A stretch of 41,224 bases of DNA from Octopus bimaculoides (lineage: Eukaryota), in NCBI RefSeq assembly GCF_001194135.2, contig NC_069010.1:127654-168877 (forward strand), in the 5' to 3' direction. The notes beneath the pieces are model-generated. The model had not been told where the DNA came from, searched no databases, and was given only the letters and a program-made list of their open reading frames with translations. Below, piece by piece: positions 1 to 41,224 of the stretch; positions within the stretch are counted from its first letter, which is position 1, and each line of letters opens with the position of its first letter. The position numbers and the translations under genes are program-made.

Positions 1-358
1 GAATTGCTTCAACATCTAACCATCTGTAGGTCTGATGTTATTTATTGTCAACTGTTGCAGAACTCAACCAACTCTCTGATTCCAATATGGCTAAAGGTCA
101 CTACAGATGTATGACTTTATCTCAGACAGTTTGATGATCATCTCAGTGTTGATATAATGTTTTCTTTGGTGAGAACAAGCTACTCTGGCAGTAAAATCTT
201 TATCTCCTTCACTTCTGGAATTATCTATCAGACTAACAGCTTGAACAATTTATCACCTACAATGTGTTGATGTGCTGCTTGAGCTGTGACACTGATTCTT
301 ACTTCCTTTACATCACCTTCATCATCCAAAAATGTTTCTTTATTAATTATGGAGACAT
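1..358 (-). mobile_element. Possible highly decayed LINE endonuclease remnant (also at 22730-23040)
   Basis: Minus-strand frames give NKETFLDDEGDV and, after a frameshift, GDKDFTARVA, which loosely resembles the GDFNARVG motif of AP endonucleases. Multiple stops; weak call. Confidence 0.3.
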
Positions 359-1860
359 TNNNNNNNNNNNNNNNNNNNNNNNNNNNNNNNNNNNNNNNNN
401 NNNNNNNNNNNNNNNNNNNNNNNNNNNNNNNNNNNNNNNNNNNNNNNNNNNNNNNNNNNNNNNNNNNNNNNNNNNNNNNNNNNNNNNNNNNNNNNNNNNN
501 NNNNNNNNNNNNNNNNNNNNNNNNNNNNNNNCATTAAGTATCAATAAACTTGATGTTAATCAATAAGGTCAGTTCTGTTGAATATTCTGATCATATATTT
601 AAAATATTATCTTAATGCAGAAAATGAAAAATGGAAGTAGACTAAACTTAAGAACTTAAAACCATGAAGGAACTCAGTACTGTNNNNNNNNNNAAGTAGA
701 CTAAACTTAAGAACTTAAAACCATGAAGGAACTCAGTACTGTGTTATCAATTTAATCACTGGATATTCAAACTATGCGTAAATGTAGTTGAATTTTTGTG
801 NNNNNNNNNNTTAATCACTGGATATTCAAACTATGCGTAAATGTAGTTGAATTTTTGTGTAATTTGGGGCATCTGTAATGTATATTTGTGTAATATTGTA
901 TTCATCATTTTATATTTTATCATTTTCAGTTCTGCAAAATGCNNNNNNNNNNTGTATTCATCATTTTATATTTTATCATTTTCAGTTCTGCAAAATGCTT
1001 AATTTGCAAAAAGAAGAGAGGCTATCTGGCACAATCGTTGCTATGTATCTAGGTCATTCGAAAGGAAACTTTCACCATAAAAACAAATGTAGTAAGACCC
1101 CAGTAGATCTCATTGAAAATTCAGAGTTTAAAAAGAAAATAGAAGAGCTTTTCCCATCGTTGTAAGTATTCCATGGCAAAGACAATGTAAATCAGTGAAT
1201 TTTCTATTTTGTATATAACCATGTTTATATGTATTGCGTTGTGTTAATTCTACCAATAAATTATACTGTCACTAGTGTCTTGACCAAAAACCACACAACA
1301 ATAGTAAGGACAATAAACAGAAAATACATTTGTTAGAGGGTCAAACAAAGAACACTATTTTCATTATATTCTCATGATTGATTGTATTGATAGTTATAGC
1401 TTGCAGACCTCTCCCCAACATACGTCTCTTAAACCACTATTTTAAAGTTCTGTGCCTACCAGAAAAAATGTAGTACTAAATAATGAAGTGAATGGACACA
1501 TTTTGAAATTGTTACTTGGAAGTGGAATTTGTCTACCAAGTTTTTCTGCCTCTTTTTTGTCCAAATCAGTCATCACCATGTGAAGTTTCATAAAAAAAAT
1601 CTTCTACAAATACACACTAACAATATGTGTGTGTAACACATTCAACGCTTCCAAAAACAAAACGAAGTTTGTTTACAAGATGTTATTGCATTCCAATTAA
1701 GCTATTATAGTTTGTTAAGCTATACGCAAACAAACTAGTGGAGATGAGAATACATTTATCAATGGTTTATTACTTTATGTAGACCGGGACTTAAGTTGAC
1801 CCTTATTTCTGTTTAGTTCATTCAGATTCGTTTCACATTCACTGTTGATAGTCTTTTGTT

Positions 1861-2785
1861 TTAAGGTGGTTCATAGTTGCCAAGGGGTGCTTTGGTATGT
1901 TGATGGACTTTGGCTTGTTGACAGGGGATGCAGGACCTGGTCCAGTCCCTGATTTTCTTGGCCATACCGTGCCAGATAAATTTGCTTGACAGCAGCTTTA
2001 GTACCTGGGTGGGAAAGTTCGGGAATGATGTNNNNNNNNNNNNNNNNNNNNNNNNNNNNNNNNNNNNNNNNNNNNNNNNNNNNNNNNNNNNNNNNNNNNN
2101 NNNNNNNNNNNNNNNNNNNNNNNNNNNNNNNNNNNNNNNNNNNNNNNNNNNNNNNNNNNNNNNNNNNNNNNNNNNNNNNNNNNNNNNNNNNNNNNNNNNA
2201 GAAAGTGATGTGATGGCAGTGCAGTAGGCCCTGATCTCGTCATCTGTCTGTTGGGTTACAGCCATAGCTTCGTAATCTAGTCCTTCCGTTATTGGTGCTA
2301 GGTAGGTGTGAGAGCGAGTAGGAGTGCGAGAGAGTGTGTTGGGAACTGGGTTTTCCTTGCCGGCTATGTGTTGGATGTCTGTTGTGTACTCAGAAATNNN
2401 NNNNNNNNNNNNTTCCAAGAGCTTGCTCATAGGGAAGGTGAGTGGTTTGTGATCTGTGAATACTGTAAACATGCGGCCTTGAAGGAGATAGTGAAAGTGG
2501 CGGACACCGAGATGAACAGCCAGTAGTTCCCTGTCAAAAGCACTGTATTTCTGTTCAGGGGGTCGTAGTTGTCGATTGAAGAAGGCGAGCAGTCACCACT
2601 GACTGTTGATGTGTTATTCCAAAACACCCCCAATGGCTGTGTCAGATNNNNNNNNNNTCAACTGTGAGTGCAGTCCGAGCTGACATGTGAGGATTGGACA
2701 GCATGGTTGCTTGTTATTCGAAGGCTGAAGTCCTTGTACTATCCCACTCCACCTGTCTTTTTGAACCCTCTTTTGACAGTGCCNN
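1861..2785 (-). mobile_element. Ty3/Gypsy LTR-retrotransposon pol fragment (RT connection, RNase H, integrase zinc-binding), decayed
   Basis: SDTAIGGVLE, YSAFDRELL, FTVFTDHKPLTF, ISEYTTDIQHIAGKENPVPNTLSR and KFIWHGMAKKIRDWTRSCIPCQQAKVHQHTKAP are typical Gypsy RH/IN motifs. Frameshifted and gapped; no LTRs recognised. Confidence 0.9.
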
Positions 2786-3344
2786 NNNNNNNNNNNNNNN
2801 NNNNNNNNNNNNNNNNNNNNNNNNNNNNNNNNNNNNNNNNNNNNNNNNNNNNNNNNNNNNNNNNNNNNNNCACGAATTGAGGTAGAGCTTTGCTTGTGGT
2901 GGGATGTGGAAAGGATAGGATAGCTTTTACTTTTCCTGGCATAAAAGACAGACAGACAGAAAAGGGAACAGTTAAAGAGTGATAAAACTATAAGTGTGGA
3001 CATATGATAGCCATACATAACTTTAAGCAGAGAGCTCACAAGAAGTAGATTAAGTGATGCTAAAACACTTTTTGTGTTCTTGTTGATTTTAGAAATGTGC
3101 TTTGTTCGTCACAGATCATTGTTTTCATCAATGCCAAGATCAAGTCCACCAGGAGACTTCTTAAGTTTTGTGTTATGCATGGAGTAGGTAAATTATGGGT
3201 TTTTTTTCTCAAAATCTACAGGCAGATTCAGTTGCCTGTCAGCGATCCATTACTGCAAGGAGTCAAAATCAGTTTGCAGGAATGACCTATAGCATATACT
3301 CATATACTTTGAGTTGGCATCTATTTAGTTAATACAAGATGCTA

Positions 3345-3790
3345 CAGAGGACCAGGAACAAACCCCTGCAAAACTTCAGATGTGATTTTATAGGATGCAG
3401 AATGATTTCCTTGTACTGTGACTAATTTGATTTGATGAAGAATGAAGCGTATCAACCAGATATAGTATTGGACCTTGTGAATATTTCTAACAGTTTCACC
3501 AGAATTAATTTGTGTGGCATAAAAGTAAAAAGGCTTTGGTGCAAGTTAAAATATATAACATCCACCTATGAATTACTATCTGCGATTTAGGTGATGTCTT
3601 CAAGAAATTCACAGCAGATGGAGTTAGAGATAAATCTGAATTGTGAGGGTTGAATAAGGTCATGAGAGATCCAGATGTTCCAGAGTGTTTCTTTCTGGCA
3701 CAAGACTTTATTAATTTGGTGAGACAACTCATGAAACTGACTGGACAATAATTGACAGGTGATGTGTGGTCACCCATTTTGGACAAAGGA
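3345..3790 (-). mobile_element. Decayed non-LTR (CR1/L2-like) reverse transcriptase fragment
   Basis: KMGDHTSPVNYCPVSFMSCLTKL resembles KGD...NYRPVSLTS..CKL. YILTCTKAF lies at the Y.D..KAF position, and VLQGFVPGPL at ~3350-3375 resembles GVPQGSVLGP. Confidence 0.65.
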
Positions 3791-4977
3791 ATAACACCGG
3801 AAATTTTCGTTTGTTCTGGGGATACAGAGTTACTAAAATCAAATTAGAAAAAGCTGGTGTAGCAGCAAAAGGAGGCTACCTTTGAGAAGCTGATAAATAA
3901 TAGATAACTGCTTCAGTGGGAGGTTAATGTAACTAATCTGGATTTTGGTCAAATCAAATGAGACAGAGAACATGTTTTTGGAGAAACATATATGAAGTGG
4001 ACAAGTTGTGAGAAAATGTTTGTGGATCAATGATTTCTTCAGATACACCAAGAACAATTACATCCTGTGTGGCCAAATTCAGTGGCTTTCTCAGTGTCCC
4101 CAGTTTGTGGATATAACTAGGGGCAGGTTTGTATATTGAGTATGCTGAAATGAGTCTTCATTGTGTGATTCTGCACGGATTCCTACTCTAATATCTGTTA
4201 TGTCAAATTTCTGAAGTTTCTGTCTGGATGCCAGCAATTGTTGGAAATGACACACAGATCAGCCACAGAAAGGACCAGTTTCGTAGTTCTATACTTCCTA
4301 TATTCCGTCCATCATAGAACCATTTTGTACCTTTTATTGGACTGGGATCATCAGGAGATTANNNNNNNNNNNNNNNNNNNNNNNNNNNNNNNNNNNNNNN
4401 NNNNNNNNNNNNNNNNNNNNNNNNNNNNNATATATATATATATATATATACAGATATGTTTCTTAGGCATTGTTCTGTTTTAGAGTTTTGACCTGTTTTG
4501 TTGCATATTGTTCACCCATACAAGAAGCATGACAAATGTACTCTGTCTGTCCATGCATACAATTCAAAAATCAAATATCTAAATATAGAGCACTTGTTAA
4601 ACAAATAAGATTTTGTTCAGAGGAAATTAGCTCAATACTAGAATTGAAGTATATTTCTGGAACATAATGNNNNNNNNNNNNNNNNNNNNNNNNNNNNNNN
4701 NNNNNNNNNNNNNNNNNNNNNNNNNNNNNNNNNNNNNNNNNNNNNNNNNNNNNNNNNNNNNNNNNNNNNNNNNNNNNNNNNNNNNNNNNNNNNNNGTGAG
4801 CATAGCATTCATATACACACACATATCTGCATTTATGTTATTGGTTAAAGAACTTTTTTATGTACTTTTGCGGGTTCTTGTAGTGTCTCAATATTTTGTA
4901 CTCTAAATATGTACTCAATCCAATACTTGTTATAAACGAATGTTATTGGTGGGATGTGTTTCTGTTTTGTTCCACAG

Positions 4978-5123
4978 ATGTCTGCTGTGTAAAAAGAAAG
5001 AACCTATAGTGGAGTTCCAACCATGTGAACACACTGTTATATGCAGAAATTGCTATAAAAATGAGAATGAGCTTAAAACTTGTCCCAAGTGTCAACGAGC
5101 TATAGAAACATGTAGTATACCTG
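4978..5123 (+). CDS. Internal exon encoding a RING-HC (C3HC4) zinc finger; intact copy A (phase 2 in, phase 1 out)
   Basis: Acceptor ttctgttttgttccacag| and donor G|gtaaga. Translation CLLCKKKEPIVEFQPCEHTVICRNCYKNENELKTCPKCQRAIETCSIP gives C-x2-C-x11-C-x-H-x3-C-x2-C-x9-C-x2-C. The F.PC.H..C..C spacing is typical of IAP/MIB/MDM2-type RINGs. Confidence 0.88.
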
Positions 5124-6382
5124 GTAAGAATACAATTTAATGCTCTGTCTGTTTGATTCATTGGCTTTACGATGGTGAATAATGTACTTTATATTGTTGT
5201 GTAGACCCAGGTCTGTCATAAGTTGGCACATTTATGATAAAAGGTGTTCTAGATGTCTTCTCTNNNNNNNNNNCACATTTATGATAAAAGGTGTTCTAGA
5301 TGTCTTCTCTTTGTGATACTATATCAATCCCCCCATCCACTAAATTTTGTCTTCATCCAAGTACAAGGTGTGCTATACTTCAAGAGGTTGCTAAGAGAAA
5401 TATCAATAATATTCCTGGCTTTTATCAGTAAATATTAACTTTTTAATGCCAATTGTGAGTGATTAGAGGTGATTAATGATTTATCAGTATCTTGTGAATC
5501 TGATAGCTATAGACAAAGGTAGTTACAAGAANNNNNNNNNNNNNNNNNNNNNNNNNNNNNNNNNNNNNNNNNNNNNNNNNNNNNNNNNNNNNNNNNNNNN
5601 NNNNNNNNNNNNNNNNNNNNNNNNNNNNNNNNNNNNNNNNNNNNNNNNNNNNNNNNNNNNNNNNNNNNNNNNNNNNNNNNNNNNNNNNNNNNNNNNNNNN
5701 NNNNNNNNNNNNNNNNNNNNNNNNNNNNNNNNNNNNNNNNNNNNNNNNNNNNNNNNNNNNNNNNNNNNNNNNNNNNNNNNNNNNNNNNNATAATTTGTCA
5801 TCTTATGAAGAGCTCCAATAATTACAGTAGTCTGATGTTTGATATGAAATATTTAATTAACACTTACTACAAAGTTTCAATAACATTTACCATCCATATT
5901 TATACTCATTCTTATTGGATTTTAGATTATATTAATGTTAATGCAGGCACAATTTTCTGNNNNNNNNNNNNNNNNNNNNNNNNNNNNNNNNNNNNNNNNN
6001 NNNNNNNNNNNNNNNNNNNNNNNNNNNNNNNNNNNNNNNNNNNNAAAAGAAATTATTGTTAGTATTTGGTACTGGACCTGGTACCATTTTTCTGCGATTC
6101 CTCATGGAACTACCATGATATCAACTGTTTTCAGATACAATCTATATAGATAACTAGCACTCCATCGGTTAGGATGATGAAAGATCCAGTTTTCCTATCA
6201 ATAAAACAGCCTGTTAATGAAATTAACATGAAAGTGGCTGAGTACTCCGAAGACGTGAGTACACTAAATGTAGTTCCCAGGAAGATTCATCATAACACAG
6301 AAGGTGAAAAGGCTGGCCCTTTAAAATATAAGTAGATCTTGTTTTAATCAACTGAATGGATAGCAGCAATATGAAAGAAAGT

Positions 6383-6587
6383 CAGATAATATACAATCTA
6401 TATAGATATCATTATAATGGTGGTCACTCACATATACATTTATCAGATTATATACAAACTATATATTTATAATTACAATGATGGTAACATATCCCTTTGC
6501 CAGATTATATATAATTTATATAGATATCATTATAATGATGGTCACATATCCCTTTGCCAGATTATATATAATCTCTATAGATATCAT
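6383..6587. repeat. 57-bp minisatellite, short allele (~3.6 units), copy A
   Basis: Unit ATCCCTTTGCCAGATTATATATAATCTATATAGATATCATTATAATGATGGTCACAT; same flanks as the long array in copy B. Confidence 0.9.
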
Positions 6588-6594
6588 TTTGGAA

Positions 6595-7075
6595 ACATCA
6601 TCAAAGTATATCTCCCCATGCTCTAGCAAACATGGATTCAGCTAAACTAGAGAGAGCTCCCATTCACAATCTCAACTCAGAATGCAGTGTCAGATTAATC
6701 AACTACAAGTTGAGTTGTTGAGGTACCAAGCAATTCTAATTATCATCTTCTTCTTAAGTTAAACCCAAGTCGGTTGATCTGATTCGAGAGTGCGGGGCAT
6801 TCAGGCAATATAACAAACTTATCAAACCTGGGGGTGAGTGGATACATGACAAACAACTGAATTGAATAATTTGATATATCATGATGTACCGCTTACTAGC
6901 ATCATTGAGGCAGATGCCTATTTCATGGCAGATATACCAGATAAAGAAAAGGTCGGCAGGCTGTATTTAGAAATCATATATGCCAGTGACACTGCTGTTT
7001 CTGTGCCAAAAACCAGCAAGATTNNNNNNNNNNCATCTCAAACAACGTTTATCAAAATCTGTCAATGGAACAATA
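6595..7075 (+). pseudogene. Decayed transposase-like coding remnant, unclassified (also at 29190-29655)
   Basis: Reads SPHALANMDSAKLERAPIHNLNSECSVRLINYKLS*GTKQF...QVKPKSVDLIR with stops. From recall it resembles AP(I/V)HNL..ERSVG.INY segments of transposon-derived proteins in marine invertebrates; not verified by search. Confidence 0.4.
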
Positions 7076-7851
7076 AGTAATAAATTTCAAAATTTACTTG
7101 AATAATGTGAGTTGCAAGACAGACTTAAGCCTTATTGATTTCAGTCATGCATTGGATGACTTGGTGTGAGGTTCTGAAGCCATAAAGGTTGTCAAAGTAT
7201 TATTTATCATATACATTTCAGAACTTCGGAAATGTTTTGTCTTCTGTAAAATTAAATTACTTAATTATTTGTCATTAAACTGCTTATTCCACATTCAATT
7301 CGAGTTCTTTGACGTCAAAAGCATATATAAAGACATCTCATATGACATTCTTGGTAACAACTACTGATTTTGTGAAAAAGATGTGTATCTTGGTCGCCCT
7401 CTTAAATTTGTGCCATATTGTAAAATCAAATTGTAAGACTAATACTATTTTTGGATTCAGCGTATTAAAAGAACCCATGCTAAGCTAAAATCTATATGCA
7501 TAAATGTGTAATGGTGTCTGTCTGTGTGTGTGTTTGGGGTTAATCTAACTCCTCTCGAATCGTCCAACCGATTTTAATGATTTTTGGTACATAGATAGAT
7601 TACATGCCCTGAATTTCAGATAAGGCCAGAATTTTTCGAAAACTCGATAATGCTCAGTTGGCATCGATTNNNNNNNNNNCTCGATAATGCTCAGTTGGCA
7701 TCGATTTTTGTGAGCTCAATCGGGCGTTTCAATGGAAATACCCATAACGATGTTATTATTTTTTGCAGCTTTTGCATTTTTTGGTCCGATTTTGATGAAA
7801 ATCAATGAGTGAGCGAGGCTCATGGCAGTGAGTTGATTTCAGTATATAGTG

Positions 7852-7920
7852 CTAGTCCAACCCATGCCAGCATAGAAAGCTGACGTTAAACGATGATGAT
7901 GATGATGATGATGATGAGTA
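7852..7920 (+). mobile_element. 5'-truncated SINE 3' end with (GAT)n tail, present only in copy A
   Basis: CATGCCAGCATAGAAAGCTGACGTTAAACGATGATGAT matches the tail of the SINE at 22091-22423. The empty site atatagtg|ttgataaaaa is seen in copy B at ~30381. Confidence 0.85.
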
Positions 7921-8174
7921 TTGATAAAAAATCGATAATTGCACCTGATCAGTGGTTATATAAAATCAATAGGCTTTTTGCATGCAAATACCCATAGGGA
8001 TTTTATTTTTGGCCATAACTTTTATATTTTTCNNNNNNNNNNTAATGAAATTTGAGATGTAGGTAAATTTTGTGGTGGGAGAGACGGTAAAGATGTTTAT
8101 TTAATTCAAAAGGGCTTTAAAAGGGGACAAATGCAAATAAGCATTTCCTTAGAGACATTCTTATTGATTTTGTA

Positions 8175-8236
8175 ATGCTGGCATCAACCAATGGACATGA
8201 ACTGTACAGTTCATGTCCATTAGTTGATGCCAGCAT
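8175..8236. repeat. 62-bp loopless palindrome (1 mismatch), copy A only
   Basis: ATGCTGGCATCAACCAATGGACATGAACTGT|ACAGTTCATGTCCATTAGTTGATGCCAGCAT; copy B (~30655-30685) has only the right arm. Confidence 0.85.
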
Positions 8237-10128
8237 GAAGAGTTGACAAAAATCNNNNNNNNNNTCCATTAGTTGATGCCAGCATGAAGAGTTGACAAAA
8301 ATCGATAATTGCACGTGAGTGGGAATTTTAAGAAATCAATAGGCTTTTTGTATGCAATTCCACATTGGATTAATATCTTATGCTGTAACTTTTACAGAAT
8401 TCATCTGATTTTGATGAAATTTAACTTTTAGGAAAAGTTTATCATTGGAGTCATGTAATAGAATTAAAATTAAACTGGTGAAAGGCAGAAATCGTCAAAA
8501 TTCATTCCCAATAAAATAATGAACTGATTTTGAAGAAAATTCACCCATGAGTAGAGTTAAGCACTTCGACATATGAAGCATCGATTATTCATATTGGGAT
8601 TTAAGATGGGATATTTTCATGTAAATGGTCACGTGGATTCTATTTTATGACATAAATTTAACACTTTCTTTCGGATTTTGCTGAGATTGAACACACTGAT
8701 TAATTTTGTACAGAGAGTGGCATTAAGAGGAGAGAAATAAACAAACGTCACTCTCAACAGTTGGAGGTACACCCAAAAGTTTGACTGTGATTTCAGATGG
8801 TCCATTATGATGAAATATGTTGAAAGTGTTAACTGGGTAAAATCCCTGCTGAACCAGATATAACATCTTAATGGGTANNNNNNNNNNNNNNNNNNNNNNN
8901 NNNNNNNNNNNNNNNNNNNNNNNNNNNNNNNNNNNNNNNNNNNNNNNNNNNNNNNNNNNNNNNNNNNNNNNNNNNNNNNNNNNNNNNNNNNNNNNNNNNN
9001 NNNNNNNNNNNNNNNNNNNNNNNNNNNNNNNNNNNNNNNNNNNNNNNNNNNNNNNNNNNNNNNNNNNNNNNNNNNNNNNNNNNNNNNNNNNNNNNNNNNG
9101 TTTATATCATTGTTTTGTGACCCTAGGCACAACTTTTGAGAAGCAATAAAAGATTAAAATAACATTCTCCATACCTGTACATGCATATCTAGTTTATCTT
9201 TAGTGCATTTTAGCCTCATGGTTTCAACATCGACAGACAGNNNNNNNNNNNNNNNNNNNNNNNNNNNNNNNNNNNNNNNNNNNNNNNNNNNNNNNNNNNN
9301 NNNNNNNNNNNNNTCTCGTTTCTTCTTTCAATCCATTTGATATTTCTTTGTATGTTACAACACTTTTTCTGTAGATCTTCAAACAGGGCTAGCAAACCTT
9401 CCTTCTTCTTGGGTCTGGTCAGCTTTCCACTGCTTTTCTAAGTCCTTCTTCTCCCTTCTTAACTGATGCATCTTTTTTTTCTCACCTACTTTCGTCAGAC
9501 TTAGCAGATAACTGCTTCTTGTTACCCTCCATTACATCAAATAACNNNNNNNNNNNNNNNNNNNNNNNNNNNNNNNNNNNNNNNNNNNNNNNNNNNNNNN
9601 NNNNNNNNNNNNNNNNNNNNNNNNNNNNNNNNNNNNNNNNNNNNNNNNNNNNNNNNNNNNNNNNNNNNNNNNNNNNNNNNNNNNNNNNNNNNNNNNNNNN
9701 NNNNNNNNNNNNNNNNNNNNNNNNNNNNNNNNNNNNNNNNNNNNNNNNNNNNNNNNNNNNNNNAAGTATTTATCTGTCTACTGCACTTTGACTCTTAGGG
9801 TGACTTTCTTCATGTTTGATGGTCAAATGACTTACACTGCTTCAATTTCTCCAAATAATTCTTGCCTTGATGGATCTTCAATCCCACTTAGGATTGTCTG
9901 CATCCTGAACCACATCCAGTACCTTCTGTATATAGACCAGTCTTATTTCTGAGCTCATGTCTGTATTCTCTTCAATGACCACAGTAGAAAGTATAGAAAT
10001 ATTGACCAAAACCATAGTGGTCATTAGTTAACCATTGATGATAACCATTATGATATCTCGTAATAATAGAATATTGATTATTAGCAGAAATAATGATACC
10101 ATACTGCAAAGAGAAATATTTATTTCAG

Positions 10129-10200
10129 TGGATCGACATTCAGGGAAGAAAGAAGTCCAGACAACAGAACATCCTTCAGAAAGTAAACTACCGTCAGATG
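10129..10200 (+). CDS. 72-nt symmetric phase-1 linker exon, copy A
   Basis: Acceptor tatttatttcag| and donor G|gtgagt. Open in phase 1: (V)DRHSGKKEVQTTEHPSESKLPSD(G). The phase matches the RING donor, and splice sites and frame are kept in copy B. Confidence 0.75.
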
Positions 10201-11398
10201 GTGAGTATAAAATAACAATTATTAATTGATTTCTGTAAAATTTAGCTACACATGTGTTTTTTTTTNNNNNNNNNNNNNNNNNNNNNNNNNNNNNNNNNNN
10301 NNNNNNNNNNNNNNNNNNNNNNNNNNNNNNNNNNNNNNNNNNNNNNNNNNNNNNNNNNNNNNNNNNNNNNNNNNNNNNNNNNNNNNNNNNNNNNNNNNNN
10401 NNNNNNNNNNNNNNNNNNNNNNNNNNNNNNNNNNNNNNNNNNNNNNNNNNNNNNNNNNNNNNNNNNNNNNNNNNNNNNNNNNNNNNNNNNNNNNNNNNNN
10501 NNNNNNNNNNNNNNNNNNNNNNNNNNNNNNNNNNNNNNNNNNNNNNNNNNNNNNNNNNNNNNNNNNNNNNNNNNNNNNNNNNNNNNNNNNNNNNNNNNNN
10601 NNNNNNNNNNNNNNNNNNNNNNNNNNNNNNNNNNNNNNNNNNNNNNNNNNNNNNNNNNNNNNNNNNNNNNNNNNNNNNNNNNNNNNNNNNNNNNNNNNNN
10701 NNNNNNNNNNNNNNNNNNNNNNNNNNNNNNNNNNNNNNNNNNNNNNNNNNNNNNNNNNNNNNNNNNNNNNNNNNNNNNNNNNNNNNNNACAATGTTTTTG
10801 TTTGTTTTACATTTTTCTGATAGCTTATTGTTGTTGTTCAGCCATATGCCATATTCTGGCATATGAAGACATCCAAATGTCTTCAGCTATTTTTCGACTC
10901 AGGGAATATNNNNNNNNNNNNNNNNNNNNNNNNNNNNNNNNNNNNNNNNNNNNNNNNNNNNNNNNNNNNNNNNNNNNNNNNNNNNNNNNNNNNNNNNNNN
11001 NNNNNNNNNNNNNNNNNNNNNNNNNNNNNNNNNNNNNNNNNNNNNNNNNNNNNNNNNNNNNNNNNNNNNNNNNNNNNNNNNNNNNNNNNNNNNNNNNNNN
11101 NNNNNNNNNNNNNNNNNNNNNNNNNNNNNNNNNNNNNNNNNNNNNNNNNNNNNNNNNNNNNTAAGACAGGAACGACAAAAGCAGAAGGGCATTATTATCA
11201 AGTTGTAATAACTAAATAAGATAATGGCTACAACGATAGGATTATGTAGAATGTGTTACAAGAAGAAAGAGGTTTAGGAAGGTTACTTTATTTTGTTNNN
11301 NNNNNNNNNNNNNNNNNNNNNNNNNNNNNNNNNNNNNNNNNNNNNNNNNNNNNNNNNNNNNNNNNNNNNNNNNNNNNNNNNNNNNNNNNNNNNNNNNT

Positions 11399-11488
11399 AA
11401 CCATGCGCGGAACCTTGGGCAAGTTTTTTCTACTATAGCCTCTGGCCGACCAAAGCCTTGTGAGAGAATTGGGTAGAAGGAGACTAAA
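11399..11488 (+). mobile_element. SINE fragment (same family as 32908-33254, opposite orientation)
   Basis: ACCTTGGGCAAG...CTACTATAGCCTCTGGCCGACCAAAGCCTTGTGAG matches the reverse complement of ~33150-33230. Confidence 0.75.
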
Positions 11489-12017
11489 ATAATGAGACCC
11501 CATGAGTGTCAAGATGAGATTTTGGGGGATTAAAACAATGAAACATTGGCACTCACATAAAGTGCACCTCTGATTTTGACCACCAATACCTGCAGATAAG
11601 TTCTGCTCTTTGTAGATCTTAACATGTCTTTTGAGGCCTCGGTTGGATTTGCAAATCTTCTAGCATACACTGCGATTTGAGGCCAGCCAAAGGCAGACAT
11701 CGTCTATCGCAGACATGGTCTGTCACAGACTGTACACACAGAAAGGTCATTGCCATTCAAATGATTTGTAAAGAGCCAGTTTTGTATTCCTATTTATATG
11801 TCGCTCAACACTCGAAGAATAAAAGTGAAATTATTAAAAGTGAAAGTATTACACGTAAAAGTATTAAAAGTGAAACTAATTTTAACTTACTCCGTCGAAA
11901 GTTTCACATTTATTCTTCTAGTTTTGAGAAATAATACGGAACCAGTGCTAATGTTTCATTGTTTTAATCCAAAAAAATTACATGTTGACACTCATGGGGC
12001 ATCATATTATTACCGTG
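11489..12017. mobile_element. Inverted-repeat (MITE/TIR-like) element carrying a captured LINE segment
   Basis: ~11489-11553 (CCCCATGAGTGTCAAGATGAGATTTTTGGGGGATTAAAACAATGAAACATTGGCACT) is the reverse complement of ~11944-12005 (AGTGCTAATGTTTCATTGTTTTAATCCAAAAAAATTACATGTTGACACTCATGGGG). The right end ...TTACCGTG is followed by TA; the left end looks truncated against the SINE. Confidence 0.6.
11550..11805. repeat. 256-bp exact direct repeat (partner 12312-12567, offset 762)
   Basis: Base-for-base identical, from CACTCACATAAAG to TATATGTCGCT; also seen as the shared ORF starts at 11677 and 12439. Confidence 0.9.
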
Positions 12018-12085
12018 TAAAATTTGATCTGATTTGGTTGAGCCGTTTGAGAGTGTATTGGGAACAGACAGGGATACAAGGATTT

Positions 12086-12096
12086 ATATGTATATA

Positions 12097-12184
<88 letters not shown>

Positions 12185-12202
12185 TATATACATATACACA
12201 TA
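12086..12202. repeat. (TA)n microsatellite at the 3' end of the RTE LINE
   Basis: Direct; source of the YIYIY ORFs. Confidence 0.95.
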
Positions 12203-12204
12203 TG

Positions 12205-15200
12205 GTAGTTTTCTATTCCTTATACAGAGTTTGACCACTTCCTGTACCTCCACGTTAGCACCATCATGGCGTCTGGTGTGACTTTTTAAACCAGACGATG
12301 TTCTTAAAAGACACTCACATAAAGTGCACCTCTGATTTTGACCACCAATACCTGCAGATAAGTTCTGCTCTTTGTAGATCTTAACATGTCTTTTGAGGCC
12401 TCGGTTGGATTTGCAAATCTTCTAGCATACACTGCGATTTGAGGCCAGCCAAAGGCAGACATCGTCTATCGCAGACATGGTCTGTCACAGACTGTACACA
12501 CAGAAAGGTCATTGCCATTCAAATGATTTGTAAAGAGCCAGTTTTGTATTCCTATTTATATGTCGCTGGCACCAAATGCGTGACTCCAAGCCACCAAATG
12601 TCTTTTCTCCCCTTTGAATTCGCAGGTGTATTTCTGTATCATGTTTTCCATCATTTTGAACAGAGCTTCCAAGGTAGACGAACGAATCTACAATCTCAAG
12701 TAACTTTCCCTTAACATGCATTTTAGCGGGGTTACTAACAACAACACACGCAGGTTGATGTATTAACGCTATCTTTTTCAAGTTGATGGTCAAGCCAAAA
12801 CCATCACAAGCTGAGTCAAATGCAGATACAAGAGATTGCAGACATGTTTCAGAATGAAATCTTCAGCGTACAAAAGTTTCCTAATGAGTGAAGCAAAACC
12901 GTTCGATTTGAATTTCAGTCTCCTCAGATTAAAAACATTCCCTGTTGTCCGATATTTTATGTAACTACTCTCCTCAGAGTTTTGAAAACGTGTGACAACA
13001 CAACAGTAAAGTATATTGCAAAGAGGGTGAGTGTATCAAGGTCTCCTTGCTTTACTCCATTTCCACAGCAAAAGATTCAGAGAGCCTAGCACCAAAATTA
13101 ACGCTAGCTTTCATATCTTAATACAAAGCCCTATTTTCCTTGGAATTAGCCACAGAGCATTTCGATTAACAGCATCGAATGCTTTTCTCAAATCAACAAA
13201 GCAATGGTAGAGAGCAAAATTCTGTTCAATGCACTTTTCTTGTAATTGTCTGACAGTAAAGATACAATCAGCCGTGCCCCTGGAGGAACGAAAACCACAC
13301 TGAGACTCAGACACTATATTTGGAACTATAAAGGTATTTAAACGTTCTAACAAAATGCGGGCAAGAACCTTTCCAACCACAGACAAAAGCGAAATCCCAC
13401 GAAAATTACCCCACAGATGCTTTGACCCCGATTTATACAAGGAGACTAAAATGGCATCATTCCAGTCTTGAGGCACTTTCTCTGTTCTCCAACAATGACA
13501 AAATATATTTCAAATATTTTGTCACCCTCATATTTCAAGACTTCTGCACAGATTCCATCAGACCCTGGAGACTTATTGTTATTCAGCTTATTTACTGCTA
13601 AATAAATGTCAGAATTGGTTCAAATGCCATCTCTTCTATAACTGGAAGGTGTTCAATTTTTTCTATCGTCCTCATGTCAATGGATAATGGTTTATTCAAA
13701 AGTGCAGAAAAATATTCTACCCAACGCGTATGAATAGAAACGGTGTCAGTCAGAAGAAAACGTCTATTTGCTGTTCTCACTGGAGCTACTGAGGAAAACT
13801 TAGGGCCATATATCTCCTTAACAAATGAGTACAAACTCTTGGCATAATTTCTATCAGCTGCTTCTTGTACCCGTTTTGCTCTATCATTCCACCATATCTG
13901 TTGAATTTTCTCTAGATCAGACTGCACTTTCCTTTTCAGTTTTCTGTAAGCTTCGTTTGAGTTGGAGTTCATAGACTGAGAAAGAAGTGTATTGCCTGCC
14001 TAAGTCTTGTTTTTCTAAAAGTAGATCATGAATTTCTGCTGATCTATCTGAGAACCAGTCACTGGATTTATGAGATTTAAATTCCACTGACGAACCTGCA
14101 GCCTGAAATACTTTTGTTTTGAAATCTTCGCATAGATTGTTTCGGTCAAGATTGATAGTTTCTATAGCATTGTGGAACCTTTTCAACTTGCTTGAAAATT
14201 TAAAGTTTGCAACATTTAACTTTTTGGGTACCTTAGGACCAGATGATGATCAGTCCAGCTCTCTGCCTCTCTCATAACACGAACGCTAGAAACGTTTTCC
14301 GTATCACGTGTCCTGATCAGAATATAATCTACCAGATGCCAGTGCTTAGATCTTGGGTGGGTGCATCCAGGTGGTTTGATATTTATTTTTCTGCTTAAAC
14401 AGAGTGTTGGTGACAAACAGAATATTCTCAGTACAAAACGTCAAAAGAGATACTCCATTGTTATTACATTTTCTAATCCCATATCGGCCTAAAACAGGCC
14501 ATGAAACATAGTCTTTTCCAACTCTTGCAGTGAAATCTCCTGGTATGACCAACTTGTCAAAGATTGGTACTTTCCTCAATAATCAAGCTAGATCGTGAAA
14601 AACTGTCCTACAGTTTCATTGGAATGGGACATTGTTGGTGCATAAATACTGCCAACGGTAAGAAATCTATCTTTCGTCAGTTTAATACGGCATGACATGA
14701 TCCGCTCAGATATACCACTCGGAAGCTCTGCAATGGAGGATACTAATGTATTCTTGAGAGCAAACCCAACACCAGATTCTCTACGGTGACCCTTTGGTAG
14801 GCCTCTCTAAAAGTAGTATGTCTATAAGTAGGTTCATTTACTTGACCTTCATCAGAGAGATGAGTTTCAGAGAGCACAACTATGTCAAGGGAATATTCCT
14901 TGAGCTCACAAGCAATAAGTGCAGTACGCCTTCCTGGCCTCTTGTTGATATCATTAAGAAGTGTGCACACATTCAAACAACCAAAATTCAAATGTTGTTT
15001 ATTTTTACTTTTTCTTGAAGATTGTTTGGCCACAGTGGCAGGATTACGACCGAGTCCAGCCTGTGATACACTGGGACACCTGCCGAGCCGTACCTGTTGT
15101 CTTGACCTTCCCAAGCCTTTTTTGTCATTTACTGAATCTGTTTGAGACATTCTAGAGTAAGTTACAACTGCATTTTTAGGTTTCTGCCAACCAACCAATT

Positions 15201-15480
15201 GAATGATTTTACCAAGATTTGGACTACAGGAAGTACCTGTGAAGATGAATAATTTTCGGAGGACGTAGCTTGCACTGCACTACCCCACCTATTGGCCAAA
15301 GAAGACGTTCGCTGGTGTGACATGAAAAATTGACAATACCAGGAAGTTCCAAAGCCTCAGGTTTTATTTCGGAGATTTCATTCTTCTGTGTAGATTACCA
15401 ACCAAGGGTAAAGAGCTTCTACCTGCTCATGAGGTAAGCTATCCCATTCCAGACACCGAACCGATACTCAGACAGTTTAT
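12205..15480 (-). mobile_element. Near full-length decayed RTE-type LINE (AP endonuclease + RT + C-terminal C2H2 finger)
   Basis: EN: LNFGCLNVCTLL, DIVVLSETHL, GDFTARVG, TNTLFKQK...TTWMHP, HWHLVDYIL, TDHHLV. RT: PQDWNDAILVSLYK, NFRGISLLSVVGKVLARILLERL, ESQCGFRSSRGTAD, FVDLRKAFDAV, GVKQGD, YAED (12859-12870), FVYLGS. C-terminus [21 protein letters not shown]. Many frameshifts; 5' limit approximate. Confidence 0.92.
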
Positions 15481-15539
15481 AAAGTGATCAAATATCACTC
15501 CGGTGACCGACTCGGAGTAGCTCATTCATAAAAAAAAGA

Positions 15540-15755
15540 AAGGTAAGATATGTGATTTGCAAATGTAAATAAAAATTATATATAAATATAAAAGCATAAA
15601 AGATATGCAATACATATAAATACATATATAAAAGTAAAAATATACATATATATATACAAAAAAATTTTAAAGATATGATGTGTGAATAAAGAATTACATA
15701 TAAATAATATTGTATAAAGGAAAGTAAAACATATGCAAATACAAGATATAAAATA

Positions 15756-15791
<36 letters not shown>

Positions 15792-15820
15792 ATATGCACA
15801 TAAAAAAGATATATACATAT
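15540..15820. repeat. AT-rich low-complexity / degenerate (TA)n tract
   Basis: Direct; source of the spurious ORFs 15488-15799 and 15576-15857. Confidence 0.85.
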
Positions 15821-16639
15821 TTACAGACATTTTGTTGGATGGCCGTTGACTGTTCATCCGCCCTTTGACAGGTCTTATTTTTCATCCCGCAGTGTGTCCA
15901 ACAACACCCTCCGCACCAAGCAAACCTGGTAGGGTTGCGAGATTTGTCGCCGACGACCCGACCATGCGATAGGTTGCACTGGATTACATGTTACCCGTAG
16001 CACTCAAGAGTGACCTGACATAAGATATATATATACCGCTTGCGCGGTAGATTTGAAAAATTAGAATGTATAAGCATAGGGCATATGCTGGATTGCCTCG
16101 TGTATATATGTTTAATCTATGATGAAGACTTCACCTAGCAAATTAATTTATTTGCTAATAGAAGTCAGAAACCAATGGTTCAGAAGCTAGATAGTAAATG
16201 TTTTTATTTTTCATTCCTTTCGAAATCTTATCAATTAATAGTGGTTTGGAATTTAGCTGTTCTTTCTAGCGTGAGGGAATCCTATGATGGATACCGCTTA
16301 TGTGTTTAAATGTACACTACATATATAATACAGAATGGGACAAGAACGCAAAACATCCAAACAGTTAGGTGATACAAGAAAGGNNNNNNNNNNNNNNNNN
16401 NNNNNNNNNNNNNNNNNNNNNNNNNNNNNNNNNNNNNNNNNNNNNNNNNNNNNNNNNNNNNNNNNNNNNNNNNNNNNNNNNNNNNNNNNNNNNNNNNNNN
16501 NNNNNNNNNNNNNNNNNNNNNNNNNNNNNNNNNNNNNNNNNNNNNNNNNNNNNNNNNNNNNNNNNNNNNNNNNNNNNNNNNNNNNNNNNNNNNNNNNNNN
16601 NNNNNNNNNNNNNNNNNNNNNNNNNNNNNNNNNNNNNNN

Positions 16640-17710
16640 TTTGATTAAAACCCTTCCTAACATGGAAGTTTCCAAAGAGCATTTAATCCTTTATGAGTAC
16701 AAAAAAGGAAACTCTGCAGCCGAAGCGACTCGAAATATACAATCAATTTATGGGAAAGAATGCTTGAATGAAAGAACTTGCAGAAGATGGTTTGCAAAAT
16801 TCAGAAGTGGAAATTTCAGCCTTGAAGAGGAAGAACGAACAGGACGTCCAGTTGAGTTTGATGATAAGATGAGGCATTATTTGAAGAAACTTCTGCATTA
16901 TCAGTTGAAGAATTGGCAATAAAGCTTAGTTGAAACCATACAACTGTTCATCATCATCTTCAACGACTTGGAAATTTCCTAAATTTGGAAAATGGGTGCC
17001 TCATGAATTGTCCGAAAGCAACCGCAAATCCCGAGTTGACATCTGCTCTTCTCTCCATTCTTGTGAACTCATTTCACACTTTTTGGATAGAATTGTGACT
17101 TTTTGGATAGACTTGTTAAAACAGTGGCTTGGTAAAAGGGTAAAAGCTCAACTACAACCGAGAAGAGAACTTCATAGGAAAAAGGTTCTCTCTATATGGT
17201 GGGATTGCAAAGGAGTAATTCACTTTGAATTGTTACCACCTAATGCAACAATCAATGCTCAAGTCTCAAGTCTACTGCTAGCAATTAGAGTATTTGAACC
17301 AAGCTTTGAAGAAAAAAGACTCGCTTTAATGAATCGAAAAGGAGTGATGTTTCATCAGGAAAATGTGCGACCTCACACTGCAAAGATAACATCACAGAAG
17401 ATCAAAGAGTTTAGTTGCAAAAAATTTCCTCATCCACCTTATTCTCCCGATCTTGCTCCTTCAAACTACCATTTGTTTCATAGTTTACAGAATGATTGGG
17501 GGACATAACTTTCGCAAGCCAGGAGGAGGTCGAAACTGACATTTCAGAGTTCTTCTTTTTGAAACCAAAAGAGTTTCACATTGATGGGATTTAAAAGCTT
17601 GTAAACAGATGGAAGGAAGTCATAGATAATCAGGGAAAGTACATGGATGACTAAATTTCAATTAAATATAACATTTGATCACTTGTTTTCTTTATTCAAA
17701 ATCACAGAAC
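16640..17710 (+). mobile_element. Decayed mariner (Tc1/mariner) transposon; transposase from ATG 16662 to ~17654
   Basis: HTH region MEVSKEHLILYEYKKGNSAAEATRNI...RTCRRWFAKFRSGNFSLEEEERTGRP, then WVPHEL, FLDRIVT, HQENVRPH and HPPYSPDLAPSNYHLF. Frameshifts and degenerate catalytic residues; the left TIR is in the N gap. Confidence 0.95.
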
Positions 17711-18036
17711 TGATATATATGTGTTTATTTATACATGTACACATATTGTCACTTGTTTCTTTGTATATTAATAGTGGGGATGAATAACTGCTATCTCTAG
17801 CAGGCATCACATACTGAGGACAGGTAAGCACCCAGAAACCAGCCTGTTCTTCTGGCCTTGCCATGCTGGAGGGGAGTGGTTTGCTCCCTCACTCACAATA
17901 TATCAAGCATTTTAATACTCGAACTGTTTTTTAACATTTTTTATTATTCTCAAAGACTTTTGATAATCTTTTTCTAAAAAAGTGAAATCGGTTAAGTAAA
18001 TAAATATCTTTAAAATAAGTGCATTTTCAAACCTTC

Positions 18037-18074
<38 letters not shown>

Positions 18075-18075
<1 letters not shown>

Positions 18076-20722
18076 GAAAAAATTAATAACTTACATTGGA
18101 TTTGGCCATTATTGGTCCAGGCCATGACTAGTTCAAGAACACCACCTAGAAAAGTCTTTTAATTAATTATCTCGGGACACCATGGCCACATGTTGTTGCT
18201 TGAGACGTATCCAGGTGTAGATGGTTTATCTGGTATTTCGTGGGGGGATTTGTCCAGGTACCGTTTTAAAGATCTGGGGTCTTTTTCTACTTTAATTTCT
18301 TTCGGGATACCATTGAAAAGTACAGGACCTTTTGCAGTGAAGAAATTGTGTCGCCATGTTCTTTAGTAATGTGATCTCGACCTTTGTAGGGGACGCATTG
18401 CACAGGAGTGAATTGTAAACATAATCCCGATATCATTTGGATAATATTGGTGAATATTTTCCACATGGTGCAAATAATGTGTCATTCAGAGAATAGAGCT
18501 TCAGCAGTTTAAGTCAAGCCCAGTAATCAAGTCCTATCTTGCTATTTATTTTTTTGTGATTGACTTTTGTGGCACTTCGATCCACATTATGTCTTGTTTT
18601 TTTTTTGCATGGGGACCATAATATGCAGCAGTATTCGAGGTGGGGCCCGGTGAATGTGGAGAAGGGACGGATGATGGTTTCATGATCCCTAGATTGGTAA
18701 GTTTTGAGAATCCACGAGCACATTCTGCGGGCAACAACTACATTTTGTGTTGATGTGTACACTCCAGCTAAGGTTCAAGTAAGTCTCCTGACAGTATGGT
18801 TGTTTGAGTGTACTCCCTCTTTCAAAGTGGTTGAGCTCAGATTTTTCTTCGTTCAACTGCATTATGTTTTTTGTGCCCACTGGGTTACTGTGCATAGGTC
18901 CGTTTGTAGCATCGTTCGATCATATGGTCCATTAATGACTTTCTAGAGCTTAAAGTCATCTGCATCTGTAAATACTTTTATGGTGCTATGTTCAATCGAA
19001 TCTACAATGTCATTGATATAGACAATAAAAAGAAGTGGACCCTGCTCAGTACCCTGTGAGACTCCGCTGATGACTTTTGCTGGTCTTGAATGGATGCCAG
19101 CAACTACAACATGCTGGATTCTGTTTCTTATGAAATACCTAATCCAATGAAGTAGCTTTGCATCAACTCGAGCGTTGGATAGTTTCCTTAACTATATAGT
19201 GTGGTCGACTCTATCAAAGGCCTTACTGAAATCAAGGTATGTAACATCCGCGTTGGAGCCCTCATTGCATTTAAGATGTCATCAAAGTGGTGGAGGAGCT
19301 GTGTTAGACAGTCCCTCCCACCATGAAAGCTATGCTGGTTGCAATTTAGGAGATGATTTTGTTCTAGGAAGGCTGTTATTCTTGATCTCAACACGCTCTC
19401 AAATACTTTGATGATATGTGAGGTTAGTGAGATTGGAGGGATTTATTCCCTTCTTTAAAGATAGGAACGACTGACTGGGAGAGAAGGTTTTGAGGGATAA
19501 AACCAGCATCAAGTGATTTCCTCCAGAGATTTGAAAGAGGAGCTGCAAGTTGCTGTCTTCATTCCTTCAGAACTCTTGTAAGGAACCTGTCTGGACCCAC
19601 TGCTGAATCAGGTTTGATTTCTTTTATAGCTGCTAGGATATCAGTGGCGTCGAAGGTTATGTCGGAAAGGACATGTTGAGGACTCAAAGAAACAAAGCTG
19701 CTTGAGTCAACTGAATCAGTGTCACTGAAGACAGAGCAGTATTGACTTTGCAGGATCTCAGCCATATTTTTAGCATCATTGTGAAGGATGCAGTTTCCAT
19801 CAACCAGTGGGCCGATATAGGGAACTGTGGCCCTGTGTTTTTGCAAAGAAGTAAAAGACTTTAGCATTACTTTGTTGTTTTTAAAAGCCCAGGCTTGGTC
19901 GTTTATAAGAGTTCTCATACAGTCCTGCAGCTGTTGCATCCTTCATTCCAAGGATCTTAATATTCTTGATTTGGGGTGCTGTTGATAGTTGTATTTTAGG
20001 GCATTGATTTTTGGCTTTATTCTTTTTATTCTCCTGGTGAGCGATTTTCTCTGTTTTGGAATCCTGCATTTACTGTTGTTTATGAGTCGTGAGGATGTGT
20101 GGCTTGAGCATATGGGGGTGACTGTGTCCTCAAACCGTTGCCATGCGTTTGTGTTTGTTGTGGTATTCGAGGAAGCAAGGGTGAAGGACCAGTCCACTTA
20201 CGATAAGTCTTAGGTGATCGCACTCCAGGTTGACTTGTGTAAATTCATGTTATCAGACGGGTGCACTGCACTTAGTGATTTATGCCAAATTTTTGGATGT
20301 TGACTATTGAGTATACAGCGTACCGTGTCATGATCAGACAGGAGGGTTTTTTTCCAAAGTGATGTTATGAATAGTGTAAGCATGGTTGCCTGGAACTAGT
20401 TCCAAGGCAATTTGGTTGTTTCTGGTTGCTTCCTGGACGAGCTGTGATAGGAAAAATTATCCATAAATTTAAAAAGTAACTCCACTGGTGCTTTGTCTGA
20501 GCTTGAGGTTCCAGGTCTAACAATATTAGCGGACCTGTCTACAGAGGGTAGTTTGAAGTCGCCCATCATCAGAATATTTGGTGGGTTACATTACAGGAGG
20601 CAAGATCTGATCATCGTGAGGTACTCCTGGAAATAGTGTAAGGGTGCGTATAGGAGTCTGTAGAGCTCAGTCACAGATAGGTTTTTACACTTGTTGTGTA
20701 CAGAGACTGGACGTGTATGTAT
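18075..20722 (-). mobile_element. Decayed CR1-type LINE (EN + RT), 5' part running into the N gap
   Basis: EN: LMMGDFKLP, LSDHDTV. RT: PISLTSHIIKVFESV, FLEQNHLLNCNQHSFHGGRDCLTQLL, YLDFSKAFDRVDH, SGVSQGTEQGPLLFIVYIND, FTDADD. C-terminal PHLEYCCILWSP is typical of CR1. The 3' end abuts (TA)n at 18041-18071. Confidence 0.9.
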
Positions 20723-22090
20723 ANNNNNNNNNNNNNNNNNNNNNNNNNNNNNNNNNNNNNNNNNNNNNNNNNNNNNNNNNNNNNNNNNNNNNNNNNNNNN
20801 NNNNNNNNNNNNNNNNNNNNNNNNNNNNNNNNNNNNNNNNNNNNNNNNNNNNNNNNNNNNNNNNNNNNNNNNNNNNNNNNNNNNNNNNNNNNNNNNNNNN
20901 NNNNNNNNNNNNNNNNNNNNNNNNNNNNNNNNNNNNNNNNNNNNNNNNNNNNNNNNNNNNNNNNNNNNNNNNNNNNNNNNNNNNNNNNNNNNNNNNNNNN
21001 NNNNNNNNNNNNNNNNNNNNNNNNNNNNNNNNNNNNNNNNNNNNNNNNNNNNNNNNNNNNNNNNNNNNNNNNNNNNNNNNNNNNNNNNNNNNNNNNNNNN
21101 NNNNNNNNNNNNNNNNNNNNNNNNNNNNNNNNNNNNNNNNNNNNNNNNNNNNNNNNNNNNNNNNNNNNNNNNNNNNNNNNNNNNNNNNNNNNNNNNNNNN
21201 NNNNNNNNNNNNNNNNNNNNNNNNNNNNNNNNNNNNNNNNNNNNNNNNNNNNNATAAATACTCAAAATGCCCGATTTATTGCCAACATAAGCTATAATTG
21301 AGAACTTTGACTGCAGTAGGCTTCTACTGGTAAACTTAAAGGTTTGCAATAATCTAAGTTGTTTCTACTCTCAGCCACTCAGTACTTTTCAGTAGTAATT
21401 GTGTTACTGAACAGATATTTCCTTCACAAGGCTTGCTTTGATCATGTTTCTTAACGAATTGATATAATAGTATTTTTGGTTACGTTTTTCTTTGTTGGGA
21501 TGAAATTGCATTTCTTTTTCTTTATTTTGTAAGCATAATATTCTGATTACAGGTAAGTTCATTGCCATCAATTCACTGCAGGTGGAAAGGAGGGAAATGA
21601 AATGTTAGTTTACTTTTTTAATCTTGTAGTCAGAAAGGAAGGCAGTGATCAGGACCCTTTATAAAGGCCTTGAGAAGGGTGGGAGGAAGCTCTTCTCAAA
21701 TCAAAAGACCTGGTCTAAATGCTTCTCACATAGCAGACTTTGCTTAAAACACCCAAGGACCAGGTAGTGATGTTAAACTGCGAAATGAATTACATCTACC
21801 ATTTAGGTAGGCAACAGTAGGATTTGAACTAAGAACATAAAGAGCTGCAGCAAACACCACAATTCACCACGAAAATATATCCATATTATCTCACCATTAT
21901 TAATTGTTAAAAACCATTTTATTGAAAAAAAAAATGGTGATTTGATGACAGTGAAATTTCCCTGCGGTGAACTCCCCTGCAGTGAATTCATGATGGTGAA
22001 CTTACTGGAACGTAATATTCTAGTTTATTAAAAAAATATGTTTACAAATTGTATCTTATTGTATGTATCCTGGTTTTTAGAATGTCATCT

Positions 22091-22423
22091 TACTGGCACT
22101 TGTGCCGGTGGCACGTAAAAAGACATTCGAGCAAGGTCATTGCCAGTGCTGCTAGACTGGCTCCTGTGCAGGTGGCACATGAAATACACCATTTTGAGTG
22201 TGGCCGTTGGCAGTACCCGCCTGACTGGCCTTCATGCCGGTGGCACATAAAAGCACCCACTACACTCTCGGAGTGGTTGGCGTTGGGAAGGGCATCCAGC
22301 TGTAGAAACTCTGCCAAATCAGATTGGAGCCTGGTGTAACCATCTGGTTCGCCAGTCCTCAGTCAAATCGTCCAACACATGCTAGCATGGAAAGCGGACG
22401 TTAAACGATGATGATGATGATGA
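22091..22423 (+). mobile_element. SINE-like interspersed repeat with (GAT)n tail
   Basis: Internal repeats of GCCGGTGGCAC(G/A)TAAAA; ends CATGCTAGCATGGAAAGCGGACGTTAAACGATGATGAT, recalled as an abundant octopus repeat; the same tail occurs at 7852-7920. Confidence 0.8.
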
Positions 22424-24053
22424 TATATATATGAAACATATGAAGCCCCGAACTTATCTACTCCATTCCTTAACCCTTCTATTCTTATTCGCTCACCCAG
22501 GAACCCTGGTCATTTACCGTGAAATATAAAAATATTTTTTTCTACTTATCATACTTTGATACAGAAAAAATAACAAACCTCTGCCTCAGTAAACCACTAT
22601 TGTTCTTGAGAGATTTTTTTTCTTTTCACGTTTACTACAGATTGCTTGAAACGAACTTTCTACACCTCAGTCCTTGGATCTTACATTTATATATGTGCAT
22701 GTTAGTGTGTGTGTGTGTGTGTGTGTGAATGGTATTGCTTCAACATCTAACCATCTATAGGTCTGATGTGTGACTACAGATGTGTGACTTCATCTCAGAC
22801 AGTTTGATGATCATTTCAGTGTTGATATAATATTTTCTGTGGTGAGAACAAGTTACTCTGGCAGTCAAATGTTCGTCTCCTTCACTTCTGGAATTGTCTA
22901 TCAGACTAACAGCTTGAACAATTTCTCACCTACAATGCGTTGATGTGCTGCTTCAGCTGTGACATTGATTCTTACTTTCTTGACATCACCTTCATCATCC
23001 CAAAATGTTTCTTTATTAATTATGGAAACATTATTCATATGTTTGGCTATGTCTGTGTGGTGTTGCTTTTCTTATGTCTGAAGAAATGTCTGTGTTTCAG
23101 CCGGTCTCTCTTACTTCTGATATAACATACATGGTCTGTTGTCATGTTGTTGTGTTATATTTATATGTACAATACTCTCCCATAAATATTTCTCTTGCTA
23201 TGGCCAGTTGGTTTTATCGAGCCCCATGTAGAGATAGGTTCTTGTTGTTTTGTGGTTTGGGGTTTTATTTTTGTGATATTTGTTTCTTTATATTTCCTAT
23301 TTTTGACTTGATTCTATGATTTTTTAATATTTTGTTTATTGAATAATTTGTGATATTGTGTTTGACAAGTGAATATTTACGCATTAAGTATCAATAAACT
23401 TGATGCTAATCAATAAGGTCAGTTCTGTTGAATATTCTGATCATATATTTAAGATATTATCTTAATGCAGAAAATAAAGTAGAAACAAATGAAAAATGGA
23501 AATAGACTAAACTTAAGAACTTAAGACCATGAAGAAACTCAATACTGTGTTATCAGTTTAATCACTGGATATTCAAACTATGCGTAAATGTAGTTGAATT
23601 TGTGTGTAATTTGGGGCATCTGTAATGTATATTTGTGTAATATATTGTATTCATCATTTTATATTTTATCATTTTCAGTTCTGCAAAATGCTTAAATTGA
23701 AAAAAGGTGAGAGGCTATCTGGCATAACCGTTGCCATTTATCTATGTCATTCGAAAGGAAACTTTCAACATTAAAACAAATGTAATAAGACCCCAGTAGA
23801 TCTCATTGAAAATTCAGAGTTTAAAAAGAAAATATAAGAGCTTTTCCCATCGTTGTTTGGCAAAGACAATGTAAATCAGTGAATTTTCTATTTTTTATAT
23901 AACCATGTTTATATGTATCGTGTTGTGTTAATACTACCAATAAATTATACTGTCACTAGTGTCTTCACCAAAATCTACACAACAATAGTAAGAACAACAA
24001 ACAGAAAATACATTTGTTAGCGGGTCAAACAAAGAACACTTTTGTTCAGAGGA

Positions 24054-24151
24054 AATTAGCTCAATACTAGAATTGAAGAATATTTCTGGAACATAATGTG
24101 TACACAAAATATATTCCAGAAATATACCTCAATTCTAGTATTGAGCTAATT
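24054..24151. repeat. Foldback hairpin: 38-bp arms (2 mismatches), 22-nt spacer
   Basis: AATTAGCTCAATACTAGAATTGAAGAATATTTCTGGAA (24054-24091) pairs with TTCCAGAAATATACCTCAATTCTAGTATTGAGCTAATT (24114-24151). The left arm is also at 4624-4661, followed by an N gap. Confidence 0.9.
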
Positions 24152-24417
24152 ACAAACCAATTTTTGTGACATATCAAAGTCAAAAAATATATTTAACAGT
24201 ATGTATATGAATGCAACACACACATGTGTGAGCATAGCATTCATACACACACACACACACACATCTGCATTTATGTTATTGGTTAAAGAATTTTTTTATG
24301 TACTCTTGCTGGTTCCTGTAGTGTCTCGTGATATTTTGTGCTCTAAACATGTACTCAATCCAATATTTGTTATAAACGAATGTTATCGGTGGGATGTGTT
24401 TCTGTTTTGTTCCACAG

Positions 24418-24560
24418 ATGTCTGCTGTGTGAAAAGAGTGAACCTATAATGGAGTTCCAACCATGTGGACACACTGTTATATGCAGAAATTGCTATTAAA
24501 ATCATAAGCCTAATTCTTGTCCCAAGTGTCAACAAGATATAGCAAAATATAGTATACCTG
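24418..24560 (+). pseudogene. Duplicated RING-HC exon, copy B, with an in-frame stop (TAA 24497-24499)
   Basis: Same acceptor; donor G|gtatga. CLLCEKSEPIMEFQPCGHTVICRNCY*NHKPNSCPKCQQDIAKYSIP; all eight zinc ligands retained; one codon shorter than copy A. Confidence 0.85.
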
Positions 24561-26001
24561 GTATGAATACAATTTAATGATCTGTCTGTTTGTCACATTG
24601 GCTTTACAACGGTGAATAATGTACTTTATATTGTTGTTTAGACCCAGGTTTGTCATAAGTTGGCACATTTATGATAAAAGGTGTTCTAGATGTCTTCTCT
24701 TTGTGATACTATACCAATCACACCATCCACTAAATTTTGTCTTTATCCAAGTACAAGGTGTGCTATACTTCAAGAGGTTGCTGTCTGCAAAAAGAAGACT
24801 TGTGTGGGATACTGGAAGTTAAACAGTGACTAAGAGAAATATCAATAATATTCCTGACTTTTATCAGTAAATATTAACTTTTTAATGTTAATTGCGAATG
24901 ATTAGAGGTGATCAATGATGTATCAGTAACTTGTGAATCTGATAGCTAAAGACAAAGGTAGTTACAAGAACATTAATTTTTGGTAAAATAGGAGAGTCAA
25001 TGAGGAAATCTCAAATGAGAGATTAAGGAACAACATTAGAGACTTCGATTGTTAATTAGGTGTTTTGTGTTGCTATGAATATTTATTTAGTGAAAGGTGT
25101 CATTGATTATTTCAACATATTTTGAAAAGTTGTCCTCCAGAAATTCTCCATAATTTGTCATGTTATGAAGAGCTCCAATAATTACAGTAGTCTGATGTTT
25201 GATATGAAATGTTGTCCCTTGTGGTATGTACCCAGAATATCCCAGATTAGAATATGTATTCTTGTAATAAATAAAAAGAAAATTACAAAATTCACTCAAA
25301 CAATATTAATCATTCAATTATTTTTTATTGAATGTTAAATTAGTATTGAACTGTTGAATGTGTGTTTATGTTTAAACGATGTATTTATATTCACGTTTAA
25401 AATAGACTTCTAGAAACAAAATATGAGTTCCAAATGTAAACTGAACACACAACGCTTTGTTTGTAACTATATTTAATTAACGCTTACTACAAAGTTTCAT
25501 TAACATTTATCATCCATATTTCTAATCACTCTTATTGGATTTTAGATTATATTAATGTCAATGCAGGCACAATTTTCTGTGTATTTTACCTTTTTGTTTC
25601 AGCTCTGAATTGATTCTTATTTTTAAATTAGATCACGGAACCTGGTCATTGTTTTTGACTGATAAACGAAATTATTGTTTGTATTTGGTACTGGACCTAG
25701 TACCATTTTTCTGCAATTCCTCATGGAACTAGCATTATTTCAACTGTTCTCAGATACAATCTATATCGATAACTAGCACTCCATCGGTTAGGATAATGAG
25801 TGAACCAGTTTTCCAATCAATAAAACAACCTGCTAATGAAATTAATGTGAAAGTGGCTGAGTACTCCAAAGATGTGAGTACACTAAATGTAGTTCTCAGG
25901 AAGATTCTGCATAGCACAGGAGGTGAAAAGGCTGGCCCTTTGAAATATAAGTAGAACTTATTTTCATCAACTGAGTGGATAGAAGCAATATGAAATAAAG
26001 T

Positions 26002-28073
26002 CAGATAATATACAATCTATATAGATATCATTATAATGGGGGTCACATATACAGTTATCAGATTATATACAAACAATATATTTTTAATTACAATGATGGT
26101 AACATATCACTTTGTCAGGTTATATATATTCTATATAGATATCATTATAATGATGGTCACCTATCCCTTTGTCATGTTATATACAATCTATATAGATATC
26201 TTTATAACGATGATCACATATCCACTTGTCAGGTTATATACAATCTATATAGATATCATTATAATAATGGTCACATATCTCTTTACCAGATTATATATAA
26301 TCTATATAGATATCATTATAATAATGGTCACACATCCCTTTGCCAGATTATATACAATCTATATAGATATCATTATACTGATGGTCACATATCTCTTAGC
26401 CAGATTATATCCAATCTATATAGATATCATTATGTTGATGGTCAGATATCCCTTTGCAAGATTATATATAATCTATATAGATATCATTATATTGATGGTC
26501 ACATATCCCTTCCCCAGATTTTATATAATCTATATAGATATCATTATATTGATGGTCACATATCCCTTTGCCAGATTATATATAATCTATATAGATATCA
26601 TTACAATGATAGTCATATATCCCTTTGCCAGATTATATATAATCTGTATAGATATCATTATAATGATGGTCACCTATCCCTTTGCCAGATTATATACAAT
26701 CTATATAGATATCTTTATAATGATGGTCAGATATCCCTTTGTCATGTTATATACAATCTGTATAGATATCTTTATAACGATGATCACATATCCACTTGTC
26801 AGGGTATATAGAATCTATATAGATATCATTATAATGATGGTGACATATCTCTTTGCCAGATTATATATAATCTATATAGATATCATTATACTGATGGTCA
26901 CATATCCCTTTGTCAGATTATATACAATGTATATAGATATCATTATAATGATGGTCATATATCCCTTTGCCAGATTATATATAATCTATATAGATATCAT
27001 TATAATGATGGTCACATATCTCTTTGCCAGATTATATAAAATCTATATAGATATCATTATACTGATGGTCACATATCCCTTTGTCAGATTATATACAATG
27101 TATATAGATATCATTATAATCATGGTCATATATCCCTTTGCCAGATTATATATAATCTATATAGATATCATTATAATGATGGTCACATATCTCTTTGCCA
27201 GATTATATATAATCTATATAGATATCATTATAATAATGGTCACATATCCCTTTGCCAGATTATATACAATCTATATAGATATCATTATACTGATGGTCAT
27301 ATATCCCTTTGCCAGATTATATAAAATCTATATAGATATCATTATACTGATGGTCATATATCCCTTTGCCAGATTATATATAATCTATATAGATATCATT
27401 ATACTGATGGTCATATATCCTTTTGCAAGATTATATACAATCTATATAGATATCATTATATTGATGGTCACACAACCCTTTGCAAGATTATATACAATTT
27501 ATATAAATATCATTATACTGATGGTCACATATCCCTTTGTAAGATTATATATAATCTGTATAGATATCATTATATTGATGGTCAAATATCCCTTTGCCAG
27601 ATTATATAAAATCTATATAGATATCATTATAATGATGGTCAGATATCCCTTTGTCAGATTATATACAATGTATATAGATATCATTATAATGATGGTCATA
27701 TATCCCTTTGCCAGATCATATATAATCTATATAGATATCATTATAATGATGGTCACATATCTCTTTGCCAGATTATATATAATCTATATAGATATCATTA
27801 TAATAATGGTCACATATCCCTTTGCCAGATTATATACAATCTATATAGATATCATTATATTGATGGTCAAATATCCCTTTGCCAGATTATATAAAATCTA
27901 TATAGATATCATTATACTGATGGTCACATATCCCTTTGCAAGATTATATACAATCTATATAGATATCATTATATTGATGGTTACATATCCCTTTGCCAGA
28001 TTATATATAATCTATATAATCTATATAGATATCATTATATTGATGGTCACATATCCCTTTGCCAGATTATATA
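26002..28073. repeat. 57-bp minisatellite, long allele (~36 units before the Helitron)
   Basis: 57-bp period, which is the 19-aa period YPFARLYIIYIDIIIMMVT of ORF 26036-28231; variant units recur at 171-bp and 570-bp offsets. Confidence 0.97.
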
Positions 28074-29056
28074 TCTATATATATAAAAATGAGAATGTGT
28101 GTCTGTCTGTCTGTCTGTCTGTCTATGTGTGTGAATCCCTAAAACTCGAGAACTACGCAACCAATTTCATTCAAATTTTACACATGCCTTACTTAGGGTT
28201 CCAGTTGTGTTTTAGTAAAAAAAAATATTAACTTCTTGCAGAGTTCGAGCACACGGCAACATAATATCTCCTCCACTATTAAAGTATTACGTGTCAAAAG
28301 TGAAACAAAAACACTCATGTCAAATACTTTCACTTTAAAAATGAAACTATTCCACTAACTGAAACAATCACATTTCNNNNNNNNNNNGAATGGATCTTTA
28401 TGAAATTTGGAAATTATATTCTTTGCATAACGGCCATAACTCCCATGAAAATTCATATATTTTTGATGTTGATGAAATATTAACCCGAACATAACAGATG
28501 AGCATTTTTTAGAAAATGATGTCACACGTTATCGAGGCTACCATTCTTTCTGGATGTGCAAAAGGGGATGACGTCTTTATTCCAAGAATTCCTCTTACTC
28601 TATCAGGAGCAGACATTCCTTTTACATTTAGAAGACTACAATTCCCCCTTCGTGTGACTTTTGCCATGTCCATAAACAAACCTCAGGGTCAAATACTGTC
28701 TGTAGCTGGTCTTCTCTTGGAAGAGCCCTGCTTCTCACATGGCCAACTGTATGTTGGCTGCTCAAGAGTGGGCATCAAAAAAAAACCTATTTGTATATGC
28801 TCCACAAGGGTAAACAAGGAACATTGTTTACAACGAGGTGTTATAATCACAACAGCAAGAAAGTATGTACATGATCACCTTCTTTTACGAAACTTCATTG
28901 ACTTTCATATATTTATATTGATATACATATACATACGTGTGTTTGGGTGCGTGTGTGTATATACATCTCTATATATAAAGATGATGCGTAGTCTGGACGG
29001 CGTTTTTAGATTTCATTATTCTCTTTAACCCGGGCAACGCCGGGTATTTCTGCTAG
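28074..29056 (+). mobile_element. Young non-autonomous Helitron (983 bp) inserted in the minisatellite
   Basis: 5' TC (28074-28075) and 3' hairpin ACCCGG-GCAACG-CCGGGT (29028-29045) followed by CTAG (29053-29056). Inserted between A28073 and T29057 with no target-site duplication; removing it restores the unit CCAGATTATATA^TAATCTATATAG. Confidence 0.95.
28516..28790 (+). pseudogene. Helitron RepHel Pif1-helicase C-terminal fragment
   Basis: HVIEATILSGCAKGDDVFIPRIPL...FTFRRLQFPLRVTFAMSINKPQGQ...FSHGQLYVGCSRV corresponds to Pif1 motifs V/VI. Confidence 0.92.
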
Positions 29057-29189
29057 TAATCTATATAGATATCATTACAATGATAGTCATATATCCCTTT
29101 GCCAGATTATATATAATCTGTTTAGATATCATTATATTGATGGTCACATATCCCTTTGCCAGATTATATATAATCTTTATAGATATCAT
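29057..29189. repeat. 57-bp minisatellite, ~2.3 units continuing after the Helitron
   Basis: Same unit, in register with the array before the insertion. Confidence 0.95.
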
Positions 29190-30062
29190 TTTGGAAACAT
29201 CATCAAAGCGTCTCCCCATGCTCTAGCAAACATGGATTCGGCTAAACTAGAGAGAGCTCCCATTCACAATCACAACTCAGAATGCAGTGTCGGATTAATC
29301 AATTACAAGTTGAGTCGTTGAGGTGGCAAGCAATTCAAATGACCATCTTCGTCTCAAGTTAAACCCAAGTCGGCTGATCTGATTCGAGTGTCCGGGGCAT
29401 TCAGGTAATGTAACAAACTTATCAAACCTGGGGGTGAGTGGATACATGACAAACAACTAAATTGGATAATTTGATATATCATGATGTACAACTTACTAGC
29501 ATCGTTGAGGCAGATGCCTATTTCATGGCAGATATACCAGATAAAGAAAAGAACAGCAGGCTGTATTTAGAAATGCCAATGACACTGCCGTTTCTGTGCC
29601 AAAAACAAGCAAGATTTCCATCTCAAACAACGTTTATCAAAATCTCGCAATGAAGCCATAAGTAATAAATTTCAAAATTTAATTGAATAATGTGAGTTGC
29701 AAGACAGACTTAAGACTTATTGATTTGAATCATACGTTGGATGACTTGGTCTGAGGTTCTGAATCCATAAAGGTTGTCAAAGTATTATTTATCATATAAC
29801 TTTGGGACTTCGGAAATGTTTTTCCTTCTGTAAAATTAAATTACTTAATTATTTGTCATTAAACTGTTTATTCCACATTCAATTCGAGTTCTTTGACTGC
29901 AAAAGCATATATAAAGACATATCATATGACATTCTTGGCAACAACTACTGATTTTGGGAAAAAGATGTGTATTTTGTTCTCCCTCTTGAATTTGTGCCAT
30001 ATTGTAAAACTAATACTATTTTTGGATTCAGCTTATTAAAAAAAAACCGTGCTAAGCTAAAG

Positions 30063-31376
30063 TCTATATGCATAAATGTGTAATGGAGTCTGTCTGTGTG
30101 TGAGTTTGGGGTTAATCTAACTTCTGTCACATCGTCCAACCAATTTTAATGATTTTTGGCACATAGATTACATACCCTGAATTTCAAATAATGCCAGAAT
30201 TTTTCGAAAACTCGATAATACTCATTTGGCATAGATTTTTGTGAGCTCAATCGGATGTTTGAATGGAAATACCCATAACGATGTTATTTTTTCCTGCAGC
30301 TTTTGCTTTTTGTTTGTCCAATTTTGATGAAAATTGATGAGTGATCGAAGCTCATGGCAGTGAGTTGATTTCAGTATATAGTGTTGATAAAAAATCGATA
30401 ATTGTGCCTGATCAGTGGTTATATAAAATCAATAGGCTTTTTGTATGCAAATACCCATAGGGATTTTATTTTTGGCTGTAACTTTTATATTTTTCATCCA
30501 ATTTTAATGAAATTTGAGATGTAGGTAAATTTTGTGGTAGGGGAGATGGTAAAGATGTTTATTTAATTCAAAAGGGCTTTAATAGGGCACAAATGCAAAT
30601 AAGTATTTCCTTAGAGACATTCTTATTGATTTTGTAGAAATTTTACACATGATTACAGTTCATGTCCATTAGTTGATGCTAGCATGAAGAGTTGACAAAA
30701 ACCAATAATTGCACATGAGTGGGGATTTTAAGAAATCAATAGGTTTTTTGTATGCAATTCCTCATAGGATTAATATCTTATGCTGTAACTTTTACAGAAT
30801 TCATCCGATTTTGATGAAATTTAACATTTAGGAAAAGTTTATCGTTGGAGTCATGTAGAATTAAAAGTAAACTGGTGAAAGGCAGAAATCGTCAACATTC
30901 ATTCACAATAAAATAATGAACTGATTTTGAAGAAAATTGACCCATGAGTAGAGTTAAGCACTTCGACATATGAAACATCGATTATTCATATAATGTATTG
31001 GGATTTAAAATGGGATATTTTCATGTAAATGGTCACGTGGATTCTATTGTATGACATAAATTTAACATTTTCCTTCGGATTTTGCTGAGATTGGACACAC
31101 TGATCAATTTTGTACAGAGGGTGGCATTAAGAGGAGAGAAATAAACGTTGCTCTCAACAGTTGGAGGTACACCCAAAAATTTGACTGTGATTTCAGATGG
31201 TCCATTATGATGAAATATGTTGAAAGCGTTAACTGGGTAAAATCCCTGCTAAACCAGATATACCATCTTAATGGGTAATAGTTGGTACGGGGAAAGTAGA
31301 AGATTTCAATACTAGGTCAGAGGTAGGCTTAACTTCAACACGGAAAACATGAGCAAATGCCAGGTCCAACAGCTAG
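30063..31376 (+). mobile_element. Old non-autonomous Helitron-like element, copy B
   Basis: 5' TCTATATGCATAAATG. The 3' end ACATGAGCAAATGCCAGGTCCAACAGCTAG|T looks like a degraded version of the young Helitron end ACCCGGGCAACGCCGGGTATTTCTGCTAG|T. It is shared with copy A, so it predates the duplication. Confidence 0.55.
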
Positions 31377-32507
31377 TAGTATATATTTACGTACACTATA
31401 AGGTTTTGGATTGATTAAATTAGTATTTACTTCTATATTTTCTAGGTTTCTAACTTCAAGCAGTATATACAGCTGGGTTGCCAAAATCGAAATCGAAAAA
31501 AAAAAAAAAACGTTTATATCATTGTTTTGTGACCCTAGGCACAACTTTTCAGAAGCAATAAAGGATTAAAATAACATCCTCCATACCTGTGCATGCGTAC
31601 CCAGTTTATCTTTAGTGCATTTTAGCCTCATGGTTTCAACATCGACAGACAGCATCCTCATGACTTCATAAGCAGTCTTGAGGAACTACTCTTTCATCCA
31701 TTTAATCTCGTTTCTTCTTTCAATCCATTTGATATTTCTTTGTATGTTACAACACATTTTCTGTAGATCTTCAAACAGGGCTAGCAAACCTTCCTTCTCC
31801 TTGGGTCTGGTCAGCTTTCCACTGCTTTTCTAAGTCCTTCTCCCTTCTTAACTGATGCATCTTTTTTTCTCTCCTACTTTCGCCAGACTTAGCAGATAAC
31901 TGCTTCTTGTTACCCTCCATTACATCAAATAACTCAACACTTATGTCGTAGATGGTGATTGCAAGCTTATTCAGCTTAACTCTTGTTTCCCCCATCCTTT
32001 TTATGGAGCATTTTGCATACTTTCCCTTTGAGGGACCTGTCACTAGCCTTATAATTTGCAGCTGACCACTAATTATTTCGTTTCTTTATCATCTCATCTA
32101 GCAAAGAGGCATCTTGACCTAAAGATCATGAAGGCGTTTCAGCTGAAGTATTTATCTGTCTACTGCACTTTGACTCTTAGGGTGACTTTCTTCATATTTG
32201 ATGGTCAAATGACCTACACTGCTTCAATTTCTCCAAATAATTCTTGCCTTGATGGATCTCCAATCCTACTTAGGATTGTCTGCACTCTGAACTACATCCA
32301 GTCTCTTCTGTATAACTTTAAACCAGTCTTATTTCTGAGCTCATGACTGTATCCTCTTCAATAACCACCTTAGAAAGTATAGAAATAATGACCAAAACCA
32401 TAGTGGTCACTAGTTAACCATCGATGATAAGATGTCTCATGTTAATAGAAGATAGATTATTAGCAGAAATAATGATATCATACTGCAACGAGAAATATTT
32501 ATTTCAG

Positions 32508-32579
32508 TGAATCCACATTCAGAGAACAAAGGAGTCCAGGCATCAGCACATCCTTCAGAAAGTAAACTACTGCCAGATG
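32508..32579 (+). CDS. 72-nt symmetric phase-1 linker exon, copy B
   Basis: Acceptor tatttatttcag| and donor G|gtgagt; open frame (V)NPHSENKGVQASAHPSESKLLPD(G). Confidence 0.72.
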
Positions 32580-32907
32580 GTGAGTATAAAATAACAAGAA
32601 TTAAGTGATTTCTGTAAAATTTAGCTACACATGTTTTTTTTCTTTCTTTGTTTCTCAGATTGACTAAAAATAGGTTCCTTTCCTAATTTCCAATTGAGTG
32701 GTTGGCAGTAAATATTGAAGTATTTACTGAAATTTCATAAAATAACCTCTCAGTTTAGCAATAGTAATATGGATAAATTAGTTGAGACAATATTGGTAAT
32801 ATTATGTTTTCGAAAAGGGAAGTGAGATACAATGTTGATTAGGAGTAAACAAGTGAGATAATAACAATGTTGTTATTGTATGTTGTTGTAAGGGGTAAGC
32901 AAATGAG

Positions 32908-33254
32908 TTACTCTTTTACTCTTTTACTTGTTTCAGTCATTTGACTGCGGCCATGCTGGAGCACCACTTTTAGTCGAGCAAATCGACCCCAGTACTTATT
33001 CTTTGTAAGCCTAGTACTTATTCTATCGGTCTCTTGTGCCGAACAGCTAAGTTATGGGGACATAAACACACCAGCATCGGTTGTCAAGTGGTGTTGGGGG
33101 AACAAACACAAACACACAAATATATATACGACGGGCTCCTTTCAGTTTCCATCTACCAAATCTACTCACAAGCTTTGGTCGGCCTGAGGCTATAGTAGTA
33201 GACACTTGTCCAAGGTGCCACGCAGTGGGACTGAACCTGGAACCATGTGGTTGG
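32908..33254 (-). mobile_element. SINE (octopus-type interspersed repeat)
   Basis: TTACTCTTTTACTTGTTTCAGTCATTTGACTGCGGCCATGCTGGAGCACC...GCCGAACAGCTAAGTTATGGGGAC...CCAAGGTGCCACGCAGTGGGACTGAACC, recalled as an abundant octopus SINE; a homologous fragment is at 11399-11488. Confidence 0.8.
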
Positions 33255-34481
33255 ACAATGTTTTTGTTTGTTTTACAATTTCTGATGGGTTATTTTTGTT
33301 GTTGTTCAACCAGATGTCATAATCTGACAGACATATGATGAAAAGTGTTCCAAAAGTAAATTCCATGTGTTTTTCTCACTGATAGTAAATCTCATATTGC
33401 ATCCGTTGTCTTTGTCCAAGCACAAGAGTTTCGTTTGATGCTTGGATAACCATAGTGTCTTTCTCTCTCTCGCTTCAAGATAGGTACTGGCTACAAGATT
33501 CAATACAATCAATGAAACTTCTGGGCAAATACAAGATCTGGTGATTGCAGCTTGGTCTATATCCTGATCTTCTTTATGTTTATTTGAGACTCAGTTCTTG
33601 TGTACCATTTAAAGTATTTTCAGTGCATTAAGGTGGGAATGAAGAAAGATGTGTAGTTGATGAAGTTTCGTGCAATTATACTGAAGTATTTTGGGATACC
33701 TGTCATTATCTTCTGCTCCACCTAGGTAGAGTTATTAAGGAGGATGTATGACATCCAAATATTTTTTGATTCAGAGGACATAGTGTTGACTTGTGATGGG
33801 GTACAATTAGAATAAACGATTACAGGCAGCAACCTTCATTAAAGAGTTCAGGTGTATGTTTATCCTAGTTGAAGTGGTGTGTCCTGAGATATTGTGGCTA
33901 GATCTTTGGAGGATTGACTGGATTGACATTCGAATTAAGCTGCAAATTAGAAGAATGTTGGTTACTGAATTCTAGAGGTGAGAGGCGAAAGCCATGTTGT
34001 TGATTTGGTAAAACTAGAAAAGTATTTTCACCAAGTAGTGATAAAGAAGATGATTGCTATATTGTTAGGATTATGTAGAGAGAAGAGGTTTAGGAAGGTT
34101 AGTCTATTTTGTGGTGGTACTACTGTAGAAAATATTAAAATGGTGTCAAAAAGTACATTGGTCACCAGTTGACCATGGATCAGAGGAATATCTTACGATA
34201 CTAAAATACTAGCTAGACTCGTAAAAAATTTACAGAAAATATAAAAAATGTAAGCATCTGTAAATTGTGTGCTGGTGCCATGAGAAATGTTTCTATAATG
34301 TGACAGTCACAGAATACAGAAAGAAGCGTAAATCTGGTGACCGGTAAATCACAAGAAAAAAAGTCACAGTAATAAAGTCAAAATTTTTGCTAGTTAAAAG
34401 AGTCACAATTTATGGGACGCAGACAAAACCTCCGCAGGACAAAACCCATTCAGACAACCCTTTCATTTGCCTTTGCATTGT

Positions 34482-34717
34482 AAATATCATTTGGGAAGGC
34501 ATGAACATCACAGTTTTCCATTTCTCCTTTGAAATCCTTTCATTCCAATTTACATTTCAAATATCATTTGAAAGGCATGACATCATGATATTTTATTCCT
34601 TACTTGAAATCCTTTCATTCCTCTTTACCCTACAAATATCATTTGGAAAGGCATGAACATCACAACAGTCCATTCATCATTCAAAATGCTTTCATTCCTC
34701 TCTACATAACAAATATC
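34482..34717. repeat. ~76-bp tandem repeat, 3 units (further ~1.4 units at 35631-35740)
   Basis: AAATATCATTTG(G)AAAGGCATGAACATCAC...GAAATCCTTTCATTCC; the AAATATC anchor recurs at 34482, 34559, 34634 and 34711. Confidence 0.88.
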
Positions 34718-34777
34718 AACTGATTCTGAGGACATAGTGATAGCCTGTGAATTGGGGCAGTTAAAATTAAAGATTAC

Positions 34778-34937
34778 CATCTAGTTAAACTGCACTAAGG
34801 TGAGATGTTTCTACCAGGAACCTAGAGCAGTGCTTGGGACTAGATTTGAACTGTTGACTTCTGGCACAGGGGTCAACATAATATCCTCTTGGTCAGCTGC
34901 TAGAAATGATTTATCTAAATTGAGAGAAGACATCATC
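34778..34937. repeat. ~160-bp direct repeat (partner 35830-35993) bracketing Death-domain exon 1
   Basis: GTGAGATGTTTCTACCAG.AACCTAGAGCAGTGCTTGGGACTAGATTTGAACTGTTGAC...GGGGTCAACATAATATCCTCT is present in both. Confidence 0.9.
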
Positions 34938-35221
34938 CTAATTTCCAATTGAAAGATTAGCTGTATAATAATTCTATTAAACATATTGATCTTACTGAAA
35001 TTTTAGAAAATATCTAACGTGGTTAGAATGCTTTGTAAAATGGATAATTCAGAAGACAATAGAGTTAATATCAGTATATTAGAAAGTATAGAAATATTGA
35101 CCAAGACCATAATGGTCACCAGTTGACCATTGTTGATAGGAATGTCTGATAAACTGTAGATTATTTTTAGAAATAAAGAAATCTTACCATACATTATAAA
35201 CTTTGGAAATATTTATTTCAG

Positions 35222-35293
35222 AGAGTTTAAAGCTGAAGGAGAAGAATCTTGTGAGAGTGGTTGAGAGGTTAGGAAGTAATTGGTGGCAAGTGG
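35222..35293 (+). CDS. Death domain exon 1 (72 nt, phase 1-1)
   Basis: Acceptor atttatttcag| and donor G|gtgagt. (E)SLKLKEKNLVRVVERLGSNWWQV(G) has the L..LG..W..(L/V)G pattern of Death-domain helices 1-2 and joins in frame to 40565. Confidence 0.85.
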
Positions 35294-36954
35294 GTGAGTA
35301 TAAAAAAAAACAATACCTAATAGATTTCTATAAATATTACTTTCACCTGAGCTGTTTTATTTGTTAAAATCACTGAGAACAGGTTCCATTCCTAATATCT
35401 AGTTGATAGGTTAGCTGTATAATAATTCTGTTAAACATATTGATATCACTGAAATTTCAGAAAATATCCACAGAGCTTAACATGGCTGGTAATAATGGCT
35501 AAACTAGAAAACACAAATAATGTTAGTGTTATCTTTTGGAAGAGAGAACTAAAATATGTTGTTTAAAGGTAGACAGGTGAGTTAATGACAAAGTTTTGGT
35601 TTGCTTTATGTCTTCACTAAGTCTTCTGCTAGGCATGAACATCACAATATTCCATTTCTCCTTTGAAATCCTTTCATTCCCCTTTACATTAGAAATATCA
35701 TTTGGAAAGGCATGAACATCACAACATTCCATTTCTCCTTGTCTGAAAGTGTAACAACATCAGATATCACTTATACAAAGTTCCTATTATTTACAACACT
35801 GTTTTGTACCTCCCCACGGTACCTATTTACATCTAGGTAAACTGTACTAAAGTGAGATGTTTCTACCAGAAACCTAGAGCAGTGCTTGGGACTAGATTTG
35901 AACTGTTGACCTCTGACACAGGGGTCAACATAATATCCTCTCAGTCAGCTGATAGAAAATGATTTATTATCTAAATTAAGAGAAAACATCATCTATGACA
36001 TGGTCAACTTGTTATACCTTTAGGGAATCACACAAAATGTACCAGTCATACACTGGGGTAAAATCGATTCCCTGAAACTAGTGCATTATCATCATCCTCA
36101 TCTTATGCCCATTTTTCTATGTTTGAATGTGTTAGTCAACTTCTCCAACAGCTGGTTTGGTTCTTTGTCCTGTTTGACCTCTATTTTCCTTCCTCTTGGG
36201 ATTTTCTCTCAATTTTTGGTCCAAACTTCATCTTCCACATCCTTTCCATATCTTTATCACTGTCGTCAATTTCCTGCAGGATAAGTTTAGTTATCAATTT
36301 GCAGATTTTTTTTTATTCTTCAATAAAATATTTTTTAACTATTAATAGTGAGATATTATGGATATATCTTCCCAGTCAACTTTCCTCATGATGAACTTTC
36401 TTTACAGTAAATTGATGGTTGTGAACTCTCTTGTGATGAATAGATAGCAGTGTACTGACCATAATAATCCCCCATACATCGTTCACCTCATTGTTTCTAT
36501 AATTACTTTACTTTCAGAATAGCTTCCTCTACTTATGATTATATCAGCTAGGTAAAGAAAACTATTGTCAGCTAACTATTCTTGTATATCTGCTACTTTC
36601 AGACTCCTTCCTCTCCATCAACTTGCCTCTAATACTACATCACCTATGGTGTGCACTGAGTACACCAAATAGAACCCTTATTAACCCCGTCTATCTGCTT
36701 GCTTATCAAATACGATAACTTCCCAGATGATGTTGGTGGATGCAGTGATTCCTTCAGGACTTAAGTGTCTGCATGTGTATGGTGTCGATGGTTGTGGTTC
36801 CTGTTTTCTTTTCTGCTAGCTGAAACTCTTCTCTTTGCTAGTTTTACTTTAAAAGCTCTCCATTATCGACTTCTCTCTAAATTGCGGCATTCATCCAGTA
36901 AAAGAAATCCTTATGATGAGTCATGAATCTAGAAGTATGTTCTGTGTACCTGAC

Positions 36955-37115
36955 TCTATTATCTTTTGTACTTTGTGTAGTTGAGATCATTCTGCATTCA
37001 TGTCCATTTGCATATTAATTAGTCCAGGTGTACCTAATATTACTGGTATTGTCTCATATTTCAAACTCCACTTTCTAGCTGTTTCTAAATGTTGATACTT
37101 TATAAGTATTTATTA
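36955..37115 (-). mobile_element. Decayed C-terminal fragment of a restriction-like-endonuclease non-LTR element (R4/Dong-like)
   Basis: Minus strand, across a frameshift and stops: KY..KYQHLETARKWSLKYETIPVILGTPGL...VQKIIESGTQNIL. It resembles the K..KY..L....W....IP(V/I)(I/V)G.LG....QK....GT..IL terminus of such elements (from recall). Confidence 0.45.
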
Positions 37116-37629
37116 GAGGAGGAGAGGCCTCACACTATTTCAGGCATTGCCATGTGATGATACCAAGCAACCGAAATGGAGATCTTCTAAAGGGTCCCTG
37201 AAGTAATGTTACTCAAAAGGATGCACACTGCTCAGAGATCTGGGAGTTTCTCCAGGCTGGGCCACTAAATCTCCACAGCTCTGGTTCTACAGATATCAAA
37301 TAAGAATGTTGCAGGAAAGAACTGCAAAATAGATTCATCAAGTTGAGCCAAGTGGCAGCAGACTTAGGGTTAGACTGCGAACTAGGTGGTTGGATAATAT
37401 CTACAGCCTTAATTGGTCATGGTTGTGAATCTAGCCACCAAGTCTAATGATAGTTGCTTTTGATAGGGCTTTATGTTGGAAGTACCTGAGTACCCACCCA
37501 GGAATAGAAAGCAAAGAAAACAGAACAGGGGCTCAAATAGTAACACTTTTGTCTACACACACACACACACACACACTTTTCCTGCTATCTATTTACCATA
37601 AATTTTCTCAATAATTGTCAGTTACTTTC

Positions 37630-40160
37630 CTTTGTAACTGGTGATTTCAATGAACATGTCGGGCAGCAAGCAGGTGTCTTCCATAGGGTCCATAGGGGCC
37701 ATGGAATTGGTTCCCAAAGTGAGAAAGGAACAAGGTTGTTGGTGTTCTGTGATACAAATGACCAACTGATTTGAAACACCAACTTCAGAAAGCCAGCTAG
37801 TCACCTGAAAACCTATAAATCTGGTGACTATGCTAGCAAGATTGACTACATTCTCATTAGAAAGGTGTAATCATGGTTGCTCATAAATGCAAAGTCCTTC
37901 CCTGGAGGGGATTGTACCCCTCAGCATGGGTTATTTACTAGTGTCTTCAAGTTGGTGGCACAAAGGATTCCAAGAAGCAAGCTAGTTTGGAAAAGAAGGA
38001 TATGGAAGCTTAAGGATTCTTTGAATAGTCAGAGATTTAGAGATGTCATAACTAAAGCATTTGATGAGAAGGAGGAGGGGCTACATCATTGCAAAATAGA
38101 AGATAACTACAGGTTTCTATGAGAGAGTTTACTGCAAGTCACAGACCAAATTTGTAGTTTATGCCAAGTCCAAACCAGGTCTAAAGTGACATGGTGGTGG
38201 AACAGTTAGTTTACAGGGCTATTAGAAACAGGCTTGGAAGGACTGGAAGGATGGTGGCAGCAAAGAGTTATATCAGGCAGCAAGAAGGGAAGCTAAGAAG
38301 CAGGGATACTTAGCCAGAAGGGAAGCAGAAAGGAAGACGTTTGCCAATGTCTTACAAGACAGTATGCCAGGGGAAAATGGTGTGTTGTTGGAGAGAAGTG
38401 TATTTGCATTGACATTGATTCTCTTGCAGTTAGTGACTCTGCAAAGATAGAAGCTTGGAAGTGCCACTATGAAAGGCTACTAAATGTAGAGAATGCATGG
38501 GAGGAGGAGTGTGTGCCTAATGTGGATCCAACAGAAGGACCAGCAATCCGAATAGGTAGTAACATGGTAGCTAAAGCCATGAAGGATATGAAGATCAGCA
38601 AAGACCTTGGCCCATCAGGGATAACCACTGAGATGCTTAAAAATTCTGGCAGTGTGGGTTATGCTCTAGTCACCCATAGTGTAAATCAGGTGGTTCATGA
38701 AGGAGCCATACCCAATGACTGGTGTAGCAGCACCATGGACAACTGCTAGAAAAGCAAAAGTGATGCCTTAGATAGAAATAATTACAGAGGTATCTAATTG
38801 CTGGATCAGGTGATAATAGTTATAGAGAGGATCGTAGCCCAACTAATTAGGGGGAGAGTTAGTCTAGATGTGATGCAGTTTGGTTTTGTGTCAGGGTGAA
38901 CTGCAAGAGAAATACATAACCAAAGAAAAACCTCAATACTTGTCTTTTGCTGAGATGGAGAAAGCCTTCAACAGGGTTCCCCACTCCCTTATCTGGTGAT
39001 CAATGTGGAAGGCATGGATAGAGGAATGGTTGGTGATAGTTGTACAAGCCATGTACAGGAATGCTGTTAATAAGGTGAGGGTTGGCAACGAGTATAGTGA
39101 TGAATTGAGGGAACAAGTAGAAGTTCACTAAGGATTGGTCCTCAGCCCCCATTTGTTCATAATAGTCCTCCAGGTAATATCAGAGGAATTTAAGATAGGC
39201 TGCCCCTAGGAGCTCCTCTATGTTGATGACCTTGTTCTTATAATCATATCATTTCCATAACTAAAGAAATTTCAGGTGTGGAAGCAAGGTATAGAATCAA
39301 GGAGCCTTAGAGTTAATCTAGCAAAAATGAAAGTCTTAGTAAGAAGGAACACAGACAAATCACAAGGCCCTTTATGTAGATGACCCTGCTAGATCTGTAG
39401 AAAAAGCATATGTAGAAACTCCATAGGATGTACCCAATGTTAGCTATGGACACATAAGAGGTGCAGCAATATCAGAGGAGGGTTAACAGGGAAAATAGAT
39501 TTTGTGTGTAGAATGCGCACAGATTCAATAAACTCTAAAAATGTACAGAAAATAGATTCCATCAAATGGCAGGGCAAATGCTTATAAGTAGTGTATAGCT
39601 TCCGTTATCTGGGTGACCAAGTCAGCAGTGGAGGTGGGTGCTCTGAAAATATAGCTGCTCGAATAAGAATAGACTGGGTAGTGTTCAGAGAGCTCCTACC
39701 TCTGTTGGTAACAAAAGGCCTCTCCATCCATGTTAAAAGAAGACTGTATGATGCTTATGTGCAAACGGCCATACTACACAGCAGTGAAACACAGGCTGTG
39801 ACTCCCGAAGACATGTGTAGGCTTGAAAGAAATGAATCTAGTATGCTTTGGTGGATGCACAATGTCAGTATGCATGTACAACAGAGTGGTGTAAGTTGGG
39901 AGTAAGAGGCATCAGATCTGATGTGCAAGAGAGACGAATGCACTGCTATGGTTATGTGCTGCATATGGATGATGGGAGCCGATGTAAAGAAGTGCCTGTT
40001 TCTAAATGTGGAGGAAACCTGTGGATGGAGTTGACCCAAGAAGACATGGCATGATGTGGTGAAGCATGATCTTCAAACATTGGGCCTCACAGTGGCAATA
40101 ATAAGTGATGGATACCTTTGGCAATATGCCATGTTTGAGAAGACCTCTCAAGCCAAGTAA
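37630..40160 (+). mobile_element. 5'-truncated decayed RTE-type LINE (EN end + RT) in the last intron, sense orientation
   Basis: VTGDFNEHVG, NTNFRKPASHLKTYKSG...IDYIL, NYRGI*LLDQV, MQFGFV, EMEKAFNRV, GLVLSPHLFIIVL, LLYVDDLV (39219-39230), FRYLGDQVSSGGGC, WVVFRELLPLL, RLERNESSMLWWM; many stops. Confidence 0.92.
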
Positions 40161-40564
40161 TATGATTGATCTTTGTGTCACGTAACTAGCACATGTGCCA
40201 GTACTTATTACACCCTTGGAGTGGTTGGCATTATGAAGGGCATTCAACTGTAAAAACCATGCCAAATAAAACTGGAACTGGTTTACCAGTTTCAATTAAA
40301 CTGTCTGACCCATGCGGGCCTGGAAAGCAGGCGCTAAATGATGATGATTATCTTTATACCTTATTTCAACTTTGTTATTTTCTAATCAACATTCTTAGAA
40401 AAAGAGAACACTGTCTTATCTTATTCATTTTTCTTTACTATTTTTTTTAAACATTTCTCTATTGATGTAGTTTCTTTGTTATATTTATTAAAACCTGAGG
40501 TTCATATCTTTCATATTATTGTTAATCTCGTTGCAATTATTTTTTCTTCTTGTATCTTTGGCAG

Positions 40565-40773
40565 GTGTGTTCTTAGGAGTGAAATTTATTGAGATAGAAA
40601 TTATCAAGCATGACTTTCCCTTCGACACAATAGAACAGAGCTTCCAGATGCTCCTCAAATGGTATACACATTGTAATCCAGAGGAATGTACATTCAAAAT
40701 ACTCAGAGAAGCCCTTGAAACTGTTGAGTGCTTTGATGCCCTCGGATGCCTATTAGAGGGAATTTCTACGTAA
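40565..40773 (+). CDS. Death domain exon 2 (probable last coding exon)
   Basis: Long pyrimidine tract ending tctttggcag|. Phase 1 gives (G)VFLGVKFIEIEIIKHDFPFDTIEQSFQMLLKWYTHCNPEECTFKILREALETVECFDALGCLLEGIST*. The I..I..D.P....EQ..QML..W...T...L..AL pattern fits Death-domain helices 3-6. A possible donor c|gtaaat at the stop cannot be excluded. Confidence 0.88.
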
Positions 40774-41020
40774 ATGTTGTTGTTTAGTCCCAGGTCAGAG
40801 ATTTATGATCAAATGCATTCCAGCCATAACCACCCTAACTTTATTCTTAATGTAGAGGAGCCAGTAACTCATTGTCCTGTGTATTCTTCTTTCAGGTGAT
40901 AAGGTATGTACTGTGGTCAACTTGGCTTCTACTTCTAGCATATATATCTACTACATAGAGACCGTTTTACTGGTTTGGCTCCCTTTGAAATACAGATAAA
41001 TTTTGAAGATAAACTGTTCA

Positions 41021-41167
41021 TTTGTTGTTGTTGTTGTTGTTGTTGTTGCTGCTGTTGTATGTCTAAGCACCTCCCTAAACACTTCTATTGTTATAAAACA
41101 GTTTTAATATCATCCGGTATATTCATAGTTATCTCCCTTCATTTATAGCCTAGAGTAGAATGTCTGC

Positions 41168-41224
<57 letters not shown>
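41021..41224. repeat. (TTG)n at ~41021-41055 and (TA)n(GT)n at ~41168-41224 microsatellites
   Basis: Direct. Confidence 0.95.

Follow-up and report, generated by a model that had tools for sequence, protein, structure and literature searches.

The window, a stretch of 41,224 nucleotides, covers part of one Octopus bimaculoides gene annotated in RefSeq as MIB1 (XP_014771821). Judged from its sequence, the gene is a member of an octopus family of predicted E3 ligases in which ankyrin repeats and a pre-RING segment precede an IAP-type C3HC4 RING, which is followed by 72-nt linker cassettes and by a Death domain encoded by two exons. A self-BLAST chain collinearly joins two duplication units of the plus strand, namely copy A (85..10861), broken up by N-runs, and copy B (22757..33329), unbroken except for one 11-N gap. 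The spacer between them (11399..22700) is transposon-rich, as follows from the ORF list and from Pfam matches to RVT_1 for LINE reverse-transcriptase ORFs on the minus strand (12512-15279 and 18517-20197) and to Transposase_1 for a mariner transposase on the plus strand (16641-17505); one more LINE fragment (~1363-4796) resides in copy A and is absent from B. Exactly three exons of copy A, all on the plus strand, are used in P0001 and P0041, the RefSeq models from this locus: the pre-RING exon (986..1161, 176 nt, phase 0 to 2), which encodes FCKMLNLQKEERLSG...ELFPS, gives 98% identity in tblastn and aligns with positions 20588-20763 of the O. sinensis locus L002; the RING exon (4978..5123, 146 nt, phase 2 to 1), which matches residues 57-104 of P0001 with 100% identity; and the linker cassette exon (10129..10200, 72 nt, phase 1 to 1), whose O. 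sinensis homologue is the linker exon at 25497-25568 of L002 (VTPKSENKEVQTPAHPSESKVLPT). Their plus-strand counterparts in copy B are a pre-RING pseudo-exon (23679..23854), recognized by aligning A and B with two O. sinensis loci, a RING pseudo-exon of 143 nt (24418..24560), and a 72-nt linker exon with open frame and intact splice sites (32508..32579). The RING-to-linker intron of B houses a tandem array of ~38 units of a 57-bp satellite (25888..28100), represented by ~4 units in A (6387-6686) and also present in O. sinensis (L002 38086-38421). Downstream of block B and in compatible phase follow the two plus-strand halves of the Death domain: DD1 (35222..35293, 72 nt, phase 1 to 1), detected by tblastn matches to P0021 and P0022, and DD2 (40565..40773, phase 1 to a TAA stop), 54% identical in tblastn to residues 540-600 of P0040. 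DD1 and the linker cassettes have a common splice context, their flanks being 70-76% identical and the exon bodies only 40%.

The RING of copy A scores 31.2 bits on PF13920 (C3HC4_3) against a cutoff of 27, and all eight zinc ligands, in the order C-x2-C...C-x-H-x3-C-x2-C...C-x2-C, are identical in A and B, just as the preliminary description had it. DD1 and DD2 joined reach 26.0 bits on Pfam Death (cutoff 22.6) and P0022 reaches 29.5 bits, which places both within this domain family. Two O. sinensis relatives, P0040 and P0038, display the succession of ankyrin repeats, pre-RING, RING, linker, and Death domain, with a single RING exon set per locus. The likeness to MIB1 and MIB2 consists in ankyrin repeats followed by a C3HC4_3 RING; the ankyrin block (Ank_2 score 324 bits for P0040, 84 bits for P0041) does precede the RING as in Mind bomb proteins. 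However, the Pfam scan of these two proteins returned ankyrin and RING families only, without MIB/HERC2 domains or ZZ zinc finger, there is one RING instead of two or three, and linker and Death exons come after it. An extreme C-terminal RING with a short tail, typical of cIAP, XIAP, and MIB, is not what the models contain, since in both RefSeq and O. sinensis models linker and Death exons are spliced onto the RING exon, whose end is in phase 1, and a 15-residue tail arising from read-through of the RING exon is used by none of them. Assignment to Mind bomb was thus rejected, the MIB1 name reflecting partial similarity only. Among solved structures, the RINGs nearest to that of copy A are those of cIAP1/2, MEX3C, MUL1, and XIAP, and in this respect the gene resembles IAP/BIRC proteins. 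It differs from them in having an internal RING, in belonging to an ankyrin-based family, and in lacking the BIR domain, none being found by Pfam scan of P0040, P0041, and P0022 or among the precomputed Pfam domains of 19 family members. Within the expanded IAP family of mollusks, oyster IAPs are described as combining RING with Death domain and as having expanded in a lineage-specific manner, while IAPs are least expanded in Octopus (PMC8917759).

Introns of A and B differ by 6.7% substitutions over ~5 kb aligned, compared with about 20% between the two species, and since each of the two O. sinensis relatives has one exon set, the duplication is recent and internal to the gene. A block of ~10.8 kb with pre-RING, RING, and linker exons was copied in tandem after the split from O. 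sinensis. With phase 0 at the start of the pre-RING exon and, as DD1 demands, phase 1 at the end of the linker, block A or block B, never both, could be joined between the ankyrin and Death-domain exons. Tandem exon duplication is known to have produced mutually exclusive exons in the clusters of Dscam1, to which the octopus gene is similar as an intragenic tandem exon block with phases allowing alternative use only; it is dissimilar in that the block comprises three exons with introns of 4-5 kb and one copy is disabled; alternative use of the octopus blocks is putative. The disabled copy is B. Its pre-RING exon contains TAA stops at 23772-23774 and 23835-23837, and its donor GTAAGT is cut to GTTTGG by a deletion; its RING exon is interrupted between ligands 6 and 7 by a TAA (24497-24499) and has the donor GTATGA, not GTAAGA. 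Instead of the single stop described earlier, there are therefore three, and because of these TAA codons and the two weakened donors block B is a dead exon set of the unprocessed-pseudogene kind. No transcript or protein model containing B exons was found.

Codon alignment of RING and linker exons between A and B gives 16 + 10 = 26 substitutions, distributed over codon positions as 10/13/3, none of them synonymous, and one 3-nt indel; every change previously listed, including K>stop in B, is reproduced. The broader statement that all exonic substitutions are non-synonymous is valid for these two exons and fails once the third duplicated exon, left uncounted at that time, is taken in: pre-RING A (986-1161) and B (23679-23854) differ by 13 substitutions, including one clear synonymous change (GCT>GCC) and one path-dependent, which brings the three exons together to Sd 1.5 and Nd 37.5. 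Absence of synonymous changes is peculiar to the true RING frame, the other five frames giving from 1.5 to 6, and the duplicated open frame at 6159-6335, proposed as a control with 4 silent changes, indeed contains 4.5 of 17.

The silent fraction to be expected for these codons is 0.235-0.239 if the intron substitution spectrum is applied to them and 0.251 if estimated from pseudo-codons of aligned introns. Accordingly, the probability of 0/26 is from 5e-4 to 1e-3 (about 8e-4), close to the rough 6e-4 calculated initially; the Nei-Gojobori Fisher test for RING and linker gives p=0.003, and two or fewer silent of 39 over three exons has P = 2e-3. RING and linker exons are 12.1% diverged versus 6.7% in introns (1.8-fold, Fisher p=0.005), both ranking in the top 1.2% of sliding windows along the introns; the faster change of exons compared to their surroundings is therefore confirmed intron-wide, whereas the figure of 3-8% given for the immediate flanks is too low, 100-nt flanks being 6-10% diverged. 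Replacement sites are 15% diverged versus 6.7% in introns (Fisher 1.5e-4), and silent sites fall below intron level (1.9% versus 6.7%, or 1.5 changes observed versus 5.3 expected, P 0.03-0.10). Since a deficit of silent changes is not explained by positive selection, part of the "0 silent" has to be luck. It should be added that the whole signal is carried by 130 codons of only two sequences and that the pattern was chosen post hoc from a large scan.

Likelihood tests were run with an in-house GY94 F3x4 implementation, and their p values are nominal, small-sample, and post hoc, the chi-square approximation being rough at such counts. The pairwise ratio test indicates dN/dS >1 between A and B with p=0.0005 for RING and linker and p=0.001 for three exons. 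Polarised with the O. sinensis orthologues, the lineage of A accumulated 15 replacement changes (2 in pre-RING, 6 in RING, 7 in linker) and no silent one, and that of B accumulated 16 replacement and 1-2 silent ones, 10 falling in the pre-RING exon; polarisation within the RING loop is unreliable due to the indel and some three-state sites, parsimony even placing a TAA in the ancestor at codon 86. Under the branch model, omega exceeds 1 on the A branch (p=0.004), while the estimate for the B branch, 4.9, does not reject neutrality (p=0.066). Exact tests per lineage are weak (P=0.016 for 15:0 in A and P=0.06-0.16 for B); the A linker has 7 replacement changes against 1.8 expected (P=0.003). Diversifying selection was earlier ascribed to both copies; dN/dS >1 is nominally significant for the A-B comparison and for A and falls short for B. 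Nor does it follow that B was expressed before its stop arose, as significance is confined to A and 16:1-2 in B is compatible with neutral decay. In sum, the original observation is partly confirmed and its interpretation partly supported, as the non-synonymous pattern is modest, post hoc, and located mainly on A, where it hints, on the strength of few sites, at adaptive change in the surviving copy.

The scenario to which we assign roughly an even chance of being correct combines intragenic duplication, death of B, and adaptive or unconstrained change of A with decay of B and an accidental shortage of silent hits. Block A, the one present in the annotated mRNA, has kept its pre-RING exon almost unchanged. 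Many amino-acid replacements and no silent changes have accumulated in its RING (in the loop that separates ligands 6 and 7 and in the tail beyond ligand 8) and most of all in its linker, the rate being two to three times the neutral one. Block B has since died, gaining three TAA codons, two weakened donors, the satellite expansion, and a Helitron-like insert, with substitutions resembling neutral decay. The near-lack of silent differences would then reflect in part a protein change in A that was adaptive or at the least free of all constraint, in part neutral decay of B, where three-quarters of changes are replacements anyway, and in part chance. We infer selection, not luck, behind the excess in A.

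That both copies evolved neutrally or under relaxed constraint, helped by luck, with RING and linker hardly constrained beyond the zinc ligands and the pattern being a post hoc tail event, is a possible explanation that we consider less likely. It is favored by comparison between species, in which omega, at 1.0-1.55, does not significantly exceed 1 (1.1-1.55, p=0.18, for A versus O. sinensis; 1.07 on the long O. sinensis branch) and many of the differences are silent (16-18 of 88). By the standard of the preliminary description itself, which anticipated dN/dS above 1 across the family, these omega values weaken the family-wide claim. Ankyrin and DD2 exons have omega ~0.5. The linker, furthermore, looks like a low-complexity and probably disordered spacer, its cassette bodies being no longer recognizably similar even though the flanks can still be aligned; the B branch is compatible with neutrality, and the silent deficit relative to introns is explicable only by chance or odd constraint. 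Nevertheless, a neutral course predicts replacement divergence at the intron rate and not more than twice as high, with both exons in the extreme windows; it leaves the silent fraction improbable (nominal P 3e-4 to 2e-3), does not account for confinement of the pattern to the true reading frame, and meets the same tendency in a duplicate pair of O. sinensis, with 0 silent and 7 replacement differences in the three exons and 5 silent and 6 replacement differences in ankyrin exons (Fisher p=0.04).

Diversifying selection on two expressed copies, for instance as mutually exclusive RING-linker modules, with stops in B appearing later, was the initial proposal and seems to us unlikely. The splice phases would permit alternative use of A or B, the intact ligands of B would be missed by 16 random hits with a chance of ~0.05, RING and linker of B show 7 replacement and 0 silent changes, and the B branch omega is high. 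This estimate is, however, not significantly >1, and the replacement ratio of B fits neutrality; five disabling lesions are found among ~18 changes of B, ten of its changes hit the pre-RING exon that is conserved in A, as in early decay, and its exons are missing from the models found.

Gene conversion, either homogenizing the introns of A and B or overwriting exons of A or B from another family member, is very unlikely. One intron block (9314-9545) is unusually alike (1.8% divergence), flanks of O. bimaculoides cassettes resemble each other and not the upstream flank of the O. sinensis orthologue, hinting at concerted flank evolution, and A shares K64, E76, and the loop motif ENE with a P0021-type paralogue. 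Yet intron divergence is near Poisson-homogeneous over 5 kb (sd 3.1, mean 9.7 per 143 nt), A lacks the paralogue states at six differing codons between K64 and E76, so that no tract is seen, a paralogous source would bring silent differences while A has none, and homogenized introns would not push exon dS below the intron value. Least credible of all is an artefact of assembly or annotation (mis-assembled haplotypes, chimeric contigs, or unreal exons), suggested by the many small contigs and at least 20 N-runs of the copy A region, where 10-N gaps at 5264, 7670, and 8255 mark places at which overlapping contig ends were joined; against it, every exon lies within an unbroken contig, all N-runs of the span are intronic and come no closer than 140 nt to an exon, gap flanks are all collinear with the nearly gap-free B over spans of similar length (85 vs 84, 222 vs 234, 218 vs 212), reading frames are set by splice phase independently of gaps, 6.7% divergence with differing transposon and satellite content is far above allelic variation, the three exons occur in RefSeq models and have O. 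sinensis orthologues with conserved splice sites, and sequencing errors would ignore codon position.

The designation of the locus as an immune arms-race gene is read off the ANK-RING-Death architecture alone, and any link of the changes in A with immunity would likewise be presumed; to our knowledge, no pathogen is connected with this octopus gene. Primate TRIM5 and TRIM22 are positively selected, tandemly duplicated E3 ligases of innate immunity, in which the surface under selection belongs to the substrate-binding B30.2/SPRY domain. By analogy, the octopus block may be regarded as a young RING E3 ligase duplicate with dN/dS >1 and conserved zinc ligands, differing from TRIM5 and TRIM22 in that its changes concentrate in the RING loop, the RING tail, and the adjacent linker.

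The finding is better described as a recent internal duplication of three exons in an octopus-specific ankyrin-RING-Death ligase gene, whose annotated upstream copy, A, has undergone amino-acid replacement at an accelerated pace in RING loop, RING tail and linker. The gene model and its relatives came from exhaustive HMMER search, which with the RING exon as query returned an identical 137-aa protein, P0001 (RefSeq XP_014771821.2, "E3 ubiquitin-protein ligase MIB1 [Octopus bimaculoides]", CM046630.1 of GCA_001194135.2), the record and the window matching exactly at the exons; word-index protein search gave no match for the spliced RING and linker peptide and only P0001 itself when this protein was the query. 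All relatives recovered by the two approaches belong to Octopus, are named MIB1/MIB2-like in RefSeq and have a common architecture of ankyrin repeats, pre-RING segment, one C3HC4_3 RING, at least one linker cassette and a Death domain. Pfam scanning revealed no MIB/HERC2, ZZ or BIR domains in the family proteins, which are therefore true members of neither the Mind bomb nor the IAP group; the RING of the window gene most resembles the RINGs of cIAP1/2, MEX3C, MUL1 and XIAP. No description of an octopus ankyrin-RING-Death family was found in the literature. The other O. bimaculoides member found, P0022, is not adjacent to the window gene: it is encoded 5.1 Mb from it, on the same chromosome.

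Exons of the window were located by tblastn. Block A consists of the pre-RING exon at 986-1161 (phase 0 to 2), used both by P0001 and by the older RefSeq model P0041 (353 aa), the RING exon at 4978-5123 (phase 2 to 1) and the linker at 10129-10200 (phase 1 to 1), and their duplicates in block B occupy 23679-23854, 24418-24560 and 32508-32579, respectively. Downstream of B lie two phase-compatible exons, DD1 (35222-35293, phase 1 to 1) and DD2 (40565-40773, phase 1 to stop), which score above the Pfam Death cutoff when joined and fall outside the current RefSeq model. Since XP_014771821.2 terminates by reading into the intron past linker A (GEYKITIIN and stop), it looks truncated, with its Death-domain exons missed. 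A GEYKI read-through also ends several RefSeq isoforms of the octopus family. According to splice phases, either block A or block B can bridge the ankyrin exons to the Death domain, while inclusion of both shifts the frame. The RING as terminal exon (read-through CPKCQRAIETCSIPGKNTI followed by stop, with a tail of IAP-like length) was rejected as the principal form: in the models from RefSeq and O. sinensis the RING exon is spliced to the linker, which is conserved as coding sequence between species.

By self-BLAST, copy A (about 85-10861) and copy B (about 22757-33329) form a single collinear chain. In O. sinensis, pre-RING, RING and linker occur only once at each of two loci, L002 and L003, implying that the internal duplication is specific to the O. 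bimaculoides lineage; intron divergence between A and B (6.7%) is about one third of that between the species (about 20%). The spacer separating the copies is transposon-rich, containing LINE reverse transcriptases and mariner transposase, and includes an exact 256-nt direct repeat (11550-11805 and 12312-12567, 762 nt apart) which covers an open frame with a C2H2-like motif and could be either transposon terminal repeats or assembly duplication. The copies themselves differ by a LINE fragment present in A and absent from B, and by a 57-bp tandem repeat with about four units in A (6387-6686) and about 38 in the B intron (25888-28100), where an open frame of 740 codons (26009-28228) arises from it spuriously; in O. 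sinensis this satellite lies near the neighbouring gene (L002 38086-38421). Adjoining the array of copy B, a B-only open frame of 171 codons (28513-29025) is, by motif reading, similar to the C-terminal portion of a Helitron/Pif1-type helicase, having no Pfam match at E<=1. The assembly is gap-rich (26 N-runs in the window), and those within the span of the finding are all intronic, none closer than 140 nt to an exon; both flanks of every gap map onto copy B in order and orientation with similar spans. Three 10-N gaps (5264-5273, 7670-7679 and 8255-8264) have short duplicated flanks, longer than copy B by 47, 37 and 13 bases; they mark places where the scaffolder joined contig ends that overlap, not real sequence. 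As the frames are set by splice phase, gaps leave the codon counts untouched and only shrink the comparable intron.

Codon alignment of RING and linker reproduced every change listed in the preliminary description: 26 substitutions (10, 13 and 3 by codon position), none synonymous, over 44 synonymous and 170 non-synonymous sites, together with one 3-nt indel and a K>TAA change in B, the eight zinc ligands of the C3HC4 RING being unchanged between the copies. Its rough chance estimate of 6e-4, assuming about 25% silent change, is close to ours, as the silent share predicted for these codons is 23.5-23.9% from base-specific substitution rates of the aligned introns and 25.1% from intron pseudo-codons, giving a probability of 5e-4 to 1e-3 for 0 of 26; by Fisher test on sites, p is 0.003. 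Read in any of its five other frames, the RING exon contains 1.5-6 silent changes, so that the zero-silent pattern is specific to the true frame. The open frame taken previously as internal control (6159-6335 in A, 25778-25954 in B; 4.5 silent of 17 by our count, against 4 of 17) matches several places of the O. sinensis loci on both strands (such as L002 11760-11939, 9219-9081 and 12287-12121) and thus belongs to a dispersed repeat; it is not a gene, and still is a fair neutral control. The reported excess of exon over intron divergence also stands over 4995 aligned intron nucleotides (26/215, 12.1%, vs 334/4995, 6.7%; p=0.005), reaching p=1.5e-4 for replacement sites (15%). Intron divergence is close to Poisson-homogeneous, and RING and linker each fall into the top 1.2% of intron windows of their own length. 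Pairwise likelihood-ratio test (GY94 F3x4) rejected omega (dN/dS) of 1 between A and B with p=0.0005. At the 1e-3 level the surplus of replacement changes is statistically real; the chance values are nominal, and the pattern was chosen post hoc.

The pre-RING exon, uncounted in the preliminary description, has 13 differing sites: a single change (GCT>GCC) is clearly synonymous, and another is path-dependent. The statement that all exonic substitutions are non-synonymous is therefore false for the full block, while the bias itself survives pooling of the three exons (1.5 synonymous and 37.5 non-synonymous differences; probability of two or fewer in 39 equal to 2e-3). In copy B this exon bears two further TAA codons and a deletion converting the donor GTAAGT into GTTTGG, and the donor of RING B is weakened to GTATGA. 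Copy B is a dead exon set, unannotated at the locus, and appears to have been in decay since an early stage; the suggestion that it was expressed before its stop arose finds no support in the data. Recoding of its TAA codons by A-to-I editing was rejected, since it would take six efficient edits and the damaged donors speak against use of the block.

The 39 A-B differences were polarised using O. sinensis as outgroup, and 15 replacements and no silent changes fell on the A lineage (2 in pre-RING, 6 in RING, 7 in linker), 16 replacements and 1-2 silent changes on the B lineage (10 in pre-RING), while 7 replacements and no silent changes were ambiguous. Polarisation of the RING loop is unreliable owing to an indel, three-state sites and a stop codon inferred in the ancestor by parsimony. 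At RING codon 86 (5057-5059 in A, 24497-24499 in B) A has AAA, B TAA and O. sinensis TTA, so that parsimony places the stop codon in the A/B ancestor, and loop codons 90 and 91 display three different bases across the three lineages; the loop between ligands 6 and 7 is hypervariable and poorly alignable. In a three-taxon branch model omega is unbounded for A (likelihood-ratio test against 1, p=0.004), 4.9 for B (p=0.066) and 1.07 for the O. sinensis branch; exact binomials are weaker (0.016 for A, 0.06-0.16 for B). The 15:0 ratio and the branch test put the significant part of the signal on the intact copy A, and the earlier proposal of diversifying selection on both copies is not supported, only A being significant. 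Linker A accumulated 7 replacements vs 1.8 expected at the neutral rate (P=0.003), and pre-RING A is conserved.

Over the longer term, comparison of copy A with O. sinensis yields values of about 0.23 for dS and about 0.28 for dN; omega is 1.1-1.2 when counted and 1.55 when estimated by maximum likelihood, not significantly above 1. The species differ by plenty of silent changes, hence silent change is not blocked in the region generally. For the last ankyrin exon and for DD2, omega is about 0.5. L002 and L003 are whole-gene copies diverged by 2.0% and located 7.7 Mb apart (CM016887.1, 1.60 Mb and 9.31 Mb). Between them, pre-RING, RING and linker show 7 replacement and no silent changes, and the ankyrin exons 6 replacement and 5 silent ones (Fisher p=0.04); this independent comparison, though small, mirrors the regional pattern.

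Positive selection on copy A is the best single explanation, believed and doubted by us in about equal measure. Relaxed constraint combined with post hoc luck is a strong rival, to which we assign a clearly smaller though still considerable chance: at silent sites A and B have diverged less than in introns (1.5 differences vs 5.3 expected, P 0.03-0.10), a deficit that selection on protein cannot yield, so part of the zero-silent result is luck; against this rival stand the nominal P of 3e-4 to 2e-3 for the silent fraction and the restriction of the pattern to the true frame. Rather improbable appears the broader scenario, in which the RING-linker module of the family would be a recurrent target of adaptive diversification and the duplication would have created two mutually exclusive modules, selected apart before one died, representing along with the 72-nt cassettes splice-based diversification of an innate-immune-type E3 ligase. 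Gene conversion of RING A from a paralogue of P0021 type was rejected: K64, E76 and the ENE loop motif are in common, but the paralogue's states are absent at codons between, leaving no contiguous tract. CpG decay as mutational cause fails, since the CpG codons of A (CGA, CGA, CCG) are derived gains, not losses, and intron base-specific rates still give 24% silent.

If the excess on copy A is adaptive, it marks this uncharacterised family as fast-evolving and as a candidate for a role in innate immunity or cell-death signalling of cephalopods, about which little is known; the variable surface would be unusually placed, lying in the RING loop, RING tail and linker and not in a domain that binds substrate. 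Should chance account for the pattern, the locus is no more than a young partial duplicate of the ordinary kind, decaying in a transposon-rich intron. On the practical side stand a RefSeq model that appears to lack its Death-domain exons and a dead exon block missing from the annotation.

Linker exons and exons encoding the first half of the Death domain all have the same length, exactly 72 nt, and the same phase, 1-1 (10129-10200, 32508-32579 and 35222-35293 in the window; 25497-25568 in L002, 19342-19413 in locus L004 and 10905-10976 in locus L005). They have near-identical splice context, aaatatttatttcag before the exon and gtgagtata after it, and flanks 70-76% identical around unrelated bodies (about 40% identity). 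Judging from these comparisons, they look like old tandem cassette duplicates, the coding bodies of which would have diverged far faster than the flanks.

What the first reader, a model, noticed from the sequence alone, without database searches (positions are those of the whole stretch)
4978..40773. A RING-linker-Death-domain gene built by internal exon-cassette duplication
Seen: five exons chain in frame by splice phase: RING (ends phase 1), 72-nt linker A, 72-nt linker B, 72-nt Death exon 1, Death exon 2 with stop. None appears as a complete ORF in the six-frame track. Established: RING-HC domains are E3 ligases and Death domains are homotypic signalling adaptors in apoptosis and innate immunity. 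Inference: this is the 3' end of a lineage-expanded ubiquitin-ligase/adaptor gene, possibly of Mind-bomb-like ankyrin-RING type, whose RING+linker module was doubled inside one transcription unit. I found no upstream-type exons between the two copies, although gaps could hide some.
Basis: partly seen in the sequence, partly recalled or inferred. Interest (0 to 1): 0.72.

Follow-up and report, generated by a model that had tools for sequence, protein, structure and literature searches.

The report
Live RING gene beside decayed copy
The window holds two tandem copies of the 3' part of an octopus ankyrin-RING-linker-Death-domain gene; the upstream copy is transcribed and splices to an exon hidden in an assembly gap, the downstream copy that carries the Death exons has stop codons and no RNA, so the proposed five-exon gene does not exist as an mRNA.

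Summary
The window is Octopus bimaculoides chromosome CM046630.1. All five exons are present with AG/GT borders and chain in frame, and Pfam finds a RING and, marginally, a Death domain. They belong to two tandem copies of about 11 kb.

- **Copy A (1-11297)** has an intact ankyrin-tail exon, RING exon and linker exon. RNA contigs confirm the joins tail>RING>linker.
- **After linker A**, all five RNA runs continue into AAGCAGAGG... (reads EAEDKEELQV). This is neither linker B nor Death exon 1. Comparison with O. sinensis places this cassette exon in the gap 11298-11397.
- **Copy B (22430-34151)** has three TAA stops in its tail and RING exons, a weakened splice donor, a 3.2-kb deletion and no upstream ankyrin exon. 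It chains in frame into the two Death exons.
- **Expression of B:** neither its RING exon nor Death exon 2 appears in RNA contigs of this species.

The best reading is a live gene A with an unassembled 3' end, followed by a 5'-truncated, decaying copy B. The family itself is real. It is an Octopus-expanded set of ankyrin-RING-(0 to about 5 short cassette exons)-Death proteins that RefSeq names "MIB2-like". The cassette exons arose by duplication of the unit that holds Death exon 1.

The parts
1..11297 (+). Duplicated segment, copy A (expressed). It runs off the window's left edge into a 5.5-kb gap.
   Evidence: Self-BLAST against 22734-34112 gives 68-96% identity. It is colinear with O. sinensis contig L003 27809-39284 at 77-92%.
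986..1161 (+). Ankyrin-tail exon A (FCKMLNLQ...ELFPS), intact.
   Evidence: It matches P0002 at 100%. The mRNA loose end before 4978 equals its last 30 letters. The donor is gtaagt.
4978..5123 (+). RING exon A, a complete C3HC4 RING.
   Evidence: Pfam zf-C3HC4_3 scores 28.8 bits. The exon is held at share 1.00 by 14 RNA-labelled runs of this species. RNA contigs cover 4978-5122 with 0 mismatches.
10129..10200 (+). Linker cassette exon A, 72 nt, phase 1/1.
   Evidence: The joint 5122/3 > 10128/9 (GT..AG) is seen in 4 of 4 runs. Downstream it joins AAGCAGAGGACAAGGAAGAGCTGCAAGTGG in 5 of 5 runs.
11162..11397 (+). Upstream flank (11162-11297) and assembly gap (11298-11397) that should hold the next cassette exon of gene A (reads ..EAEDKEELQV..).
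   Evidence: 11162-11297 matches L003 38611-38746 at 89%. That stretch ends 151 nt before the O. sinensis cassette exon at 38897-38950, AEDKEEKQV. A low-depth pre-mRNA contig runs 173 nt past 11297 into the gap. The 30-mer is absent from the window and both 10-kb flanks.
22430..34151 (+). Duplicated segment, copy B (decayed). It starts about 1.2 kb before the tail exon and lacks any upstream ankyrin exon.
   Evidence: It is colinear with L003 27518-38784, with a 3.2-kb deletion relative to both A and L003. tblastn finds no ankyrin exon between the copies.
23679..23854 (+). Pseudo ankyrin-tail exon B, with TAA at 23772 and 23835. The donor has degraded from gtaagt to gtttgg.
24418..24560 (+). 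Pseudo RING exon B, with TAA at 24497 between the 6th and 7th zinc ligands and a 3-nt deletion.
   Evidence: Share of words is 0.00 in 15 RNA-labelled runs of this species, including 6 of those that hold RING A at 1.00.
32508..32579 (+). Linker cassette exon B. Its reading frame and splice sites are intact. It is 86% identical to linker A, and 9 of 24 residues differ.
   Evidence: No joint and no exon-shaped RNA coverage.
34010..34240 (+). Remnant of the second cassette unit in copy B. The flank is present, but no exon follows.
   Evidence: It aligns at 68% with 11177-11296 and with L003 38352-38784. The sequence after the flank reads as a repeat, not an exon.
35222..35293 (+). Death-domain exon 1, 72 nt, phase 1/1.
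   Evidence: Its intron flanks are 69-72% identical to those of the linker exons, while the exon bodies are only 45% identical.
40565..40773 (+). Death-domain exon 2, ending in a stop codon.
   Evidence: The only RNA-labelled runs that hold it are from another octopus species, at shares 0.10-0.13. No contig at 90% identity or more covers it in X45, X49, X52 or X53.

Best explanation
The window holds two tandem copies of the 3' part of one member of an Octopus-expanded family. Family members are built as ankyrin repeats, one C3HC4 RING, a variable run of short cassette exons, then a two-exon Death domain.

Shown:
- Copy A is the live gene. An ankyrin exon lies 6 kb upstream of the window, beyond a 5.5-kb gap.
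- That exon is followed by the tail exon (986-1161), the RING exon (4978-5123) and the linker exon (10129-10200).
- The mRNA then continues into a further cassette exon and at least 0.5 kb more. None of this is in the assembled letters.

Inferred:
- The cassette exon sits in the gap 11298-11397.
- The rest of A's 3' end, with or without a Death domain, was lost from this draft assembly.
- Copy B is a 5'-truncated duplicate without ankyrin exons or a promoter. Its exons still chain in frame as tail-RING-linker-Death1-Death2.
- B carries three TAA stops, a weakened donor, a 3.2-kb deletion and a destroyed second cassette, and no RNA is detected. It is therefore a decaying partial pseudogene whose Death exons remain open by chance or recency.

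Inferred from domain knowledge: intact family members would work as E3 ligases that a RIPK1-like Death domain recruits into Death-domain signalling complexes.
For: - **Organism and existing models:** the window is O. bimaculoides. NCBI already splits the locus into two models.
- **The duplication and B's lesions:**. B's five exons join in frame with only three stops.
- **RNA for copy A:** RING A is in 14 RNA-labelled runs. The joins tail>RING>linker are seen in 4 of 4 runs. Linker A joins AAGCAGAGG... in 5 of 5 runs.
- **The missing exon:** the 30-mer is absent from the window and from 10 kb either side.
- **Gaps and transcription signal:**
  - One pre-mRNA contig spans the gap 10910-11161, with 233 letters between its two sides, so no exon of this mRNA is hidden there.
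  - Another contig joins the two sides of the gap 10266-10788.
  - The transcription signal stops before 12600.
- **Synteny:** the O. sinensis contig L003 places the AEDKEE cassette 151 nt after the homolog of 11297.
- **No RNA for copy B:**
- **Family architecture:**
- **Death domain:** the family profile hits the RIPK1 Death domain at E = 2.5e-12.
Against: - The 3' 0.5 kb of A's mRNA could not be read, because the tools show only 30 loose letters. Whether A ends in a Death domain is unknown.
- Contigs drop rare isoforms, so a minor A>B>Death transcript is not excluded.
- Only some tissues and conditions are sampled, and B could be induced elsewhere.
- Linker B and both Death exons keep intact frames and splice sites.
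- A transcript about 92% identical to Death exon 2 is expressed in a sister species.
- The order of the small contigs in copy A rests on draft scaffolding.
Confidence: 0.7

Rival explanations
1. There is one transcription unit in which RING A and linker A are spliced over the dead B exons to linker B and the two Death exons, giving a RING-linker-linker-Death protein.
For: - The five exons chain in frame with canonical splice sites.
- The duplicated segment in B starts only about 1.2 kb before the tail exon, so B has no promoter or ankyrin exons of its own.
- Paralogs do carry several cassette exons and alternative inclusion is annotated.
Against: - Linker A joins a different exon in 5 of 5 runs.
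- Death exon 2 is absent from RNA contigs in which A stands at depth 16-270.
- There is no pre-mRNA signal in 12600-15500, nor across most of 33445-38400.
Confidence: 0.07
2. Copy B with the Death exons is a live, separately expressed gene that yields a short linker-plus-Death-domain adaptor like NCBI model P0001. It would be transcribed from an internal start in tissues or conditions not sampled, for example after immune challenge.
For: - Linker B, Death exon 1 and Death exon 2 keep their frames and splice sites.
- NCBI predicts such a protein.
- A close homolog is spliced Death1>Death2 in another octopus species.
Against: - No RNA contig holds Death exon 2 or B's RING exon in any indexed run of this species.
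- Raw RNA reads show no exon-shaped depth over the Death exons.
- P0001's N-terminus is intron read-through.
- By my own estimate, 93 codons staying open at this divergence is expected about half the time.
Confidence: 0.1
3. Assembly artefact. Copy A's roughly 25 small contigs were scaffolded into the wrong place, or are a divergent haplotype of B, so the tandem arrangement is not real.
For: - Copy A is riddled with gaps.
- One gap is a false join of overlapping contigs.
- A 256-bp exact duplicate at 11550-11805 and 12312-12567 lies just beyond A's end.
- A's 3' exons are missing, and the window is bounded by large gaps.
Against: - A and B differ by 4-20% in aligned letters and by a 3.2-kb deletion, far beyond what I would expect between alleles.
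- Both sequences exist in independent read sets: A in RNA runs, B in run X17 and in related species.
- Pre-mRNA contigs confirm the local order of A's contigs from 5.4 kb to 11.3 kb.
- Even if this rival is true, it does not rescue the five-exon gene.
Confidence: 0.13

Closest known systems
Octopus 'E3 ubiquitin-protein ligase MIB2-like' / 'Death domain-containing protein' RefSeq and UniProt models (e.g. XP_014776758, XP_014782788, XP_014784180 in O. bimaculoides; XP_036354722, XP_029652788 in O. sinensis)
   Same: - The exon types are the same: ankyrin-tail exon, single-exon C3HC4 RING, short phase-1/1 cassettes and a two-exon Death domain.
- In the three loci read here (the window, L003 and L004), the cassette-type exons have conserved intron borders (..atatttatttcag / gtgagtat..aaataaca).
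- Several members lie on the same 10-Mb chromosome.
   Different: This locus is a pair. One member is expressed but its 3' end is unassembled. The other is a 5'-truncated copy with stops. NCBI annotates them as two short fragments (P0002, P0001) that end or begin in intron read-through.
Mind bomb 2 (MIB2)
   Same: Both have ankyrin repeats followed by a C-terminal zf-C3HC4_3 RING. MIB2 acts on Death-domain signalling proteins such as RIPK1 and on cFLIP (PMC7815719).
   Different: - No MIB/HERC2, ZZ or Mind-bomb SH3 repeats are seen in the close relatives. Only 2 of 60 relatives, the true MIBs, have the SH3 repeat.
- This family has a single RING.
- It carries its own C-terminal Death domain.
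Oyster BIR-DD-RING inhibitor-of-apoptosis proteins (PMC8917759)
   Same: Both are lineage-expanded mollusc families. The oyster IAPs are described as carrying a Death-domain fold and C-terminal RING fingers.
   Different: The oyster proteins have BIR domains rather than ankyrin repeats. No cassette linker array is described for them.
Death domains of RIPK1, ankyrin-1/2/3 and PIDD
   Same: These are the best solved-structure matches of the family's Death profile (E = 2.5e-12 to 1.6e-7). Ankyrins also combine ankyrin repeats with a C-terminal Death domain.
   Different: There is no kinase domain, no ZU5-UPA and no leucine-rich repeats here. A RING sits between the ankyrin repeats and the Death domain.

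Membership tests
RING-HC (Pfam zf-C3HC4_3) E3 ligase domain | Eight zinc ligands in C3HC4 order and spacing within one uninterrupted domain | tested here: met
   Copy A reads C-x2-C-x11-C-x-H-x3-C-x2-C-x9-C-x2-C and scores 28.8 bits against a cut-off of 27. Copy B fails, with a TAA between ligands 6 and 7.
RING-HC (Pfam zf-C3HC4_3) E3 ligase domain | E2-dependent ubiquitin ligase activity | not testable with these tools
   This needs an in-vitro ubiquitylation assay of the expressed RING.
Death domain (PF00531) | Sequence match to the Death-domain profile over most of its length | tested here: met
   Death exons 1+2 score 23.4 bits against a cut-off of 22.6, which is marginal. A profile of 18 family members hits the RIPK1, ANK3, PIDD, CRADD and FADD Death domains at E = 2.5e-12 to 1e-4.
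Death domain (PF00531) | Six-helix bundle fold | not tested
   No structure prediction was run. The sequence evidence was judged sufficient.
Mind bomb (MIB1/MIB2) | N-terminal MIB/HERC2 domains, ZZ finger and Mind-bomb SH3 repeats ahead of the ankyrin repeats | tested here: inconclusive
   About 1.3 kb of gene A's mRNA lies upstream of the window and was not read. Relatives whose models begin at a methionine (P0013, P0014, P0156) start with ankyrin repeats. Only 2 of 60 relatives carry PF18346, and those are true MIBs.
Mind bomb (MIB1/MIB2) | Two or three C-terminal RING fingers | tested here: not met
   There is a single RING exon per copy. Most family members have one RING, followed by a Death domain where one is present.
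Octopus ANK-RING-cassette-Death family | Tail exon, RING exon, cassette exon(s) with conserved intron borders and a two-exon Death domain, in that order and in frame | tested here: met
   Copy B holds the full series in frame. Copy A holds the first three exons, plus a fourth seen only in RNA. Relatives at 37-62% protein identity share the same layout.
Unprocessed partial (5'-truncated) duplicate pseudogene, copy B | Disabling mutations in coding exons | tested here: met
   Three TAA stops at 23772, 23835 and 24497. The donor gtaagt has become gtttgg. There is a 3.2-kb deletion and the second cassette is lost.
Unprocessed partial (5'-truncated) duplicate pseudogene, copy B | No 5' exons or promoter of its own | tested here: met
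   Homology to the O. sinensis ortholog starts about 1.2 kb before the tail exon. No ankyrin exon lies in 10266-23600. Gaps of 256 and 530 N could still hide one.
Unprocessed partial (5'-truncated) duplicate pseudogene, copy B | No stable transcript | tested here: met
   B's RING exon has share 0.00 in 15 RNA-labelled runs. No RNA run of this species holds Death exon 2. Absence from contigs is not proof of absence.

The most novel reading that the evidence does not exclude
The interesting object may be the family rather than this locus.
- Octopus has expanded a clustered set of ankyrin-RING-Death E3/adaptor genes. The spacer between RING and Death is an array of short, phase-symmetric cassette exons.
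- These cassettes were born by repeated duplication of the unit that holds Death exon 1. The spacer length varies between paralogs by the equivalent of about 0 to 5 units, and the cassettes are alternatively included.
- The intron borders are more conserved (64-74%) than the exon bodies (44-49%).

That pattern would fit a splicing-regulated, rapidly diversifying linker in an innate-immunity or cell-death ligase family that has not been described in the literature I could search.
Probability: 0.25. Interest if true: 0.55.

Novelty: new member of a known kind. Interest (0 to 1): 0.3.

Why it matters
- **Annotation:** the two RefSeq fragments at this locus (a 137-aa 'MIB1' and a 141-aa 'PIDD1-like') are artefacts of a draft assembly. 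One is a live gene cut short by a gap. The other is built on the tail of a decayed duplicate. Neither name describes a real protein.
- **Scanning method:** exons that chain in frame across tens of kilobases in a tandemly duplicated family can belong to different copies. RNA evidence is needed before such chains are accepted.
- **Biology:** the finding points to an Octopus-expanded ankyrin-RING-Death family with a variable cassette linker. That family may be worth a dedicated study of cephalopod cell-death and immune signalling.

Tried and rejected
- **Raw RNA reads:** X21-X23 laid on 35100-40900 gave mostly 95-99% matches from repeats and no exon-shaped signal, so they were uninformative for junctions.
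- I then used 10100-12050 and 12600-15500. Stretches 12051-12599 and 15501-22400 were never laid.
- **The 30-mer after linker A:** it was absent from the window at up to 3 mismatches and from both 10-kb flanks at up to 5.
- **Hidden Death exons for copy A:**
  - tblastn found no second Death exon in the assembled letters.
  - BLAST found no A/B homology beyond 11296/34112.
- **Paralogous contig:** contigs match B's last intron at about 94.5% and then read (x)RELGLKQIE, a Death-exon-2 type start. They could be copy A's own Death exon. The same motif occurs in other paralogs such as P0061, so I did not assign them.
- **Word-index protein searches:** P0003 and P0067 returned almost nothing. The exhaustive search was needed.
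- **O. sinensis locus L004:** at 68-84% identity it is a more distant paralog, not the ortholog.
- **Haplotype explanation:** considered and judged unlikely.

Full report
**Source and existing annotation**

The window is Octopus bimaculoides chromosome CM046630.1, positions 127654-168877 of assembly GCA_001194135.2. It is 35.6% G+C and contains 26 gaps. It is bounded by a 5557-N gap upstream and a 2669-N gap downstream.

NCBI already has two short models here:
- P0002 (137 aa, 'MIB1') covers the tail exon, RING A and linker A, then reads through into the intron (GEYKITIIN).
- P0001 (141 aa, 'PIDD1-like') starts in the intron, then covers linker B, Death exon 1 and Death exon 2.

**Checking the observation**

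They chain in frame into a 189-aa product that ends in a stop.
- Pfam gives zf-C3HC4_3 at 28.8 bits and Death at 23.4 bits, both just above their cut-offs.
- The gaps flagged by the scan's program all lie in the intron between RING A and linker A. mRNA contigs join 5123 to 10129 directly.
- The gap at 5264-5273 is a false join, because 37 letters are repeated on both sides of it.
- The gap at 7024-7033 is bridged by pre-mRNA contigs.

**The duplication**

Self-BLAST aligns 3-10265 with 22734-32644 at 80-96% identity. Weaker homology continues to about 11296 and 34112.

The doubled unit holds three exons, not two:
- Ankyrin-tail exon: 986-1161 in A and 23679-23854 in B.
- RING exon: 4978-5123 in A and 24418-24560 in B.
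- Linker exon: 10129-10200 in A and 32508-32579 in B.

Copy B is damaged in several ways:
- It has TAA stops at 23772, 23835 and 24497.
- The RING exon has a 3-nt deletion.
- The tail-exon donor has changed from gtaagt to gtttgg.

Despite this, B's five exons (tail, RING, linker B, Death 1, Death 2) join in frame into one continuous gene body. That makes B the natural owner of the Death exons.

**RNA evidence**

Copy A is transcribed:
- RING A is held at share 1.00 by 14 RNA-labelled runs of this species, from several studies.
- Contigs of four runs show the joint 5122/3 > 10128/9 (GT..AG). Just before 4978 they carry the last letters of tail exon A.
- After linker A, five of five runs (X44, X45, X49, X52, X53) continue with AAGCAGAGGACAAGGAAGAGCTGCAAGTGG, which reads D|EAEDKEELQV. 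This is neither linker B nor Death exon 1.
- The 30-mer is absent from the window and from 10 kb on either side.
- The X44 contig carries 581 nt downstream of linker A, and the X45 contig carries about 1.7 kb upstream of RING A.

Copy B shows no transcription:
- Death exon 2 and its 3' flank are held by no RNA run of this species. They appear only in DNA-type runs and, at lower share, in other octopus species.
- No contig at 90% identity or more covers Death exon 2 in the four runs where A stands at depth 16-270.
- The linker B to Death 1 region shows no joints.
- B's RING exon has share 0.00 in 15 RNA-labelled runs.

Junction 10200/32508 is therefore contradicted, and 32579/35222 is unsupported. 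Junction 35293/40565 is seen only in RNA contigs of another octopus species. Those contigs are about 92% identical to Death exon 2, so they come from a homolog.

**Where A's mRNA goes**

- One low-depth pre-mRNA contig spans the gap 10910-11161, with 233 letters between its two sides. No exon of this mRNA is hidden there.
- Another contig joins the two sides of the gap 10266-10788, though the letters between are not resolved.
- The same pre-mRNA signal reaches 11297, and one contig runs 173 nt further into the next gap.
- Nothing is transcribed in 12600-15500.
- The O. sinensis contig L003, which carries XP_036354722 (P0067), is colinear with both A and B at 77-92%.
  - Its exon after the RING is a 54-nt cassette at 38897-38950 that encodes ATPKAEDKEEKQVAHSAR. 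The cassette has the same intron borders as the window's 72-nt exons.
  - Window 11162-11297 matches L003 38611-38746 at 89%. That stretch ends 151 nt before the cassette.
- The missing exon therefore belongs in the gap 11298-11397.
- In B, the equivalent flank (34010-34240) is not followed by an exon.
- A's 'extra' 3.2 kb between the tail and RING exons is shared with L003, so B has a deletion there.
- B's homology to L003 starts only about 1.2 kb before the tail exon.
- The ankyrin exon of gene A lies 6 kb upstream of the window, at L002 2648-2857, and has no counterpart ahead of B.

**The family**

- An exhaustive search with the intact paralog P0003 finds 67 cluster representatives at E of 1e-30 or better.
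- All ten of the closest ones that I looked up are from O. bimaculoides, O. sinensis or O. vulgaris.
- Of 60 relatives scanned, 53 have ankyrin repeats and 49 have the RING.
- 26 of the proteins I fetched have both a RING and a Death-like region.
- The RING-to-Death spacer ranges from 3 to 120 residues. That is room for up to about 5 units of roughly 17-24 aa.
- Isoforms of one O. bimaculoides locus differ by 17-18-aa steps.
- Seven models, including P0002, end in the same read-through of the conserved intron start.
- The linker exon and its flanks are homologous to Death exon 1 and its flanks (E = 4e-27).
- Across cassette types, the flanks are 64-74% identical but the exon bodies only 44-49%.
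- A profile of the family's Death region hits the RIPK1 Death domain at E = 2.5e-12, followed by ankyrin-3, PIDD, CRADD and FADD.
- No Mind-bomb hallmark domain is found in the close relatives.
- A Death-domain fold and C-terminal RING fingers within one expanded mollusc family have already been described for oyster IAPs (PMC8917759).

**Conclusion**

The exons and domain calls are right, and cassette duplication is a real theme of the family. The proposed gene, however, mixes two copies.
- The best-supported picture is a live gene A whose 3' end is lost in the draft assembly, followed by a 5'-truncated, decaying copy B that still carries open Death exons.
- Whether A itself ends in a Death domain could not be determined.
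- A minor A-to-Death isoform, condition-specific expression of B, and a scaffolding error remain as lower-probability alternatives.

Noticed in passing
window 26002-28085 (also 6383-6588, 29057-29190; L003 34181-34327): A 57-bp tandem array of about 36 copies sits in copy B's intron and creates a spurious 731-aa ORF. The same unit has only 2-4 copies in copy A and in O. sinensis, so the array expanded in B alone.
   Followed up: partly
window 10117-10128/10201-10217, 32496-32507/32580-32596, 35210-35221/35294-35310; L003 38880-38896/38951-38968: Every cassette-type exon is bordered by nearly the same intron ends (..atatttatttcag and gtgagtat..aaataaca). Across cassette types the flanks are 64-74% identical, while the exon bodies are only 44-49%. 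Seven gene models in two species end in the read-through peptide G-E/G-Y-K/E-I/M-T.
   Followed up: partly
window 11550-11805 and 12312-12567: A 256-bp stretch is repeated at 100% identity 762 bp apart, on either side of a (TA)56 run at 12085-12196. It lies just after the point where copy A's transcription signal is lost. It is probably an assembly artefact.
   Followed up: no
window 1861-2472 (-), 13111-13476 (-), 16640-17508 (+): Transposon fragments are present:
- An LTR-retrotransposon integrase (Integrase_H2C2), in a stretch of A's intron that is colinear with O. sinensis.
- A reverse transcriptase (RVT_1).
- A Mos1/mariner transposase (HTH_48 plus Transposase_1), in the 11-kb spacer between the two copies.
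   Followed up: partly
window 7883-7923, 11404-11489, 32848-33444, 37554-37580: Short interspersed repeats stand at very high depth in RNA contigs (hundreds up to about 1e5), with many chimeric joints. They dominate read-laying output around the gene.
   Followed up: no
window 40360-40565: RNA contigs of this species (depth 9-28) match B's last intron at about 94.5% and then diverge at the acceptor into AAGGGAATTAGGACTTAAACAAATTGAG, which reads (x)RELGLKQIE. This is the start of a Death exon 2 in a close paralog. It is possibly copy A's own unassembled exon.
   Followed up: partly
L004 (O. sinensis CM016887.1 9314600-9349527): A compact paralog has its tail, RING, three cassette-type exons and Death exon 2 within about 7 kb. 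A second Death exon 2 lies on the opposite strand about 7 kb away. The family is therefore clustered in O. sinensis too.
   Followed up: partly

Follow-up and report, generated by a model that had tools for sequence, protein, structure and literature searches.

A RING-to-Death spacer probably built from remodelled copies of a Death-domain exon in an Octopus gene family

The analysis described here indicates that, in a family of Octopus proteins, the spacer separating the RING finger from the Death domain very probably originated as an array of one cassette, in which copies of the first Death-domain exon (Death exon 1) have turned into disordered linker. An initial annotation made from the DNA letters alone had proposed that the linker exons arose from Death exon 1, copied with its flanks and then remodelled; the proposal is supported by the intermediates found in paralogous genes and by the confinement of the flanks, in 147.6 kb of family loci, to the gene strand and to the RING-to-Death interval.

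The window and its gene family

The window (the whole stretch of DNA analysed, 41,224 nt of Octopus bimaculoides CM046630.1) covers the 3′ half of a gene belonging to an ANK–RING–(cassette)n–Death family with the annotation 'MIB2-like', in which ankyrin repeats are followed by a RING finger, a spacer of variable length, and a C-terminal Death domain. Named proteins of O. bimaculoides, O. sinensis, and O. vulgaris match by the dozen (E down to 1e-199), the top ones among 126 representative relatives being ANK-RING-repeats-Death proteins; no relative outside Octopus appears among the named top matches, and the family is Octopus-only. The window features are as follows.

1..11296 (+), copy 1 of a 22.7-kb tandem segmental duplication, with intact 176-nt exon, intact RING exon, and linker cassette A
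986..1161 (+), 176-nt exon, copy 1 (FCKMLNLQKEERLSG...LFPS; frame open, phase 0 at the start and phase 2 at the end)
4978..5123 (+), RING (C3HC4) exon, copy 1, intact, entering in phase 2 and leaving in phase 1, with a paralog match
9984..10265 (+), linker cassette A (upstream flank 9984-10128, exon 10129-10200, downstream flank 10201-10265)
22729..34112 (+), copy 2 of this duplication, as aligned with 1..11296 by self-BLASTN
23679..23854 (+), 176-nt exon, copy 2, disabled by two in-frame stop codons
24418..24561 (+), RING exon, copy 2, disabled by an in-frame TAA, and with an indel
32370..32891 (+), linker cassette B (upstream flank 32370-32507, exon 32508-32579, downstream flank 32580-32891)
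32900..33260 (+), dispersed repeat of the SINE type, a separate insertion that follows cassette B and lies outside it
34104..35071 (+), decayed third cassette (upstream flank 34104-34209, partial downstream flank 34936-35071)
35079..35619 (+), Death cassette (upstream flank 35079-35221, Death exon 1 35222-35293, downstream flank 35294-35619)
40565..40773 (+), Death exon 2, last exon of the gene, ending in the stop codon TAA (40771-40773)

The two copies of the segmental duplication form collinear blocks of 79–97% identity in self-BLASTN, and window bases 1-36 match 22729-22768, directly after a (TG)n run. As judged from these alignments, linkers A and B go back to a single cassette, which the 22.7-kb intragenic duplication copied, and are not independent. 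Because the 176-nt and RING exons of copy 2 are pseudogenised, the locus may be partly decaying. In copy 1, the 176-nt exon, whose splice sites and translation were checked, is matched by paralogs P0017, P0022, and P0129 (tblastn), and the RING exon scores 32.2 bits against Pfam zf-C3HC4_3 (cut-off 27), its model matching IAP- and IDOL-type RING domains (Foldseek). Death exon 2 joined with Death exon 1 scores 25.9 bits against Pfam Death, and the score falls to 13.6 bits when linker B takes the place of Death exon 1. AlphaFold gives pLDDT values mostly of 91–96 for the Death exon 2 region, which matches the death domains of RAIDD, RIPK1, and ankyrin-G (Foldseek), and values below 50 for most of the linkers (residues 109–150); the prediction is of two folded domains, RING and Death, joined by a disordered linker.

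Homology of the cassettes within the window and among paralogs

Linker A, linker B, and Death exon 1 are each exactly 72 nt long, open, and of phase 1-1, with the readings DRHSGKKEVQTTEHPSESKLPSD, NPHSENKGVQASAHPSESKLLPD, and SLKLKEKNLVRVVERLGSNWWQV, respectively, and the 16 nt before (GAAATATTTATTTCAG) and the 12 nt after (GTGAGTATAAAA) are identical at all three, as the initial annotation had noticed. Its other pairwise claims were likewise reproduced: the common upstream motif begins at 9985, 32371, and 35080, with 53/61 identity between the latter two; the downstream introns align, over about 300 nt at 74%; and the exon bodies, put at about 30/72 ungapped, were measured at 29/72. The entire upstream flank (138–143 nt) is 83% identical over aligned positions, and 32370-32871 aligns with 35079-35595 by BLASTN at 66.6% over 536 columns (E 4e-27), cassette homology reaching E 1e-19 by nhmmer. 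The homology has a sharp start at 32370/35079, and the intron that can be aligned around the three exons amounts to about 0.5 kb, cassette A ending at an assembly gap at 10266.

The 29/72 identity of linker and Death exon bodies exceeds that of shuffled controls, which the initial annotation had named as a comparison (18–19 ± 3.5, P 0.002–0.006, ungapped); gapped or local alignment of the same bodies within the window is without significance. Since this pairwise match is weak, homology is claimed on the strength of the fixed register and of intermediates in paralogs. In five paralog loci, 14 annotated exons in total separate the RING exon from Death exon 2; each of these is of phase 1-1, has a length of 51, 72, or 87 nt, and is flanked by variants of ...aaatatttatttcag and gtgagtataaaa..., and the Death-like intermediates that had been looked for form a graded series in their identity to the Death-exon-1 consensus. 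The most Death-like is an intact second Death exon 1 (L005 17881-17952, L5_k1, 52/72), followed by half-decayed 72-nt copies (L004 10027-10098, L4_k1, 41/72; L006 17858-17929), by 51-nt 'xPKxEEKxVQT' linkers with 59–69% identity (L5_p0 35/51, L2_k2 31/51, L2_k1 30/51), and finally by the least Death-like, the window linkers themselves (win_B 36/72 and win_A 34/72, in register). Thus, of the earlier statement that the exon was erased, the decay of the coding body stands, but the linkers are still about 50% identical, in register, to the family consensus.

An alternative is that only the intron frames are homologous, unrelated linker bodies having been swapped into a duplicated splice frame, as in the segment switch described for snake three-finger toxin genes (PMC2474615). 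Such a swap would agree with the collapse of identity exactly inside the exon (10/24 per comparison window versus 14–23/24 in the flanks), with third codon positions as dissimilar as the others (11/24), with C counts of 3 in the Death exon versus 15–18 in the linkers, and with an 87-nt exon (L005 19605-19691) that has no significant similarity to Death exon 1. However, the window linkers match five Death exon 1 sequences in register at 29–35/72 (P ≤ 0.007 each), the intermediates are continuous and differ by nothing or by a simple 21-nt deletion in length, and within one gene (L002) LLRVAK (CTCCTGAGAGTGGCTAAG) corresponds codon by codon to VQTVAE (GTCCAGACGGTGGCAGAG) through single-base changes, which together make the swap quite improbable.

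On sequence comparison, the conversion of Death exon to linker predates the window gene: the window linkers match paralog linkers of other species in register (win_B versus the L006 linker 17211-17261, 31/51), and their flanks, 77% and 71% identical to their own Death flank, are no closer to it than to the Death flanks of other genes (66–78%).

We regard it as highly unlikely that the common flanks are a dispersed repeat or transposable element surrounding unrelated exons, an outcome that the initial annotation had itself raised against its proposal, although short inverted repeats (TGACCA...TGGTCA) occur in the upstream motif and transposable elements are abundant in the region. Across six Octopus loci totalling 147.6 kb, all of them family loci, the 27 cassette-profile matches (18 + 9 from two profile searches) lie without exception on the gene strand between the RING exon and Death exon 2; the ANK introns, TE-rich stretches, and intergenic flanks are free of them. 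The exact boundary strings are restricted to the same strand and interval, and 23 of their 24 occurrences are at cassette exons. The opposite pattern is given by a real SINE, the 32900-33260 element used as positive control for a dispersed repeat, which has 12 further copies in either orientation and anywhere in the window and L002–L006.

The third cassette of the window retains its flanks (nhmmer E 4e-14 and 4e-20), and the alignment of 34104-35071 shows no recognisable exon or splice sites and no significant exon remnant. Its interior (34456-34937), with a 77-nt minisatellite, duplicates the conserved intron segment 35631-35993, which is also present downstream of Death exon 1 in L004 and L005.

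Divergence of exons and flanks, and coding status of the linkers

The exon had been said to evolve much faster than its introns; it is indeed faster, but the excess is roughly twofold (JC distance 0.8 for the exon versus 0.4 for the flanks). Death exon 1 is 82–86% identical to that of L002 and L003, with flanks at 71–85%. We consider it possible, if short of probable, that the flanks have been held back, by purifying selection on splicing-control elements of short cassette exons or by gene conversion among cassettes that selection keeps out of the exons, so that the exon is not accelerated and the linker evolves at the neutral rate. In keeping with this reading, the flank distances are star-like and equal (JC 0.40 for Death–Death, 0.42 for linker–Death, and 0.44 for linker–linker), four-fold sites of the Death exons differ by 46–54% as against flank mismatches of 28–32%, an excess that the ANK and 176-nt exons do not show, strings near the splice sites are invariant, and the cassettes appear to be alternatively spliced, conserved intron flanks being typical of alternative exons. 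However, the flanks of cassettes A and B differ by 6–9%, in line with the 8.3% of the remaining non-coding DNA in the 11-kb duplicate, so that extra constraint is not visible; intragenic conversion leaves no sign, since linker flanks are equally close to the Death flanks of other genes; the upstream motif has no consistent RNA structure and no Rfam match; and in a recent L005 pair the synonymous distance (0.16) roughly equals the flank distance (0.12), with a nonsynonymous distance of 0.27.

Whether linkers A and B are used bears on this locus and leaves the cassette origin standing. They could be inert relics (pseudo-exons) of a partly decayed gene copy, a reading that we think unlikely, though by no means negligible. 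RING copy 1 and linker A are found in no annotated protein. The sole annotated model using linker B, the O. bimaculoides 'PIDD1-like' protein P0001, which maps 100% to the window and has Death exon 1 (the helix 1 region) as its exon 3, is fragmentary (141 aa) and has an odd first exon; it reads linker B in frame, but enters it through an acceptor 42 nt upstream. The relic reading also agrees with the stop codons in the copy-2 exons, with the existence of decayed cassettes (window 34104-35071, and L005 12418-12468, in which the acceptor AG is now AA), and with the divergence of the A and B exons, which are 86% identical with flanks at 91–92%. This 14% exon divergence compares with 7–8% in the surrounding non-coding DNA, and all 10 differences are nonsynonymous, which fits an unconstrained or dead exon as well as a free linker. 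Against it, the 16 nt before and 12 nt after both linkers have stayed identical to those of Death exon 1 in a neighbourhood diverged by 8–9%, both frames are open, the six window exons when spliced give one uninterrupted 248-codon frame closing at a stop codon, and the corresponding exons of every paralog examined carry a coding annotation. Transcription of linkers A and B, and their splicing as exons of 72 nt, seems likely.

Proposed origin of the spacer and comparison with known systems

In the proposed mechanism, the region from the RING exon to the last exon would be, throughout, a tandem array of one cassette, in which a short, symmetric exon of phase 1-1 has about 150 nt of intron on its upstream side and 300 nt or more on its downstream side. 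The 3′-most copy would encode the first part of the Death domain (72 nt) and be preserved by selection for the fold. The upstream copies would be spliced in frame by virtue of their inherited acceptor, donor, and phase, and because folding would no longer be required of them, their coding sequence could drift or be remodelled into a P-, S-, E-, and K-rich disordered spacer. The antiquity of the Death fold suggests that the direction of change was from Death exon to linker. The number of units may be altered by tandem duplication, at 166 bp, at about 1–3 kb, and, in the window, at 22.7 kb, as well as by decay and probably by alternative splicing, and duplication, decay, and splicing would jointly set the RING-to-Death distance. 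The linker-length variation anticipated by the initial annotation is borne out by the spacing in 57 family proteins, which ranges from 11 to 128 aa and clusters by cassette multiples, at 19 aa and at values higher by multiples of 17 (36, 53, 70, and 87 aa); in one O. sinensis gene, entire cassettes distinguish the isoforms. Spacer length may be functionally important.

The domains of the window protein resemble those of the MIB2-, IAP-, and IDOL-type RING E3 ligases, through the zf-C3HC4_3 match and the similarity of the model to IAP and IDOL RING structures, and those of Death-domain adaptors (RAIDD, RIPK1, ankyrin DD), through the match of the C-terminus to Pfam Death and to solved death domains. 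ANK-RING-Death differs, however, from the architectures of both MIB2 and PIDD1; 'MIB2-like' and 'PIDD1-like' are similarity labels and do not stand for orthology.

Conserved introns around divergent exons are worth comparing with the snake venom genes. Accelerated exons and conserved introns are reportedly also the theme of the work of Nakashima et al. on venom phospholipase A2. For snake venom genes, both accelerated segment switch in exons (ASSET) and accelerated evolution with conserved introns have been described (PMC2474615, PMC2711939). As in ASSET, introns and exon–intron boundaries are alignable among the Octopus cassettes and exon segments are radically different; unlike in ASSET, the cassettes keep in-register homology and stepwise intermediates, so that replacement by a foreign segment is not needed. 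The product is, moreover, an intracellular E3-ligase/Death-domain protein instead of a secreted toxin, and its changed part loses structure, whereas in ASSET a fold is retargeted.

The exon-built disordered spacer encoded by the titin PEVK exons offers a closer parallel in outcome, with short, tandemly duplicated, and differentially spliced exons that form a low-complexity spacer of tunable length; we know of no derivation of the PEVK units from an exon of an adjacent folded domain. Under Patthy's rules, symmetric phase 1-1 modules are shuffled and duplicated, and the same symmetry allows the Octopus cassettes to be inserted, deleted, or skipped without breaking the frame, although the module here is a domain fragment (Death helix 1) and not a complete, autonomously folding domain. 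Finally, tandem exon duplication within genes, reportedly recognised as a general mechanism by Kondrashov and Koonin in 2001 and by Letunic, Copley, and Bork in 2002, shares with the present case adjacent exons equal in length and phase, homologous introns, local origin, and frequent alternative splicing. Classical tandem exon duplicates keep protein similarity, often as mutually exclusive variants of one structural element, whereas the Octopus copy leaves the domain, loses the fold, and serves additively as a spacer, one cassette being reused many times across a lineage-specific family. Altogether, the Octopus array is a clear new example of a known mechanism and not a new kind of system.

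Window gene and paralog family

Linker A, linker B and Death exon 1, the three 72-nt exons of the RING-to-Death interval, lie in an AT-rich window with GT-AG introns and 26 assembly gaps, in which self-comparison reveals a tandem segmental duplication whose copies show a non-coding mismatch of about 8%. Since both linkers lie inside this duplication, they represent one cassette (a short phase 1-1 exon with its upstream and downstream intron flanks) copied with about 11 kb of its neighbours, and not two independent events.

Features of the window gene (window coordinates)
1-11296 and 22729-34112: copies 1 and 2 of the segmental duplication
986-1161: 176-nt exon, copy 1, intact
23679-23854: 176-nt exon, copy 2, with in-frame stop codons
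4978-5123: RING exon, copy 1, intact
24418-24561: RING exon, copy 2, with an in-frame stop codon
10129-10200: linker A, 72 nt, phase 1-1, open
32508-32579: linker B, 72 nt, phase 1-1, open
34104-34209 and 34936-35071: upstream flank and partial downstream flank of a decayed third cassette, between linker B and Death exon 1
35222-35293: Death exon 1, 72 nt, phase 1-1, open
40565-40773: Death exon 2, closing the reading frame

Joined in order, 986-1161, 4978-5123, the two linkers and the two Death exons form an uninterrupted predicted frame of 248 codons, which follows the plan of the five paralog loci mapped here, L002-L005 of O. bimaculoides and L006 of O. sinensis (176-nt exon, RING exon from phase 2 to phase 1, phase 1-1 cassettes, and terminal Death exon 2). 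The ankyrin repeats of the window gene would sit upstream of position 1; no annotated protein was found that covers this ankyrin part, or that contains RING copy 1 or linker A. With the spliced linker B and both Death exons as the query, the sole protein retrieved at 100% identity was P0001 (141 aa, named 'p53-induced death domain-containing protein 1-like [Octopus bimaculoides]'; gene on CM046630.1 of assembly GCA_001194135.2, the window's own locus, L001, being the window offset by 20,992 bases), which is a fragmentary gene model. It enters linker B through an acceptor 42 nt upstream of the family-standard one; its exon 1 is a 32-nt segment (30993-31024, MYWDLKWDIF), and the 41-nt extension of its exon 2 (32467-32507) runs through the family-standard acceptor. 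By the exon rule of 14 annotated paralog cassettes, these 5' exons look like an annotation work-around for missing upstream exons.

An exhaustive HMMER search gave 126 representatives of the relatives of P0001, in the closest of which ankyrin repeats and a C3HC4 RING are combined with short repeats, variable in number, and with a Death domain at the C-terminus, and a profile search gave dozens of named proteins from O. bimaculoides, O. sinensis and O. vulgaris. Among named database matches, this large family appears to be limited to Octopus; its database names (MIB2-like, PIDD1-like, ankyrin-3-like, and 26S proteasome subunit 10) are misleading and mask it, and no published description of an octopus ANK-RING-cassette-Death family was found in the literature. 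In all five paralog loci, every exon between RING and Death exon 2 has one of three lengths, 51, 72 or 87 nt (Death exon 1 always 72 nt), is in phase 1-1, and is bounded by near variants of the window acceptor and donor strings. The family-wide boundary rule, ...atttatttcag / gtgagtataaaa..., could mend fragmentary models such as the 141-aa P0001; several cassettes occur together in the annotated models P0001, P0022, P0129 and P0175.

(TG)n microsatellites, located just before copy 2 (22705-22728) and at the window end, 3' of Death exon 2 (41166-41224), may mark the breakpoints of the 22.7-kb tandem duplication, of which no third copy was found in the 9.5 kb past the window, gaps making up half of that sequence. 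Copy 1 of the duplication contains 3.5 units of a 57-nt minisatellite (6383-6588), and copy 2 contains 36.4 + 2.4 units (26002-28085 and 29057-29190, split by about 1 kb), so that the array grew about ten-fold, or shrank, after the segmental duplication. An open frame within the split (28513-29025), which we take to resemble the C-terminus of a PIF1/Helitron-type helicase, has no Pfam match at E<0.001. Two 256-nt segments (11550-11805 and 12312-12567), 100% identical and 762 nt apart, flank a (TA)n run and adjoin assembly gaps; either an artefact of assembly or a repeat of very recent origin, for example a long terminal repeat, could account for them. Transposable-element debris (12512-15279, minus strand; 16930-17505, plus; 18500-20600, minus; 37540-40070, plus) fills the intron that separates the two Death exons as well as the 3' half of copy 1 of the duplication, and includes a reverse-transcriptase fragment (13114-13509, minus strand, Pfam RVT_1) and a mariner-type transposase fragment (16930-17505, Pfam Transposase_1), the remaining open frames looking like LINE fragments.

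Shared flanks and decaying exons

The initial annotation had described phase 1-1 exons of 72 nt with common boundaries and alignable introns around dissimilar bodies, and this description is reproduced: GAAATATTTATTTCAG lies directly 5' and GTGAGTATAAAA directly 3' of all three exons, and alignment of the flanks of linker B with those of Death exon 1 extends from 32370/35079 to about 32890/35620. These two cassettes are 66.6% identical over 536 columns (BLASTN, E 4e-27), and their separate flanks match at E 1e-12 to 1e-19 (nhmmer), with identities at aligned positions of 83% upstream and 74% downstream; the first 61 nt of the upstream flank match at 53/61, and farther upstream there is no alignment. 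The exon bodies of linker and Death exon 1 share 29/72 positions, versus 18-19 ± 3.5 in shuffles (P 0.002-0.006), with dissimilarity equal at all three codon positions. Identity above shuffled controls is thus found in the ungapped comparison but not in gapped and local alignments (P 0.05-0.77), for which reason exon-body homology was judged by the fixed-register test alone. Weak inside the window alone, the exon-body signal is clear against the paralog Death exons (up to 35/72, P<0.001) and via intermediates.

Flanks shared by dissimilar exons might also belong to a transposable element or other repeat dispersed around unrelated exons. In the 147.6 kb of family loci sampled, however, the whole-cassette profile found 27 copies (window plus L002-L006), all on the gene strand and all within the RING-to-Death-exon-2 interval, and of 24 occurrences of the exact boundary strings, both strands counted, 23 lie at cassette exons. 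A control SINE (32900-33260), in contrast, recurs in 12 more copies that lie in either orientation across all loci. The repeat explanation was rejected for this sample, and the cassettes have the length class, phases, homologous introns on both sides, orientation and gene interval of tandem duplicates. Intron segments 33260-34100 and 35631-35993 recur as well, on the same strand, near cassettes of L002, L004 and L005, so that the duplicated unit comprised 1-3 kb, exceeding the 0.5-kb core.

Several further features of these introns were noted. The decayed third cassette carries two non-core intron segments in rearranged order relative to the Death cassette; no surviving exon was detected in it (34104-35071), and a Death-like remnant at 34225-34380, plausible by eye in a permissive global alignment, failed the shuffle test. 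A consensus-like 5' splice site (ACAG/GTGAGTTAAT) about 275 nt 3' of the cassette exon is conserved in several cassettes (35560-35581, 32846-32866, L002 ~37190, and L003 ~7640) but weaker in linker B (ACAAGTGAGATAAT), and may act as a cryptic donor, mark a recursive splice site or delimit a non-coding exon. The idea that the upstream motif is an RNA element for docking or selection was rejected because its four copies fold differently (z-scores -2.7 to +0.6), and Rfam gave no matches in 32000-36200.

At the protein level, Death exons 1 and 2 together score 25.9 bits for Death (Pfam PF00531; cut-off 22.6, E 1.1e-5), falling to 13.6 bits, under the cut-off, when linker B is swapped for exon 1. 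In the AlphaFold model of the 248-codon product, computed from a 30-sequence family alignment, the Death domain has pLDDT 91-96 over most of its length, with helices at 162-247, and resembles the Death domains of RAIDD, RIPK1 and ankyrin-G (Foldseek target TM-scores 0.75-0.83, rmsd 1.5-2.1 Å). The RING of copy 1 (zf-C3HC4_3, PF13920; 32.2 bits versus a cut-off of 27) retains the C3HC4 cysteine/histidine pattern and is confidently modelled, resembling the RING domains of IDOL, cIAP and XIAP (Foldseek). The two linkers, with pLDDT <50 and without secondary structure over most of residues 109-150, are predicted to be disordered. These exons accordingly do not look like the interchangeable variants of one protein segment that a mutually exclusive cluster would encode, the linkers being predicted disordered and abolishing the Pfam Death match when they replace exon 1.

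Intermediates resembling Death helices, which the initial annotation had proposed to look for in paralogs, form a graded series.

Death exon 1 copies and linkers, with matches to the Death-exon-1 consensus
L005 17881-17952: intact second Death exon 1, SQKLDGKLLHGAAKKLGSQWQQV, 52/72
L004 10027-10098: half-decayed 72-nt copy, SLKMEENHFHSTAKILSVKQQQV, 41/72
L006 17858-17929: half-decayed 72-nt copy, SLNLEENRFHSTSKKVAVKQQQV
L005 12418-12468: pseudo-exon with acceptor AG changed to AA, SPKFKEKEVEKMAEAF, 35/51
L002 second linker: NPNFEEKQRETMAKRV, 31/51
L002 first linker: CPKLSDKGVQTVAESV, 30/51
Window linker B: NPHSENKGVQASAHPSESKLLPD, 36/72
Window linker A: DRHSGKKEVQTTEHPSESKLPSD, 34/72

The series descends from 52/72 to 30/51 and 34/72. 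In L002, the codons of the linker peptide VQTVAE pair one by one with those for LLRVAK in the same gene's Death exon 1 (GTCCAGACGGTGGCAGAG and CTCCTGAGAGTGGCTAAG); in L005, an 87-nt exon (19605-19691) has no detectable similarity to Death exon 1 left. The window linkers match each of five Death exon 1 sequences at P ≤ 0.007, and their nearest in-register match is to O. sinensis linkers (31/51, P<0.0002), which places them in a family-wide linker class older than the window gene. The proposal that Death exon 1 was duplicated with its flanks and remodelled into a spacer is thus supported by the paralog intermediates, but must be amended in that A and B descend from one cassette whose class predates the gene. 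The single O. bimaculoides gene of L005 contains two Death-exon-1 copies (17881-17952 and 21180-21251), the upstream one being spliced straight to Death exon 2 in the P0020 model and included together with the 87-nt linker and the downstream copy in the P0175 model; from these two models, one exon may serve as a Death helix or as a spacer, depending on splicing.

Divergence of exons and flanks

Across cassettes the flanks are star-like: their mean JC distances are 0.40, 0.42 and 0.44 in Death-Death, linker-Death and linker-linker pairs, respectively, and the corresponding exon distances are 0.43, 0.82 and 0.80. By this comparison, linker exons have diverged at about twice the rate of the non-coding DNA next to them, the Death-to-linker transition adding a further step; the exon exceeds its flanks, as had been claimed, but only about two-fold (JC 0.8 versus 0.4) rather than by a wide margin. 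A rate 4-10 times the neutral one was discarded, since it assumed an origin from the own gene's Death exon, and the flank matrix and trees are star-like with a ratio of about 2. The excess is present in every time slice examined: linkers A and B differ at 10/72 exon positions (14%; 10/10 nonsynonymous) versus 7-8% in the surrounding non-coding DNA (6-9% in their flanks and 8.3% over the whole duplication), and in a young L005 pair exon divergence is 25%, with 15 changes nonsynonymous and 2 synonymous, versus 12% for the flanks.

Four-fold sites of functional Death exons are 46-54% different versus 28-32% for their flanks, a pattern absent at the ANK and 176-nt exons (MAFFT); an end-gap-free aligner had suggested introns more conserved than synonymous sites at all exons, a reading rejected because MAFFT places it around Death exons only. 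In the youngest comparison, where counts are small and estimates aligner-dependent, extra flank constraint is not seen. The two-fold excess may accordingly be read either as an accelerated exon or as flanks held back. Intragenic conversion between the window linker and Death flanks was rejected, there being no within-gene excess of identity: the linker flanks are 77% and 71% identical to their own Death flank and 66-78% identical to those of other genes, and being no nearer to the former they give no indication of recent conversion.

As the source of the two-fold excess, simple relaxation is the alternative to an exon-focused diversification, selective or mutational, of the RING-to-Death part of this octopus-specific, possibly immune or apoptotic, E3-ligase family. 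We regard such a diversification as rather improbable; if it were true, cassette birth and decay would be one of its visible outputs.

Linker length and the proposed recycling of an exon

The suggestion that cassette duplication generates linker-length variation is borne out. Measured from the last CxxC of the RING to the helix-1 motif of Death, the spacing in 57 family proteins ranges from 11 to 128 aa, clustering at 19 aa and then at 19 plus multiples of 17 (36, 53, 70 and 87 aa), and the isoforms of O. sinensis LOC115225502 from X5 to X17 vary in entire cassettes. In L006 of the same species, three 51-nt linker exons form a tandem array of 166-bp period with 115-nt introns (16879-17261), a miniature cassette followed by further exon-less partial units to 17521. 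In the window, at a third scale, the 22.7-kb intragenic duplication supplied the second linker cassette, its companion exons being disabled. In the family proteins P0002 and P0027, EPSTSQH and QSTSQ units repeat internally to make up the spacer, which suggests microsatellite-like expansion within a cassette exon as a second route of linker growth.

We propose that a symmetric exon was duplicated in tandem with its splice context and then lost its original structural role. Exon, splice signals and symmetric phase would together make up a ready-made, frame-safe unit that can multiply, shrink, decay or be skipped, and the outcome would be an adjustable distance between the RING (ubiquitin-ligase) and the Death-domain interaction module. 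The living paralogs retain intermediates that show how a piece of a folded domain can be recycled into a spacer predicted to be disordered.

The closest published pattern, with introns conserved and exon segments radically changed, is that of snake toxin genes (PMC2474615). The conserved-intron, dissimilar-exon pattern of an ASSET-type switch is present here, but in-register similarity and intermediates contradict an 'unrelated' replacement in most cassettes; at L005 19605-19691, which is without such similarity, a replacement may have occurred. Tandem duplication of a symmetric exon followed by loss of its role is a process of known kind; new are a Death-domain exon turned into a copy-number-variable linker of predicted disorder, and an Octopus-specific family in which this conversion recurs.
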